A stretch of DNA of 64,000 nucleotides. It comes from Balanoglossus misakiensis (Eukaryota; Animalia; Hemichordata). Of the stretch, positions 1-64,000 are shown piece by piece. The notes beneath the pieces were generated by a model that was not told the DNA's origin, ran no database searches, and saw only the letters and a program-made list of their open reading frames with translations. Each line of letters opens with the position of its first letter. Position 1 is the first letter of the stretch. The stretch spans positions 12,247,654 to 12,311,653 of the forward strand of contig CM082577.2 in assembly GCA_040954595.2 (NCBI GenBank). The letters are read 5' to 3'. Made by a program: the position numbers and the translations under genes.

Positions 1-42
1 ATCAATCATTTGTATTAAGAGATTTTCTTATCCTGTCTGCAG

Positions 43-96
43 GTAGAGGACAGCCAGGGGGTGATGAAGCAGAGGAGAGCTCTGAAGAAACTGAAG
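43..96 (+). CDS. Internal coding exon (54 nt, phase 1/1) of an NTR-domain gene; acidic linker GRGQPGGDEAEESSEETE
   Basis: Acceptor tcctgtctgcag at 31-42; donor G|gtacag at 97; open frame that joins in phase to exon 346-447. Confidence 0.6.
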
Positions 97-345
97 GTAC
101 AGGTGCAGCGCATATATTCCCAATATACAATAAATAATCTATTTCATCCTTCCCTCTGGTGATGTATCCAACATCATTCAGAAGTTCCTTGCGACTTTAT
201 GACATCATCCGGTAGATTTCATCTGAGCCTGTTGTCTAAAAGATTAAACGTATGCATAACCAGCACTTGTGTACATGTGTTTTTAACGCCTGCTGGCTTG
301 GGTGGAATATGGTTGTTAACTAGAGGAATTGCTTTGATTTTCCAG

Positions 346-447
346 AGAGCTCAGAAACCTTTGTTGATGGGGAAGAATGTTATCGATCATGTCATCCAGA
401 TACAATTGAGATTGCCTGTGAGCGTGCAAGACAGGGTCATAATTTTG
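346..447 (+). CDS. Coding exon (102 nt, phase 1/1), N-terminal part of an NTR/C345C domain (ESSETFVDGEECYRSCHPDTIEIACERARQGHNF)
   Basis: Acceptor gattttccag; donor G|gtaagt; CxxxC...C....F pattern typical of the start of a netrin-like module. Confidence 0.75.
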
Positions 448-955
448 GTAAGTTTCTAATTTTGGTTTTATTTTAATCATGTGTTTGATGGAGCTTAAAT
501 CATTCATGCCATATAAATAAACCGCTTACTCGCCAGTGTTAGCATTTGGTTTAAAGGATAGTTTGTATATTACTAGGTCTGTATATACACCTATATGTGA
601 AACATGATTATTGGAAATGTACGTCACTCGTCCATGTTTGTCCCCCGGCATCCATTTAATTGAAGTATTTCTCACTTTTTAGGATGAGTAGCCATACATG
701 TGTGGAGGTTACATGCTCGTCAAATCAACTACTAATTAACATGGCTTATATTCAAAGCATTTTTCCAAACATCACTCCCAAATAATTCTTGTGCAGCACA
801 AAAATCAATGTCAACAGTAATTGTATTCTAAGCAGATGTGCAAAATGTTTCCTCGAAATTCATGCAATCATATTATTTTTGTGTTATTTCTAATGTTTGG
901 AAATGGTAAAAAAAATTATATTAATACTCTTATTTCACATGCTCCTTTCCCGCAG

Positions 956-1266
956 TTCTCTTTGGTTATCTCTCTCATGTGTTAGAAACGGAGGCAAACA
1001 TAGATTACACCTTTGAAGTCCGGAGAAGCATTCCAATAGATGACAGACCCATTCAATTGATAGAAGTTGTGCGAGGACCAGCGAGCAGACAGAATGGATG
1101 TCAGTGTCCACAGATAGAGAACCGGGGGTCGGTCTATGTCATCTTTGGCACAATTGCAACAGATGGTACAAACTTGCTGCAGGTGGAAGGACATAACTAT
1201 GCAGCAGTGTTGAACAGCGAAGAAATTACACGCCTAACAACCGGGTGCCCAGCTCTGTTCGAATAG
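956..1266 (+). CDS. Terminal coding exon completing the NTR/C345C (netrin module/TIMP-like) domain; the gene starts upstream of the window
   Basis: Strong acceptor ctcctttcccgcag, in frame with ORF 979-1266; motif GCQCPQI....VYVIFG...LQV...NYA and a C-terminal Cys before TAG. Confidence 0.75.
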
Positions 1267-4200
1267 AATTAGGTGCTCGCAAATTTCCTGCTATTGCTCA
1301 GTCACAATATTACACAGAGATGATATACTATTCTGCCACCTGTACTATAAACAGTTTGGCGAATATCAAAAGTTTTTTTAAAAACTGATTTGTACAATTC
1401 AACGTTAAAATTTGCATGTCCGTCAGCCAGTGCAACAACACTCTTTAATCTGAAATGGATCATTCAGCCTCATGTATGGACGATTGCTTCGCAAGTTACT
1501 CACAATTGAAGAAACATAAAAATTCAACCAATTTTCCCCAAATACAATGTACCTGTTTACAATATACATATACATGTACTTAAAGAATAACTTGTATTTC
1601 AAAAAGTTACCTGTATATAACCTACAACACACAGCTCACTGTAATAAAGCAACATTTATTCCTATTAATACAATCTGTATTTTTAAGATCACAAATGTCA
1701 TAGCATGACTCTGATTTCTGACAGTAAAGATATGGTTCGTTTGTGAAAGACTGTACACCACTGATACAGATCTGCAAAGCAGGAGAATCTTGAAACATCG
1801 AAGAATTGGTTAGAAGAGTGCCAACTATAAGCATTACGTCATTTCTGGAAAGTTGTGATGATGCTAATAAGAAACCCTTTGCTATTGACTCCTTTGACAT
1901 TTGTTAGAGTGTGTTTAATTAAAGTACAAGAAAGTGTTTTTAGTATTTATAGATGTTAATTGGTACACATGTATTCTTTACTATCAATCACGTGATCTGG
2001 CCATGTGACCTACGGCGATGTCATTTCGAAGTGACGGGCAAGCAATATTTCGGCATTCAATAAAAGTTTTTCCGAGTATGTTTTTACTTTAGAACCGCCA
2101 GACACGTAACTTGTATTAGGTATAATGCCTAGGCTTTATATCGGTCTCATGGAGTTTCGTCTGCACAGTCTTTGTCTGGACCACGTTGTTGAAGTTGCCC
2201 GTCATCTGGATAATTGAATGCCAACGTAACTGCCGCATAGACAGTAAATAAGGTCATGTAGAATGCATGATTTTGATGTGATGCCCCGTATGTTAGCATA
2301 TCTTTGATAGCAGTTGCTTGCAACAGTTTCCTGACGTTGTTCTGTCTGGCGCGTTGAGGGACCTTCTGCCATCAATAACATGTTCTCAACAAAGGTGACA
2401 TGTTTAGCAAGTGTGCGCATTTTTCAGGCTGACGACTTTGACAGCGCATTCATCACTTCAAGAGACAAATCACCACAGCTGGTGAAAGCTGATTTGTCGA
2501 CATCAAACAGCTGCTAAAGTAGGCTTTAAAAAACACAATCGTTATCATACCACTGAGGCAGAATGTGGTTAAAGGCGTAAATTGATTTTTTTCTCGGATG
2601 ATCTTTCTGTGTAGGACTTTGATTATTAAAGCCCCAATAGCTGCCGATTTTTGAATTCTTTTCATGATTTTACGTTCGATCTTAGAATGGAGTCAATTAG
2701 TTCGTATACACAAACATATCATCAACCTCTGATTATGGCTGATAAATATGGAGAAGTTAAATAATAAACGGGCGCCATGCCCATTTTTCAACTGCCAATT
2801 TCCAGTGTATGCAGTTATCACGTAAGGCGCACATGAGTATTATAATCCCTGCAAAGTCTACCGAGAGACAAAACACTTTATTACATGGTATGGAGATAAG
2901 ATATTTTGCGTAGATATACTACATAGCAAATTCTTTCCCGGCCTGGAAACCGGTGACATTGGCATGCTCGATCAATTGTTCAATCGTCAAGTGAAGTCGA
3001 CTCTTAAAAATTGGCCAAGGGCGTGTGTCATGGTTTACGGTCAAATCTACGGTTGGTTGGCAAATTTGAATGTTCCCTCATGTCCGCGGTATGGCTGTAA
3101 TGAAAGATACTGAATAAGCTCTATTAGCTTGGATTTCACTGTGGCTACGGTGAATACATTCACACGAAGACAAAAATGACCTGGCCCAGTTTCAGCTCTT
3201 TTCTGTCATTCACCGTTTTGGTCTTTTCACAAAAGTTAGATTTCAACGCGCAGATATGCGAGTGAGTGGAATTGACCGGACCAAGTAACACAGCCATCGT
3301 CATTGTACGTGAAAATTTTGTGACTGAAAAAATGTTGCGCGCACATTTTCTAAAAATTTCCTGAGATGACTTCATTAAAGAAGGGACAATTTCTAAAGCG
3401 CGTGACAAGTCAGTGAATATATATAACACTTGTTTTGAATTCACGTGGAGATCGTTGATTTTTAAATAATTCAATTCAATTTGAGCAAATCTGCTTAAGA
3501 TTGCCAAGAGTAACCTAATTACATTATTATCAAAACTGTTAGTCTATGTTTTTTAACTGGTGAATCTGGTTTCTGATCAGTCAAATATTGATGGCAGACG
3601 ACAGCGAACAATGCATCTGTCTGCTAAGCTCCGCGTCGCTAAAAAATAAAACCGTATGATGGAATTGAATAAAACATTTATAGCAGCGCATTCTGAAATA
3701 TAAATATCATCTGGCATATTTGAAAACTGAATTTTGAATGCTCGTGTGAAAGATTACAAGAATAATTCATGCGTGACATTTCAAATGCGTCTTCTCTGCT
3801 TCCCGACATTCGAGCGCAATGCAACTAGACGCGATCACAAATTTCAGAAATTTGGCCTCAGACTGTAAAGGCCGATTGACTGCGCGCGCACGTTCTGTGC
3901 CAACAGATCCGAATATCATATCGTCTGTTCGTGCCTTTCTTTCATTTTGTACCGTTCTTCCGAAAGTCTGAACGGAAAATTAATAGAGCACGTATGCCCT
4001 CACTGGAAAGAAGCCGAAGCGTGTGCACTTGCCGTTCGGCAACATGCCACCCTCGGTGAAAAGTTTGCACAGCTCTGTTTATCTTGGCAGTATCGCCGGA
4101 CCCTAAATGATCCACTTGTCAAGTGGTGCCAAGTCATAATGAAGGCAACTATTTATCGCAAAAGTTATAAAAACAACGCCTGAACCGACTCTCCCTTTTG

Positions 4201-6149
4201 TATCGGATTACTTGACCCTTGACCTCTCTGCACGCAGTTGAGGACACACACAAACAGAGTAAATGACTGGCATTGAGCGTTTGCAGATTACTGTTTGGAA
4301 AGTTTTATGTTCCCGTCATCAAGTCATAACCGTTTTTTTCCCCGTCTGATTTATGGAGACCACTTCACTATTCACTCAACGGTATTTAGGGAAGCCCGGC
4401 AGACCAACAATAGGAAAGAGACGGTGCTGTCTACGGAATGTTATCATTAACCTGTGTCAAAATTGATATAAAATTCGATGTTTAAGATATTATTTCTAGG
4501 TTTATTATGAAAATTATTAGACATTTATACTGTACAAGAGGAGAAACCTGCAGTGTACACAATGAATGAATACTATTGTGACTTGATTGTGCACATCATT
4601 TGGTATTCCAGTTTGTTTAGGTGGATGAAGATGTCTGCAGATATAATTTCCATTCTCGATAATAATTATTACTATCTTAATGATATTTTATAATAGTTTA
4701 AATTTTTTTCGGGAATTCGACGTTTTAACATTTTTTTGCAATAACGCGAACGCATCAGGTGAGCGAAGTCAGAAGGAGATTTTATCCAGATTTTGAAGTG
4801 TTTTGAAAATTGGGCAACTGCGTTATATCATTTGACGATATTTTATAGCAGTACACAATGTACTAACTTTAGTACACAGTTTGAACTTTTCCAATGATCA
4901 TCATTTGTGGTAGTTTTCAACCCAGCGCTTTCATTCAAAATTGACATAGAGAATAAAACGGTGGGTGTAGCCGATCACGGCAATGTAAAACAACCATTTG
5001 TGGTAATTTGTGGAGTAAAATTACGGCTGTTAGTCTAGTATCTAGCCGTGTTTTGTCCGCAAAGTTTGAGAAAATACGGCTAGATAATAGACTATGAGGA
5101 AGTATTTTGATTTTCGAGGTGCCCAAACAATTGAAGGACTATCGTTTTTCCCCAGAAAATCTGTCTCCGAGGCGCGTACTAATTTAACCAAAGAAAAAAC
5201 CAGAAAGTCATTCCAGTTCAATCCCTTTCATAATATTTTGCTTTCGGCAAGTATTTCTTAAAATAGCACTATAGACGTTTATTATTTTTCCTTGGGTGTC
5301 ACGGTTGTCCGTCGGTGGACCGTTTCGGTCTTTGTCGGTTGCCACGTCTAATTTCGCCGCTTTTGATTGGCTGGATGCAATTTATCAACGAGACATGCGC
5401 ACTTAACCGTAAAATGCAGTGCGTAAAATAATACCCGAAATGGCTTCTCAACCGGGGCCAATATTTTCTTAGAGCAGTGACCGTGCACCCCTCTGAACAC
5501 ACACCAAACAAAGTGTCGATACACAATCATGCACGGTGAGATCTAAAACTCTTCGATGATATGATGTCCTGCATGCGTGTATGCATGAATGCAGCTTCGT
5601 CGGATAAGTTGTCAATCTAAACAGTTTCTGAACCCAACTCTTTTTTTACAAGCTAGGCCATTTGTAATATACACGCGTAAGCAAGACGTTGTCGCAGCCA
5701 GCGAAGTGATCACGTCCATGCATCCGATAAAAGTACAAAACTTTATAGCTTCACACATATGTTAGGGCCAGAGTTTATCATCATTCTTGCAAACAGTTTC
5801 TGTTATTTTACGGGTGCTTTCAACGACAAACACCTTAATGCTGTGCGGATAAACGACCGCCATGTGTGCAACTGCAACTGGCCTGCGAAAACTCGGTCAG
5901 CTCAACGGTATACACTGAGATGCAGCGACGTGCACAAGTTGTACATTCTGCTCATTTGGTTTAAAGAATTGGCAGATTTCAATTCGTTTAACGTGCAAAT
6001 AAGGTCTGGGTAAACACGCTGCGTCAAATTATGACACGCGGCCATGCGTACATTGGACAATTTATCCAATTATGGCAACGTTTTTATTTAAAGTTAAGTT
6101 TTTTTTCAATGTTTTCGGCAGAATTATATAGTGTGCTGTGGCTTGCAAG

Positions 6150-6399
6150 ATGTATGTATGTATGTATGTATGTATGTATGTATGTATGTATGTATGTATG
6201 TATGTATGTATGTATGTATGTATGTATGTATGTATGTATGTATGTATGTATGTATGTATGTATGTATGTATGTATGTATGTATGTATGTATGTATGTATG
6301 TATGTATGTATGTATGTATGTATGTATGTATGTATGTATGTATGTATGTATGTATGTATGTATGTATGTATGTATGTATGAATGTATGTATGTATGTAT
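6150..6399. repeat. (TATG)n tetranucleotide microsatellite, ~250 bp, almost perfect
   Basis: Read directly; one G-A-A-T interruption near 6381. It generates the spurious MYVC/HTYI ORFs. Confidence 0.99.
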
Positions 6400-7303
6400 A
6401 CGTAGTTCATTGTAATTTATATTAGAAGAGTACTTTCGCTTGACATTATTGTGGTTATTTGGTGGGGGGGTTGTCGTAGCCTGATGTTCTGCTCAAAGTC
6501 GATAGTTATTAGAGGTGCTCTCTCACAATACAGAATAAAATTATAATTGGATGCAAACCAAAATTAATGCCAAGGAGATGTTTCAGGATGCGCATACAGA
6601 CAGGCAAACGGACACAGCGCAGGTGATTGACAATTTAGAATCTCTTAGTAAACAAATCTCTCACGTGGATCCGAACGAAAATAAAGTGAAAAGAGAGCGG
6701 CCTTGTCCCAATAGAAGATCAGTCCATGAATATAATTCACATAGTATATAGAGAAGTTCATTTTATGCCCCAACGGACTTGAGTAACGGTTTTAAGCATA
6801 AGTAAGCCGGGGTCGACGATAATCGAAGTTTAAATCCGGAATTAATAGCGGCGGAAATGTTTAGAATGAGGCCTTCGCACGGTTTTAATCTACTGAAAGT
6901 ATCTTTCGGGTTTTGGACATAATGGGGTCTCAGATGATTATGAGTGTCCCTCGAGTGAGAGACAATAGTGAACAATGTCTCAAGTATTTCAGAGCTGCAG
7001 ATTACGCCGAATACGTTTTTGAAGCGGTCTCCTCTTCCCACACCCCCAGAGGTCGGATTATTACGCTTGAAAATTGGGCCTTGTGCGCTACGTCCAGTTT
7101 GTGTCCATCAAGTCTGTGTGATTTCACCTTGAAATAAAAGAGAAGGCGTTCGTCTTTGGTAACTTGGGTTTGGTTTATTTTAGTTTTACAACATTTCGTT
7201 CTGTAGAGTATTTTACAGAGGTTTGATTCGTACTTTTTTGTGCGAGTAAGTTGAGTAATATACTATCGCCACGTACGGTTCGGTTTGATTAACTCACAAA
7301 GTA

Positions 7304-7655
7304 TTAAAATTAGCTGTATTTTTGGCTTTATTTCTTGTATTTTTGTTCTGTGTATCAAATGCAATTTCTCTCTCTACTAAACAAGCAGCATGCTAGTGTG
7401 TGTACACAGTATTCTACTTGTATGTTTTGTAACGGCCACTGTTATTGTTGACAAATGAATTCTAGTCCGAACTTGAATTTAAATTTTGCGCAATAACAAT
7501 GCATGCTGACTATACACAAATACGTTGGGCTGATAAGCAAAATTCTGGGCATTTCATAATAAGGTTTCAGGAATTTGAACGAGAAAATACAGTAGATACA
7601 CGCAACAAATATACTGAAACCATAGCGAAAGTTACAGCGAATGGAGCCTAGAAAG
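7304..7655. mobile_element. Degraded copy of the non-autonomous TTAA-flanked element at 17817-18168
   Basis: Shared blocks tttggctttattt, gttattgttgacaaat, ctagtccg, ttcagg.atttgaac, aatactgaaa...tagcgaaa.gttaca in the same order. Confidence 0.6.
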
Positions 7656-8430
7656 TTTTATCTGTGGAAGCGAGGAAGAAATACAAAGTGACTCTCTACT
7701 TACAGACAGTGGTATCAGACCAATCATGATTTTGTTTTCATGGAAATAAATATTTTTCTAAGAGAAGGGTATAGTCAAGACGGGTTCGGCCAAGGTTTGT
7801 ATTCCAGTATTCCAGAGGGACTCGTTTGGTCACTGTCCATCATCGGTGTTCAACTGTGGGTGCAACATCCAAACCTTTGCAGCGGCACAGACAGTGTAGT
7901 GACCTGCAGTGTACGTTGTATTTGCATATAGCAGTGTTATTGCACCTGTTGTATATCACCTATATTTAAAGGTTCATTTGAATAGAGCTGGTCGGTCAGT
8001 ATTCAGCCATCTTGGTGTCACCGTCTCTGTGCATGTGCTCTATCTCTCTGCCCACTATCCTGAACACTACATTTGGCGACGAGGATACTTCACCCAGCAG
8101 CACAGCCGATATACCGAGCAAAAGTAAGACTCCATTGAGTTGTCATTGAAATTTACTCAGAATGGCAGGAGAAGCTGGTTTCATTTTCTCGCAATTGGAT
8201 ATCCACACTGACTCTGCCAAGTTGGCACCTCGATGGAAGCGGTGGTTGGCCCGGTTTGAGAACAGCTGTACTGCGTAGAAAATTACAGACCCGTATCAAA
8301 AGCGAGCGTTTACTTCTGGACAAGGAAGGGTGGTGAAGATTTATTTGACATTTCAGAGACTCTTGTTATGCCTATACTCACTATCCTGAACACTACAGGC
8401 AGCACGGTGTGTGGGGAGGTGGGAGTGACG

Positions 8431-8596
8431 TAGTCTAGAATCCAGGCTCGTGTGTGGAGCATGGCGAAAAAACAACAACACAAGTCTGGATTGTAGACCA
8501 ATCTGATTAAAATCAGATGTAGGGAACGGCGACAGCATAAAAAAAACACGTCGCCGTTCCCTACATCTGATTTTAATCAGATTGGATTGTAGACTA
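8431..8596. mobile_element. Short palindromic MITE with TAG...CTA termini and a degenerate 9-bp TSD
   Basis: Ends TAGTCTAGAATCCA / TGGATTGTAGACTA; internal perfect 36-bp inverted repeat 8498-8533 / 8550-8585; flanks ggagtgacg / gaagtggcg (7/9 match). Confidence 0.75.
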
Positions 8597-8771
8597 GAAG
8601 TGGCGATGCATACAGCAATTTCAGAGCGACAACCTCGGAAGAATGGAAGCTGTAGCTCGGAATAACAGCTGATTTTCGTCTTAGGTTTAATTACTGAACG
8701 CCACGTCACGCGCCCCGTCTACAAAAGAGTGCACCGATCAATTTACACGTGAAGTTAACATCAGAATTTTA

Positions 8772-10705
8772 TTAGGGTTTCGAGACCCTCTGGTCTCGAA
8801 ACCCTCTTGAAATCGTGTTGTTTTTTATTATTATTATTATTCTTCTTCCCACTCTTAAAAACAGCCGCTATTCGAAGACCGTTGCACCCAATGACTTGAA
8901 ATTTGGCTCATAGGTAAAACTCAAAGCAAGTAATTTTCTGATCATGTAACTATGGCAACAGGTCACATGACCTGGCAGCCATCTTGGATTGAAAGTTTAA
9001 AATTGATCTCATTTGCATAAAAAATGACGAATCAAAATTCTTTGAACAAACTTTGTGGACCATATGGCCAGGGTCCTATATGCAAAATTTCAATGTTCAA
9101 GTCTTTGCCGATTTTGAGGAGATGATTTTTAAAGCATTATTTTTCATATTTTTCAAGACCATTGGACCCAGCCTTAGGCCTATACTTTCCATAGTTAAGC
9201 TATGGCCACCTAGGATCTTAGATTTATGCCCAATATCTCAACATCCGCTGGGCTGATCAGCTTCAAATTTATTGTGCAGCTAGCCTACCTTCCAACAATC
9301 AGTTCCAACTGGAAAAAATAATATGAAAAATCGACCGATTTTTTTATATTAATTTTTTTATGAAATCTATACCTATACGTATTCCACTATAGTTAAGCTA
9401 TGGCCAAGTCGTTTTGTAGAATTCTGGTTGGTGCAATAGTCCTATCGGCCAGTGTGCAGCATAGGACCACAAAAAGAAGCCAAATTAATTCAAGGGTCAC
9501 CTGTGACACCTGCCTAACTCATTAATTATGTGCATACCTAATTCGAGGCAAACCAATAGGGCTACAGGTCTGATTTTTGTTAGACATGGACCAGTATGGG
9601 GTCAAATTATCCCCCAAAATTTGGGGTGACCTTGAGTGACCTTTGACCTTCTTCCGCATATCTCGGCATCCAGAGCAGGTACAGCTTAGGTGTTTGGGTG
9701 GATGGTACCAAATTAAGAAGCCAAATTCAAGGGTCACCTGTGACACCTGCCTAACTCATTAATTATGTGCATACCTCATTCCAGGCGAACCAAGGGGGCT
9801 TCAGGTCTGGTGTTTGTTGGATATGTACCACTATGGGGTCAAATTTTCCCCCCAAATTTGGGGTGACCTCGGGTGACCTTTGACCTACTTCCTCATATCT
9901 CGGCATCCACAGCAGGTACAGCTTAGGTGTTTGGGAGGATGGTACCAAAATAAGAAGCCACAATTTAGGGTCACCTGTGACACCTGCATAACTCATTAAT
10001 TATGTGCAAACCTAATTCCAGCCAAACTAACAGGGCTACAGGTCTTGTGTTTGTTGGATATGTACCACTAGGGGATCAAATTGTTTTGCCCAAATTTTGG
10101 GGTGACCTTGGGTGACCTTTGACCTACTTCCACATATCTCAGCATCTAGAGCAGGTACAGCTTAGGTGTTTGGGTGGATGGAACCAAAATAAGAAGCCAA
10201 AATTTAGGGTCACCTGTGACACCTGCCTTACTCATTAATTATGTGCATACCTAATTCCAGGCGAACTAACAGGACTACAGGTCTGGTGTTTGTTGGACAT
10301 GGACCAGTATGGGGTCAAATTTTCCCCCAAAATTTCGGGTGACCTTGGGTGACCTTTGACCTACTTCCGCATATCTCGGCATCCACAGCAGGTACAGCTT
10401 AGGTGTTTGGGAGGATGGTACCAAAATAAGTAGCCAAAATTTAGGACCACCTGTGACACCTGCCTAACTATGTGCATAACTAAGTACACACGAACCAATA
10501 GGGCTAGATGTGTGGTTTTTATTGGACATGGACCAATATAGTGTCAAAATTTTCTGCTCATATTTAGGGTGACCTCACATGACGTTTGGCCAACTTTCCC
10601 ACATCCTCCACCCTGACTAATTAAATATGCACATATCTATCTCCAGGCGAACCAATAGGGCTAGCAGTGTCTCGAAACCCGCTTATTGCTGTTCACAGCT
10701 ATATT
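8772..10705 (+). mobile_element. Complete non-autonomous Helentron-associated element (HINE/DINE-1-like)
   Basis: 5' hairpin AGGGTTTCGAGACC-ctct-GGTCTCGAAACCCT; (TTA)n/(TTC)n microsatellite; ~5 internal ~238-bp tandem repeats (9494-10680); 3' subTIR GTCTCGAAACCC (10669-10680); terminal stem-loop GCTGT-tc-ACAGC; T-rich flanks with no TSD. Confidence 0.85.
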
Positions 10706-13700
10706 TTAATTCAAAATTGTGAATCAATTCTTCACGAGAACATCTGCCACATATATAGTCCTACATTGTATCCGTTCCAAATTCACCTTAAAAGACAAGT
10801 GTTATGAATAATAGGCGACTACAATTTTTTCTAGCAAGGTTTAACATTGTTTCCTGTATTTGGTGATCCCGTCGGAAACTTTCCCTTCAACCCCCTACAT
10901 TTTCGGTTCCTGTGAAAAATTTAACAGTTCCTGCATCCCAGATATCAGTGTAAACTAGATTGGAAACAGCGTGCGGATAATGGATGTAAGACTGCCGCTA
11001 TGTAGGAAACAGGAAATTAAACCTTGAGATGTGCTTTCTCTCTTCCCTGTGAACAAATCCCGCGCCCAGAAATCCGAACAGAAACCAGAAATCAAAGAGA
11101 TAAGAGATAAGACAGAGAGGTTATAAAGTTGGTCTTTTTTTCAAAAATTATGTGTTATATCTAGAGCTTGTAAACTACTTCCCAACTCAGTGTCGTTCGC
11201 TGTCCATTGATTGGCCAGGTTCGTTCATCCGCATTTTCGTGGAAAAGGATTTAATCAACAAATTGTCAGACTTTTCGGTTGCTTTGAAGGATTATACCTG
11301 TCAACAAAATGGGCTGGGGAGACTTTTTGCTGCATTAATAACAGAATGAACTGAGCGATGTGATTCTCGTCTTCACGAGAAGCATTTTGTGATACAAAAG
11401 CGTTGTGCGTTGTTTCCATGTTAAAGGTATACGGTCACCTATGCAAATTTAGCTACAGTTACCATGGTAAACTTAAGATGTAGCCAATTACGGTTTTTCA
11501 GTGGGTGGCACACACGGAAAAAAAGAGCGCCACCATATGGTCTTTAGAATTATCAAATACGCAATTTCAGCTATGTACGGGCGTACACGCGTACTGTATA
11601 ACTTTAACTATTCCTTCAGTCCATTCATATTAGTTAAATTCATTCACAGTTAAACACATTCTCTTTATATCCAATGCACTTTTCTACGTCTGTAGCCTAA
11701 ACTCCAACCCTCGGGGTTGCCATGTCATGGTGTAGCCCTGCGTACAGGTACGCACATGCAGGGCTAGTCGTGATGGTACCTTCTACCATACAGTGCCATT
11801 ACGAGAACACCCCTGCAGATGTCGATAGACTACTAGTAACAAGAACCCTGTCAAGTTCCACGCGGGAAAACATCAGCAGGCGTGTACCCCACCCTCAATT
11901 TATCACATATCTGCCATCGATTTAGCGAGCGAGCATGTAAACTGCCCTCTGATGTCTACCCAGACGGTCTCGCAACACGACTCAGAACGGCTGTAAACTT
12001 CCAAGATAATTAACCCATTTGTCATAATTGTCAACTACAGCTGCAAAATGGTCCAATTTGCCATCGACTAGACACTAGTGATCGGGTGTTTTTTTTGCAG
12101 CGGATTCTTGAGATAATATTTGATTTCCGCTTATCAGAATCGAGAGAAGACTGGAAAAATGTCACTTAATATGTATTCTAATGATCGAAGCGTGGAATCG
12201 CGCCCGTCTTGATTATTATTATATATTTGAATCACGGCAGACGCTCCTAAATTATATCCCTTTTTTCATTAGTCTACTAATTAAAGGCTTTCACTTGGAG
12301 ACACTCAGTCTACGGTTTCGTCTTTCAGGGCCTTATATTTTATTGCCATATTTCCAGTTTTTATCATTCGGTGCAGCAATCAAAGGGAGTAAATCACTTA
12401 GTAAAATGGAATGTCTTCGGTGGGTGCGTGTTTACAGCGATGTGTATGAATGGCCTTGTTAAATAGCCTATATTATCTACTCGCCTTACCTGCCCGATAT
12501 ATATATCAGTGTATATCTAACATCAGTTTTGATAAATTTGCAATGATGTATTCGACAGCAATAAACACCCCATCACGCACGAGCGAAGTCTTCATTTCAA
12601 ATACGATCATCTCCGCGTCAAATCAGAAGACGCGACCCGTTTTTTTACGATCTCATTGCGACTTTCCAACGCGCGCGGCGGCGCCAGATTTATCACTGTG
12701 CGTGCAGGCTCTGCAGGACGAATGCAAAAGGGTTAAATTCGAATGCTCCCAGCTGAGATAAACCAAAAGTCAATCATTTTTTTCTAGAATACAATGGCCA
12801 AATGATCAGTAACTTGCGTATTTTAAGCTTGTCTGGTCTTATCTGTATTTAAAAACATCGAAGTCGATAAATGCAAAATTTGTCAAGAATATATTTTTTA
12901 TTTGATGTAATTATTTTTTTTAAATTTGACAAATTATATTCATCACACGCAGGATGTGATAGTACAAAAGACACCAATTAATTAGTAATTACAATAATTT
13001 CTCGTGAAATTAATATTTTCTGCTGTTGATTTTTTTTAATCAGAGAGACTCTTTATATAGTGACAATACTAGTAGTTTCAACATCACAGGCGGCGGATAG
13101 TTTGCACAATAGGTTATATATCTGGCGGCAATATGCAGCTCGTCCTAACCTCGACCCCGTGACTAATGCTTCTTGGGTTTGTTTTCGTTTTTTGTCAAAA
13201 AGTAATTTTACAATCATGTGTGTCCCTTTGTTCTGTCGATTCGCAATATGAGCAAGAGAAAAGAAAATTCAGGACTGGGTCTGTATATTGTGCCATGCCG
13301 AACATTCATCGTCTGATTGTCGTTCAATGGATCTTTTTTGCTCGGCGGAGCCAAAAAGTCTACAGACTGAATGTGCTGGCATACATCATTGTTGACGGCC
13401 GTGATTGTGAGGCAGGCAACTGGAAGAAACCAATCGACGTCTCGTTTTTCCCGAACAAGATATAATAAACTAACTCCGAAATTAAAAAAACAAAAGCGCT
13501 TGTTGGTCGGTCCTGCGCGCCGAATGAATTTCAAGATGAAGCAAGATTTTTTTTTGAAATGTGATAGCGTGACTCACGCGGCTGTATAGCTCTGTGTGGC
13601 ATTACCTGTTATTGAAAAGCAGACACGTGGAATCCAGTGGCTGCGTTTCTATTGCCATGTCTCGACGATTTGTCACGGCGAAAGTTTGCGGGTCTTTTTG

Positions 13701-14632
13701 CTATATCGGATGGGGGGGGGCAACGTGTATATTTACTCAGTGGTACTCGTGAACGCGTCAGTCGAAACGTGGTGTTTGCAATAGAAAGACTGACTCCCCG
13801 AAACTCTTTGCCCTTTTTATTTTCTGAATTACCAATCAAGAATTCGATGCCCCAAAAGTTTGTAACGCACCCTATCGTTTTCAACGCACGGACAAACGTG
13901 TACAGGTAATTCGAACTGCGCATCTTTGTCGACCATCAATACGAAACACAACTGCGCCTCGTCTGTAACACACTTCGTGCGTGGCAAAGCGGGACTTTTT
14001 CCTTTAATTAAACCATAAGGCTTGGACTGACTGGTCAGGCCTTAGGGACGTCTCAACACAAACATATTACAGCAATTTTTTGGTAATTGACTGGTCGGCT
14101 TGCTGGACGCAAAAAGTGGACCACGATCAACTCTCTCAAGTGATGTCTTCCGCAACACTGCCCCTATTCATATGTCAAGGCTCTCCTTCACAAAGCCAGG
14201 ACAATACAGCAAGCACTATAAAAGAAAAAGAAACCAACTCTTTATTGATCACCAGCACAACTTCTCATCGATTCAAGTATTCAGTAAACTACCACAATTG
14301 CGGTTCGTTATCGGTCGACTTCATGATGTTGTTGGTTTTAAAAGTATGTTTGTGGAATGATCGTTTCTATTCACGTGCAAATGGGGAGAGGTCGGCCAAA
14401 CCAGCCATAGACAGAAAATGATACCTCATTAACTATCTAAACAGTTCGCGGAGTTTATCAACCGGCTCCGCTATGCACGCACCTCTTTCTGAATAAAGGA
14501 TGTTCTTTCGAGTCCAGTGTGCATCACTCAAAAAGGTGAAGGTATTACACATGTCTCGAGTTAGGATCCTAGATATCAGATGATGTGAATACCGCGCAAT
14601 ATGGCTGTTGGACTCTGGCATGTCGAATTAGT

Positions 14633-14743
14633 CCAATCTGATCAAAATCAGATGTAGGGTACGGCGATGTCTTTTACTTACGCGGTACGATATTCTTATG
14701 CTGTCGCCTAGCCGTACCCTACATCTGATTTCAGTCAGATTGG
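14633..14743. mobile_element. Palindromic MITE of the same family as 8498-8585
   Basis: Arms CCAATCTGATCAAAATCAGATGTAGGGTACGGC / GCCGTACCCTACATCTGATTTCAGTCAGATTGG. Confidence 0.75.
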
Positions 14744-14970
14744 ATTTAGTCTTGGCCACGGCAATCAAGTAATTACCCAAATGAAAACTGATCGATTTTA
14801 TTGATTGAGCGATGACAGATGTAGGCCTATAATTAAGTGACAAACGAATGGCCAAATGATTTCACGGTTGGTTGCGTGGGCCTGCTGAAATGACGGCTTT
14901 CAACCGCCAGATGAGCACATAAACCTTGGAGAATTGCCTGATACATCATCATGGTCTGACGTGTGGACGA

Positions 14971-15221
14971 CATTTTTTGCTTCTTTGAAGTTGGCCCTCC
15001 TTGGCGCCTACGGCAAGACCTATACGCATGCGCAATCCAGTTGAATTACAAATGTCGTTCGAAGTATAAAGGGCTGGTATATGTTTTTGGATACCATTTT
15101 TTGCTTCTTTGAAGTTGGCCCTCCTTGGCGCCTACGGCAAGACCTATACGCATGCGCAATCCAGTTGAATTACAAATGTCGTTCGAAGTATAAAGGGCTG
15201 GTATATGTTTTTGGATACCAT
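14971..15221. repeat. Perfect 124-bp tandem duplication
   Basis: cattttttgcttctttgaagttgg...ttggataccat starts at both 14971 and 15095. Confidence 0.95.
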
Positions 15222-16848
15222 GATTCATTAGAAGCGTACCCTGGACTCCTTTTTCTGAATACAAAATTTTAAAACTAGGCTTTAGTTAAGTATCAGCCGA
15301 ACGTGAATCTGCAGACAAAATGCCCTGTAAAATTCTTCAAATCATTAAGCCGTTCGCATTTTCTTTAAATCAAGGAGAATATATTCAATCGCAAGTAGAC
15401 TTCATCAAAGAATGCAGAATTTGTCTAGTTTACACGCTAATGCGTCAACTACCAGTCATTACGTGAAGTGTACACAGTCTTTAAAGGCCCTCGGCGACGT
15501 TAATTATAGAACGAAAACAAGTAACACCAATCTTGCGTGGATTTATGGCCTAAATCTCACCTCGCGCGTGTTATTTTTGACAAAGTGCAGTTGACCTGTT
15601 TGGGTTCTGTACGGGCATTCACCTGGTGGGGCGAAATGTTCCACACTCGGGGTCATGGCAGAGGTGCTTGTTTGTTACGATTTGGGAGGGGTGTTTAGAG
15701 CATGGAAATATGCAATTTTCCGTAAAATTTGGACGTCCAAGACAACGAAGAAGAAATTTCAGGAGAAGTCAGACCATAATTTCTTTGAAAGCAAGTTAGA
15801 TGGGACTAATATTTTTCAATTTTCATTGCATTTGTACCATTTCATCACCTCCCACGGGAGGTTAGCTAAGAAGATTCCCGAGCCATTATTTGACATTGTA
15901 TTATTCTCCACGAATGTACAATAAAACAGATAGCTTTTCGGTGCGACAGAAAATTCGGTGTCTTTTGGGAAAAATTCTACTTACACAACAACCACGAATG
16001 ATATGCAAATCCCCTTATTTGAGAGAACTCATTTGATGATTTTTAGTTTCATTTCGGCTCAAAGGCTCTATAGGTTTACTAACTTTTAGGTGTGGTTACG
16101 GGGAGTCTCGCCAAATTGTGGTCTCTTGACAACCATTCTATCTTCATTTTACGATATACTGCTGTCAAACTGATGTCACCTAACGATAATGAATGGGGCC
16201 TGCAAAATACAACTGATGTCAAAATCTGTCAAATTTTAAAATACTTAATGGATTTCGTGGCGCCGTATTGTTAATACGCGTTTAATATGATGTAACCAGT
16301 GAAACTTCGTCTGATAATGATCAGAATGCGGATGCCACGCACGTTAATATTGTCTCTTCGGCTTATTATTTAAAGAGAATCGACCATTTTGTGACATGTT
16401 CTAGAGGTTGTTACTACATGGTATTTCAAAGGGCTCTTCACACACCCCGCTCGTATACTATATACAATCGCTACTTCGATGACGTAATTTATGGTGCGTA
16501 CCAGAAATTACGTCCTCGAACAGGGACTCTAATGCTGCCTATACACGAATATGAAATTGAGTTTCGACGACCTACGAGTCGATATTCCTTTTGAACGACA
16601 TCACTGATTTCTCACAATAGACAAAAATCGTGTCTGTCAAAATGACAGTGAATGAATGCCCTTCACAATTGCAAAATCTGACTAGAACCGGGTCCGGGCT
16701 ATTAATTGGTCCGTGTCCATCAAAAGCCTTACTATTTTATCCCTCGATTTTAGGCAGGACCTAGCCTACCCCCTCCAAACCCGGACTGACCTAGTCTGGC
16801 TCTGATCCGACATAGCAGCGTGGCGTGTCCATCGTTTTTGGTCGATTT

Positions 16849-16880
16849 AATGAATGAATGAATGAATGAATGAATGAATG
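16849..16880. repeat. (TGAA)n microsatellite
   Basis: Read directly. Confidence 0.9.
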
Positions 16881-17816
16881 GATAGATTGGTGGATGCGGG
16901 TGGATAGATACAGTAGCATGAAAGCAATGACTGAATTCAAAAATGAAATTTTGTTTGACGGATTGTTTTGTCTTTGGTGCAGACACACAGTGAACATATT
17001 TCATTCTCAAAACCATATCACATCAACATGGCATTTCCTGTTATGGAGTGGTGACGTCACTTCCCCGGCGACGTATGCCCGGTTTTGCAGATCCATCGCT
17101 TAATCTATATTGAAATCGAAATTGCTTAGAACTTGAAGCCAAGGTTATGTGGAAACTCGAAAATGATTTAGCGTCACTCTACACATAAGTTTAATTTACA
17201 TCTACGGATTGATATAATAACTTCATATTCGCAACAGCGATAAGCCACAAGGCATAATATTTGAAATCCAGCTTTCATTGATACCCACCCATTCATTCTC
17301 ATTTGGATGTGTTGTTTTTGGGGTCATAATTAAAATAGAATGGGTGCCTTTTGTCACGTCATGATTCTAAGTGATCAATACAGCCAGCGTGTAATGTGGA
17401 GCATTTCACGTTAAACATTTTATCCTATTTCTCTATTTACTTCATTGCCGTAGGGAAATAAAATTTCAACTAGCACGGCCTTTGGTTTGAATGCGAGCGT
17501 ATTAACAATCGCCAGTTGTCAGTCATATTCAATAGATCGTTTCAATACAAAGATTGTAAGTCTATGGAAATGATCCGTGACTGATGGCGGCCACAGAATC
17601 GATACAGTTACCTCCATTGTTAATCAAATATATATTAGATCTAATTTATCTGAGTGGAATTGATTCCGACCATTAATTTGTCACTTAAATGGAAATCATT
17701 TACGGAGAATGTTATTTTACATTTCTAAAAAAGCTTGAACTCTGCAGAATGCTGGTGTGAATACATTATACATATATGACAAAATAGTAAATGGCGTCAA
17801 TAAACAATACTATTAA

Positions 17817-18168
17817 AGTGACATTAGCAGTAACTTTTGGCTTTATTTTCAGTATTTTTGATTTGTGTACCAAATGGTATTTCTTTTTGTTCTACTCCAA
17901 ACAACATACTAATAGTAATATACATGTACACCCAGTACTCCGCTAGTCAATAAAGCCTGTATGTGTGTAACGACCATTGTTATTGTTGACAAATTAACTC
18001 TAGTCCGGATTTTTATTCATATGTTACACAATAACATATAGAGCTTGTGTTAATAAGCTGGATACTGGTCATTTCATCATACTTCAGGGATTTGAACAAG
18101 AAACTACAGTTGATATTAAACTAATCAAAAATACTGAAAACTTAGCGAAAAGTTACATTTATGAAGCT
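17817..18168. mobile_element. Non-autonomous DNA transposon, Kolobok-like (TTAA flanks, AG...CT ends)
   Basis: TTAA-AGTGACATTAGCAGTAAC ... GTTACATTTATGAAGCT-TTAA imperfect TIRs; second copy near 7304. Confidence 0.55.
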
Positions 18169-18556
18169 TTAATAGTCGGTCATGTGATCAAATGACAGGT
18201 AAGAGCCGGGCAGTTGTTTAGATTAGTCCAGCATTTGCTTGGTGTGACTTTGCGCATGTACGCCTATACAGGGGATTTGTACCGAGCTCTTATTTCCAGG
18301 AGGAGGGTTAAATTTCGGATTTCTTTTCCGAGACAACGGTGAGACAACTCGATAGTATGAGACAACGAAACGTTGAAAGCTAGAGGAATTCATAACATCG
18401 ACAGTGCATGGGAAGGAAATCAATCAGTTGTCAAAAACGATGTTTGCAATTACATTCGCGAAAATACCCTGAAAAGTGTCTTTCATGTCGGTCTCTCTGG
18501 GCCCTGGAGAGAGAGGGGAGGGAACAGAGACAGAGATACAGACAATGAGGCGTGGG

Positions 18557-18771
18557 TAGCTGCAATAATGGTATAGCCTTGGTGGTGGACTGGATGATCG
18601 CTGACGGGTGGCTTGATCGCTGACGCCCCCTCCTCTCCAATCCGCAATGTACTTTTTCGAAGGATAGGGATAGGTAAAGGAAGGCATTGTAGCCTTGATG
18701 GGGCCGTCAGCGATCAAGTCACCCGCCAGCGATCAACCAGTCCACCACCAAGGCTACAATTATTGCAGCTA
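18557..18771. mobile_element. MITE with long TIRs (TAGCTGCAATAAT...) and a perfect 9-bp TSD AGGCGTGGG
   Basis: Inverted arms of ~70 bp; AGGCGTGGG at 18548-18556 and 18772-18780. Confidence 0.85.
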
Positions 18772-19110
18772 AGGCGTGGGCACAGTTTCGTTTGTCATTT
18801 TTCGATGCGATTGAAAAACACTCCGACCTATATTCTTTTTATAAACGATCAAGCCATCCGTCAGCGATAGACTTGACCAGCCCACCACCAAGGCTACAAT
18901 TATTGCAGCTAAGGCGTGGGCACATTATTGTTCGTCATTTTTCGATGCGATTGAAAAACACTTCGACCTATATTCTTTTTATACACGATCAAGACACTCG
19001 TCAGCGATAGACTTGACCAGCCCACCACCAAGGCTACAATTATTGCAGCTAAGGCGTGGGCACAGTTTTGTTTGTCATCGATGCGATTGAAAACACTTCG
19101 ACCTTCATTC
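18736..19110. repeat. ~140-bp tandem repeat (about 2.7 copies) made of the MITE right end, its TSD and the flank
   Basis: accag.ccaccaccaaggctacaattattgcagctaaggcgtgggcac recurs near 18736, 18877 and 19017. Confidence 0.9.
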
Positions 19111-20879
19111 TTATTATTATTAGGCCCAAGCGTATTTTGCCCATTTATTTTCGATATTTACGAGACAACCGTATTCATCGGTCAACTTTTGCGCATGCAG
19201 TCACGGTTGACGATATCCACAGCAACAGTGACTTTGGCAACACTGCATGCCAGCGAAACAAAAGCCCCTTCAACGAGAATAAAGTTCCCCTATTTCATTA
19301 TCTTTTACAAAAACACTGTGAAGTGAGCCATGAGATGTTGAATTCGAACGTTGATTAATTAGAAGGTGAATACGTTAACACTTTATTACCAGCGTTTCGA
19401 CAACCGATTTGACGCCATGCCATTTGTGTACAGTTGTATCTATTAAGAACAATGTGATGACTTTTTATTCAGAGATCAGTGATAAGTGCCAACCCGCGAA
19501 CAAAACATGCTTATGTTTTAATCAGCCGTACATTGTGTCGCGGTCTGTGATGAGTGTACTTGTTCTAAATAGTCGTGAAAAGATTTGCCTAACGGCAAGT
19601 AGCTATCCCACAGTGATTGGCTATTCATTCCCTCGCAATTAGCATATTTTGGCTTTGCTAACAATTGATGCTACTCCCTGGTATGACAGCTTGCTTGCCT
19701 ACAAACACGAGTGATACTGCGACTGCCAACTGGTTTCAAGGTACACAGCCACCTTCACTCTTGCTGGCATGCCACTTTGAATAATATATATATATATGTC
19801 TTGCAAATGCCTAAATACATTAACATTGCCAGCTTTACCCATCCAAAGAGAAAAAAAGCAACTGTTTCACCCATATGCCCAGCAGCCTTTACTTTTTTTC
19901 AGCTTCGCAAAATTGAAACCCGTAACAAGTGTACACAATGCAATAATGAGGGAGAGACAAAAATATGACCCAATGTATAACCCCCCCCCCCTGACCAGTC
20001 TAACAGTACGAATTGAGAAATGATCCAATTCACCCTTTATAGGTTTAAAGCATTACGATAGAGCTTTAAAATGAAACGACAAAATTCAGGGGTACATAAG
20101 AAAGCGAAGCCTTCGAATGAAATGACAGCTTTCACACCGTGCACGAATAGCTTGGACAGGGAAATTATAGCTGCTGGAATGAAATCCGCAAGCTTGGTCA
20201 TCTACACAATGTAAAACAAAAGCTTTGAACATATTTTGATGTTGAGGGCGTAAACCTAGATGGCTGTCAGCAATGACAGAGCGAGTGGTGGTATTTAAGT
20301 ATTTTACCCGTTTTCTCAAACAAAATCGCCAGATTGTGTTGTTTAATTTTCCGCGTTCAGTGAAGTTCAGGTTCATTTTCACTTCTGTAAAGTTTCTGCC
20401 CCCATTTTGCAAAACTTGCAGAGAAATCTCCGTTCCCGTTTTCCAACTGAACAGGTGGTTTTATCGGTATATCTCTTTTTTGGAGGATATAAAATGGCCC
20501 TGAAAAGGGCCGTTTGGTTTGCGGTATTAGATCTCTTTTCTCTTACACCGGATATTGCTCAATATCAAGGTAAAGAGACTATCCCCCTGTTGATGTCATC
20601 CTGGATTAAACACTGGTCCTCAAAAATTGCGTAGATGACTCTTTTTGCGGCTCTAATCATCGCCTCGTGTACGCCTCCAAAGTGTGGCGCAAGTGGTTGA
20701 TTAAATTGCCATTTTATACCTCGGTTGGCGGTTTCTCTCTTGATTTTATCTTGGTTTAGATTTTATCTTGGTCCACCAATTGTTGTAGTTCTTTGTCTGC
20801 TCCTACGAAGTTACCACCATTGTCTGATATAATTAATTTCTTTCGGAACACCTCTTCGATTACAGTCAACTTGAATTTT

Positions 20880-21782
20880 GAAGTCCTAAAGGGGGGGTCA
20901 TCTGGTTTTTTTAAACGTTTAGGAGGGGGTCACATACTTTTGCCACCAAACTTTTGCTTTTGAGTCCACAAAATTGCAGTTTCGCGCTCTTCATTTTGCA
21001 AAATTTTCTAATGTGGGAGGGGGACACCCACCCCCTTCATTCTCTGCCACATTTCATTGTTTGCTGGCTTGTCTAGTGTACCAGGGCTGAGTGCTTGCCA
21101 CCCCAACCCCACCGATGATAGAGAAAAATCGTTTAAACCATTTCGCATAACTGATAGTTTCGCGCTGCATCTTCTATATACTAGAAGTTTTATAAATGAT
21201 GTCATGACGTGGATGACGCCAAATCTTCTAACTTTGAGTGGAGTGGCAAAAGTAAAATTGGTCCTCCCAAACATTGAAATAATTTGCTTTTGAGTTCATT
21301 AATATGCAACTTTGCGCTATTATTTTACACAATTTTCATATGTGGGAGGGGGACACCCCCTCCCACACCCACCCCCTTCATGCGTTTATTCGCTGGTTTG
21401 TCTAGTGTACCGGGGCAGACTTCTTGCCACCCCACCCCCGATGCTTACTTTGAGTGGAGTAAATTTGTCCTCCCTAACATTTAGTTAATTTGCTTTTGAG
21501 TTCATTAAAATGCAACTTTGAGCACCGTATTTTACAAAATTTTCTTATGTCCCCACCCCGCCACTTTTCTTGTTTTACCAATTCTAGCAACTATTGTATT
21601 GACTTGTCATTTTAATTTGTTCATAGATTTCTTTATTGCAACGATATACTATTATTTACTTCAATTACTTTAAGAAATTTATAATTGAGGTGTGAGGAGC
21701 CTCATTCCCTTTATTGCATACAGTGACCCCCCCCCCCTGGATTTTGCCGGCCCCCCGGCCGTAAAAACTGAACGGTCCCTTA
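20880..21782. mobile_element. Partial non-autonomous element, probably PIF/Harbinger-like, with three diverged internal repeats
   Basis: Right end ccccccggccgtaaaaactgaacggtccc-tta (TWA flank); internal repeats tttgcttttgagt...aaattttc...gtgggagggggacacccc near 20953, 21283 and 21489; left end not found. Confidence 0.45.
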
Positions 21783-22012
21783 GTCCAAATCGGGGTGTAA
21801 TGTCCTCCAAAGGCCCATAGCAACGGGCAAAAAGATCCCGGGGACCCATCTTAAGAGGGAAATACGGGGAGATCGCCATTATTTTCGTCAATCAAGTGAG
21901 AGCTACATCTGTTCAGTCCAAGAAGAGGTCGTTCTCCAACTCGTTCTTACAACATGCATGAATATGATAGGCCAGATTACTACAGGTACCGCCAACCCAG
22001 TCGTAGTGTGAG

Positions 22013-22075
22013 GCGACAGCATAAAAAACCACGTCGCCGTTCCCTACATCTGATTTTAATCAGATTGGTGCAGAC
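22013..22075. mobile_element. Half copy of the 8498-8585 palindromic MITE
   Basis: ggcgacagcataaaaaa.cacgtcgccgttccctacatctgattttaatcagattgg is nearly identical to 8528-8585. Confidence 0.8.
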
Positions 22076-25000
22076 CATGTTAAAAATTGTTGAAAATAAC
22101 ACCAAATATTAATTAAAGCTGCAAGCAGCGTTGGCGGGGCACAAGCGGTTCCCATGGTGACCAGCAAATGCCACGGCTGTATCTGCTGGGGATACCAAGA
22201 TATGGGAAAGTAGGTCAAAGGTCACCTGAGGTCACCCCAAATTTGGGCAAAAAATTGGACCCCATTCTAGTCTAGATCCAACAAAAAACGAGACCCCTAG
22301 CCCTATTGGTTCGCCTGCAATTAGGTATGCACATAATTAATGAGGTCTTGTGTAAGACTCCATTATGTGCTCAATACCCATAAAAGCCAGGGCTCTAACT
22401 GCTGTGGAGGCTGAGATATGGGAAAGTAGATCAAAGGTCACCCAAGGTCACCCAAAATTAGGGCATAAAATTTTGACCCCAGACTGTGCCATGTCCAACC
22501 AATACCAGACCTCTAGCCCTATTGGGTAGCATGGAATTAGATATGCAGAAAAATGATGTTTCAGAAATAGGTCAAAGGTCATTGCCAAAATTACCAAAAT
22601 ATTTGTGTCATGTCCTGGCAGCATTGGTACCCATGTCCACAAAATTCATGACTGTGGTGCTTTTACAAGAGGAGGTATGGGGAATATGCATATATAATTA
22701 GTTGTTTTAAAACTGGGTCAAAGGTCATGTGAAAATTGCCCCGAAAAATTGTGACAACTTCCGGTCATATGATGACTCATATCCAAAAAAAGAATTTCCG
22801 TGCTGTCAATATTTTGGCTACAAAAAGGAATTTATATTTTTCAATGGTTTTCCGAAAATCCAACATGGCCGCCATAATGATCGACCAATCACAGTGCGCT
22901 TCGCAAACTTGATAGACATAGGTTAGGTGACCACATGCCCCAAATCCCGTGACTCGGCAATCGCTGGTTCTGGAGAAGAAGATTTTTAAAGTTTTAAGTA
23001 CTTTTTCAGAAAAACAATTGTAGCAAAAAAACTTTATGTGTGACGTCATGATTTCAATGGGGTAAAATGATGGACAGAAGGTAGGCTACCTGCACACCAA
23101 ATTTGAACTCGATCGGCCCAGTAGTTTTTGAGAAGGACTCGTTTAACGATTTTCAGGAAATCCAATATGGCCGCCAGGTCACGTGACTAATTAAATATTC
23201 ACGAGCCACTGCACGTCTACTCATTGGCCCCTATCACCCTACCAAGTTTCAGCCCCCTAGGTGCTGTGGTTTTCCAGATCTACCTGGCCGAATTTCTCGG
23301 AAGAAGAAGAATAATAATAATAATAATTAAAGCTGCAAGCAGCGTTGGCGGGGCACAAGCGGTTCCCATGGTGACCAGCAAATGCCACGGCTGTATCTGC
23401 TGGGGATACCAAGATATGGGAAAGTAGGTCAAAGGTCACCTGAGGTCACCCCAAATTTGGGCAAAAAAATTGGACCCCATACTAGTCTAGATCCAACAAA
23501 AAACCAGACCCCTAGCCCTATTGGTTCGCCTGCAATTAGGTATGCACATAATTAATGAGGTCTTGTGTAAGACTCCATTATGTGCTCAATCCCCATAAAA
23601 GCCAGGGCTCTAACTGCTCTGGATGCTGAGATATGGGAAAGTAGATCAAAGGTCACCCAAGGTCACCCAAAATTTGGGCATAAAATTTTGACCCCAGAGT
23701 GGGCCATGTCCAACCAATACCAGACCTCTAGCCCTATTGGGTAGCATGGAATTAGATATGCAGAAAAATGATGTTTCAGAAATAGGTCAAAGGTCATTGT
23801 CAAAATTACCAAAATATTTGTGTCATGTCCTGGCAGCATGGGTACCCATGTCCACAAAATTCATGACTGTGGTGCTTTGACAAGAGGAGGTATGGGGAAT
23901 ATGCATATATAATTAGTTGTTTTAAAACTGGGTCAAAGGTCATGTGAAAATTGCCCTGAAAAATTGTGACAACTTCCGGTCATATGATGACTCATATCCA
24001 AAAAAATAATTTCCATGCTGTCAACATTTTGGCTACAAAACGGAATTATCACTTTTCAATGGTTTTCCGAAAATCCAACATGGCCGCCATAATGATCGAC
24101 CAATCACAGTGCGCTTCGCAAACTTGATAGACATAGGTTAGGTGACCACATATCCCAAATCCCGAGACTCGGTAACCGCTGGTTCTGGAGAAGAAGATTT
24201 TTAAAGTTTTAAGTAGTTTTTCAGAAAAACAATTGTAGCAAAAAAACTTTATGTATGACGTCATGATTTCAATGGGGTAAAATGATGGACAGAAGGTAGG
24301 CTACCTGCACACCAAATTTGAACTCGATCAGCCCAGTGGTTTTTGAGAAGGACTCATTTAACGATTTTCAGGAAATCCAATATGGCCGCCAGGTCACGTG
24401 ACTAATTAAATATTCACGGGCCACTGCACGTCTACTCATTGGCCCCTATCACCCTACCAAGTTTCAGCCCCCTAGGTGCAGCGGTTTTCCAGATCTACCT
24501 GGCCGAATTTCTCGGAAGAAGAAGAATAATAATAATTAAAGCTGCGAGCAGCATTGTCGGGCCCAAGCGCTGATCTTGAATTATATATGCACAGTATGAA
24601 TGAGAAGAAACAGAATTTTCTATCGGATGTATTATCTCATGACATAACAAGGATGTGTGTATTTTTGCTGCTGAAATAGGGTGAAGTAGGTCAAAGGTCA
24701 CCTGAGGTCACCCAACATTTGGGCAAAAAATTTTGACCCATGCTGGGCCATGTCCAACAAAAACCAAAACTCTAGCTCTATTGGTTCGCGTGTAATTAGG
24801 TATGTGCATATTTAATGAGGTCAGCAGGTGTCACAGGTGACCCAAAAATTTGGCTTTACATTTAGGTCCCATCCTGCCAAATGCCAAGGCTGTATCTGCT
24901 CTGGATGTTGAGATATGCGAAAGTAGGTCAAAGGTCACCAGAGGTCACCCAACATTTGGGCAAACAATTTTGATCCCATACTGGTCCATGACCAACAAAA

Positions 25001-27987
25001 ACCAAACCTCTAGCTCTATTGGTTCGCCTGTAATTAGCTATGCACATAATTAATGAGGTCAACAGAGGTCAAAGGGGTCATGAAAAGTAGCAAAAATATT
25101 TGGATCACACACTAATCCACATGCATCAAAAACCAAACATCTAGCCCTATAGGTTAGCCTGGAAATAGATATGCAGAAATAACGTGTGAAAAGTAGGTCA
25201 AAGGTCATGTGAAAAATCGCCAAAAATTTGTAACATATTTTAGTCATATGACGATTGATATCCATGAAAAGAATTTGTATGCTATCAATTCTTAGACTAG
25301 GAAAAGGAATTTCAATTTTTCACTGCTTTTTACAAAATCCAATATGGCCGCCATAATCTTCGACCAATCACAATGCTCTTTGCAAACTTGATAGACATCA
25401 GTGTTGTGACCATACTCCCCGAATCTTGCGACTCAGTTATCGCCCGTTCTGGAGAAGAAGATTTTGGGAGTTTTACTATGGTTTTTCGAAAATCCAATAT
25501 GGCCGCCATAATCTTCGACCAATCACAATGATCTTCGCAAACTTGATAGACCTCAGTTAGGAGACCCCATACCCCAAACCGCGTGACTCGGTTATCGCCG
25601 GTTCTGGAGAAGAAGATTTTTGAAATTTTGACCAGATTTCAGAAAAACAACTGTAGCAAAAAAACTGCAACATTGACAGCAAAATATCCAATTACAAAAA
25701 TGATGGGCAGAAGGTACACTACCAGCACGCCAAATTTGAAGTCGATCTGACTTGTAGTTTCTGAGATCTGAGATTTGCATTTTTTCAGAAAATCCAATAT
25801 GGCCGCCAGGTCACGTGACTAATTAAGTATTCACAAGTCACTGCACATCTACTCATAGACCTTGACCACTGTAGCAAGTTTGAGCAGTGTACCTGCAGTA
25901 GTTTCAGAGATTTAGTTGGCCGAAGAATTGACACAAGAAAAAAGAAAGAAAGAAAGAAAGAAAGAAAAACCCCAACGAAACCAATAGGGCCCAAGCGCAA
26001 GCAAGCGCTTGGGCCCTAATTAAAGCTGCAAGCAGCATTGTCCGGGCCCAAGCTCTATTATCTGATCTGATTATTAGATATGCACATAATTAATGAGTAG
26101 AAACATAATGCTGTGTTTTATCCCATGAAATATCAAGGTTATATCTAGGTTTGGTGTTGACATAGTATTAAGTAGGTCAAAGGTCACCCAGAGGTCACCA
26201 ATTATTTGGGCAGAATATTTTGACCCATAGTGGTCTATGTCCAACAATAACCAGATCTCTAGCCCTTTTGGTTAGCCCGGAATTAGGTATGCACATAAAT
26301 AATGAGTAAAGCAGGTGTCACAGGTGACACAAAACTTTGGCTTTTCATTATGGCCCCATACCTCCAAATGCCAACGCTGTACCTGCTTTGGATGCCGAGA
26401 TATGCAAAAGTAGGTCAAAGGTCATCTGAGGTCACCCAAAATTTTGGCAGAAAATTTTGACCCATAGTGGTCCATGTCCAACAAAAACCAGACCTCTAGC
26501 CATTTTGGTTAGCCCGGAATTAGGTATGCACATAAATAATGAGTAAAGCAGGTGTCACAGGTGACCCAAAACTTTGGCTTTTCATTATGGCCCCATACCT
26601 CCAAACGCCAAGGCTGTATCTGGTGTGGATGTCGAGATATGCAAAAGTAGGTCAAAGGTCACCCGAGGTCACCCAACATTTGGGCAAAATATTTTGACCC
26701 CATACTGGTCCATGTATAACAAAAACAAAACCTCTAGGTCTATTGGTTCATCTGTAATTAGGTATATGCATATTTAATGAGGTCAGCAGAGGTCAAAGGG
26801 GTCATGAAAAGTAGCAAAATTTTTTGATCACATACAAATCCACATACATCAAAAACCAAACTTATAGCCCTATTGGTTAGCCTGGAATTAGATATGCAGA
26901 AAAATGATGCGTCAAAAGTAGGTCAAAGGTCATTGCCAAAATTACCAAAATATTTATAGGTTATTCTTGTCATATGATGATTCATATCCATAAAAAGAAT
27001 TTCTGTGCTATCAATTTTTGGGCTAGAAAAGGAATTTTTACTTTTTAATCGTTTTTCACAAAATCCAATATGGCCGCCATAATCTTCGACCAATCACATT
27101 CCCCTTCGCAAACTTGATAGACATCTGTTTAATGACCACACACACCAAATCTTGTGACTCGGTTATTGCCCGTTGTGGAGAAGAAGATTTTTGAAGTTTT
27201 ACTATGGTTTTTCGAAAATCCAATATGGCCGCCATAATCTTCGACCAATCACAATGATCTTCGCAAACTTGATAGACATCAGTTAGGTGACCACATACCC
27301 CAAACGGCGTGACTCGGTTATCGCCGGTTCTGGAGAAGAAGATTTTTGAAATTTTGACCAGATTTCAGAAAAACAACTGTCGCAAAAAAACTGCAACATT
27401 GACAGCAAAATATCCAATTACAAAAATGATGGGCAGAGGGTATACTACCAGCACACCAAATATGAAGTCGATCTGACTTGTAGTTTCTGAGATCTGAGAT
27501 TTGCATTTTTTCAGAAAATCCAATATGGCCGCCATGTCACGTGACTAATTAAGTATTCACAAGTCACTGCACATCTACTCATTGACCTTGACCACTGTAG
27601 CAAGTTTGAGAACTGTACCTGCAGCGGTGTCTGAGATCTAGAGCGCGAAAGAAGTGAACCAAGAATAAAGAAAGAAAGAAAGAAAGAAAGAAAAACCCCA
27701 ACGAAACCAATACGGGCCCAAGCCTGGCTTGGCTTGGGCCCGTAATTAAAGCTGCAAGCAGCATTGTCCGGGCCCAAGCTCTATTATCTGATCAGATTAT
27801 TAGATATGCACATAATCAATGAGTAGAAACATAATGCTGTGTTTTATCCCATGAAATATCAAGGTTATATCTATGTTTGGTGTTGATATAGTGTTAAGTA
27901 GGTCAAAGGTCACCCAGAGGTCACCCACAATTTGGGCAGAAAATTTTGATCCATAGTGGTCCATGTCCAACAAAAACCAGACCTCTA

Positions 27988-29003
27988 GCCCTTTTGGTTA
28001 GCCCGGAATTAGGTATGCACATAAATAATGAGTTAAGCAGGTGTCAAAGGTGACCCAAAACTTTGGCTTTTCATTATGGCCCCATACCTCCAAACGCCAA
28101 GGTTGTATCTGCTGTGGATGTCGAGATATGCAAAAGTAGGTCAAAGGTCACCCGAGATCACCCAACATTTGGGCAAAATATTTTGACCCCATACTGGTCC
28201 ATGTATAACAAAAACAAAACCTCTAGGTCTATTGGTTCATCATTAATTAGGTATGCGCATATTTAATGAGGTCACCAGAGGTCAAAGGGGTCATGAAAAG
28301 TAGCAACATTTTTTGATCACATACAAATCCACATACATTAAAAACCAAACTTATAGCCCTATTGGTAAGCCTGGAATTAGATATGCAGAAAAATGATGCG
28401 TCAAAAGTAGGTCAAAGGTCATTGCCAAAATTACCAAAATATTTATAGCTTATTCTTGTCATATGATGATTCATATCCATAAAAAGAATTTCTGTGCCCT
28501 TTTGGTTAGCCCGGAATTAGGTATGCACATAAATAATGAGTTAAGCAGGTGTCAAAGGTGACCCAAAACTTTGGCTTTTCATTATGGCCCCATACCTCCA
28601 AACGCCAAGGTTGTATCTGCTGTGGATGTCGAGATATGCAAAAGTAGGTCAAAGGTCACCCGAGATCACCCAACATTTGGGCAAAATATTTTGACCCCAT
28701 ACTGGTCCATGTATAACAAAAACAAAACCTCTAGGTCTATTGGTTCATCATTAATTAGGTATGCGCATATTTAATGAGGTCACCAGAGGTCAAAGGGGTC
28801 ATGAAAAGTAGCAACATTTTTTGATCACATACAAATCCACATACATTAAAAACCAAACTTATAGCCCTATTGGTAAGCCTGGAATTAGATATGCAGAAAA
28901 ATGATGCGTCAAAAGTAGGTCAAAGGTCATTGCCAAAATTACCAAAATATTTATAGCTTATTCTTGTCATATGATGATTCATATCCATAAAAAGAATTTC
29001 TGT
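27988..29003. repeat. 508-bp near-perfect tandem duplication inside HINE unit 5
   Basis: Identical ORF translations at 28063 and 28571 (offset 508); junction at 28496. Confidence 0.9.
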
Positions 29004-32000
29004 GCTATCAATTTTTAGGCTAGAAAAGGAATTTTTACTTTTTAATCGTTTTTCACAAAATCCAATATGGCCGCCATAATCTTCGACCAATCACATTCCC
29101 CTTCGCAAACTTGATAGGCACCTGTTTAATGACCACACACATCAAATCTTGTGACTCGGTTATCGCCCGTTCTTGAGAAGAAGATTTTTGAAGTTTTACT
29201 ATGGTTTTTCGAAAATCCAATATGGCCGCCATAATCTTCGACCAATCACAATGATCTTCGCAAACTTGATAGACATCAGTTAGGTGACCACATACCCCAA
29301 ACGGCGTGACTCAGTTATCACCGGTTCTGGAGAAGAAGATTTTTGAAATTTAAGCCAGATTTCAGAAAAAAAATTGTAGCAAAAAAACTGCAACATTGAC
29401 AGCAAAATATCCAATTACAAAAATGATGGGTAGAAGGTAGACTACCTGCACACCAAATTTGAAGTCGATCTGACTTGTAGTTTCTGAGATCTGAGATTTG
29501 CATTTTTTCAGAAAATCCAATATGGCCGCCAGGTCACGTGACTAATTAAAAATTCACAGGTTCAATGCACGACTACTCATTGACCTTGACCACTGTAGCA
29601 AGTTTCAGAAGTGTACCTGCAGTGGTGTCTGAGATCTAGAGCGACAAAGAATTGACACAAGAATAAAGAAAGAAGAAAGAAGAAAGAAGGAAAGACAGAA
29701 TTAAAGCTGCAAGCAGCATTGTCCGGGCCCAAGCTCTATTATCTGATCTGATTATTAGATATGCACATAATTAATGAGTAGAAACATAATGTTGTGTTTT
29801 ATCCCATGAAATATCAAGATTATATCTATGTTTGGTGCTGATATAGTGTTAAGTAGGTCAAAGGTCACCCAGAGGTCACCCACAATTTGGGCAGAAAATT
29901 TTGACCCTTAGTGGTCCATGTCCAACAAAAACCAGACCTCTAGCCCTTTTGGTTAGCCCAGAATTAGGTATGCACATAAATAATGAGTTAAGCAGGTGTC
30001 ACAGGTGACCCAAAACTTTGGCTTTTCATTATGGCCCCATACCTCCAAACGCCAAGGCTGTATCTGCTGTGGATGCTGAGATTTGCGAAAGTAGGTCAAA
30101 GGTCACCAGAGGTCACCCAACATTTGGGTAAAAACATTTGACCCCATACTGGTCCTGTCCAACAAAAACAAAACCTCTAGGTCTATTGGTTCGCCTGTAA
30201 TTAGCTATGCACATAATTAATGAGGTCAGCAGTGGTCAAAGGGGTCGTGAAAAGTAGCAAAATATTTTGATCACACACTCATCCACATACATCAAAAACC
30301 AAACTTATAGCCCTATTGGTTAGCCTGGAATAAGATATGCAGAAAAATGATGCGTCAAAAGTAGGTCAAAGGTCATTGCCAAAATTACCAAAATATTTAT
30401 AGCACATTGTAGTCTTATGATGATTCATATCCATAAAAAGAATTTCTGTGCTATCAATTTTTAGGCTAGAAAGGGAATTTTTACTTTTTAATCGTTTTTC
30501 GCAAAATCCAATATGGCCGCCATAATCTTCGACCAATCACAATGCTCTTTGCAAACTTGATAGACATCAGTATAGTGACCATACTGCCCAAATCTTGTGA
30601 CTCAATTATCGCCGGTTCTTGAGAAGAAGATTTTTGAAGTTTTACTATGGTTTTTCGAAAATCCAATATGGCCGCCAAAATCTTCGACCAATCACAATGA
30701 TCTTCGCAAACTTGATAGACATCAGATAGGTGACCACATACCCCAAACCCCGTGTCTCGGTTATCACCGGTTCTGGAGAAGAAGATTTTTGAAATTTAAG
30801 CCGGATTTCAGAAAAAAAATTGTAGCAAAAAAACTGCAACATTGACAGCATAATTTCCAATTACAAAAATGATGGGCAGAATGTAATCTACCTGCACACC
30901 AAATTTGAAGTCGATCTGACTTGTAGTTTCTGAGATCTGAGATTTGCATTTTTTCAGAAAATCCAATATGGCCGCCAGGTCACGTGACTAATTAAAAATT
31001 CAAGGGTTCAATGCACGACTACTCATTGACCTTGACCACTGTAGAAAGTTTGAGAAGTGTACCTGCAGCGGTGTCTGAGATCTAGAGCGACAAAGAATTG
31101 ACACAAGAATAAAGAAAGAAAGAAAGAAAGAAAGAATATAGCTGCAAGCAGCAATGGCGGGCCCAAGCCAACATAGCACATAGCAACATAGCAATAAGCA
31201 TATCTGCTCTGGATGCCAAGATATGGAAAAGTAGGTCAAAGGTCACCTGAGGTCATGCAAAATTTGGGCGAGAAATTTTGACCCTATACTGGTCCATGTT
31301 CATCAAAAACTAAACCTATAGCCCTATTGGTTAGCCTGGAATTAGGTATGCACATAATTAATGAGGTAGGCAGGTGTCACAGGTGACCCCCCAATTTGGC
31401 TTTTCAATTTTAGTCCCAACCATCCAAACGCCAATTCTGTATCTGCTCTGGATGCCAAGATATGGTTAAGTAGGTCAAAGGTCACCTGAGGTCATGCAAA
31501 ATTTGGGCAATAAATTTTGACCCTATACTGGTCCACGTTCAACAAAAACCAAACCTATAGCCCTATTGGTTAGCCTGGAATTAGGTATGCACATAATTAA
31601 TGAGATATGCAGGTGTCACAGGTGACCCCTATTTTGGCTTTTCAACTTTAGTCCCAACCCTCCAAACGCCAAGTCTGTACCTGCTCTGGATGCCGAGATA
31701 TAGGAAAGTAGGTCAAAGGTCACCTGAGGTCACCCCAAATTTTGGCAAGAAATTTTGACCCTATACTGGTCCATGTCCCACAAGAACGAAACCTCTAGCC
31801 CTCTTAGTTAGCCCAGAATTAGGTATGCACATAATTAATGAGTTAAGCAGGTGTTACAGGTGAGCCTAAAATTGTGCCTTTTATTTTGGTGCCATTGTGC
31901 TCACTGACCAATAGACAGTCACTGTACAGGACTATTGCACAGGCCAGAATTCCACAATAAGACATGGACATAGAGGTATAAGTAAAGGTATAAATTTATT

Positions 32001-35000
32001 AAAAAAATTAATATAAAAAAATCCGTCGATTTTTCATATTATTTTTTTTCGCTTAAAATTATTGACAAATGCTAGTCTAGCTGCACACCAAAGTTGGAGA
32101 TGATTGGCCTAACAGATTTTGAGATATGTATGCATATTTATCCAAAATAATATGTGGTCATAGCTTTACTATGGAAAGTATAGGCCCATGGCTTGGTAAA
32201 AAAATATGAAAAATAATACTTAAAAATCTTCTTCTCAAAATTGGCATGGCCAATGGCCTTGACATTTGGCAAGTAGGACACTGACCACATGGTCCGCAAA
32301 AGTTGCTAAAAGAATTTTGATATCTCCATTCATATGCAAATAAGGCCGATTTGGAAATTTTGCCCATATATGGTCATCAGGTCACGTGACTAATTTAACA
32401 TTCACAAGGGTACTGCACTAGCTCTCATTGGCCTGCACCATTGTGCCAAGTTTGAAATTGTTAGGTTTAGCAGTTTTCCAGATCTACCTCGCCAAAGAAA
32501 ACGACAGAAGAAGAAAAAGAAGAAATATAGCTGCAAGCAGCAATAGCGGGCCCAAGCCAACATAGCACATAGCAACATAGCAATAAGCATATCTACTCTG
32601 GATGTCAAGATATGGTAAAGTAGGTCAAAGGTCAACTGAGTTCATGCAAAATTTGGGCAAGAAATTTTGACCCTATACTGGTCCATGTTCAACAAAAACC
32701 AAACCTATAGCCCTATTGGTTAGCCTGGAATTAGGTATGCACATAATTAATGAGGTAGGCAGGTGTCACAACTGACCCCCAATTTGGCTTTCCAATTTTA
32801 GTCCCAACCCTCCAAACGCCAAGCCTGTACCTGCTCTGGATGCCGAGATCTGGTAAAGTAGGTCAAAGGTCACCTGAGGTCATGCAAAATTTGGGCAAGA
32901 AATTTTGACCCTATACTGGTCCATGTTCAATAAAAACCAAACCTATAGCTCTTTTGGTTAGCCTGGAATTAGGTATGCACATAATTAAGAGATATGCAGG
33001 TGACACAGGTGAGCGCCAATTCGGCTTTTCAATTTTAATCCCAACCCTCCAAACGCCAAGTCTGTACCTGCTCTGGATGCCAAGATATGGTAAAGTAGGT
33101 CAAAGGTCACCTGAGGTCATGCGAAATTTGGGCAAGAAATTTTGACCCTATACTGGTCCATGTTCAACAAAAACCAAACCTATAGCTCTACTGGTTAGCC
33201 TGGAATTAGGTATGCACATAATTAATGAGATATGCAGGTGTCACAGGTGATCCCCATTTTGGCTTTTCAATTTTAGTCACAACCCTCCAAACGCCAAGTC
33301 TGTATCAGCTCTGGATGCCGAGTTATAGGAAAGTAGGTCAAAGGTCACCTGAGGTCACCCAAAATTTTGGCAAGAAATTTTGACCCTGTACTGGTCCATG
33401 TCCCACAAGAACGAAACCGCTAGCCCTCTTAGTTAGCCCAGAATTAGGTATGCACATAATTAATGAGTTAAGCAGGTGTTACAGGTGAGCCTAAAATTGT
33501 GCCTTCTATTTTGGTTCCATTGTGCTCACTGACCACAAGACAGTCACTGTACAGGACTATTGCACAGACCAGAATTCCACAATAAGACATGGACATAGCT
33601 TAACCATAGAGGTATAATTAAAGGTATAAATTTCATAAGAAAATTAATATAAAAAAATCGGTCGATTTTTCATATTATTTTTTTTCGCTTAAAATTATTG
33701 ACAAATACTAGGCTAGCTGCACACCAAAGTTGGAGATGATTGGCCAAACAGATTTTGAGATATGTATGCATATTTATCCAAAATAATATGTGGTCTTAGC
33801 TTTACTATGGAAAGTATAGGCCCATGGCTTGGTCAAAAAATATGAAAAATAATACTTAAAAATCTTCTTCTCAAAATTGGCATGGCCAATGTCCTTGACA
33901 TTTGGCATGTAGGACACTGACCACATGGTCCGCAAAAGTTGCTAAAAGAATTTTGATATCTCCATTCATATGCAAATAAGGTCGATTTGAAAATTTTGCC
34001 CATATATGGTCATCAGGTCACGTGACTAATTAAACATTCACAAGGGTACTGCACTAGCTCTCATTGGCCTGCACCATTGTGCCAAGTTTGAAATTGGTAG
34101 GTTTAGCAGTTTTCCAGATCTACCTCTCCAAAGAAACGACAGAAGAAGAAAAAGAAGAAGTAGAAGAATATAGCTGCAAGCAGCAATAGCGGGCCCAAGC
34201 CAACATGCACATAGCAACATAGGAATAAGCATATCTGCTCTTGATGCCAAGATATGGTAAAGTAGGTCAAAGGTCAACTGAGGTCATGTTATATTTCGGC
34301 AAGAAATTTTTACCGTATACTGGTCCATGTTCAACAAAAACCAAACCTATAGCCCTATTGGTTAGTCTGGAATTAGGTATGCACATAATTAATGAGATAT
34401 GCAGGTGCCACAGGTGACCTCCAATTTTGGCTTTTCACTTTCAGTCCTAACCCTCCAAACGCCAAGTCTGTACCTGCTCCGGATGCCAAGATATGGTAAA
34501 GTAGGTCAAAGGTCACCTGAGGTCATGCAAAATGTGGGCAAGAAATTTTGACCCTATACTGGTCCATCTTCAACAAAAACCAAACCTATAGCCCTATTGG
34601 TTAGCTTGGAATTAGGTATGCACATAATTAATGAGGTAGGCAGGTGTCACAGGTGACCCCCAATTTTGGCTTTTCAATTTTAGTCCCAACCCTCCAAACG
34701 CCAAGTCTGTACCTGCTCTGGATGCCAAGATCTGGTAAAGTAGGTCAAAGGTCACCTGAGGTCATGCAAAATTTGGGCAAGTAATTTTGACCCTATACTG
34801 GTCCATGTTCAACAAAAACCAAACCTGTAGCCCTATTGGTTAGCCTGGAATTAGGTATGCACATAATTAATGAGATATGCAGGTGTCACAGGTGAGCCCA
34901 AAATTTTGCCTTTTATTTTGGTCCCATTCTGCTTACTGGCCAATAGACAGTCATTTTACAGGACCATTGCACAGACCAGAATTCCACAATAAGAAGTGGA

Positions 35001-38000
35001 CATAGCTTAACTATGGAGGTATAAGTAAAGGTTTAAATTTAATAAAAAAATTAATATAAAAAAATCCGTCGATTTTTCATATTATTTTTTTTCGCTTAAA
35101 ATTATTGACAAATGCTATTCTAGCTGCACACCAAAGCTGGAGATGATTGGCATAACAGATTTTGAGATATGTATGCATATTTATCCAAAATAATATGTGG
35201 TCATAGCTTTACTATGGAAAGTATAGGCCCATGGCTTGGTAAAAAAATATGAAAAATAATACTTAAAAATCTTCTTCTCAAAATTGGCATGGCCAATGGC
35301 CTTGACATTTGGCAAGTAGGACACTGACCACATGGTCCGCAAAAGTTGCTAAAAGAATTTTGATATCTCCATTCATATGCAAATAAGGCCGATTTGGAAA
35401 TTTTGCCCATATATGGTCATCAGGTCACGTGACTAATTTAACATTCACAAGGGTACTGCACTAGCTCTCATTGGCCTGCACCATTGTGCCAAGTTTGAAA
35501 TTGTTAGGTTTAGCAGTTTTCCAGATCTACCTCTCCAAAGAAAATGACAGAAGAAGAAAAAGAAGAAGAAGTAGAAGAAAAACCCCAGTAATACCAATAG
35601 GGCCCAAGCCTGCTGGGCTTGGGCCCTAAATATAGCTGCAAGCAGCGATGACGGGCACAAGCTTAAGCCGAAGGTCAAAGGTCATATGTGGTCACCCAAA
35701 ATTTGGGCAAAAAATGTTGATCCCATACTAGTCCAGGTCCAACAAAAACCAGACCTCTAGCCCTATTGGTTTGTCTGAAATTATATATGCGCATAATTAA
35801 TTATGTAAAGTGTAAGACTCCATTAATAGTTCGATCCATCCAAACATAAATGCTGTACCTGTTCTGGATGCCGAGATATAGGAAAATGGGTCAAAGGTCA
35901 TGTGAGGCCACTTGAAAGTTGGGCAAAACATTTTAACCCCATACTAGTCCAGGTCCAAGAAAAACCAGACATCTAGCCCTATTGGTTCGCCTAGAATTAG
36001 ATATGCACATAATTAATGAGGTAAAGTATAAGGCTCCATTAGGAGTCACAACCCTCCAAATGCCAAAGCTGTATCTGCGCTGGTTGCCGAGTTATGGTAA
36101 AGTAGGTCAAAGGTCACCTGAGGTCACCCAAAAATTGGGCAAAAATGTTTGATCCCATACTGGTCCATGTTTAACAAAAATCAAACCTCTAGCCCTATTT
36201 GCTAGCCTGGAATTAGGTATGCACATAATTAATGAGATATGCAGGTGTCACAGGTGACCTTCAATTTTGTCTTTTCAATTTTAGTCACAACCCTCCAAAC
36301 GCCAAGTCTGTACCTGCTGTGGATGCCGAGATATATGAAAGTAGGTCAAAGGTCACCTGAGGTCACCCAAAATTTGGGCAAAAATTTTTGATCCCATACT
36401 GGTCCATGTCCCACAAGAACAAAACCTCTAGCCCTATTAGTTAGCCTGGAATTAGGTATGCACATAATTAATGAGTTAAGCAGGTGTTACAGGTGAGCCC
36501 AAAATTTTGCCTTTTATTGTGGTCCCATTCTGCTCACGGGCCAATAGAGAGTCACTGTACAGGACCATTGCACAGCCAACCTGGACATAGCGTGATAGCT
36601 TAACTATAGAAAGTATAGGCCTATGGCTGGGTCCAAAAATATGAAAAATAAAAAAATCTTCTTCTCAAAATAGACTTGGCCCACGGCCTTGACATTTGGC
36701 ATGTAGGACACTGACCACATGGTCCGCAAAAATCGCTAAAAGAATGTTGATATCTCCATTCATATGCAAATTAGGCCCATTTGAAAACTTTGCCCATATA
36801 TGGTCATCAGGTCATGTGACTAATTACACATTCACGAGGGTACTGCACGAGCTCTCATAGACCTGCACCATTGTGCCAAGTTTGAGATTCGTAGCTTCAG
36901 CCATTTCCAAGATCCTAGTTGGCAAAAAAACTGCACAAGAAAAAGAAGTAGAAGAAAAAACAGGGTAAAACCAATAGGGCACAAGCGCCTGAGGGCGCTT
37001 GTGCCCTAAGAAGAAGTAGAAGAATATAGCTGCAAGCAGCGATGACGGGCCCAAGCTTAAGCCGAAGGTCAAAGGTCATATGTGGTCACCCAAAATTTGG
37101 GCAAAAATTTTTGATCCCATACTGGTCCATGTCCCACAAGAACAAAACCTCTAGCCCTATTAGTTAGCCTGGAATTAGGTATGCACATAATTAATGAGTT
37201 AAGCAGGTGTTACAGGTGAGCCCAAAATTTTGCCTTTTATTGTGGTCCCATTCTGCTCACGGGCCAATAGAGAGTCACTGTACAGGACCATTGCACAGCC
37301 AACGTGGACATAGCGTGATAGCTTAACTATAGAAAGTATAGGCCTATGGCTGGGTCCAAAAATATGAAAAATAAAAAAATCTTCTTCTCAAAATAGACTT
37401 GGCCCACGGCCTTGACATTTGGCATGTAGGACACTGACCACATGGTCTGCAAAAATCGCTAAAAGAATTTTGATATCTCCATTCATATGCAAATTAGGCC
37501 CATTTGAAAACTTTGCCCATATATGGTCATCAGGTCACATGACTAATTAAACATTCACAGGGATACTGCACCAGCTCTCATAGACCTACACCATTGTGCC
37601 AAGTTTGAGATTTGTAGGTTCAGCCGTTTTCAAGATCTACCTGAGCAAAAAAACTACACAAGAAAAAAAAAAAAAAAATATAGCTGCAAGCAGCAATGGC
37701 GGGCCCAAGCCAACATAGCACATAGCAACATAGCAATACGCATATCTGCTCTGGATGCCAAGATATGGTAAAGTAGGTCAAAGGTCACCTGAGGTCATGC
37801 AAAATTTGGGCAAGAAATTTTGACCCTATACTGGTCCATGTTCAACAAAAACCAAACCTATAGCCCTTTTGGTTAGCCTGGAATTAGGTATGCACATAAT
37901 TAATGAGGTAGGCAAGTGTCACAGGTGACCCCCAGTGTTGCCTTTTCAATTTTAGTCCCAACCCTCCAAACGCCAAGTCTGTACCTGTTCTGGATGCCAA

Positions 38001-41000
38001 GATATGGTAAAGTAGGTCAAAGGTCACCTGAGGTCATACAAAATTTGGGCAAGAAATTTTGACCCTATACTGGTCCATGTTCAACAAAAACCAAACCTAT
38101 AGCCCTATTGGTTAGCCTGGAATTAGGTATGCACATAATTAATGAGATATGCAGGTGTCACAGGTGACCCCCATTTTGGCTTTTCAATTTTAGTCCCAAC
38201 CCTCCAAACGCCAAGTCTGTACCAGCTCTGGATGCCGAGATATACGAAAGTAGGTCAAAGGTCACCTGAGGTCACCCAAAATTTTGGCAAGAAATTTTGA
38301 CCCTATACTGGTCCATGTCCCACAAGAACGAAACCTCTAGCCCTCTTAGTTAGCCCAGAAGTAGGTATGCACATAATTAATGAGTTAAGCAGGTGTTACA
38401 GGTGAGCCTAAAATTGTGCCTTCTATTTTGGTGCCATTGTGCTCACTAACCACAAGACAGTCACTGTACAGGACTATTGCACAGACCAGAATTCCACAAT
38501 AAGACATGGACATAGCTTAACCATAGAGGTATAATTAAAGGTATAAATTTCATAAGAAAATTAATATAAAAAAATCGGTCGATTTTTCATACTATTTTTT
38601 TTCGCTTAAAATTATTGACAAATACTAGGCTAGCTGCACACCAAAGTTGGAGATGATTGGCCAAACAGATTTTGAGATATGTATGCATATTTATCCAAAA
38701 TAATATGTGGTCTTAGCTTTACTATGGAAAGTATAGGCCCATGGCTTGGTCAAAAAATATGAAAAATAATACTTAAAAATCTTCTTCTCAAAATTGGCAT
38801 GGCCAATGTCCTTGACATTTTGCATGTAGGACACTGACCACATGGTCCGCAAAAGTTGCTAAAAGAATTTTGATATCTCCATTCATATGCAAAAAAGGCC
38901 GATTTGAAAATTTTGCCCATATATGGTCATCAGGTCATGTGACTAATTAAACATTCACAAGGGTACTGCACTAGCTCTCATTGGCCTGCACCATTGTGCC
39001 AAGTTTGAAATTGGTAGGTTTAGCCGTTTTCCAGATCTAGCTGACCAAAAAAACGACACAAGAAGAAGAAGAAGAAGAAGAAGTAGAAGAAAAACCCCAG
39101 TAATACCAATAGGGCCCAAGCCTGCTGGGCTTGGGCCCTAAAAAAAGATGAAAAACCCCAGTAATACCAATAGGGCACAAGCCTGCTTGGCTTGTGCCCT
39201 AAATATAGCTGCAAGCAGCAATAGCGGGCCCAAGCCAACATAGCACATAGCAACATAGCAATACGCATATCTGCTCTGGATGCCAAGATATGGTAAAGTA
39301 GGTCAAAGGTCACCTGAGGTCATGCAAAATTTGGGCAAGAAATATTGACCCTATACTGGTCCATGTTCAACAAAAACCAAACCTATAGCCCTATTGGTTA
39401 GTCTGGAATTAGGTATGCTCATAATTAATGAGGTAGGCAGGTGTCACACGTGATCCCCAATTTTGGCTTTTCAATTTTAGTCCCAACAATCCAAACGCCA
39501 AGTCTGTACCTGCTCTGGATGCCAAGATCTGGTAAAGTAGGTCAAAGGTCACCTGAGGTCAAGCAAAATTTGGGCAAGAAATTTTGAACCTATACTGGTC
39601 CATGTTCAACAAAAACCAAACCTATAGCCCTATTAGTTAGCTTGGAATTAGGTATGCACATAATTAATGATATATATACAGGTGTCACAGGTGACCCCCC
39701 ATTTTGGCTTTTCAATTTTAGTCCCAACCCTCCAAACGCCAAGTCTGTAACTGCTCTGGATGCCGAGATATAGGAAAGTAGGTCAAAGGACAACTGAGGT
39801 CACTCAAAATTTGGGCAAAAAAATTTGACCCCATACTGGTCAATGTCCCACAAGAACAAAACCTCTAGCTCTATTGGTTAGTCTGATATTAGGTATGCAC
39901 ATAATTAATGAGGTAGACAGGTGTCACAGGTGACCCCCATTTTGGCTTTTCAATTTTAGTCCCAACCCTCCAAACGCCAAGTCTGTACCTGCTCTGGATG
40001 CCGAGATATAGGAAAGTAGGTCAAAGGTCACCTGAGGTCACCCAAAATTTGGGCAAGAAATTTTGACCCTATACTGGTCCATGTCCCACAAGAACGAAAC
40101 CTCTAGCCCTCTTAGTTAGCCCAGAATTAGGTATGCACATAATTAATGAGTTAAGCAGGTGTTACAGGTGAGCCTAAAATTTTGCCTTTTATTTTGGTGC
40201 CATTGTGCTCACTGACCAATAGATAGTCACTGTACAAGACTATTGCACAGACCAGAATTCCACAATAAGACATGGACATAGCTTAACCATAGAGGTATAA
40301 GTAAAGGTATAAATTTAATAAAAAAATTAATATAAAAAAATCGGTCGATTTTTCATAGTATTTTTTTCCGCTTAAAATTATTGACAAATGCTAGTCTAGC
40401 TGCACACCAAAGTTGGAGATGATCGGCCTAACAGATTTTGAGATATGTATGCATATTTATCCAAAATAATATGTGGTCATAGCTTAACTATGTAAAGTAT
40501 AGGCACATGGCTTGGGCGAAAAATATGAAAAATAATACTTAAAAATCTTCTTCTCAAAATTGACATGGCCTATGGCCTTGACATTTGGCATGTAGAACCC
40601 TGGCTATGTGGTCCACAAAGTATCTGAACAGAATTTTGATATCTCCATTCATATGCAAATTAGGCCGATTTTAAAATTTTGCCCATATATGGTCATCAGG
40701 TCACATGACTTATTAAACATTCACAAGGGTACTGCACCAGCTCTCATTGGCCTGCAGCATTGTGCTAAGTTTGAAATTGGTAGGTTCAGCCGTTCTCCAG
40801 ATCTACTTGACAAAAAAAACGGCACAAGAAGAAAAAGAAGAAAAACTCCAGTAAAAACAATAGGGCCCAAGCCTGCTGGGCTTGGGCCCTAAATATAGCT
40901 GCCAAGCAGCAATAGCGGGCACAAGCCAACATAGCACATAGCAACATAGGAACAGGCATATCTGCTCTGGATGCCAAGATATGGTAAAGTAGGTCAAAGG

Positions 41001-44000
41001 TCACCTGAGGTCATGTTAAATTTGGGAAAGAAATTTTGACCCTATACTGGTCCATGTTCAACTTAAACCAAACCTATAGCCCTATTGGTTAGCCTGGAAT
41101 TAGGTATGCACATAATTAATGAGATATGCAGGTGCCACAGGTGACCCCCAATTTTGGCATTTCACTTTCAGTCCCAACCCTCCAAACGCCAAGTATGTAC
41201 TTGCTCTGGATTCCGAGATATATGATAGTAGGTCAAAGGTCACCTGAGGTCATGCAAAATTTGGGCAAGAAATTTTGACCCTATACTGGTCCATGTTCAA
41301 CAAAAACCAAACCTATAGCTCTATTGGTTAGACTGGAATTAGGTATGCACATAATTAATGAGATATGCAAGTGTCACAGGTGAGCGCCAATTTGGCTTTT
41401 CAATTTTAATCCCAACCCTCCAAACGACAAGTCTGTACCTGCTCTGGATGCCAAGATATGGTAAAGTAGGTCAAAGGTCACCTGAGGTCATGCGAAATTT
41501 GGGCAAGAAATTTTGACCCTATACTGGTCCATGTTCAACAAAAACCAAACCTTTAGCCCTATTGGTTAGCCTGGAGTTAGGTATGCACATAATTAATGAG
41601 GTAGACAGGTGTCACAGGTGACCCCCATTTTGGCTTTTCAATTTTAGTCCCAACCCTCCAAACGCCAAGTCTGTACCTGCTCTGGATGCCGAGATATAGG
41701 AAAGTAGGTCAAAGGTCACCTGAAGTCACCCAAAATTTGGTAAACATTTTTGACCCCATACTAGTCCTTGTCACACAAGAACAATACCTCTAGCCCTATT
41801 AGTTAGCCCGGAATGAGGTATGCGCATAATTAATGAGTTAAGCAGGTGTTACAGGTGAGCCCAAAATTTTGCCTTTTATTTTGGTCCCATTCTGCGCACG
41901 GGCCAATAGACAGTCAGTGTACAGGACCATTGCACAGACCAGAATTCTACAATAAGACGTGGACATAGCTTAACCATAGAGGTATAAGTAAAGGTATAAA
42001 TTTCATAAAAAAATTAATATAAAAAAATCGGTCGATTTTTCATATTAATTTTTTTCGCTTAAAATTATTGGCAAATGCTAAGCTACCTGCACACCAAACT
42101 TGGAGTTGATCGGCCCAACATATTTTGAGATATGACTGCATATTCATCCAAAATAAAATGTGGTCAAAGCTTAACTATGTATAGTGTAGGCCGATGGCTT
42201 GGCCGAAAAATATGAAAAATAATACTTAAAAATCTTCTTCTCAAAATTGACAAGGCCTATGGCCTTGACATTTGGCATGTAGAACCCTGACCACATGGTT
42301 CACAAAAGTTGCTAAAAGAATTTTGATATCTCCGTCCATATGCAAATAAGGCCGATTTGAAAATTTTGCCCATATATGGTCATCAGGTCACATGACTTAT
42401 TGAACATTCACGAGGGTACTGCACTAGCTCTCATTGGCCTGCACCATTGTACCAAATTTGAGATTTGTGGGTTCAGCAGTTTTTCAGATCTACCTGGCCG
42501 AAAAAAGTGCCCAAGAAGAAGTAGAAGAAAAAAGCCAACAATACCAATAGGGCACAAGCCTGTGGGGCTTGTGCCCTAAATATAGCTGCAAGCAGCAATA
42601 GCGGGCCCAAGCCAACATAGCACATAGCAACATAGCAATAAGCATATCTGCTCTGGATGCCAAGATATGGTAAAGTAGGTCAAAGGTCACCTGAGGTCAT
42701 GCAAAATTTGGGCAAGAAATTTTAACCCTATACTGGTCCATGTTCAACAAAAACCAAACCTATAGCTCTATTGGTTAGCCTGGAATTAGGTATGCACATA
42801 ATTAATGAGATATGCAGGTGTCACAGGTGAGCGCCAATTTGGCTTTTCAATTTTAATCCCAACCCTCCAAACGCCAAGTCTGTACCTGCTCTGGATGCCA
42901 AGATATGGTAAAGTAGGTCAAAGGTCACCTGAGGTCTTGCGAAATTTGGGCAAGAAATTTTGACCCTATACTGGTCCATGTTCAACAAAAACCAAACCTA
43001 TAGCTCTACTGGTTAGCCTGGAATTAGGTATGCACATAATTAATGAGATATGCAGGTGTCACAGGTGATCCCCATTTTGGCTTTTCAATTTTAGTCCCAA
43101 CCCTCCAAACGCCAAGTCTGTACCTGCTCTGGATGCCGAGATATAGGAAAATAGGTCAAAGGTCACCTGAGGTCACCCAAAATTTGGTAGACATTTTTGA
43201 CCCCATACTAGTCCTTGTCACACAAGAACAATACCTCTAGCCCTATTAGTTAGCCCGGAATGAGGTATTCGCATAATTAATGAGTTAAGCAGGTGTTACA
43301 GGTGAGCCCAAAATTTTGCCTTTTATTTTGGTCCCATTCTGCGCACGGGCCAATAGACAGTCAGTGTACAGGACCATTGCACAGACCAGAATTCTACAAT
43401 AAGACGTGGACATAGCTTAACCATAGAGGTATAAGTAAAGGTATAAATTTCATAAAAAAATTAATATAAAAAAATCGGTCGATTTTTCATATTATTTTTT
43501 TTCGCTTAAAATTATTGGCAAATGCTAAGCTACCTGCACACCAAAGTTGGAGTTGATCGGCCCAACAGATTGTGAGATATGACTGCATATTCATCCAAAA
43601 TAAAATGTGGTCAAAGCTTAACTATGTATAGTATAGGCCGATGGCTTGGCCGAAAAATATGAAAAATAATACTTAAAAATCTTCTTCTCAAAATTGACAA
43701 GGCCTATGGCCTTGACATTTGGCATGTAGAACCCTGACCACATGCTTCACAAAAGTTGCTAAAAGAATTTTGATATCTCCATGCATATGCAAATAAGGCC
43801 GATTTGAAAATTTTGCCCATATATGGTCATCAGGTCACATGACTTATTGAACATTCACGAGGGTACTGCACCAGCTCTCATTGGCCTGCACCATTGTGCC
43901 AAATTTGAGATTTGTGGGTTCAGCAGTTTTTCAGATCTACCTGGCCGAAAAAAGTGCCCAAGAAGAAGTAGAAGAAAAAAGCCAACAATACCAATAGGGC

Positions 44001-47000
44001 ACAAGCCTGCTGGGCTTGTGCCCTAAATATAGCTGCAAGCAGCAATGGCGGGCCCAAGCCAACATAGCACATAGCAACATAGCAATAAGCATATCTGCTC
44101 TGGATGCCAAGATATGGAAAAGTAGGTCAAAGGTCACCTGAGGTCATGCAAAATTTGGGCGAGAAATTTTGACCCTATACTGGTCCATGTTCATCAAAAA
44201 CCAAACCTATAGCCCTATTGGTTAGCCTGGAATTAGGTATGCACATAATTAATGAGGTAGGCAGGTGTCACAGGTGACCCCCCAATTTGGCTTTTCAATT
44301 TTAGTCCCAACCCTCCAAACGCCAAGTCTGTACCTGCTCTCGATGCCAAGATCTGGTAAAGTAGGTCAAAGGTCACCTGAGGTCATGCAAAATTTGGGCA
44401 AGAAATTTTGACCCTGTACTGGTCCATGTTCAACAAAAACAAAACCTATAGCCCTATTGGTTAGCCTGGAATTAGGTATGCACATAATTAATGAGATATG
44501 CAGGTGTCACAGGTGACCCCTATTTTGGCTTTTCAACTTTAGTCCCAACCCTCCAAACGCCAAGTCTGTACCTGCTCTGGATGCCGAGATATAGGAAAGT
44601 AGGTCAAAGGTCACCTGAGTTCACCCCAAATTTGGGCAAGAAATGTTGGCCCTATACTGGTCCATGTCCCACAAGAACGAAACATCTAGCCCTCTTAGTT
44701 AGCCCAGAATTAGGTATGCACATAATTAATGAGTTAAGCAGGTGTTACAGGTGAGCCTAAAATTTTGCCTTTTATTTTGGTGCCATTGTGCTCACTGACC
44801 AATAGACACTCACTGTACAGGACTATCGCACTGACCAGAATTCCACAATAAGACATGGACATAGCTTAACCATAGAGGTATAAGCAAAGGTATAAATTTA
44901 ATAAACAAATTAATATAAAAAAATCTGTTGATTTTTCATATTATTTTTTTCTGCTTAAAATTATTGACAAATGCTAGGCTTGCTGCACACCAAAGTTGGA
45001 GATGATCGGCCTAACAGATTTTGAGATATGTATGCATGTTTATCCAAAATAATATGTGGTCATAGCTTTACTATGTAAAGTATAGGCCCATGGCTTGGTC
45101 AAAAAATATGGAAAATAATACTTAAAAATCTTCTTCTCAAAATTGGCATGGCCAATGGCCTTGACATTTGGCATGTAGGACACTGACCACATGGTCCGCA
45201 AAAGTTGCTAAAAGAATTGTGATATCTCCATTCATATGCAAATAAGGCGGATTTGAAAACTTTGCCCATATATGGTCATCAGGTCACGTGACTAATTAAA
45301 TATTCACAAGGGTACTGCACTAGCTCTCATTGGCCTGCACCATTGTGCCAAGTTTGAAATTGGTAGGTTTAGCAGTTTTCCAGATCTACCTCGCCAAAGA
45401 AAATGACAGAAGAAGAAAAAGAAGAAGAAGTAGAAGAATATACCTGCAAGCAGCAATAGCGGGCCCAAGCCAACATAGCACATAGCAACATAGCAATAAG
45501 CATATCTGCTCTGGATATGGAAAAATATGTCAAAGGTCACCTGAGGTCATGCAAAAATTTGGGCAAGAAATTTTGACCCTATACTAGTCCATGTCCGACA
45601 AAAACCAAACCTATAGCCCTATTGGTTAGCCTGGAATTAGGTATGCACATAATTAATGAGATATGCAGGTGTCACAGGTGACCCCAAACTTTGTCTTTTC
45701 AATTTTAGTCCCAACCCTCCAAACGCCAAGTCTGTACCTGCTCTGGATGCCAAGATATGGTAAAGTAGGTCAAAGGTCACCTGAGGTCATACAAAATTTG
45801 GGCAAGAAATTTTGACCCTATACTGGTCCATGTTCAACAAAAACCAAACCTATAGCCCTATTGGTTAGCCTGGAATTAGGTATGCACATAATTAATGAGA
45901 TATGCAGGTGTCACAGGTGACCCCCATTTCGGCTTTTCAATTTTAGTCCCAACCCTCCAAACGCCAAGTCTGTACCTGCTCTGGATGCCAAGATATGGTA
46001 AAGTAGGTCAAAGGTCACCTGAGGTCATACAAAATTTGGGCAAGAAATTTTGACCCTATACTGGTCCATGTTCAACAAAAACCAAACCTATAGCCCTATT
46101 GGTTAGCCTGGAATTAGGTATGCACATAATTAATGAGATATGCAGGTGTCACAGGTGACCCCCATTTCGGCTTTTCAATTTTAGTCCCAACCCTCCAAAC
46201 ACCAAGTCTGTACCTGCTCTGGATGCCGAGATATAGGAAAGTAGGTCAAAGGTCACCTGAGGTCACCCAAAATTTGGGCAAGAAATTTTGACCCTATACT
46301 GGTCCATGTCCCACAAGAACGAAACCTCTAGCCCTCTTAGTTAGCCCAGAATTAGGTATGCACATAATTAATGAGTTAAGCAGGTGTTACAGGTGAGCCC
46401 AAAATTTTGCCTTTTAGTTTGATGCCATTGTGCTCACTGACCACAAGACAGTCACTGTACAGGACTATTGCACAGACCAGAATTCCACAATAAGACATGG
46501 ACATAGCTTAATCATAGAGGTATAATTAAAGGTATAAATTTAATAAAAAAATTAATATAAAAAAATCGGTCGATTTTTCATATTATTTTTTTTCGCTTAA
46601 AATTATTGACAAATGCTAGGCTAGCTGCACACCAAAGTTGGAGATGATTGGCCAAACAGATTTTGAGATATGTATGCATATTTATCCAAAATAATATGTG
46701 GTCATAGCTTTACTATGGAAAGTATAGGCCCATGGCTTGGTCAAAAAATATGGAAAATAATACTTAAAAATCTTCTTCTCAAAATTGGAATGGCCAATGG
46801 CCTTGACATTTGGCATGTAGGACACTGACCACATGGTCCGCAAAAGTTGCTAAAAGAATTGTGATATCTCCATTCATATGCAAATAAGGCGGATTTGAAA
46901 ATTTTGCCCATATATGGTCATCAGGTCACGTGACTAATTAAACATTCACAAGGGTACTGCACTAGCTCTCATTGGCCTGCACCATTGTGCCAAGTTTGAA

Positions 47001-47099
47001 ATTGGTAGGTTTAGCCGTTTTCAAGATCTAGCTGACCAAAAAAAACGACAGAAGAAGAAGAAGAAAAAGAAGAAGAAGTAGAAGAAAAAAGCCAGTAAT

Positions 47100-47470
47100 A
47101 CCAATAGGGCCCAAGCCTGCTGGGCTTGGGCCCTAAAAAACCCCAGTAATACCAATAGGGCCCAAGCCTGCTGGGCTTGGGCCCTAAAAAACCCCAGTAA
47201 TACCAATAGGGCCCAAGCCTGCTGGGCTTGGGCCCTAAAAAACCCCAACGAAACCAATAGGGCCCAAGCGCTGGTATGCGCTTGGGCCCTAAAAACCCCA
47301 ACGAAACCAATAGGGCCCAAGCGCTGGTATGCGCTTGGGCCCTAATAATAAAGAAAAATTCCAACAATACCAATAGGGGCACAAGCCCGATAGGCTTGTG
47401 CCCCTAATAAAGAAGAAATATTCCAACAATACCAATAGGGGCACAAGCCCGATAGGCTTGTGCCCCTAAT
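47100..47470 (-). repeat. Stack of seven HINE 5'-terminal hairpin modules (3 type C, 2 type B, 2 type A)
   Basis: Hairpins near 47106, 47157, 47208, 47259, 47312, 47375 and 47436, each preceded by ACCAAT. Confidence 0.92.
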
Positions 47471-48617
47471 AAGACTATACTATTATTTATTTATTAATTA
47501 CTGCTACGGACACAACGTCTGAAACAAACTTATTATTCGGTGGTCCCACTCCTGAGAACTAATGATTTAAAATGTTCGCATAGCTACAGTCCAAATAATG
47601 TAGGCATTATATAGGCAAAGTGACGACCATGGAACATCTGTTTGGAGTAGCCTGGTTTCCATACCATAGGCCCTACCCATTGTGTTTTAGATATACTTGT
47701 CGGAGAACAAATAACTGTTATTTGAACTTATATGACCTTGCATCGCCAGGCGGATCCTGATGGAGATCACTTTCAACCAATCAGGCACTTCCCTTACTTT
47801 GCCCAATCACATTTCAGCTCGCCCTCTCAAATGTAGCAATTGGTGCTTGTTATTACGTTCGCCTTGTGTTGATCTGCAACTTTTGGAATTTTTCCGCGCC
47901 AGTTGCATTCCAGCGGTTGAGTTATCAATATTGCTTGTCTTTAGCAATAAAACGTGCTTTTTGCATTGTACGTTTTCCCTGTCCTCGTCGGACCTTTTAA
48001 GCAACCTTGTTCATCTAAATACCGCAACAAGACTCGCACACTTGTGTGTGAGTCTATCTAAAACACACTGGGTATGGAGACTAGTTTGGAGAAACGTGGC
48101 TTGGTATAGCCTAGGCTTGGTAGCGCTGGTTCACTGATTGACTGTGAACAACAGAAATCTATGAACGAACCAAAGAGGGCGTCTGGGTTAATTTTTAACT
48201 GACTGGAAGTAGGACACGGAGGCAGAATTCGGAATAGTTCTTTCTTCGGTAAAAGTAAGTGCTTTCTTGATGAATTCTCCAATTATTCTTGACATATTTG
48301 GAAAATAAGTGCATGAGTAATTATTTGAATTGGATTTTTAAATAGTTTTCCTGCAAAATAATAGTTTAAACGGTATTGTGTTCAGGGGTCACCTGGGGTC
48401 ACTTTAAGTTTAAGTGGCATTTTCAGAAGCTATTTCCTTGTACTAAATTTGGGATCAGGAAAACGTACGTAGCGATAGAAGACAAATAGTATTATTTTTA
48501 GTATTTCGGGTTGTTCAGCTAAATTCATAGTCTGGACTGGAATCATTATGAGTTCTGAAAGTAGTTGAAATTTGTGATCGAATTTATGGCGTTCTCAGAC
48601 CATAGTCCCCTGGGCCA

Positions 48618-48774
48618 TAGCTGCAATGATTGTAGCGGGTGCTGCTAGGTTGACTGTTGCTGCAGTTTGCAAATCGTCCAGGGGAGATGGAGGGGCTGCA
48701 AACTGCAGCAAGGTTGACTGGTGTGTTCGACACACCAGTCAACCTAGCAGCACCCGCTACAATCATTGCAGCTA
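48618..48774. mobile_element. MITE with TAGCTGCAAT TIRs and a perfect 9-bp TSD CCTGGGCCA
   Basis: 39-bp perfect TIR TAGCTGCAATGATTGTAGCGGGTGCTGCTAGGTTGACTG; TSD at 48609-48617 and 48775-48783; extra left-end fragment near 48818. Confidence 0.88.
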
Positions 48775-49042
48775 CCTGGGCCATAGCCTTACCACTAGCG
48801 AGTAACACTAACAGGTATAGCTGCAATGATTGTAGCGGATGCTGCTATGTGCATAACCGCTACAAGGCCTTGTGTGTAATTTTCCAATCAACTTTCGGTC
48901 GTCAGCTCAGTTACGGGGTTTAACTCTTACCTCCGATAACATTTGAAAACCGAACGGGTGCATCCCCCCAAAAAAACACCGACGACGCCCAAATTTCCCC
49001 CAAAATTGTCCTGCTTCCATTAAAAAAACGATAAATCCACTG

Positions 49043-49114
49043 AAGTTTCGCCAATGTGTTCCGCCATGTTAGAGCAAACATGGCGGACAAAGTTTGTAAA
49101 CATCGGCGAAACTT
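49043..49114. promoter_or_regulatory. Palindrome with two inverted YY1-like CCGCCATNTT motifs upstream of the first coding exon
   Basis: TCCGCCATGTT (49060-49070) / AACATGGCGGA (49077-49087), plus outer arms AAGTTTCGCCAATG / CATCGGCGAAACTT. It could instead be a repeat remnant. Confidence 0.3.
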
Positions 49115-49507
49115 TTTTCATTATTAATTTTATTTACTTCCACATTTATTAATTTTAAAATGGTTGGCGTCAGTAGGCAAACTTTTGGGTAATATTGATT
49201 CAATTCCATCATGGTACAAAGATAACAGAGTGGGATCCAATGTTATGTCTGTATCTGACAACCAATTTTAAAAATTTTTGTCATTGATGTGACTTAAATT
49301 ATTCATCCAAAATTCAGCTTTTTATTTTACCCCAGCCCTTCAGCAGAGGTATAACAGTACCAAATGTACAGCCATACTCAATTTACCAAATATTCTTTTA
49401 ACAGGTACATAGCAGCTGCGAAGTTATTTGAGTGGTGGTATGTTATTCTGATGAATCAACATTGAAATAGCATCTTTGCAAGCAGAAGACTGTCAAAAAC
49501 ACCTACA

Positions 49508-49568
49508 ATGGCAAATCTAGATCAGTTCAAGGTATATCTTCTTCAACTGGCAAAGGACATAAGCCAAG
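49508..49568 (+). CDS. NLR-like gene coding exon 1: start codon and first helix of a death effector domain (MANLDQFKVYLLQLAKDISQ)
   Basis: ACAATGG Kozak context; acceptor ttttaacag at 49404; donor G|gtgggt (phase 1). It splices in frame to 51485, giving the DED pattern F+xxLxxLaxdIsxdDLxxL. Too short for the ORF track. Confidence 0.8.
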
Positions 49569-50334
49569 GTGGGTAGATCTGTTGTTTTCAGAACTCAGAC
49601 TGTACAGAAATAAGGTTGGCTGTTTGTTCTCTTCAGCCCCTGAAGGGACCAGGTCTACAGCACAATTTGTGATTCCTACATTGTAACAACTAGGATGTGA
49701 CTCCAATTTTTCAGAGCGAGACCCATTACTCAGAGAAATTGATGCATAAATAAATTTCACCAAAAATGAAGTGCTGCACAAGAGTGTAGATTTTATTCCA
49801 CATAACATTATATACATTGTACCAATCATTTTTTCTCTTACATAAGTTACAACAACTATGATGTTTTTCATGTCCAGCGCAGTTACTCTGAGACATAAAA
49901 AATCCTGAACTGTCAAATATCAGTGAATTTATGCCATATTAATGTGTTTTATAATATGATCCATTATGGCTGCCAGTTCAGTCAGAAGTTGTGCATGTAT
50001 GTACGGTATGTTTGATGATGATACCCCCATTGTTAATGTACAATTTAATTTGAACTTTTAAACCTGATTCCGAAATGTTTGAATGATGCTAATAGGACAT
50101 CATTATTATACACCTACTGCTGTAACCTATGGAGTTCCATAATACAATAATTTGCAGTATCAGAATACAATAATTATTCAAATGAGGACGCGGAGTCCCA
50201 TAACACCAGGGTTATGGGACGCATTTTGATCTTGGAACTCACAGCTGTTCAATGTAAACAATGATGATATTACACCCTACTCTGACAAAAGTTTATGTAA
50301 AAAGTACACAGTCATTATTAAACTGTATTATTCA

Positions 50335-50905
50335 GGGGTACGGCATGGCGAACTGCAACGACGTATTTGCGAACAGCTGAAAAGCGAGATAGACCTTGTA
50401 AACGTACGTAGTTGAGAATTACTTCCTGCCACGGAGAACTTGAAACACTATAGTTGACCTCTAAAAACACCTAGAAAATACAAGTTGAGGGCGCATTCAA
50501 CATGGCGTAAGTTGTTTTCAGCGGACATCCAAGCATCGTTAAGTGTCATTTTTGTGGAAAAATTGACATTTGGGAAATCGTGTATGCATGGAAAGGGGTA
50601 GGAAGGGGTATTGTCATATTTCAGATGTACAGGCCCACCCTGTAGAGCTTGTAGGTTTTTTCGTATCTTCTTCAAAAGTAGCGAAGGTTCAACAAAATCG
50701 CTTGGCACAACTATATTCAAACCCATTAGTCCCAGAAGGCGCTAAATTTTATTCCGAAATTTTGCTTTCAAACACATAAATATCAATAAATATTTAAAAT
50801 ATGCGCCCTCAACTTGTATTTCTAGTTATATTTAGGGGTCAACTATAGCGTTTCGGTTCGCAAATATGTCGTTGCAGTTCGCCACGCCGCTTTCTTATGT
50901 ACCCA
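50335..50905. mobile_element. MITE with long imperfect TIRs in intron 1
   Basis: GGCATGGCGAACTGCAACGACGTATTTGCGAAC / GTTCGCAAATATGTCGTTGCAGTTCGCCACGCC; inner arms ctatagttgacc...tacaagttgagggcgcat / atgcgccctcaacttgta...ggtcaactatag. Confidence 0.8.
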
Positions 50906-51143
50906 TGATTATTGGTGACCCAAGATGCGAAATAAGTAAAAAGCCTCGATGAATTTTCAGCCGAAGGAATATAAGAACGAACGAGCCAGCGCATTCATTT
51001 GAAGTTCCAGAACGAGCTCAGGAGCGTAGAACGTCGCGCGCGAGACATGGGCAGCTCGATAGCATCACCTGATACGCGCGTGAGGTCAAGGTGTGTTCGA
51101 TATGCAAATTACCGGTATTTTGTGAATAACCTTATAGTACATA

Positions 51144-51429
51144 TAGTCTAGTCAAACTACGAGATATGGGCACCTAACCCACCACAAATTGCAACAGAAT
51201 TTTTTTTCTTCACAATGCATTCTAGAACAACATATTAAAAATGTTAAGCATGTTTATTTCTTAATATATGGCCAAAAAATCTCTAATATTGGATTTATGC
51301 AAATTAGACATATTTCCAAAAGGTGGATTCGGGTACATATGTTGTTCTAGTCACCTCTCCAAAATGCATTGTGAAGAAAAAATTTCTGTTGCAATTTGTG
51401 GTGGGTCTAGCCCTATATTGACTAGACTA
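51144..51429. mobile_element. MITE with TAGTCTAGTCAA termini in intron 1
   Basis: TAGTCTAGTCAA / TTGACTAGACTA; inner arms cccaccacaaattgcaacagaa...cttcacaatgcatt and its reverse complement. Confidence 0.82.
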
Positions 51430-51484
51430 ACAGTCGGTCATGGTGCAAGAGGAATTTAATTCTCTTTCTTTTTCTTTCTCAAAG

Positions 51485-53281
51485 ATGACCTGTGTAGCTT
51501 GATAGAAGCACTGGATGCTGTTGGAAATCCATCAATCCCTGAAAGTGTATCAGACAAAATTTTGAAATATGATCGTCCGTATGGTTTGTTTAAAACATTA
51601 TGTGACCATGGACATTTATCAAGGGACAATCCTGAAACTCTTATTTATCTGTTGAAAACTGCCAAACTTTACATGTTGGCGAAGCATGTAGAAGTTCGAT
51701 TTGAGAAAAGCTTTGACAAAGACTATCCATATGAGGAAGTGACAAGAGAAGTAGAGTCTAGGATGAAAACTGATAGCCAGAAACAGATAAGTGACAGAAG
51801 TGGAAAGAGTTTGCCAACATTCCCAACGGGCCCACAGTTACCATCTCCCAGTTGGCCAACATTCCCAACTGAGAGGATCTCAGCAGGACCACGGTTACCT
51901 TCTCCCAGTTTGCCAACATTCCCAACTGAGAGGACCTCAGCAGGACCACAGTTACCACCTACCAGTTTCCAAACATTCCCAACTGAGAGGACCTCAGCAG
52001 GACCACAGTTACCATCTACCAGTTTCCAAACATTCCCAACTGAGAGGCCCTCAGCAGGACCACAATTACCATCTCCCAGTTGGCCAACATTCCCAACTGA
52101 GAGGACCTCAGCAGGACCACAGTTTCCATCTACCAGTTTCCAAACATTCCCAACTGAGAGGACCTCAGCAGGACCACAGTTACCATCTACCAGTTTCCAA
52201 ACATTTCCAACTGAGAGGACCTCAGCAGGACCACAGTTACCATCTACCAGTTTCCAAACATTTCCAACTGAGAGGACCTCAGCAGGACCACAGTTTCCAT
52301 CTACCAGTTGGCCAACATTCCCAACTGAGAGGACCTCAGCAGGACCACAGTTACCATCTCCCAGTTGGTCAACTTTCCCAACTGAGAGGACCTCAGCAGG
52401 ACCACAGTTACCATCTCCCAGTTGGTCAACATTCCCAACTGAGAGGACCTCAGCAGGACCACAGTTTCCATCTACCAGTTGGCCAACATTCCCAACTGAG
52501 AGGACCTCAGCAGGACCACAGTTACCATCTCCCAGTTGGTCAACATTCCCAACTGAGAGGACCTCAGCAGGACCACAGTTACCATCTACCAGTTTCCAAA
52601 CATTCCCAACTGAGAGGCCCTCAGCAGGACCACAGTTACCATCTACCAGTTTCCAAACATTTCCAACTGAGAGGATCTCAGCAGGACCACAGTTACCATC
52701 TACCAGTTTCCAAACATTCCCAACTGAGAGGACCTCAGCAGGACCACAGTTACCATCTACCAGTTTCCAAACATTCCCAACTGAGAGGACCTCAGCAGGA
52801 CCACAGTTACCATCTACCAGTTTCCAAACATTCCCAACTGAGAGGCCCTCAGCAGGACCACAGTTACCATCTACCAGTTTCCAAACATTTCCAACTGAGA
52901 GGATCTCAGCAGGACCACAGTTACCATCTACCAGTTTCCAAACATTCCCAACTGAGAGGATCTCAGCAGGACCACAGTTACCATCTACCAGTTTCCAAAC
53001 ATTCCCAACTGAGAGGACCTCAGCAGGACCACAGTTACCATCTACCAGTTTCCAAACATTCCCAACTGAGAGGACCTCAGCAGGACCACAGTTACCATCT
53101 ACAAGTTTCCAAACAATCCCAACTGAGAGGACCTCAGCAGGACCACAGTTACCAATACCATCTCCCTCAAAGCGCCCACGTCCCACAAGAGAAGCATGGT
53201 CAATGGCATCAACTCGTCCCAACATTCCAGCAGTGACAGCCACTCATTCCAAGGCTCAAGTATCCACAACAGAATCTCATG
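51485..53281 (+). CDS. NLR-like gene exon 2: rest of the DED followed by the Pro/Ser/Thr-rich 19-aa repeat region
   Basis: Long polypyrimidine acceptor before 51485; donor G|gtaagc; LFKTLCDHGHLSRDNPETLIYLLKTAKLYMLAKHV matches the DED consensus (LF..L...g.ls.dn...L..lL......L...v). Confidence 0.85.
51813..53165 (+). repeat. Coding minisatellite, 57-bp unit, ~23 copies (PTERTSAGPQLPSTSFQTF)
   Basis: ccaactgagagg recurs every 57 bp from 51865 to 53119. Confidence 0.97.
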
Positions 53282-53625
53282 GTAAGCACTTGTATTAAAT
53301 ACAAATATTGTAATCATCCTTAATGTTCAACTACAATTAAATAATTATGAATTTGAAAGAGATGAAATGATAGGAAAAAATGTTTATCTTTATAGATGGT
53401 CGAAGTTGCTGAAACACATGGCATTTTAAGATCATCTGACCCTTGAAAAAGTGCCATGCACAATACATTCAAAAAGTCATGGCTAGATGCTGTGGTCATG
53501 ACCATATATCCTACATAAGGTTTTAAATGTTCTCAATTGAAACCTAAATTGCCAAATGTAAAAGGAATTCCACACACACAATGAATTCATCCAATCCCTC
53601 CATGTTTATCTTTCATATACTTCAG

Positions 53626-53853
53626 GTATGTCATATGTCGGTGATGTTGCTGCTAGCAGTGCAGTTAGTTCAGCTGAAATACAGAAAGAGATGACGACAA
53701 TGATGAAAGATCCAGAAGGTGAAACCACAAGTGTACAACACCACATCGACAGACATGATTTACGTTGTGCACTGTATCCCTTGATGGCAAGACTGCATTC
53801 ATCATCACCTCTGCAACAAACTGATTCAGTAGTTATGGACACTAATGAGAAAG
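53626..53853 (+). CDS. NLR-like gene exon 3, Ser/Thr-rich linker
   Basis: Acceptor tttcatatacttcag; donor G|gtaaga; 228 nt, phase 1/1, open frame. Confidence 0.7.
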
Positions 53854-55373
53854 GTAAGATTTTTTACAAATTTAAAATATACAGAAGCTGTTCAAGATAC
53901 ACATTGCTTATCAATGATAGCCATTCAAAGATTCCACTATGCAAGTATTGATCGACAGCTGCCATTACCCATCCCCAACTTCAAATGTTCACTGATGCTT
54001 TTCATGTAAATTTTCCATGTCAAAAACTTTGTCATATGTGTGTGCAGCACGCACAGTTGTTGACAGGAGTGCCTTGGAACTTTCACCTACATGTATAGCT
54101 ACTAGCAAATCATCTCGGTCAAACTCTCTACAACGTAGTACGTACTTTATAATGGAGACAATGATGTATTACAAGTGGTTACAAGTAAAACAGTACTGTT
54201 TTTGAGAACATACATTTTATATGATTGTGTAAAACATTTGTGAATTTAAAGTAATTTAGAAGACAGAAAAGTGTCACAATGACAAGTTGAGAAAATGGGA
54301 AGTTTCCCTTATGCTCCCCCCCCCCCCACTGATGGTGAGTTGTCACCTCTTCAGAACAGAATCATGGAAAGAGGAATAGTCTGTATATGTAAAGAGGAAC
54401 CATGCAAACCTCACTACCTACAAAATGTACACACACATGTAAATACATTCAGAGTTATACCGGTATCTCACCATTGGAACTAATTTATCATTTAAACCTT
54501 TTGGACTGTGCTCTTTCAATGCAACCATAAGGTGAACAAACTATGTCTGGTCTGTCTTTTGTGTATTGTCTGTTTTGAAATGATGACTTGTTTGCATGAA
54601 ATTCTATAAGAGATTATACGAACTATAAGAGATACTGTCAAGGGATATATGGGTTTTGTGCGTGTTAGTGTTACATGTGGGTGGGGACGTGGTCATTGTG
54701 AAATTGGATAGAGGGATGTTTGATGCAAAATGAAAAGAGAACTTATATATCAATAGCTACCATGTGCAATCCCTGGCAAAAGAAATATTGGCAGAACTTC
54801 AATTTATGGCTTGATCAACTTATCATTTGTGCAATTGTGTTATTCTGATCTTGAGTTTTGCTTTATCATAGTGGAATTTCTTCTGTGTGTTATCCACAAG
54901 CAATTAACCCTGTCAAAAGCTGAGGTTTTGTGTGTGATGTACTTTTTACCCCCCACCCCCAGTATTCTTCATTCTGGTTCTTGCTATATAAAAATTGTAA
55001 GAACAAATCTTAGAGGAGAATGTATCTGCTGCAGTCACAATTCTAGGATATTCACTTTCATAGGTAGGGGAGGGAATTTGTGTATTACTGTGAGACCAAG
55101 TTTCTCCTTCCTGGACTGATAAAATAAAAAAGGACAACAATGTAGATGAAGGATTATTGATGTTTAAGGGTCAGTATCATGAATTTGTTGCCAAAATTCA
55201 CTTTTGGACAAATTTACTCTGTCAGAGTGGATTTTGACTGAGGTGCTTGTAAAAATTCTAGAAATACAGTGTAACTACAATGCTGACACTAGAAACAAAC
55301 ACATAATAGGAGTCAGTTGTTCCCGAATATATGTCTTACAGTATTTGACAATTGTATTCTGATCTGTTTTCAG

Positions 55374-56591
55374 ATAATGACCTCAAATTGACTACTGTAT
55401 TCCTGGCCGAGAAGTGGAATCGTGTGAAGGATACTGTATCTGCCCTCAACTGTCAACTTGCCAGCAGTGTAGCTGAAGACAGACAACGTAAAACATGTTG
55501 TGTTGTTTTGGAGGCAAGTGATGCAGAAAGGAAAGATGCAGCTGATTGTGGAGTTGAGTTGATACTTCCAAGTTTGAGAAAGGGTGTGATTAAGAGATAC
55601 AAGAATGACACACCGAAGCCAGATTGGTTTCTTTCTCCAGAGACATTCTTCACAAATCTCAGGGAGTTACAGAATGTGAAGTACATTGTGGAACATGTCC
55701 AGTCTTCAACTCAATTGCTGGTGGCAAATGTCTTCAGAGATCGATATCATCATTTCAAAGATGCCAACATTGTACTAATAAATCATGCCATCACAGGATC
55801 GGATGAGATAAACAAAGACCACTTGAAATTTGCTGAGGAGGCATCTGCAATTTTCTCAATTGGACCTACTGTCTTTGAACATTACAAGAAACTCTACCAA
55901 ACAACCAAAATTCCAGTAAGACACGAATTGTATCTTCCAAGACCAGAGAAAGAATTCTTTGATCTTAATGTGGATCAGATACAAAAAACAAGTGACTTGA
56001 AACAAATCCTGACTGTGATAACGGATGAAGATTTGGAATCCACACGATATAAAACACTGGCAGCTGAAGTTGGAAAAACAGCCGGTACATTCAACCAGAT
56101 GCAAATGACGGTTCCATTGTGGTGTGTACGAACTCCCTCGGAAGCTGATGTTGCTGACACAAAGACTTTTCTTACAGACAACTTAAATTGCCCACACATA
56201 GAACCAAACACTTATCCCTCATACGGCTCTCAAGATGATATTTACAGAGATTTACGTCAGAGTAATGTCTGTATTATACCACCTGATGAGCCATTTAGGA
56301 TGGAGGGATTACGATCCATTGCTGCAGGACTACCTGTGTTAGTTCCAGAAAGAACTGCCTTAGCAGCATTTATGAACACATGCTTTGACCATGAAGCAAA
56401 GTATTTTCTGTATGACCCTTCAGTTGATGGAAATTTATCAATACAGATCAATACGATGTTGAACACAACACATGCAATACCCATGGCGACACGTTTGAAG
56501 AATATGTATCTCAGTCATACAGAGATTACTGACAGTCATGAAAAGTTCAGAGCTTGTTTCAAAGAAGTTCAGAGTACACAGCCTGCACAAA
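55374..56591 (+). CDS. NLR-like gene exon 4: GT-B fold glycosyltransferase (GT4/Glycos_transf_1-like) domain with degenerate motifs
   Basis: Acceptor ctgttttcag; donor A|gtaagt; motifs IVLINH, ASAIFSIGP and SNVCIIPPDEPFRMEGLRSIAAGLPVLV (compare GT4 EgFGlvalEAmaaGlPVlv). Confidence 0.82.
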
Positions 56592-56940
56592 GTAAGTATC
56601 TTTCCTTTTCCACACACAATCCCAAAACAAAAATGCAGTCTCAGATACAGGATAGAATGAAAGGGCAGTAACCTGATGAAATATATACTTTTAAATTGAA
56701 AATTTCACTTCAGATGATGTTAACAAGCAAACACATCATCCTGTTTCCAGCAAAATGAAATTGAACTTGAAAAATGATGATGGTGTGACATTACTGTAGC
56801 TCTTTTTTGGAACAAATATTTTTTAAAAAAACAGTGATTGATTACATTGTGACAGTGAAGCATTTTAACAACTTGTAAATACACGTACAAGGTTGGAAGA
56901 CTTTTAGTTATTAGATTTTTGTTTCTTTTTTTTCTATCAG

Positions 56941-57057
56941 TTCCAACACCTCAATCACAATTGCAGAATGGAAAGACTCCTTCAACTCATGAAGCTTTAG
57001 CAACTTTTGAAGATGGCCAGCCTCCCCAGTCACTCTCACCCAAGCCAGAAAACCTGG
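56941..57057 (+). CDS. NLR-like gene exon 5, Pro/Ser-rich linker
   Basis: Acceptor ttttttctatcag; donor G|gtaagt; 117 nt, phase 1/1. Confidence 0.78.
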
Positions 57058-57192
57058 GTAAGTACAATTTATTTGATAAGTTGCAGGCTCCCCTGCAATA
57101 TGTTATCTGTAAATCTTATTTGTATTACCGGTAATCGTGTTAAGATATTTTTGCTGCAAATGTGTCATTAAACTTTATTTGCTGTTTTCTAG

Positions 57193-57315
57193 TTATATCC
57201 GTAAGTCGCAAATCACCAGCCCATAATGTAAAGAGTCCTTTAACTGATGAAGGTGTAGGAAGTTTTGAATATGCCTGTTCTTCCCAGACACTCTCACCCC
57301 AGCCACAAAACCTTG
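57193..57315 (+). CDS. NLR-like gene exon 6, linker whose 3' end is paralogous to exon 5
   Basis: Acceptor gttttctag; donor G|gtaagt; 123 nt open frame ending SQTLSPQPQNL (exon 5 ends PQSLSPKPENL). Confidence 0.72.
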
Positions 57316-57452
57316 GTAAGTAGAGTTTGATTGCTTACTTTAATTGGACCAGCAGTTTAAAAACTAATTACTTTGACAATTTTTTATCATTAAAAAGGGA
57401 AATAACATTGGCTGTTTTACATTTTCAGTTTCGTGTATTGAATGTTTATTAA

Positions 57453-58048
57453 AGCCCCAGTATTTCTCGTGTGTATCCATTTTTCATCATCGAAAAATAT
57501 TGCCCGTTTTTCCTGTACATTCATCATGGAATGCTACATAATGAAGATAGAAGAAAGGTTTGGGCAACTGTAGCTACATGCAAGCTGTAAATATTGCCTG
57601 TAACACTCGAAATGATGCGCGGGTTTCTTTACAACGGAAATGTTGTACAAGTCGATCAGCAAACTTGCCACTTTGACATTTGATGTCAGACCATTTTAAG
57701 ATTTGATCGGGTTCCATCGGGTGATTTCGTCCCATATAGTTATCTTCCCAAAATTCCACCGAATTAGTGTGCATTTCTTCGCTGAGTCGCTTGATTTGGG
57801 GCGACCAAACCTCTTCCGCATAGATTCACATTTGAGTGCGCATGCGCAGTAGTCACGTGTGTCAACAGAGCCTGACTTTCTGTCCGGACAGAAAGTCATT
57901 CTTCACTCGTTATATTGTAAATTGTATGTGTTTATGAACAGACCTGGGCATGATAACTGTTTGATTCAGTATCAATTATCATCTACTTTTAGAAATTATA
58001 GATGCCGTTTCAAACAAAATTTATGCGAAAACGAGAAATACTGAGGCT
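57453..58048. mobile_element. Complete non-autonomous Kolobok-like DNA transposon in intron 6
   Basis: TTAA-AGCCCCAGTATTTCTCGT ... ACGAGAAATACTGAGGCT-TTAA: 18-bp TIR with one mismatch, TTAA TSD. Confidence 0.85.
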
Positions 58049-58292
58049 TTAATAAACTCTCTGTGTTGAAACAACCCATTTGTAACTTGCACAAATATTT
58101 TCCTGGGATTAAAACAGGAGAAATAAATTGAGACAGTCATGAGTGTCATAAATTCATGAAAGTCATAATTACTGGTATATGCAACAATATATAATTTTCA
58201 GCTTTACCTGCATGCCCATGTCACTTGTGAAAAATGTGAAGGGTACTGCACTTTTCTGACCTAACATTTGTTTTTAAACTTTATCCTTACAG

Positions 58293-58385
58293 GAAATCCA
58301 GTATCTGCTGTTGTTTCAGATGATACACCAACAAGTGAAACTCACAAATCAAAACTAATACGACGGAAAAGGCCATTGATGCCAA
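58293..58385 (+). CDS. NLR-like gene exon 7, containing a basic NLS-like patch (KSKLIRRKRP)
   Basis: Acceptor ttatccttacag; donor A|gtaagt; 93 nt, phase 1/1. Confidence 0.75.
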
Positions 58386-58816
58386 GTAAGTTGTTTCCTG
58401 CCTTGTACTCTTTTATGATTAATAGAATTTTCCCTTTTCCCATCATCTATCAATCACTTATCCCAAAATACCAAAGTTTCTAGGACAGTCACCCCCTGGA
58501 CATTTACCCATCAGACATCTTATCCCGCCCTGAATATCAAGACTGACTGGGGGCTTAGTGAAATGATTATTTGCATATGTTTTGGTATTACACCGCTATG
58601 GCAGTTAATGTCACTTACTCAAGACACACAATTAAGATATCTGAGCTCTAGCATTAACATTAACTGACACTATATGTTTTCTTACATTATCATCTGTTTT
58701 GATATTTCATTGCTATTTCTAGTAGGATGAAAACATATTACTCTTTTAGGAGAAAATATTTTGGTCATTAAGTGAAAGTCAATACTAAAATGTTTTACTG
58801 TTTATTCAATCTGTAG

Positions 58817-59584
58817 CTGTTCATTGTGAAGTAAATCTAGAGTTTGAAGAAAAGAAGATGAAGATTGAGATGGAAAAGATGAGAGTGGAAACAGAACGCA
58901 AGAAAATGGAGCTTGAAGCAGAACATAAAAGGATGGAGCTTGAAACAGAACAGAAAAGGATGGAGCTTGAAACAGAAAAGAAAAGGATGGAGCTTGAAAC
59001 AGAAAAGAAAAGGATGGACCATGAAACAGAAAAGAAAAGGATGGATCATGAAACAGAACATAAAAGGATGGAGCTTGAAACAGAACAGAAAAGGATGGAC
59101 CATGAAACAGAACACAAAAGGATTGAGCTTGAAACAGAAAAGACGAAGATCGAAATGGAGAAAGAAAACAAAGCAATGGAGCTTGAAAGAGAGAAAATGG
59201 AACTTGAAAGGGAGAAAATGAAGCAGAAACAGATGTTCATAAATCAAATATCAGCAATTTATGAACTTCAGATAAAGAAAATCGTGGACAGGGATGACTC
59301 GGATCTGATAGAACAGTTGGATAAAGCCTGTGAGCAACATAAAGCAAGATTAGTCTTAGATGGAGTTGGACTCGGTTCTTTGTGGTTCTTACTAAGTTTC
59401 CTTTCAGAGGACGACATTGATTATTTCTGGCAGAAATACAATGCTGGAGAAGTTGATGAAATGCTGAGTGGTATCCTAATAACATCCGAGATGAGATCAC
59501 TAGCAGAGAAAGCTGGATGTGTTGTCAGAATCCGAATGAAGATAGATGAAAAGGAGTATGAGACTGTCAAACACATACTTCATG
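58817..59584 (+). CDS. NLR-like gene exon 8: charged 9-aa helical repeat followed by a TRADD-N-like domain
   Basis: Acceptor ctgtag; donor G|gtgagt; (MELETEKKR)n, then GSLWFLLSFLSEDDIDYFWQKYNAGEVDEMLSGILIT...VRIRMKIDEKEY, which resembles the invertebrate TRADD-like_N domain. Confidence 0.8.
58880..59150 (+). repeat. 27-bp coding tandem repeat, ~10 copies
   Basis: atggagcttgaaacagaa(c/a)agaaaagg units. Confidence 0.92.
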
Positions 59585-59968
59585 GTGAGTATTTAAGTCT
59601 TCACAATATTAATAAATGCATCACTCATACTTTTCACAAATTCCTATTCTAACACATCATAGTGTATATCTACCTATCTGCCCTGAGAGCATCAATGTAT
59701 CTGAGCTACACTCAGGGCAGATATACATTTCCTATACTTAGAGAAGTTCATTTTCATTACCTTACTCCTGAATTGGATATATAATTAACAAGATTTAACT
59801 GTACTTCGTGACTGTTGATAATAATCTGAAATAGTTGTATCACTAAAATAAAACTTTGATGTGAAAGAAATGTATTCCTGAATGACTTTTTTGAGATAAG
59901 CCAGCCAAACAATTATGCGTAATTTGTGGTGTAAATAGACTAAGAACAATACATATTTTTTTTGTCAG

Positions 59969-60203
59969 ATATATCTGCTGTCTACACCATCCCTGAGAAG
60001 ACCTGGGTGAGGACTGTCACATACGATGAATGGGAGAGATATGTTATAGATCATGTAGAAGAGAACAGACAAGCTTAGTATTTGATACAGCAGTCCACAT
60101 TTCATCCAATTGTGGGTGAATTGAGATCAGAAGTATTTTTTCTTTCCTTCTCTTGTATCTTACTGGTATGAGAATTGTTACACTTTACCATCAACTTTGA
60201 CAG
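59969..60203 (+). pseudogene. Disrupted 5' part of the last exon (end of the NACHT NBD and HD1-like segment) with in-frame TAG at 60076-60078 and a +1 frameshift near 60151
   Basis: Acceptor ttttttgtcag at 59968 gives DISAVYTIPEKTWVRTVTYDEWERYVIDHVEENRQA*YLIQQSTFHPIVGELRSEVFFLSF; the next frame continues LVSYWYENCYTLPSTLTEA. Confidence 0.6.
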
Positions 60204-63200
60204 AGGCAACTGAATATGCAATTAAACATCATGTGAAGATGTACTGTAGGGAACATCAAATTGAGATAGAGAATCTTTGTGAAATTGGGCAACAAGAATA
60301 TTTTAAATGTCAAAAAGTCACAAAATTGCAGAATTGGTTTTTCACCAGTCATGAAAAGAAGTATTTCTTTAATTTGGTAAGAGATCTCTACGGGTACTAT
60401 ATTTTTCCTTTGGATCAAAAGAAACATAACTACCAGTATCACTTCTTGAGTCAGTATATATATTTTTATGCAGTTGCTTTATATGTCAGCAAAGATATAT
60501 TTCTGAAGCAACAAACAGTTGAAATGTTGGATGAGTTCATGCCCATTACTCTATATTATGTAGCTGGTATCCTTCACGAGAATGCAACATTCTTCTTTGA
60601 AATACTCACAAATCATACTATAAAGAAACATCCAGTGACCTATGACTGTTTTGCACTACTTGGGTCTTGTCTTCTTGAATCAAAATATCCAGAAAAGTTT
60701 ACAAGCATTATTCAACAGTTATTAAAACCCCAAATATTAGAACTATCAGAATATGATATAAATAGAGTCTCTCAGCAAAGTTTGCAAGCTGCATCCCTTA
60801 TTATAGGGAACACTTCTGTTGTTCAGAATATCAATTTGACAAGCGATAAAGAAAGGGCATACATTTCAGAGGAGTTCAACCAACACCTGAATGTAATGAT
60901 TGAAAATCCATCATCAGCTGTCAAATTTCAAGTGAAAAACTCAACTGAGTTGACTGTGGTCACTAGATATATCACATTCCACAGGCTTTTCATGGCTCAC
61001 ACACAAAAATCTGTCAAAGGTCATAGTGAGGTCAGTCTGAAGGATGTGACTATTGAAGCGGTTGATGACAACTTTCAGGATGTTGTTCATGAAACAATTC
61101 AGGCCCTTGTCAAAGCATTGGGATCACTGCCTCTGTTGAAATCACTCAATTTCACTGGATTTAATGATGTATTTGTCACAAAGGTTTTCGAAATGATGGT
61201 AAATAAAAATGTTTCATTAAAAGTAAGACAGTTAGAGTTGCCACATAATGATTTAGAATACACCTTTATTGGTGTACTTCTGAGAGCTGTCAAATGTTTT
61301 CCATTTTTGAAGGATATAGATGTCTCAAACAACAAGTTAGGTTCCCGTGGGTGTGCAGAATTGTTACCATTTGTTGATGAAATCAATGTTCTGTTGGAGA
61401 ATAATGGTGTGGAAGAAAGTCTTGAAAGGTTATTAGAGTGTGAACAGATTGCAAACCAGGTTGGAGATTTCAAATCACATGTGACTCATTTCAAAACTGT
61501 GGGTGACATTTTCAATTTGCACAAACAACTAAACTCTGTAGAACAAATGTGTGTTTCAAGTTTATCTTCTGACATTACCAACTTGCTATGTTTAAATTTG
61601 TTTTTCTTCAAGAACTTAAAACATTTAGTTATTACTGAGTCTGGTTTCACTACTGATAATGCTAAAGTTGTTGCTGACAGTTTTGTGCATCTGTTGTCTC
61701 TAAGACGCTTAGACATCAGTTCAAATAACATAGGAGATGGAGGCATAAAATACATAGGCGGCAAACTGCATATACTGGAATTTCTCACTGATGTTAATTT
61801 TAGTAACACTGGTATCAGTTTGAGAGGAATAGTTGGTTTGTTGAACACTGTGCGACAGAATCAACAACAAATTGTCAATGTTGCAAACAATGACATCAGA
61901 GGCCTTAAGTATATCCTACCACTTGTTCCACGGGAACTGCAGACATCCTTCCATAATGTCAATTTTGATGAAGACATTCTAACTTTAGATAAATTAATAT
62001 TCATCGAGGAAGTTGTCATAGCATGTAAAATTGTGGAAGTAAGTAAGCAGTGGAGTCAGGCTGAATTTGAAGACTTCTGTGATGGGTTGAGTATTCTTTC
62101 ATGTGTAGATACTCTTAAACTTAGTGGTTGTCATTTTGGAGATGTTGGTGCAGAGAGTTTAAATAAAGGGATGGGGAATATGATTGGGCTGGAACACCTG
62201 GATCTTAGTCGTAATAACATTGGAGATGTTGGTGCAGAGAGTTTAAGTAGAGGGATGGGGAATATGACTGGGCTGAGACACCTGGATCTTAGTCATAATA
62301 ACATTGGAGATGTTGGTGCTGAGAGTTTAAGTAGAGGGATGGGGAATATGACTGGGTTGGGACACCTGGATCTTAGTCGTAATAACATTGGAGATGTTGG
62401 TGCAGAGAGTTTAAGTAGAGGGATGGGGAATATGACTGGGCTGATGCAACTGGATCTTAGTCGTAATAACATTGGAGATGTTGGTGCAGAGAGTTTAAGT
62501 AGAGGGATTGGGAATATGACTGAGCTGAGACAACTGGATCTTAGTCATAATAACATTGGATATGTTGGTGCAGAGAGTTTAAGTAAAGGGATGGGGAATA
62601 TGACTGAGCTGTGGTACCTGAATCTTAGTCATAATAACATTGGAGATGTTGGTGCAGAGAGTTTAAGTAGAGGGATGGGGAATATGACTGGGCTGAGACA
62701 ACTGGATCTTAGTCGTAATAACATTGGAGATGTTGGTGCAGAGAGTTTAAGTAAAGGGATGGGGAATATGACTGGGCTGAAATACCTGCATCTTAGTCAT
62801 AATAACATTGGAGATGTTGGTGCAGAGAGTTTAATTAGAGGGATTGGGAATATGATTTGGCTGAGACACCTGGATCTTAGTCATAATAACATTGGAGTTG
62901 TTGGTGCAGAGAGTTTAAGTAAAGGGATGGGGAATATGACTTGGCTGAGATACCTGAATCTTAGTCATAATAACATTGGAGATGTTGGTGCAGAGAGTTT
63001 AAGTAAAGGGATGGGGAATATGACTGGGCTGAAATACCTGCATCTTAGTCATAATAACATTGGAGATGTTGGTGCAGAGAGTTTAAGTAAAGGGATGGGG
63101 AATATGACTGGGCTGAAATACCTGCATCTTAGTCATAATAACATTGGAGATGTTGGTGCAGAGAGTTTAAGTAGAGGGATTGGGAATATGACTTGGCTGA

Positions 63201-63553
63201 GACACCTGGATCTTAGTCATAATAACATTGGAGATGTTGGTGCAGAGAGCTTAAGAAAATTGAACTATATGACTTGGTCAGAGGATCTTGTTGGCAAAAG
63301 GACTGCTTTGGTTGAGCCATATACCACTTTTAAGTCAGAAATTAGACATAAAAAAAGTCAATCACTAGCAAAAGAATCTGGTCGCAGTGAAAGTCACAAG
63401 TTGAAGTATGACACAAAAACTGCTGCAATGTCTGACTTTAATGTAAGTGAATCAGATGTTGATGTTGATGTTCTCTTATCTAGGAAATTTAAAAGACAAA
63501 GTGAGTCATATACCGCTTCTAGGTCTGAATTTGGACACGAAAAGAAGTCTTAG
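60204..63553 (+). CDS. NLR-like gene terminal exon: NACHT-associated HD1/winged-helix/HD2 remnant plus ribonuclease-inhibitor-type LRRs
   Basis: Within the 1118-aa ORF; YQYHFLSQYIYFYAVALYV resembles the WHD motif YxFxHxsfQEffAAlyl; many LxxLxLSxNNIGDxGAxxL repeats; no Walker A/B motif. Confidence 0.88.
62138..63250 (+). repeat. 84-bp coding tandem repeat: 13 near-identical 28-aa LRR units plus a partial unit
   Basis: ggagatgttggtgcagagagttta recurs every 84 bp from 62138 to 63230. Confidence 0.97.
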
Positions 63554-63875
63554 GCTAAAAGACAATAAGATCTGTTTCCAACTTCTCAATACAAGTCAAA
63601 ATCTGGTTGTTGTAAAAGTCATAAGCTGAAATATGATACAAAATGTGCCGGTGTTCCAATGTTTGGCTTACTCTATTTTACAGAAGAGGGTTCTGCTGAA
63701 TCTGGTGTAGATGTTTTCTTCTCTGGCGAATTTGAAAGATTGGGTGAGCAGCATACATCTTTTTAGGTATGAATTTGGAGATGAAAAAAAGTCTTTGGGG
63801 GAAAAAGACAGGAAGATCTATTTGCTACTTGTCAATGCAAGTCAAAAACTGGTACTTATGAAAGTCACAAACCAA
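63370..63875 (+). repeat. Diverged ~230-245-bp tandem duplication spanning the stop codon
   Basis: Blocks aag.tgaa.tatga.acaaaa, gatgtt.tctt, tgaatttgga.a.gaaaa.aagtct, aagatct and aagtcaaaa.ctggt each occur twice in the same order. Confidence 0.65.
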
Positions 63876-64000
63876 TAAAGATTGGATGATCCATTGGCAA
63901 TGTCTAATGTCAGAATCTGGTCGCTATGAAAGTTACAAAGCAAAATGATTGTATGATCCATTTCCCATCTCTAATTAAAGCCATGACGTCTCCACATTGG

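Follow-up and report, generated by a model that had tools for sequence, protein, structure and literature searches.

We found that positions 22113-47469 of the window, the whole 64-kb stretch of DNA analysed, are a real structure: 17 copies of a non-autonomous element of the Helentron/Helitron2 type (HINE), all in one orientation on the minus strand. The block holds 17 3′ ends and 16 5′ hairpins, all on the same strand, and a parse nested to seven levels accounts for 25357 of its 25357 bases. Four subfamilies (A-D) are represented among these protein-less copies, 16 of which keep both ends, and the 16 junctions in the roughly 25-kb block divide into nine internal insertions and seven head-to-tail joins. 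That the block has a nested history, however its insertions were aimed, is very probable; that each insertion was guided by a resident 5′ end is the reading toward which we lean, with some reserve.

The copies are HINEs (non-autonomous Helentron/Helitron2, HLE2), and the initial annotation named the type correctly. The HINE or DINE-1 plan is described as a 5′ subterminal repeat (subTIR) with an inverted repeat, a microsatellite, central tandem repeats, a 3′ subTIR and a 3′ palindrome (PMC4067079; PMC7492417). Here the 5′ subterminal repeat is present, its adjoining inverted repeat forming a hairpin. All 16 stack hairpins have perfect 10-bp arms, and the three that were folded gave 13-14-bp stems (z -3.3 to -8.4); beyond the block there is a single partial match to the arms, at 19122. 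The 3′ subterminal repeat is complementary to the 5′ one; its 10-nt core matches exactly in 14 of the 16 paired units and has a single mismatch in unit 11 and in unit 15. Past it the palindrome of the 3′ stem-loop occurs in all 17 units, exact against the earlier motif in 14 and with one change in units 3, 14 and 17; a 4-bp stem was predicted in both of the stack ends folded, at a level not above shuffles (z 0.5-0.6). Each copy's plan has a microsatellite close to the 5′ end, and the tandem repeats found in central position measure 238 bp and 155 bp. The sole frame of at least 120 aa in the block overlies the hairpin stack, which leaves the copies without coding capacity, and no autonomous Rep-helicase partner, with or without endonuclease, occurs within the 64-kb window.

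HINEs insert at T-rich sites without target duplication (Thomas et al., 2014, PMC4067079; for oyster Cg_HINE, PMC7492417). In the stack TT is found at all eight measured internal sites and at the outer site, the boundary being ambiguous by one T. No target duplication is consistent across the insertion sites: three of nine events have no flanking repeat of two or more bases, and the remainder show only microsatellite phase or A-runs. A TAA duplication was considered and rejected, fitting three A-tract or outer sites and failing at others. As a control outside the stack, a solo relative of family E (8773-10705, plus strand) has the same terminal plan with one hairpin and an unbroken microsatellite; solo single-hairpin copies were seen among contigs as well, in keeping with the expectation that isolated copies carry one hairpin each.

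The outermost copy is unit 1 (family A), with its 3′ end at 22113, its body at 22113-23326, and its displaced 5′ end, made up of the leader and hairpin h16, at 47408-47469. Unit 2 (A; body 23327-24535, 5′ end with h15 at 47346-47407) is inserted 62 nt inside unit 1; the final two hairpins of the stack are thus of family-A type. The block of units 3, 4 and 5, all family B, was placed 62 nt inside unit 2: unit 3 (24536-26019) and unit 4 (26020-27745) are intact, unit 4 being head-to-tail with both its neighbours, and unit 5 (body 27746-29700, 5′ end with h14 at 47293-47345) contains an identical internal duplication of 510 bp. Unit 6 (B; body 29701-31135, h13 at 47239-47292) lies 53 nt inside unit 5, and unit 7 (C; body 31136-32524, h12 at 47188-47238) lies 54 nt inside unit 6. 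The hairpins at 47260 and 47313 bear the B leader and those at 47107, 47158 and 47209 bear C leaders, the match of stacked hairpins to hairpin-less units that had been claimed for all three families.

Unit 7 carries two interruptions, at 65 and 51 nt from its own 5′ terminus, and the 14-bp piece between its two insertion blocks (37010-37023) completes its microsatellite tract, as the initial annotation had seen. The first of these blocks contains unit 8 (C; 32525-34167), broken at the usual 51-nt site and missing its 5′ end, the intact unit 9 (C; 34168-35629) within it, and the intact unit 10 (D; 35630-37009). Units 10 and 11 make up the fourth subfamily, D; unit 11 (body 37024-37677, 5′ end with h6 at 39142-39202) is shortened and D-type with a C-like 5′ part, and the intact unit 12 (C; 37678-39141) is inserted 61 nt inside it. 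The double hairpin that was said to close units 12 and 11 was found at 39112-39199. Units 13 (39203-40892), 14 (40893-42579) and 15 (42580-44026) are intact, head-to-tail members of the C subfamily. Unit 16 (C; body 44027-45437, 5′ end with h11 at 47137-47187) received the intact unit 17 (C; 45438-47136) 51 nt from its terminus. The displaced 5′ ends are 51-62 nt long (<200 bp, like the short repeated 5′ ends of Fusarium FoHeli elements), and the 51-53-bp tails sit as a tandem run.

The statement that one of units 8 and 9 is unpaired can be refined: the unpaired copy is best taken as unit 8, because unit 9 continues unbroken into its own hairpin. Unit 8 likely lost its 5′ end through collapse of two identical 51-bp tails, and if such a collapse took place units 8 and 9 are indistinguishable in this respect. 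Plain last-in-first-out pairing, which leaves unit 1 open and shifts the families, was dropped since the 14-bp spacer places the gap at unit 8.

The claim of 17 opening and 16 closing ends in mirror order is upheld by the full parse and by permutation. Among the 5040 permutations of the seven displaced tails none exceeds the body-to-tail correlation of r=0.67 (4 tie; mean r 0.20), and pairing in forward order, which was rejected, gives r 0.27. Being the best of 5040, the mirror order counts for end-guided nesting. The block had also been presented as a chronological archive. This stands in part: the order is a valid chronology for this locus only and for nested pairs only, while order within the head-to-tail blocks is unreadable. 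The proposed age series, A oldest, then B, then C, is not supported by divergence (97.0% alike for the A pair, 88.4-95.7% for B pairs, 89.4-98.4% for C pairs). Hairpin arms are perfect throughout, and elsewhere a B hairpin may sit on a C leader, judging from the end of one contig. Divergence among stack units showed no trend with nesting depth. Guests are often unlike their hosts (unit 2 received family B, unit 6 received unit 7, unit 11 received unit 12), and donors were therefore elsewhere. Local self-copying was rejected as a general rule, the nearest relatives of guests often not being their hosts.

The nine internal sites (eight measured, unit 8 by homology) lie 51-65 nt from the resident 5′ terminus and 20-35 nt beyond the hairpin, and all seven head-to-tail joins have zero spacer, in agreement with the proposal that insertion is targeted to the T-rich tract just inside a 5′ end or to the terminus itself. 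The 51-65-nt zone contains 4.7% of TT sites in hosts, and the wider 5′ tract contains 40% of very T-rich host sites (0.398^8 = 6e-4, post hoc). We consider somewhat better than even the case that the nest was built by repeated separate insertions, each aimed by the resident 5′ end, that is, by the hairpin and its adjoining T-rich tract. A Rep-helicase transposase supplied in trans would engage the resident 5′ hairpin, and the incoming strand would be joined either to the closest T-run or directly to the terminal nick site. Every incoming copy would bring a fresh hairpin and tract; the target would therefore be renewed, older 5′ ends pushed into the stack, and orientation fixed, and the elements would be the favoured target of their own kind.

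The same nested history could have been aimed by sequence only, with T-runs or T-rich microsatellites preferred anywhere, the hairpin playing no part and self-targeting a by-product; we hold this possible, if on the whole doubtful. A T-rich preference is known for HINEs (PMC4067079; PMC7492417), and Helitron2 insertion is reported between TTTT and T or C (PMC5148889), a target that fits five of the nine internal sites and the first T-run of the tract. As the 5′ tract is also the sole long T-rich pyrimidine stretch of each copy, sequence alone may suffice for targeting. Orientation is likewise accounted for, since 98 of 108 very T-rich sites lie on one strand, and in Paramecium Helitron orientation has been proposed to follow the strand of the targeted repeat (PMC13085455). 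Against this reading, the other host runs of five or more T (9-24 per host) were unused (about 5e-6, post hoc), and within the tract all eight measured sites are in the half closer to the hairpin (mean quantile 0.28, P=0.014, post hoc); these targeting P values treat homologous sites as independent. Furthermore, the seven head-to-tail joins are exact despite the availability of a longer T-run, and both the outermost copy and the solo E copy sit in plain AT-rich DNA rather than microsatellite. Comparable tracts outside HINE copies are almost absent from the window, which thus offers no control. A lepidopteran Helitron-like family is said to disrupt (GAAA)n repeats.

It is improbable that much of the block came instead from rolling-circle concatemers, copied two-headed chimeras, circle recombination or unequal exchange among residents rather than 16 separate insertions. 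A head-to-tail join is also a circle junction, two-headed FoHeli copies do transpose (PMC5148889), units 7 and 9 share at least 300 identical bases, unit 11 is a chimera, the stack is one 5′ end short, and units 14 and 15, 96.9% alike, are a possible rolling-circle concatemer. For the whole block the reading is weak: the other six head-to-tail joins link copies 82.6-94.2% alike, below 95%; 5′ ends are not in surplus, numbering 16 against 17 bodies; a 100-nt window scan found no reciprocal chimeras at the head-to-tail joins; and removing the inserts restores microsatellite phase at the nested sites. A concatemer from one template with many 5′ ends per 3′ end does not describe a block with 17 3′ ends and divergent neighbours, nor do surplus 5′ ends moved as one unit on a single 3′ end, as in FoHeli: in the stack every tail has a matching body. 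The earlier picture of a stack of nests is refined in that 7 of the 16 junctions are head-to-tail and not nests. Very improbable is an assembly error, or an independent tandem duplication of bodies and hairpins that mimics nesting. The duplication in unit 5 is 100% identical, the short tails form a tandem run, and no contig spans the stack, an absence that is no evidence either way; yet the units are distinct sequences, the order of tail families mirrors that of bodies, and separately assembled data include one contig that joins hairpin and flank exactly and several with a hairpin on a leader.

Separate contigs of one sample, which may be the window's own source and among which no junction contig shown has 31 letters on both sides, contain hairpin-on-leader and head-to-tail junctions absent from the window, two of them with a depth about 10 and 25 times that of the flank. 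These count for end-guided nesting. Multi-5′ chimeras of the FoHeli type may also exist elsewhere in the same genome, and the high depth may come from copied two-headed chimeras and not from separate events. The contigs suggest a second allele without the outer end of the stack. A metagenome scan with the hairpin pattern gave 0 matches; the sole metagenome match to the internal motif (L001) was judged unrelated on reading.

Tentatively, and with less confidence than for this locus, HLE2 transposases might land at the 5′ hairpin of a resident element irrespective of subfamily, so that self-renewing nests can grow on one haplotype by 25 kb and 17 insertions and the other allele stays empty, as a general and overlooked rule of animal Helentrons. 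Such a rule would account for the origin of multi-headed elements and would amount to a natural integration system that is scar-free, orientation-fixed and site-directed. Target choice of Helentrons is known so far only as 'TT, T-rich'; the locus offers exact junctions and a target window of 15 nt for testing, and a local order of subfamily activity that is readable without a clock. If nesting is end-guided, HINE clustering and large presence/absence blocks on one haplotype would be explained, and annotation tools that pair nearest termini would mis-call such loci.

Resident copies are hot spots in other systems: IS911 and IS30 insert next to their own ends, and Zepp and DIRS-1 self-insert, by different chemistry (DDE, retro, tyrosine recombinase), making the analogy functional only. 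Clustering and side-by-side insertion of HINEs have been mentioned (PMC4067079; PMC7492417), and HINE/DINE-1 elements share their termini, repeats and target with the stack; in the parts of these sources consulted a position-specific, multi-level nest with all partners is undescribed, and no intact multi-level HINE nest was found in literature on Helitron/HINE nesting (main texts, in part). Xenopus HelenXT233 has two left ends, doubled termini as in the stack, with no nesting mechanism in the part consulted (PMC11417382). Maize Helitrons acquire multiple termini by nesting, with other Helitrons or their vicinity as preferred insertion sites (Dong et al., 2011, PMC3288121); they are Helitron1 elements, and unlike in the stack a fixed position inside the 5′ end is not reported in the sections consulted. 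Truncated Helitrons form rolling-circle tandem arrays with many 5′ ends, one 3′ end and one template (Xiong et al., 2016, as reviewed in part of PMC12628747); these share same-strand head-to-tail joins with the stack, in which adjacent copies mostly belong to different subfamilies and have 3′ ends of their own. Closest is the Fusarium Helitron2 FoHeli, in which extra 5′ ends of 31-85 nt were ascribed to self-insertion and one copy was inserted 2 bp from the 5′ end of another (Chellapan et al., 2016, PMC5148889, in the part consulted); self-insertion near the 5′ end was thus already proposed, and the stack is less novel than first implied. FoHeli has several 5′ ends per 3′ end and its nested intermediate is a model, whereas the stack, with both ends in 16 of 17 copies, catches in place the nested intermediate proposed for multi-headed Helitron2 elements.

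A reading of 21500–50000 together with motif scans located 17 element 3′ ends, each a subterminal repeat with a short palindrome, and 16 5′ hairpins within 22113–47469; these are the counts of the initial annotation. The element 5′-to-3′ direction is that of the minus strand in every unit. With units numbered from left to right, all 25357 bases are accounted for by the seven-level nested parse 1[2[3,4,5[6[7[8[9],10 | 11[12],13,14,15,16[17]]]]]], under which microsatellite phase is restored at the nested sites. Naive bracket matching was rejected; it left unit 1 open and shifted the families. The mirror order claimed earlier for displaced tails (a host's leader and hairpin, separated from its body by inserted units) gives a correlation between body and tail distances over 16 units of r = 0.67, which none of the 5040 possible orders of the seven displaced tails exceeds; their mean is 0.20, and forward order gives 0.27. 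Four permutations share the top value because two tail pairs are identical. A 14-bp piece at 37010–37023 is exactly the part absent from the tract of unit 7, whose resumption here had been annotated, and is already present in the tract of unit 8; unit 8 therefore closes before 37010, and is best taken as the single unpaired copy expected among units 8 and 9. The self-nesting stack of HINEs (non-autonomous Helentron/Helitron2-type elements) is real and unusually complete.

The units share a 5′ hairpin (stems of 13–14 bp predicted for the three folded), a leader followed by a T-rich microsatellite, a body containing repeats of 238 or 155 bp, a 3′ subterminal repeat and a weak 3′ palindrome, which is the HINE plan described in PMC4067079 and PMC7492417. 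The 5′ and 3′ subterminal repeats match in 14 of 16 pairs, and the stack has no coding frame except one chance frame over the hairpin stack. All five testable HINE features were found, as the initial Helentron-type assignment would have it. The stack holds four subfamily groups: A (units 1–2), B (3–6), D (10–11), and C with variants (the rest). A solo relative at 8773–10705 (+), on the opposite strand to the stack, is about 77–81% alike; its termini follow the same plan, its hairpin is single and its tract uninterrupted. Unit 11 (37024–37677 plus 39142–39202, 715 bp) is a shortened chimera, mostly D-type with its first 200 nt C-like.

Elsewhere in the window, a small hairpin repeat with 36–41-nt arms is whole at 8498–8585 and 14625–14751 and partial at about 22030–22070; one whole copy lies about 190 bp from the solo relative, and the partial one to the left of the stack, at a distance of about 40 bp. 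An element at 18574–19140 has a 57-nt inverted repeat, 140-bp tandem repeats and an end formed by a (TTA)4 tract then a sequence closely resembling one of the hairpin arms; it is possibly a decayed HINE 5′ end, and no body homology was found. An almost perfect (ATGT)62 microsatellite occupies 6150–6399. Long frames at 51460–63553 (+) form an immune-receptor-like gene region, encompassing a frame of 23 57-bp repeats, a GT4-conflict glycosyltransferase (PF20706, 1.5e-23) and a 1142-aa frame with 13 84-bp leucine-rich repeats, all on the plus strand. Taken together with the repeats of the window, these frames may point to an invertebrate animal as the host.

Eight internal insertion sites lie 51, 51, 53, 54, 61, 62, 62 and 65 nt from the host 5′ terminus, 20–35 nt past the host hairpin, and unit 8 is broken at the site homologous to the 51-nt position. 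At the remaining seven junctions copies abut head-to-tail without any spacer, six pairs being 82.6–94.2% alike and pair 14–15 96.9%. Both kinds of junction agree with the earlier proposal of targeting to the T-rich microsatellite just inside a resident 5′ end, or to the adjoining site. No consistent target duplication was found at the stack insertion sites. The 51–65-nt zone holds 4.7% of TT sites (both strands, seven hosts), while the 5′ tract holds 40% of the very T-rich sites in hosts (0.398^8 = 6e-4 for eight sites). In hosts 5, 6, 7, 16 and 11, five measured sites use one of the first two among 9–24 runs of at least five T (about 5e-6), and all eight sites lie in that half of the tract which is closer to the hairpin (mean quantile 0.28, P = 0.014); these three probabilities are post hoc and the sites homologous, so that they show direction, not exact odds. 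Shared orientation is not separate evidence, because one strand carries 98 of the 108 very T-rich sites. The window contains almost no tract that could serve as a control.

The best reading, towards which we lean, is that a resident 5′ end directs insertions in trans: incoming copies, guided by that end, would join at the closest T-run or at the terminus itself, and every newcomer would renew the target. That such end-guided targeting is general is a tentative suggestion. The main rival, which has a reasonable though lesser claim, keeps the same nested history and lets T-rich sequence by itself direct the insertions; the tract's first T-run fits the Helitron2 target given in PMC5148889, and in Paramecium the orientation of Helitrons has been proposed to be set by repeat-strand targeting (PMC13085455). 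Concatemers, chimeras or recombination may account for single junctions, such as 14–15, and for the missing end of unit 8, and are improbable as the source of the stack; an artefact is more improbable still. Within unit 5, 27988–29005 is a 510-bp tandem duplication, 100% identical, either very recent or due to misassembly at this place. The 5′ bodies of units 7 and 9 are identical over at least 300 bases (about 32190–32490 and 35234–35534), though the two units diverge in their 3′ parts, and units 8 and 12 are 98–100% alike over some 700 nt; these stretches may stem from shared young donors or from gene conversion within the stack.

Contigs came from three runs of one sample in one study (shares 0.48, 0.35 and 0.00); this sample may be the source of the window. 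Comparison of 47075–47530 with 262 and 427 contigs gave 16 records and 12 loose ends among the matches listed; in none of the listed junction records do both sides reach 31 letters, and the records therefore document junction types, not this locus. Among these matches are an exact hairpin-to-right-flank record (47445–47496, depth 24.5), a C hairpin on a C leader (one difference, depth 555 versus flank depth 53), at least two B-on-B records (one difference each), and at least three hairpins followed by unrelated flank, which are solo copies. Loose ends among them give junctions absent from the window: a C hairpin then a unit-13-type leader, a loop like that of the displaced hairpin of unit 11 ahead of a B leader, and a B-type loop ahead of a C leader. 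A B hairpin also runs into a B-type 3′ end (depth 848 versus flank depth 33, among the same matches), where we infer the link of record to loose end at the same place. High junction depth may reflect many events or copying of one chimera. Summed depth over the element body at 88% likeness reaches tens to hundreds of thousands, against about 50–80 in unique flank; the families must therefore be present in many copies, though these sums are not copy numbers. The right flank at 47680–48120 is partly repetitive: its summed contig depth is high, and loose ends are numerous at 48081. Metagenome scans gave no useful match.

In one run the flank record begins at 47467, and a second record (depth 23.9), likewise ending at 47496, is implied by the bin depths; in another, the flank record has 16–17 non-fitting letters ahead of 47467. 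Because the last three bases of the left flank are also those of the element end, divergence of an empty allele would be expected precisely at 47466/47467. From flank records and bin depths, not from its letters, we infer a second allele that lacks the outer 5′ end of the stack and is probably empty; a paralogous site may be seen instead. If the allele is empty, all 17 insertions postdate the split of the two alleles.

The initial annotation read the stack as a chronological archive. Inner copies are by construction younger than their hosts, and the local order A, B, C/D therefore stands. On present data this order is no family age series, given the within-subfamily likeness (A 97.0%, B 88.4–95.7%, C 89.4–98.4%, D 95.7%), the perfect arms of all stack hairpins, and a B-on-C end hinted at elsewhere by a contig loose end among the matches listed.

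No intact multi-level HINE nest was found in a literature search that covered few subscription journals. Side-by-side related insertions are mentioned in PMC4067079, rolling-circle arrays and shuffled oyster loci are reviewed in PMC12628747, a frog element has two left ends (PMC11417382), and multiple termini in maize were derived from nesting (PMC3288121). Fusarium Helitron2 copies with extra 5′ ends (31–85 nt) are described in PMC5148889, which proposes that they arose by self-insertion, with the outer 5′ end then serving as the start of copying.

Follow-up and report, generated by a model that had tools for sequence, protein, structure and literature searches.

A probably disrupted acorn worm gene from a putative NLR-derived family lacking the nucleotide-binding domain

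The closest described counterparts of the proteins considered here are the metazoan NACHT-LRR receptors, among them NLRP3, NLRC4, NOD2 and the coral GT1/GT4-NACHT-LRR proteins, whose regulation is generally held to centre on the nucleotide switch. The passages of the literature relevant to our comparison place the nucleotide-binding domain (NBD) of NLRP3 at residues 135-372 and its HD1 at 373-437 (PMC8931350), and attribute contacts with the nucleotide in NLRs to a proline of HD1 and a histidine of the WHD (PMC7583971). NAIP retains its NBD and works with a helper, NLRC4; according to the relevant part of PMC7583971, its ligand specificity resides in HD1, WHD and HD2, the very part kept in the family described below. 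Coral GT1-NACHT-LRR genes are described in the corresponding part of PMC12314368. The iSTAND, iSTAND2 and nSTAND2 modules, as outlined in sections of PMC8195603, resemble this family in being STAND-derived proposed receptors without working NTP motifs, but they are bacterial and keep an eroded NTPase domain, whereas here the domain is physically absent.

The domain layout of the family has precedents. Section 11 of Kaur et al. (2021; PMC8195603) reports GT4-TRADD-N-LRR proteins in cephalochordates, hemichordates and cnidarians, and rows of the supplement list CARD+TIR+TRADDN-DEDD2+LRRs in Branchiostoma, which is the layout of our relatives P0022, P0023, P0026 and P0027. Of the 23 'TRADDN-DEDD2+LRR' rows of that supplement, the 15 compared here carry no annotated feature between TRADD-N and LRR. 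Thus, the GT4/CARD+TRADD-N+LRR layout is already in PMC8195603; the section and rows compared do not note an HD1-WHD-HD2 module without an NBD or an NLR origin. NLR surveys select by NACHT in the parts that describe their selection (PMC2858798; 10.1101/2025.07.21.665930, the latter by Pfam NACHT). Surveys that choose in this way miss such genes, so that invertebrate receptor counts would be too low. At the level of listings of the open-access literature, we found no report of an NBD-less HD1-WHD-HD2-LRR family. The 2008 amphioxus immune-gene survey by Huang et al. reportedly includes death-fold+LRR genes without NACHT, and may cover the amphioxus members.

The window analysed here, a 64,000-nucleotide stretch of Balanoglossus misakiensis DNA, carries a gene that we read, with a probability of about 0.6, as a broken copy from a hemichordate-amphioxus family of NBD-less proteins with a predicted HD1-WHD-HD2-LRR organization, likely to be nucleotide-independent intracellular sensors. 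Like the metazoan NACHT-LRR receptors, the family has a predicted HD1-WHD-HD2 followed by RI-like LRRs, and death-fold or GT4 N-termini (for the coral layout, see the pertinent part of PMC12314368). It differs from them in the loss of the whole NBD (Walker A/B and sensor 1), in the presence of a TRADD-N-like domain in its place and in the loss of the HD1 proline and WHD histidine from most members. Having no NBD, the window gene is not an NLR by membership, but the predicted models suggest that it is NLR-derived.

Layout of the window gene

The eight modelled exons span 51485-63553 on the plus strand and amount to 7,929 nt; every one is GT-AG and has a length divisible by three. The features are as follows.

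51485-53281, plus strand: exon with a partial DED-like domain (Pfam DED E=0.004, under the cut-off) and a 57-nt tandem repeat (23 copies, Pro/Thr/Ser-rich linker), limits from splice sites
53626-53853, plus strand: modelled linker exon, GT-AG, frame preserved
55374-56591, plus strand: GT4-conflict glycosyltransferase exon (PF20706, E=1.5e-23)
56941-58385, plus strand: three short linker exons (56941-57057, 57193-57315 and 58293-58385), GT-AG, frame preserved
58817-59584, plus strand: exon 8, with a charged 27-nt repeat (58873-59143) and then a TRADD-N-like domain (about 59290-59583)
59585-59968, plus strand: intron 8, 384 bp, where the NBD would be expected
59969-60015, plus strand: linker of about 16 residues, a low-pLDDT coil in the model of a relative (residues 102-111), with no alignment to NLR chains
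60016-60190, plus strand: HD1-like helical domain, approximate limits, broken in the window copy (residue 116 of relative P0002 corresponds to NLRP3 374)
60076-60078, plus strand: premature TAG stop, in frame
60136-60141, plus strand: T-run with one extra base, a +1 frameshift seen as a frame change in tblastn
60191-60800, plus strand: WHD-like and HD2-like domains, approximate limits, from the core model on NLRP3 374-679
60801-63553, plus strand: RI-like LRR region (LRR_6, E=5e-89) with 13 tandem 84-nt units (62135-63226), tail and stop, in an open frame

Pfam thus returned a weak DED, a GT4-conflict domain and LRRs for the window gene, and no match for the segment 59971-60800. The GT4 exon shares 53-59% identity with four Ptychodera proteins, and two of the three short linker exons gave weak tblastn matches to P0001. 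The charged repeat of exon 8 is likely to form a coiled coil. An upstream search did not find a start-codon exon 5' of 51485. Just 5' of the first modelled exon, at 50341-50889 and 51177-51406, lie nested inverted repeats with 21-36-nt arms, which resemble small non-autonomous transposons and may have displaced the start exon. The 57-nt coding repeat (51832-53154; 95% matches between copies, no indels) was not seen in relatives P0001-P0003.

Intron phase is identical throughout the coding exons (51485-63553). Together with exon lengths in threes, this would favour exon shuffling, in agreement with the varied N-termini of the family, which comprise GT4, DED, DED+GT4, CARD+TIR and Death. DED, CARD and Death domains score above the Pfam cut-off in relatives; in the window gene, the first exon of which was not found, the DED reaches only the E-value given above. 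The usual GT4 donor-binding motif is EX7E. At 56288-56314 the window reads EPFRMEGLR, and three Ptychodera relatives have EPFRMEALW or EPFSVEALQ; judged from these letters, the window GT4, in which the second Glu is not at +8, may be altered or inactive.

The HD1-WHD-HD2 core and the missing NBD

From four protein searches and a cluster look-up we obtained 27 proteins, of which 25 were kept. P0021 was dropped as a Roc-COR protein matched through its LRRs only, and P0024 because it lacks the core. Source names were available for 20 of the 25 relatives (12 from Ptychodera flava, one from Glandiceps talaboti, one from Saccoglossus and six from Branchiostoma), and the Ptychodera proteins are closest, with 38-42% identity over the query and 57-69% around the two lesions. 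The relatives are database gene predictions, and five of the 25 begin at or near the exon 8/9 junction, making them uninformative on upstream sequence.

The preliminary description of this locus recognized HD1-like and WHD-like segments in the last exon. By sequence alone the resemblance is not significant, with Pfam and PDB searches blank, but the predicted structures of relatives bear it out. A PDB sequence search with the core profile found no NLR, while the full profile gave LRR matches, and the best sequence-level match to a NACHT subdomain among members was NLRC4_HD2 at E=0.053. Structure prediction was applied to relatives P0002 (TRADD-N, core and LRRs; mean pLDDT 82.6) and P0013 (core; 87.1) in place of the window copy, and gave models resembling the HD1-WHD-HD2 of NLRs. 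For both, the top listed Foldseek matches were NLR-containing, with E-values of 1.6e-3 or weaker for the core alone. VIA-align placed P0013 residues 21-299 on NLRP3 374-679 (Z 15.6, rmsd 4.3, 246 residues), and the same core also on NLRC4 303-659 and NOD2 428-801; every entry ranked 1-42 contained an NLR (Z 8.4-15.6), and unrelated folds began at 5.8. In P0002 the match runs over NLRP3 374-675, with Z values of 15.6-16.0 for the folded relatives. An Atlas structure search with an independent P0002 model returned NACHT clusters in 8 of 10 rows (TM 0.63-0.68). These matches between NLRs and the predicted folds of relatives are at 10-15% identity.

Since the match to the relatives starts at NLRP3 374 and HD1 starts at 373, it begins at the border between NBD and HD1, so that the NBD is missing in its entirety and HD1-WHD-HD2 is complete. 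Residues 1-115 of P0002 gave no structural alignment. The segment TWVRTVTYDEWERYV, previously taken for the end of the NBD, is mostly the first HD1 helix: the structural match begins at the residue equivalent to about 60019, preceded by only about 16 linker residues of the last exon, which are at most a final trace of the NBD.

As initially described, the gene contains neither a GxxGxGK[ST] nor a Walker B motif. A six-frame motif search detected no NACHT-type Walker A or B in any frame of 53,000-60,200, and none in the whole window, where the scan gave two generic GK[ST] matches, both on the minus strand and far upstream (12682 and 47994). The 384-bp length of intron 8 was also confirmed, with the last-exon acceptor at 59968/59969. 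A hidden NBD exon was rejected on the negative motif scan and because the family profile matches the window only at exon 8 and in two frames of the last exon. A search for an inactive STAND domain, an NTPase fold with eroded motifs, was likewise negative, as no part of the models aligns to an NBD and some 16 residues separate TRADD-N from HD1. Three coded runs of one sample (X1, X2 and X3) cover the region. X3 showed no depth in intron 8, and its three junction contigs begin at 59968; one of them has a 10-letter loose end identical to 59574-59583, the end of exon 8, which is unique in the window. We infer that this contig, from one sample and with a short overhang, represents a paralog transcript (about 92% alike) in which exon 8 is spliced directly to 59969, with nothing in between.

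Loss of the NBD is a trait of the family and not a quirk of the window gene. It is common to hemichordate and amphioxus proteins at 20-68% identity. None of the 25 relatives has a Pfam NACHT or NB-ARC domain, and a motif scan of 23 of them found neither a Walker B nor, N-terminal to the LRRs, a P-loop; the sole P-loop-like match lies inside the LRRs of P0004. The Ptychodera proteins are continuous across the exon 8/9 junction of the window and through both lesions. P0016 and P0018 have other short sequence between the N-terminal part and the core, and no NBD. In P0018, from Branchiostoma lanceolatum, a Death domain and an acidic linker lead directly into HD1, with neither NBD nor TRADD-N and with the WHD histidine kept; this architecture may represent a separate loss or a further step. 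The proposal of an NLR that has lost nucleotide switching therefore stands in that no hidden NBD exon was found and HD1, WHD and HD2 hold structurally, but the loss is family-wide rather than specific to this locus, and the copy itself is likely broken. No NBD-bearing close paralog was found in searches using a length window, a word index or a single query, which makes this absence weak, and the deletion was consequently mapped on vertebrate structures. In the tree the window groups with GT4-bearing Ptychodera proteins (88/96, unstarred); the amphioxus rows carry a long-branch warning, so the tree is no proof of one origin.

TRADD-N recruits TRAF-type partners. The TRADD-N-like piece of the window was recognized by Atlas feature matches (TRADD-like_N 0.93, 211-215 of 256 features); Pfam was blank for this piece and gave sub-threshold PF20694 in four amphioxus relatives. 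A regular-expression search placed the TRADD-N strand motif of 15 proteins at a distance of 137-150 residues N-terminal to the motif at the HD1/WHD border; an additional match in P0016 was discounted as spurious. The same spacing was seen by eye in P0006, P0020 and P0027. Overall, in 18 of the 25 relatives, from hemichordates and amphioxus, the domain is joined almost directly to HD1; for comparison, the NLRP3 NBD by itself takes up residues 135-372. In the model of P0002 no TRADD-N strands were formed. A complex prediction of TRADD-N against the core, made without the alignment, scored 0.00 and decides nothing either way.

As far as the alignment columns can be assigned, the nucleotide-contact positions are decayed across the family. 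With column assignment inferred, the HD1 proline (PhhCW motif) is kept in 5 of 26 rows and the WHD histidine in 1 of 26, all from amphioxus; on the same assignment, the proline site of the window falls at its frameshift. The WHD FxH motif had been called degenerate, and the window indeed has Ser at the histidine position.

The probably broken copy and possible roles of the family

The last-exon segment was originally treated as one reading, which does not hold: the TAG at 60076-60078 lies inside it, and 'FFLSF/LVSYW' hides the +1 frameshift at 60136-60141. At the TAG position, an amino acid is present in each of the 25 relatives (K in 11, R in 6, E in 3, S in 2, and N, M and D), and they read through the second lesion in a single frame. 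In the modelled frame, 1,483 codons precede the TAG without interruption and 1,142 open codons follow the frameshift, and the rest of the 7.9-kb coding sequence is intact, including the 23- and 13-unit repeats. The LRRs of the window copy are thus not in the same open frame as GT4/TRADD-N, as they are in relatives P0001 and P0003-P0005, and the copy, if correctly assembled, cannot yield its HD1-LRR portion. A 7.9-kb coding sequence that carries two lesions yet keeps its long repeats in frame points to a very recent break or to an error; given the intact remainder, the copy was likely inactivated very recently, and our best guess is a null allele or young pseudogene. The lesions are only 60 nt apart, an arrangement with about a 1.5% chance if random, and a simple pseudogene story does not explain such clustering well. 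This copy would make a poor experimental subject, and intact paralogs are better suited.

The contigs reflect more than this one copy. X1 alone has 577 contigs over 3.4 kb, of which 122 are at 99% identity or above, 189 at 95-99%, 201 at 90-95% and 65 lower, a spread that points to many related copies, depth not being copy number. Related contigs are one base shorter at 60126-60136 in all three runs (519+60 of a depth of 647-792 in X1, 1010 of 1010 in X2 and 13.3 of 13.3 in X3), and a second contig from X3 carries the one-base-shorter frame. The TAG position has no entry in the read tables, probably owing to a filter on contig ends. Around the TAG, three contigs stop one letter before it and one begins just past it, which only hints at another letter at that position.

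The copy could be intact in the animal, with the stop and frameshift arising from assembly errors or from a local patch from another copy, and the family reading would then be unchanged. The position of the extra base within a T-run, the shorter form in most of the related contig depth, the intact remainder and the clustering of the lesions would all fit. We nevertheless consider this quite unlikely: a substitution to TAG plus an indel would require two errors in 7.9 kb of otherwise error-free sequence, the contigs are mostly other copies (90-99% alike), and about a tenth of the X1 depth over 60134-60136, with no listed deletion, may be the window allele. To a similar degree we doubt that anything is still made from the copy, whether a DED-GT4-TRADD-N protein cut short at the TAG or a splice form around both lesions that would lose HD1 too. 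Junction-based decay would not act on a stop located in the last exon, the 1,483 open codons are available, clustered lesions fit a dispensable patch, and in-frame routes exist (for instance from the exon 8 donor to the AG ending at 60203, or from the GTGAGG donor at 60007 to the AG ending at 60172). However, such GT/AG pairs arise readily by chance (40 routes were listed), no contig has a joint in the lesion region, and within the family HD1 is the most strongly conserved part, with 57-69% identity to Ptychodera.

For the intact members, a role as decoys or dominant-negatives that bind canonical NLRs, the ligands of these or pathogen effectors, or as sensors needing a helper NLR in the manner of NAIP-NLRC4, is a minority view that we regard as somewhat unlikely. 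Proteins without an NBD would form no self-propagating wheel, the GT4 donor-binding motif looks altered, and the portion of 10.1101/2025.07.21.665930 dealing with amphioxus gives its genomes 55-76 NACHT genes as possible partners. Against this, members bear signalling modules of their own (DED, CARD+TIR, Death and GT4), and helper seeding of the NAIP type, as the relevant passages of PMC7583971 have it, uses a NACHT-NACHT contact that is largely absent here. A core that is not NLR-derived at all, being a look-alike helical/winged-helix module before the LRRs such as the COR-A of Roco proteins, is very improbable. Weak, sub-cut-off COR-A matches in P0008 (9e-5) and P0017 (5e-4) and the poor NACHT-subdomain E-value might suggest it, but it is largely refuted by the continuous structural match of 230-266 residues to HD1-WHD-HD2, in order and from the domain border. 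Moreover, a Roc domain occurs in none of the 25 proteins, and amphioxus members keep the HD1 proline and, in one case, the WHD histidine.

We therefore prefer, if only weakly, a switchless sensor with putative output through TRADD-N and the N-terminal modules. It is favoured because NAIPs owe their ligand specificity to the part kept here, and by the variants on exposed LRR strands described below. With no NBD, there would be no ADP/ATP switch and no NBD-based wheel. In such a scheme, one old event would have put the TRADD-N exon in the place of the NBD, and HD1-WHD-HD2 would have been retained to cap the LRR solenoid and to serve as its ligand-binding base. TRADD-N and the swappable N-terminal modules would then be brought together when the protein binds a ligand or clusters, and this gathering would replace the ATP-driven wheel. 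The more extended proposal, that TRADD-N outright replaced the ATPase and that hemichordates and amphioxus thus possess unrecognized NLR-derived receptors, possibly as old as deuterostomes, switchless, sensing through HD1-WHD-HD2-LRR, signalling through TRADD-N with DED, CARD-TIR, Death or GT4, and missed by NACHT censuses, is tentative and in our estimate falls slightly short of even odds. An NBD-less HD1-WHD-HD2-LRR kept across two deuterostome groups would show that this half has a job of its own, and the family would serve as a natural reagent for studying that half in the absence of nucleotide.

Among the 13 LRR units of the window, 12 of 20 amino-acid-changing variants fall on six exposed strand positions (p=4e-4), and this pattern holds in two of the four relatives tested; taken as a whole, the N:S excess falls short of significance (p=0.12). 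At 63550-63900, 3' of the stop codon, lies a degenerate repeat of part of the protein tail, in which an ORF (63569-63766) resembles the last codons. At the other end of the window, a Cys-containing exon-like frame of 113 codons without a Pfam match occupies 925-1266. Between 25300 and 46400, about 21 kb consists of interspersed 238-nt and 155-nt tandem arrays, and the 238-nt unit occurs again at 9493-10575.
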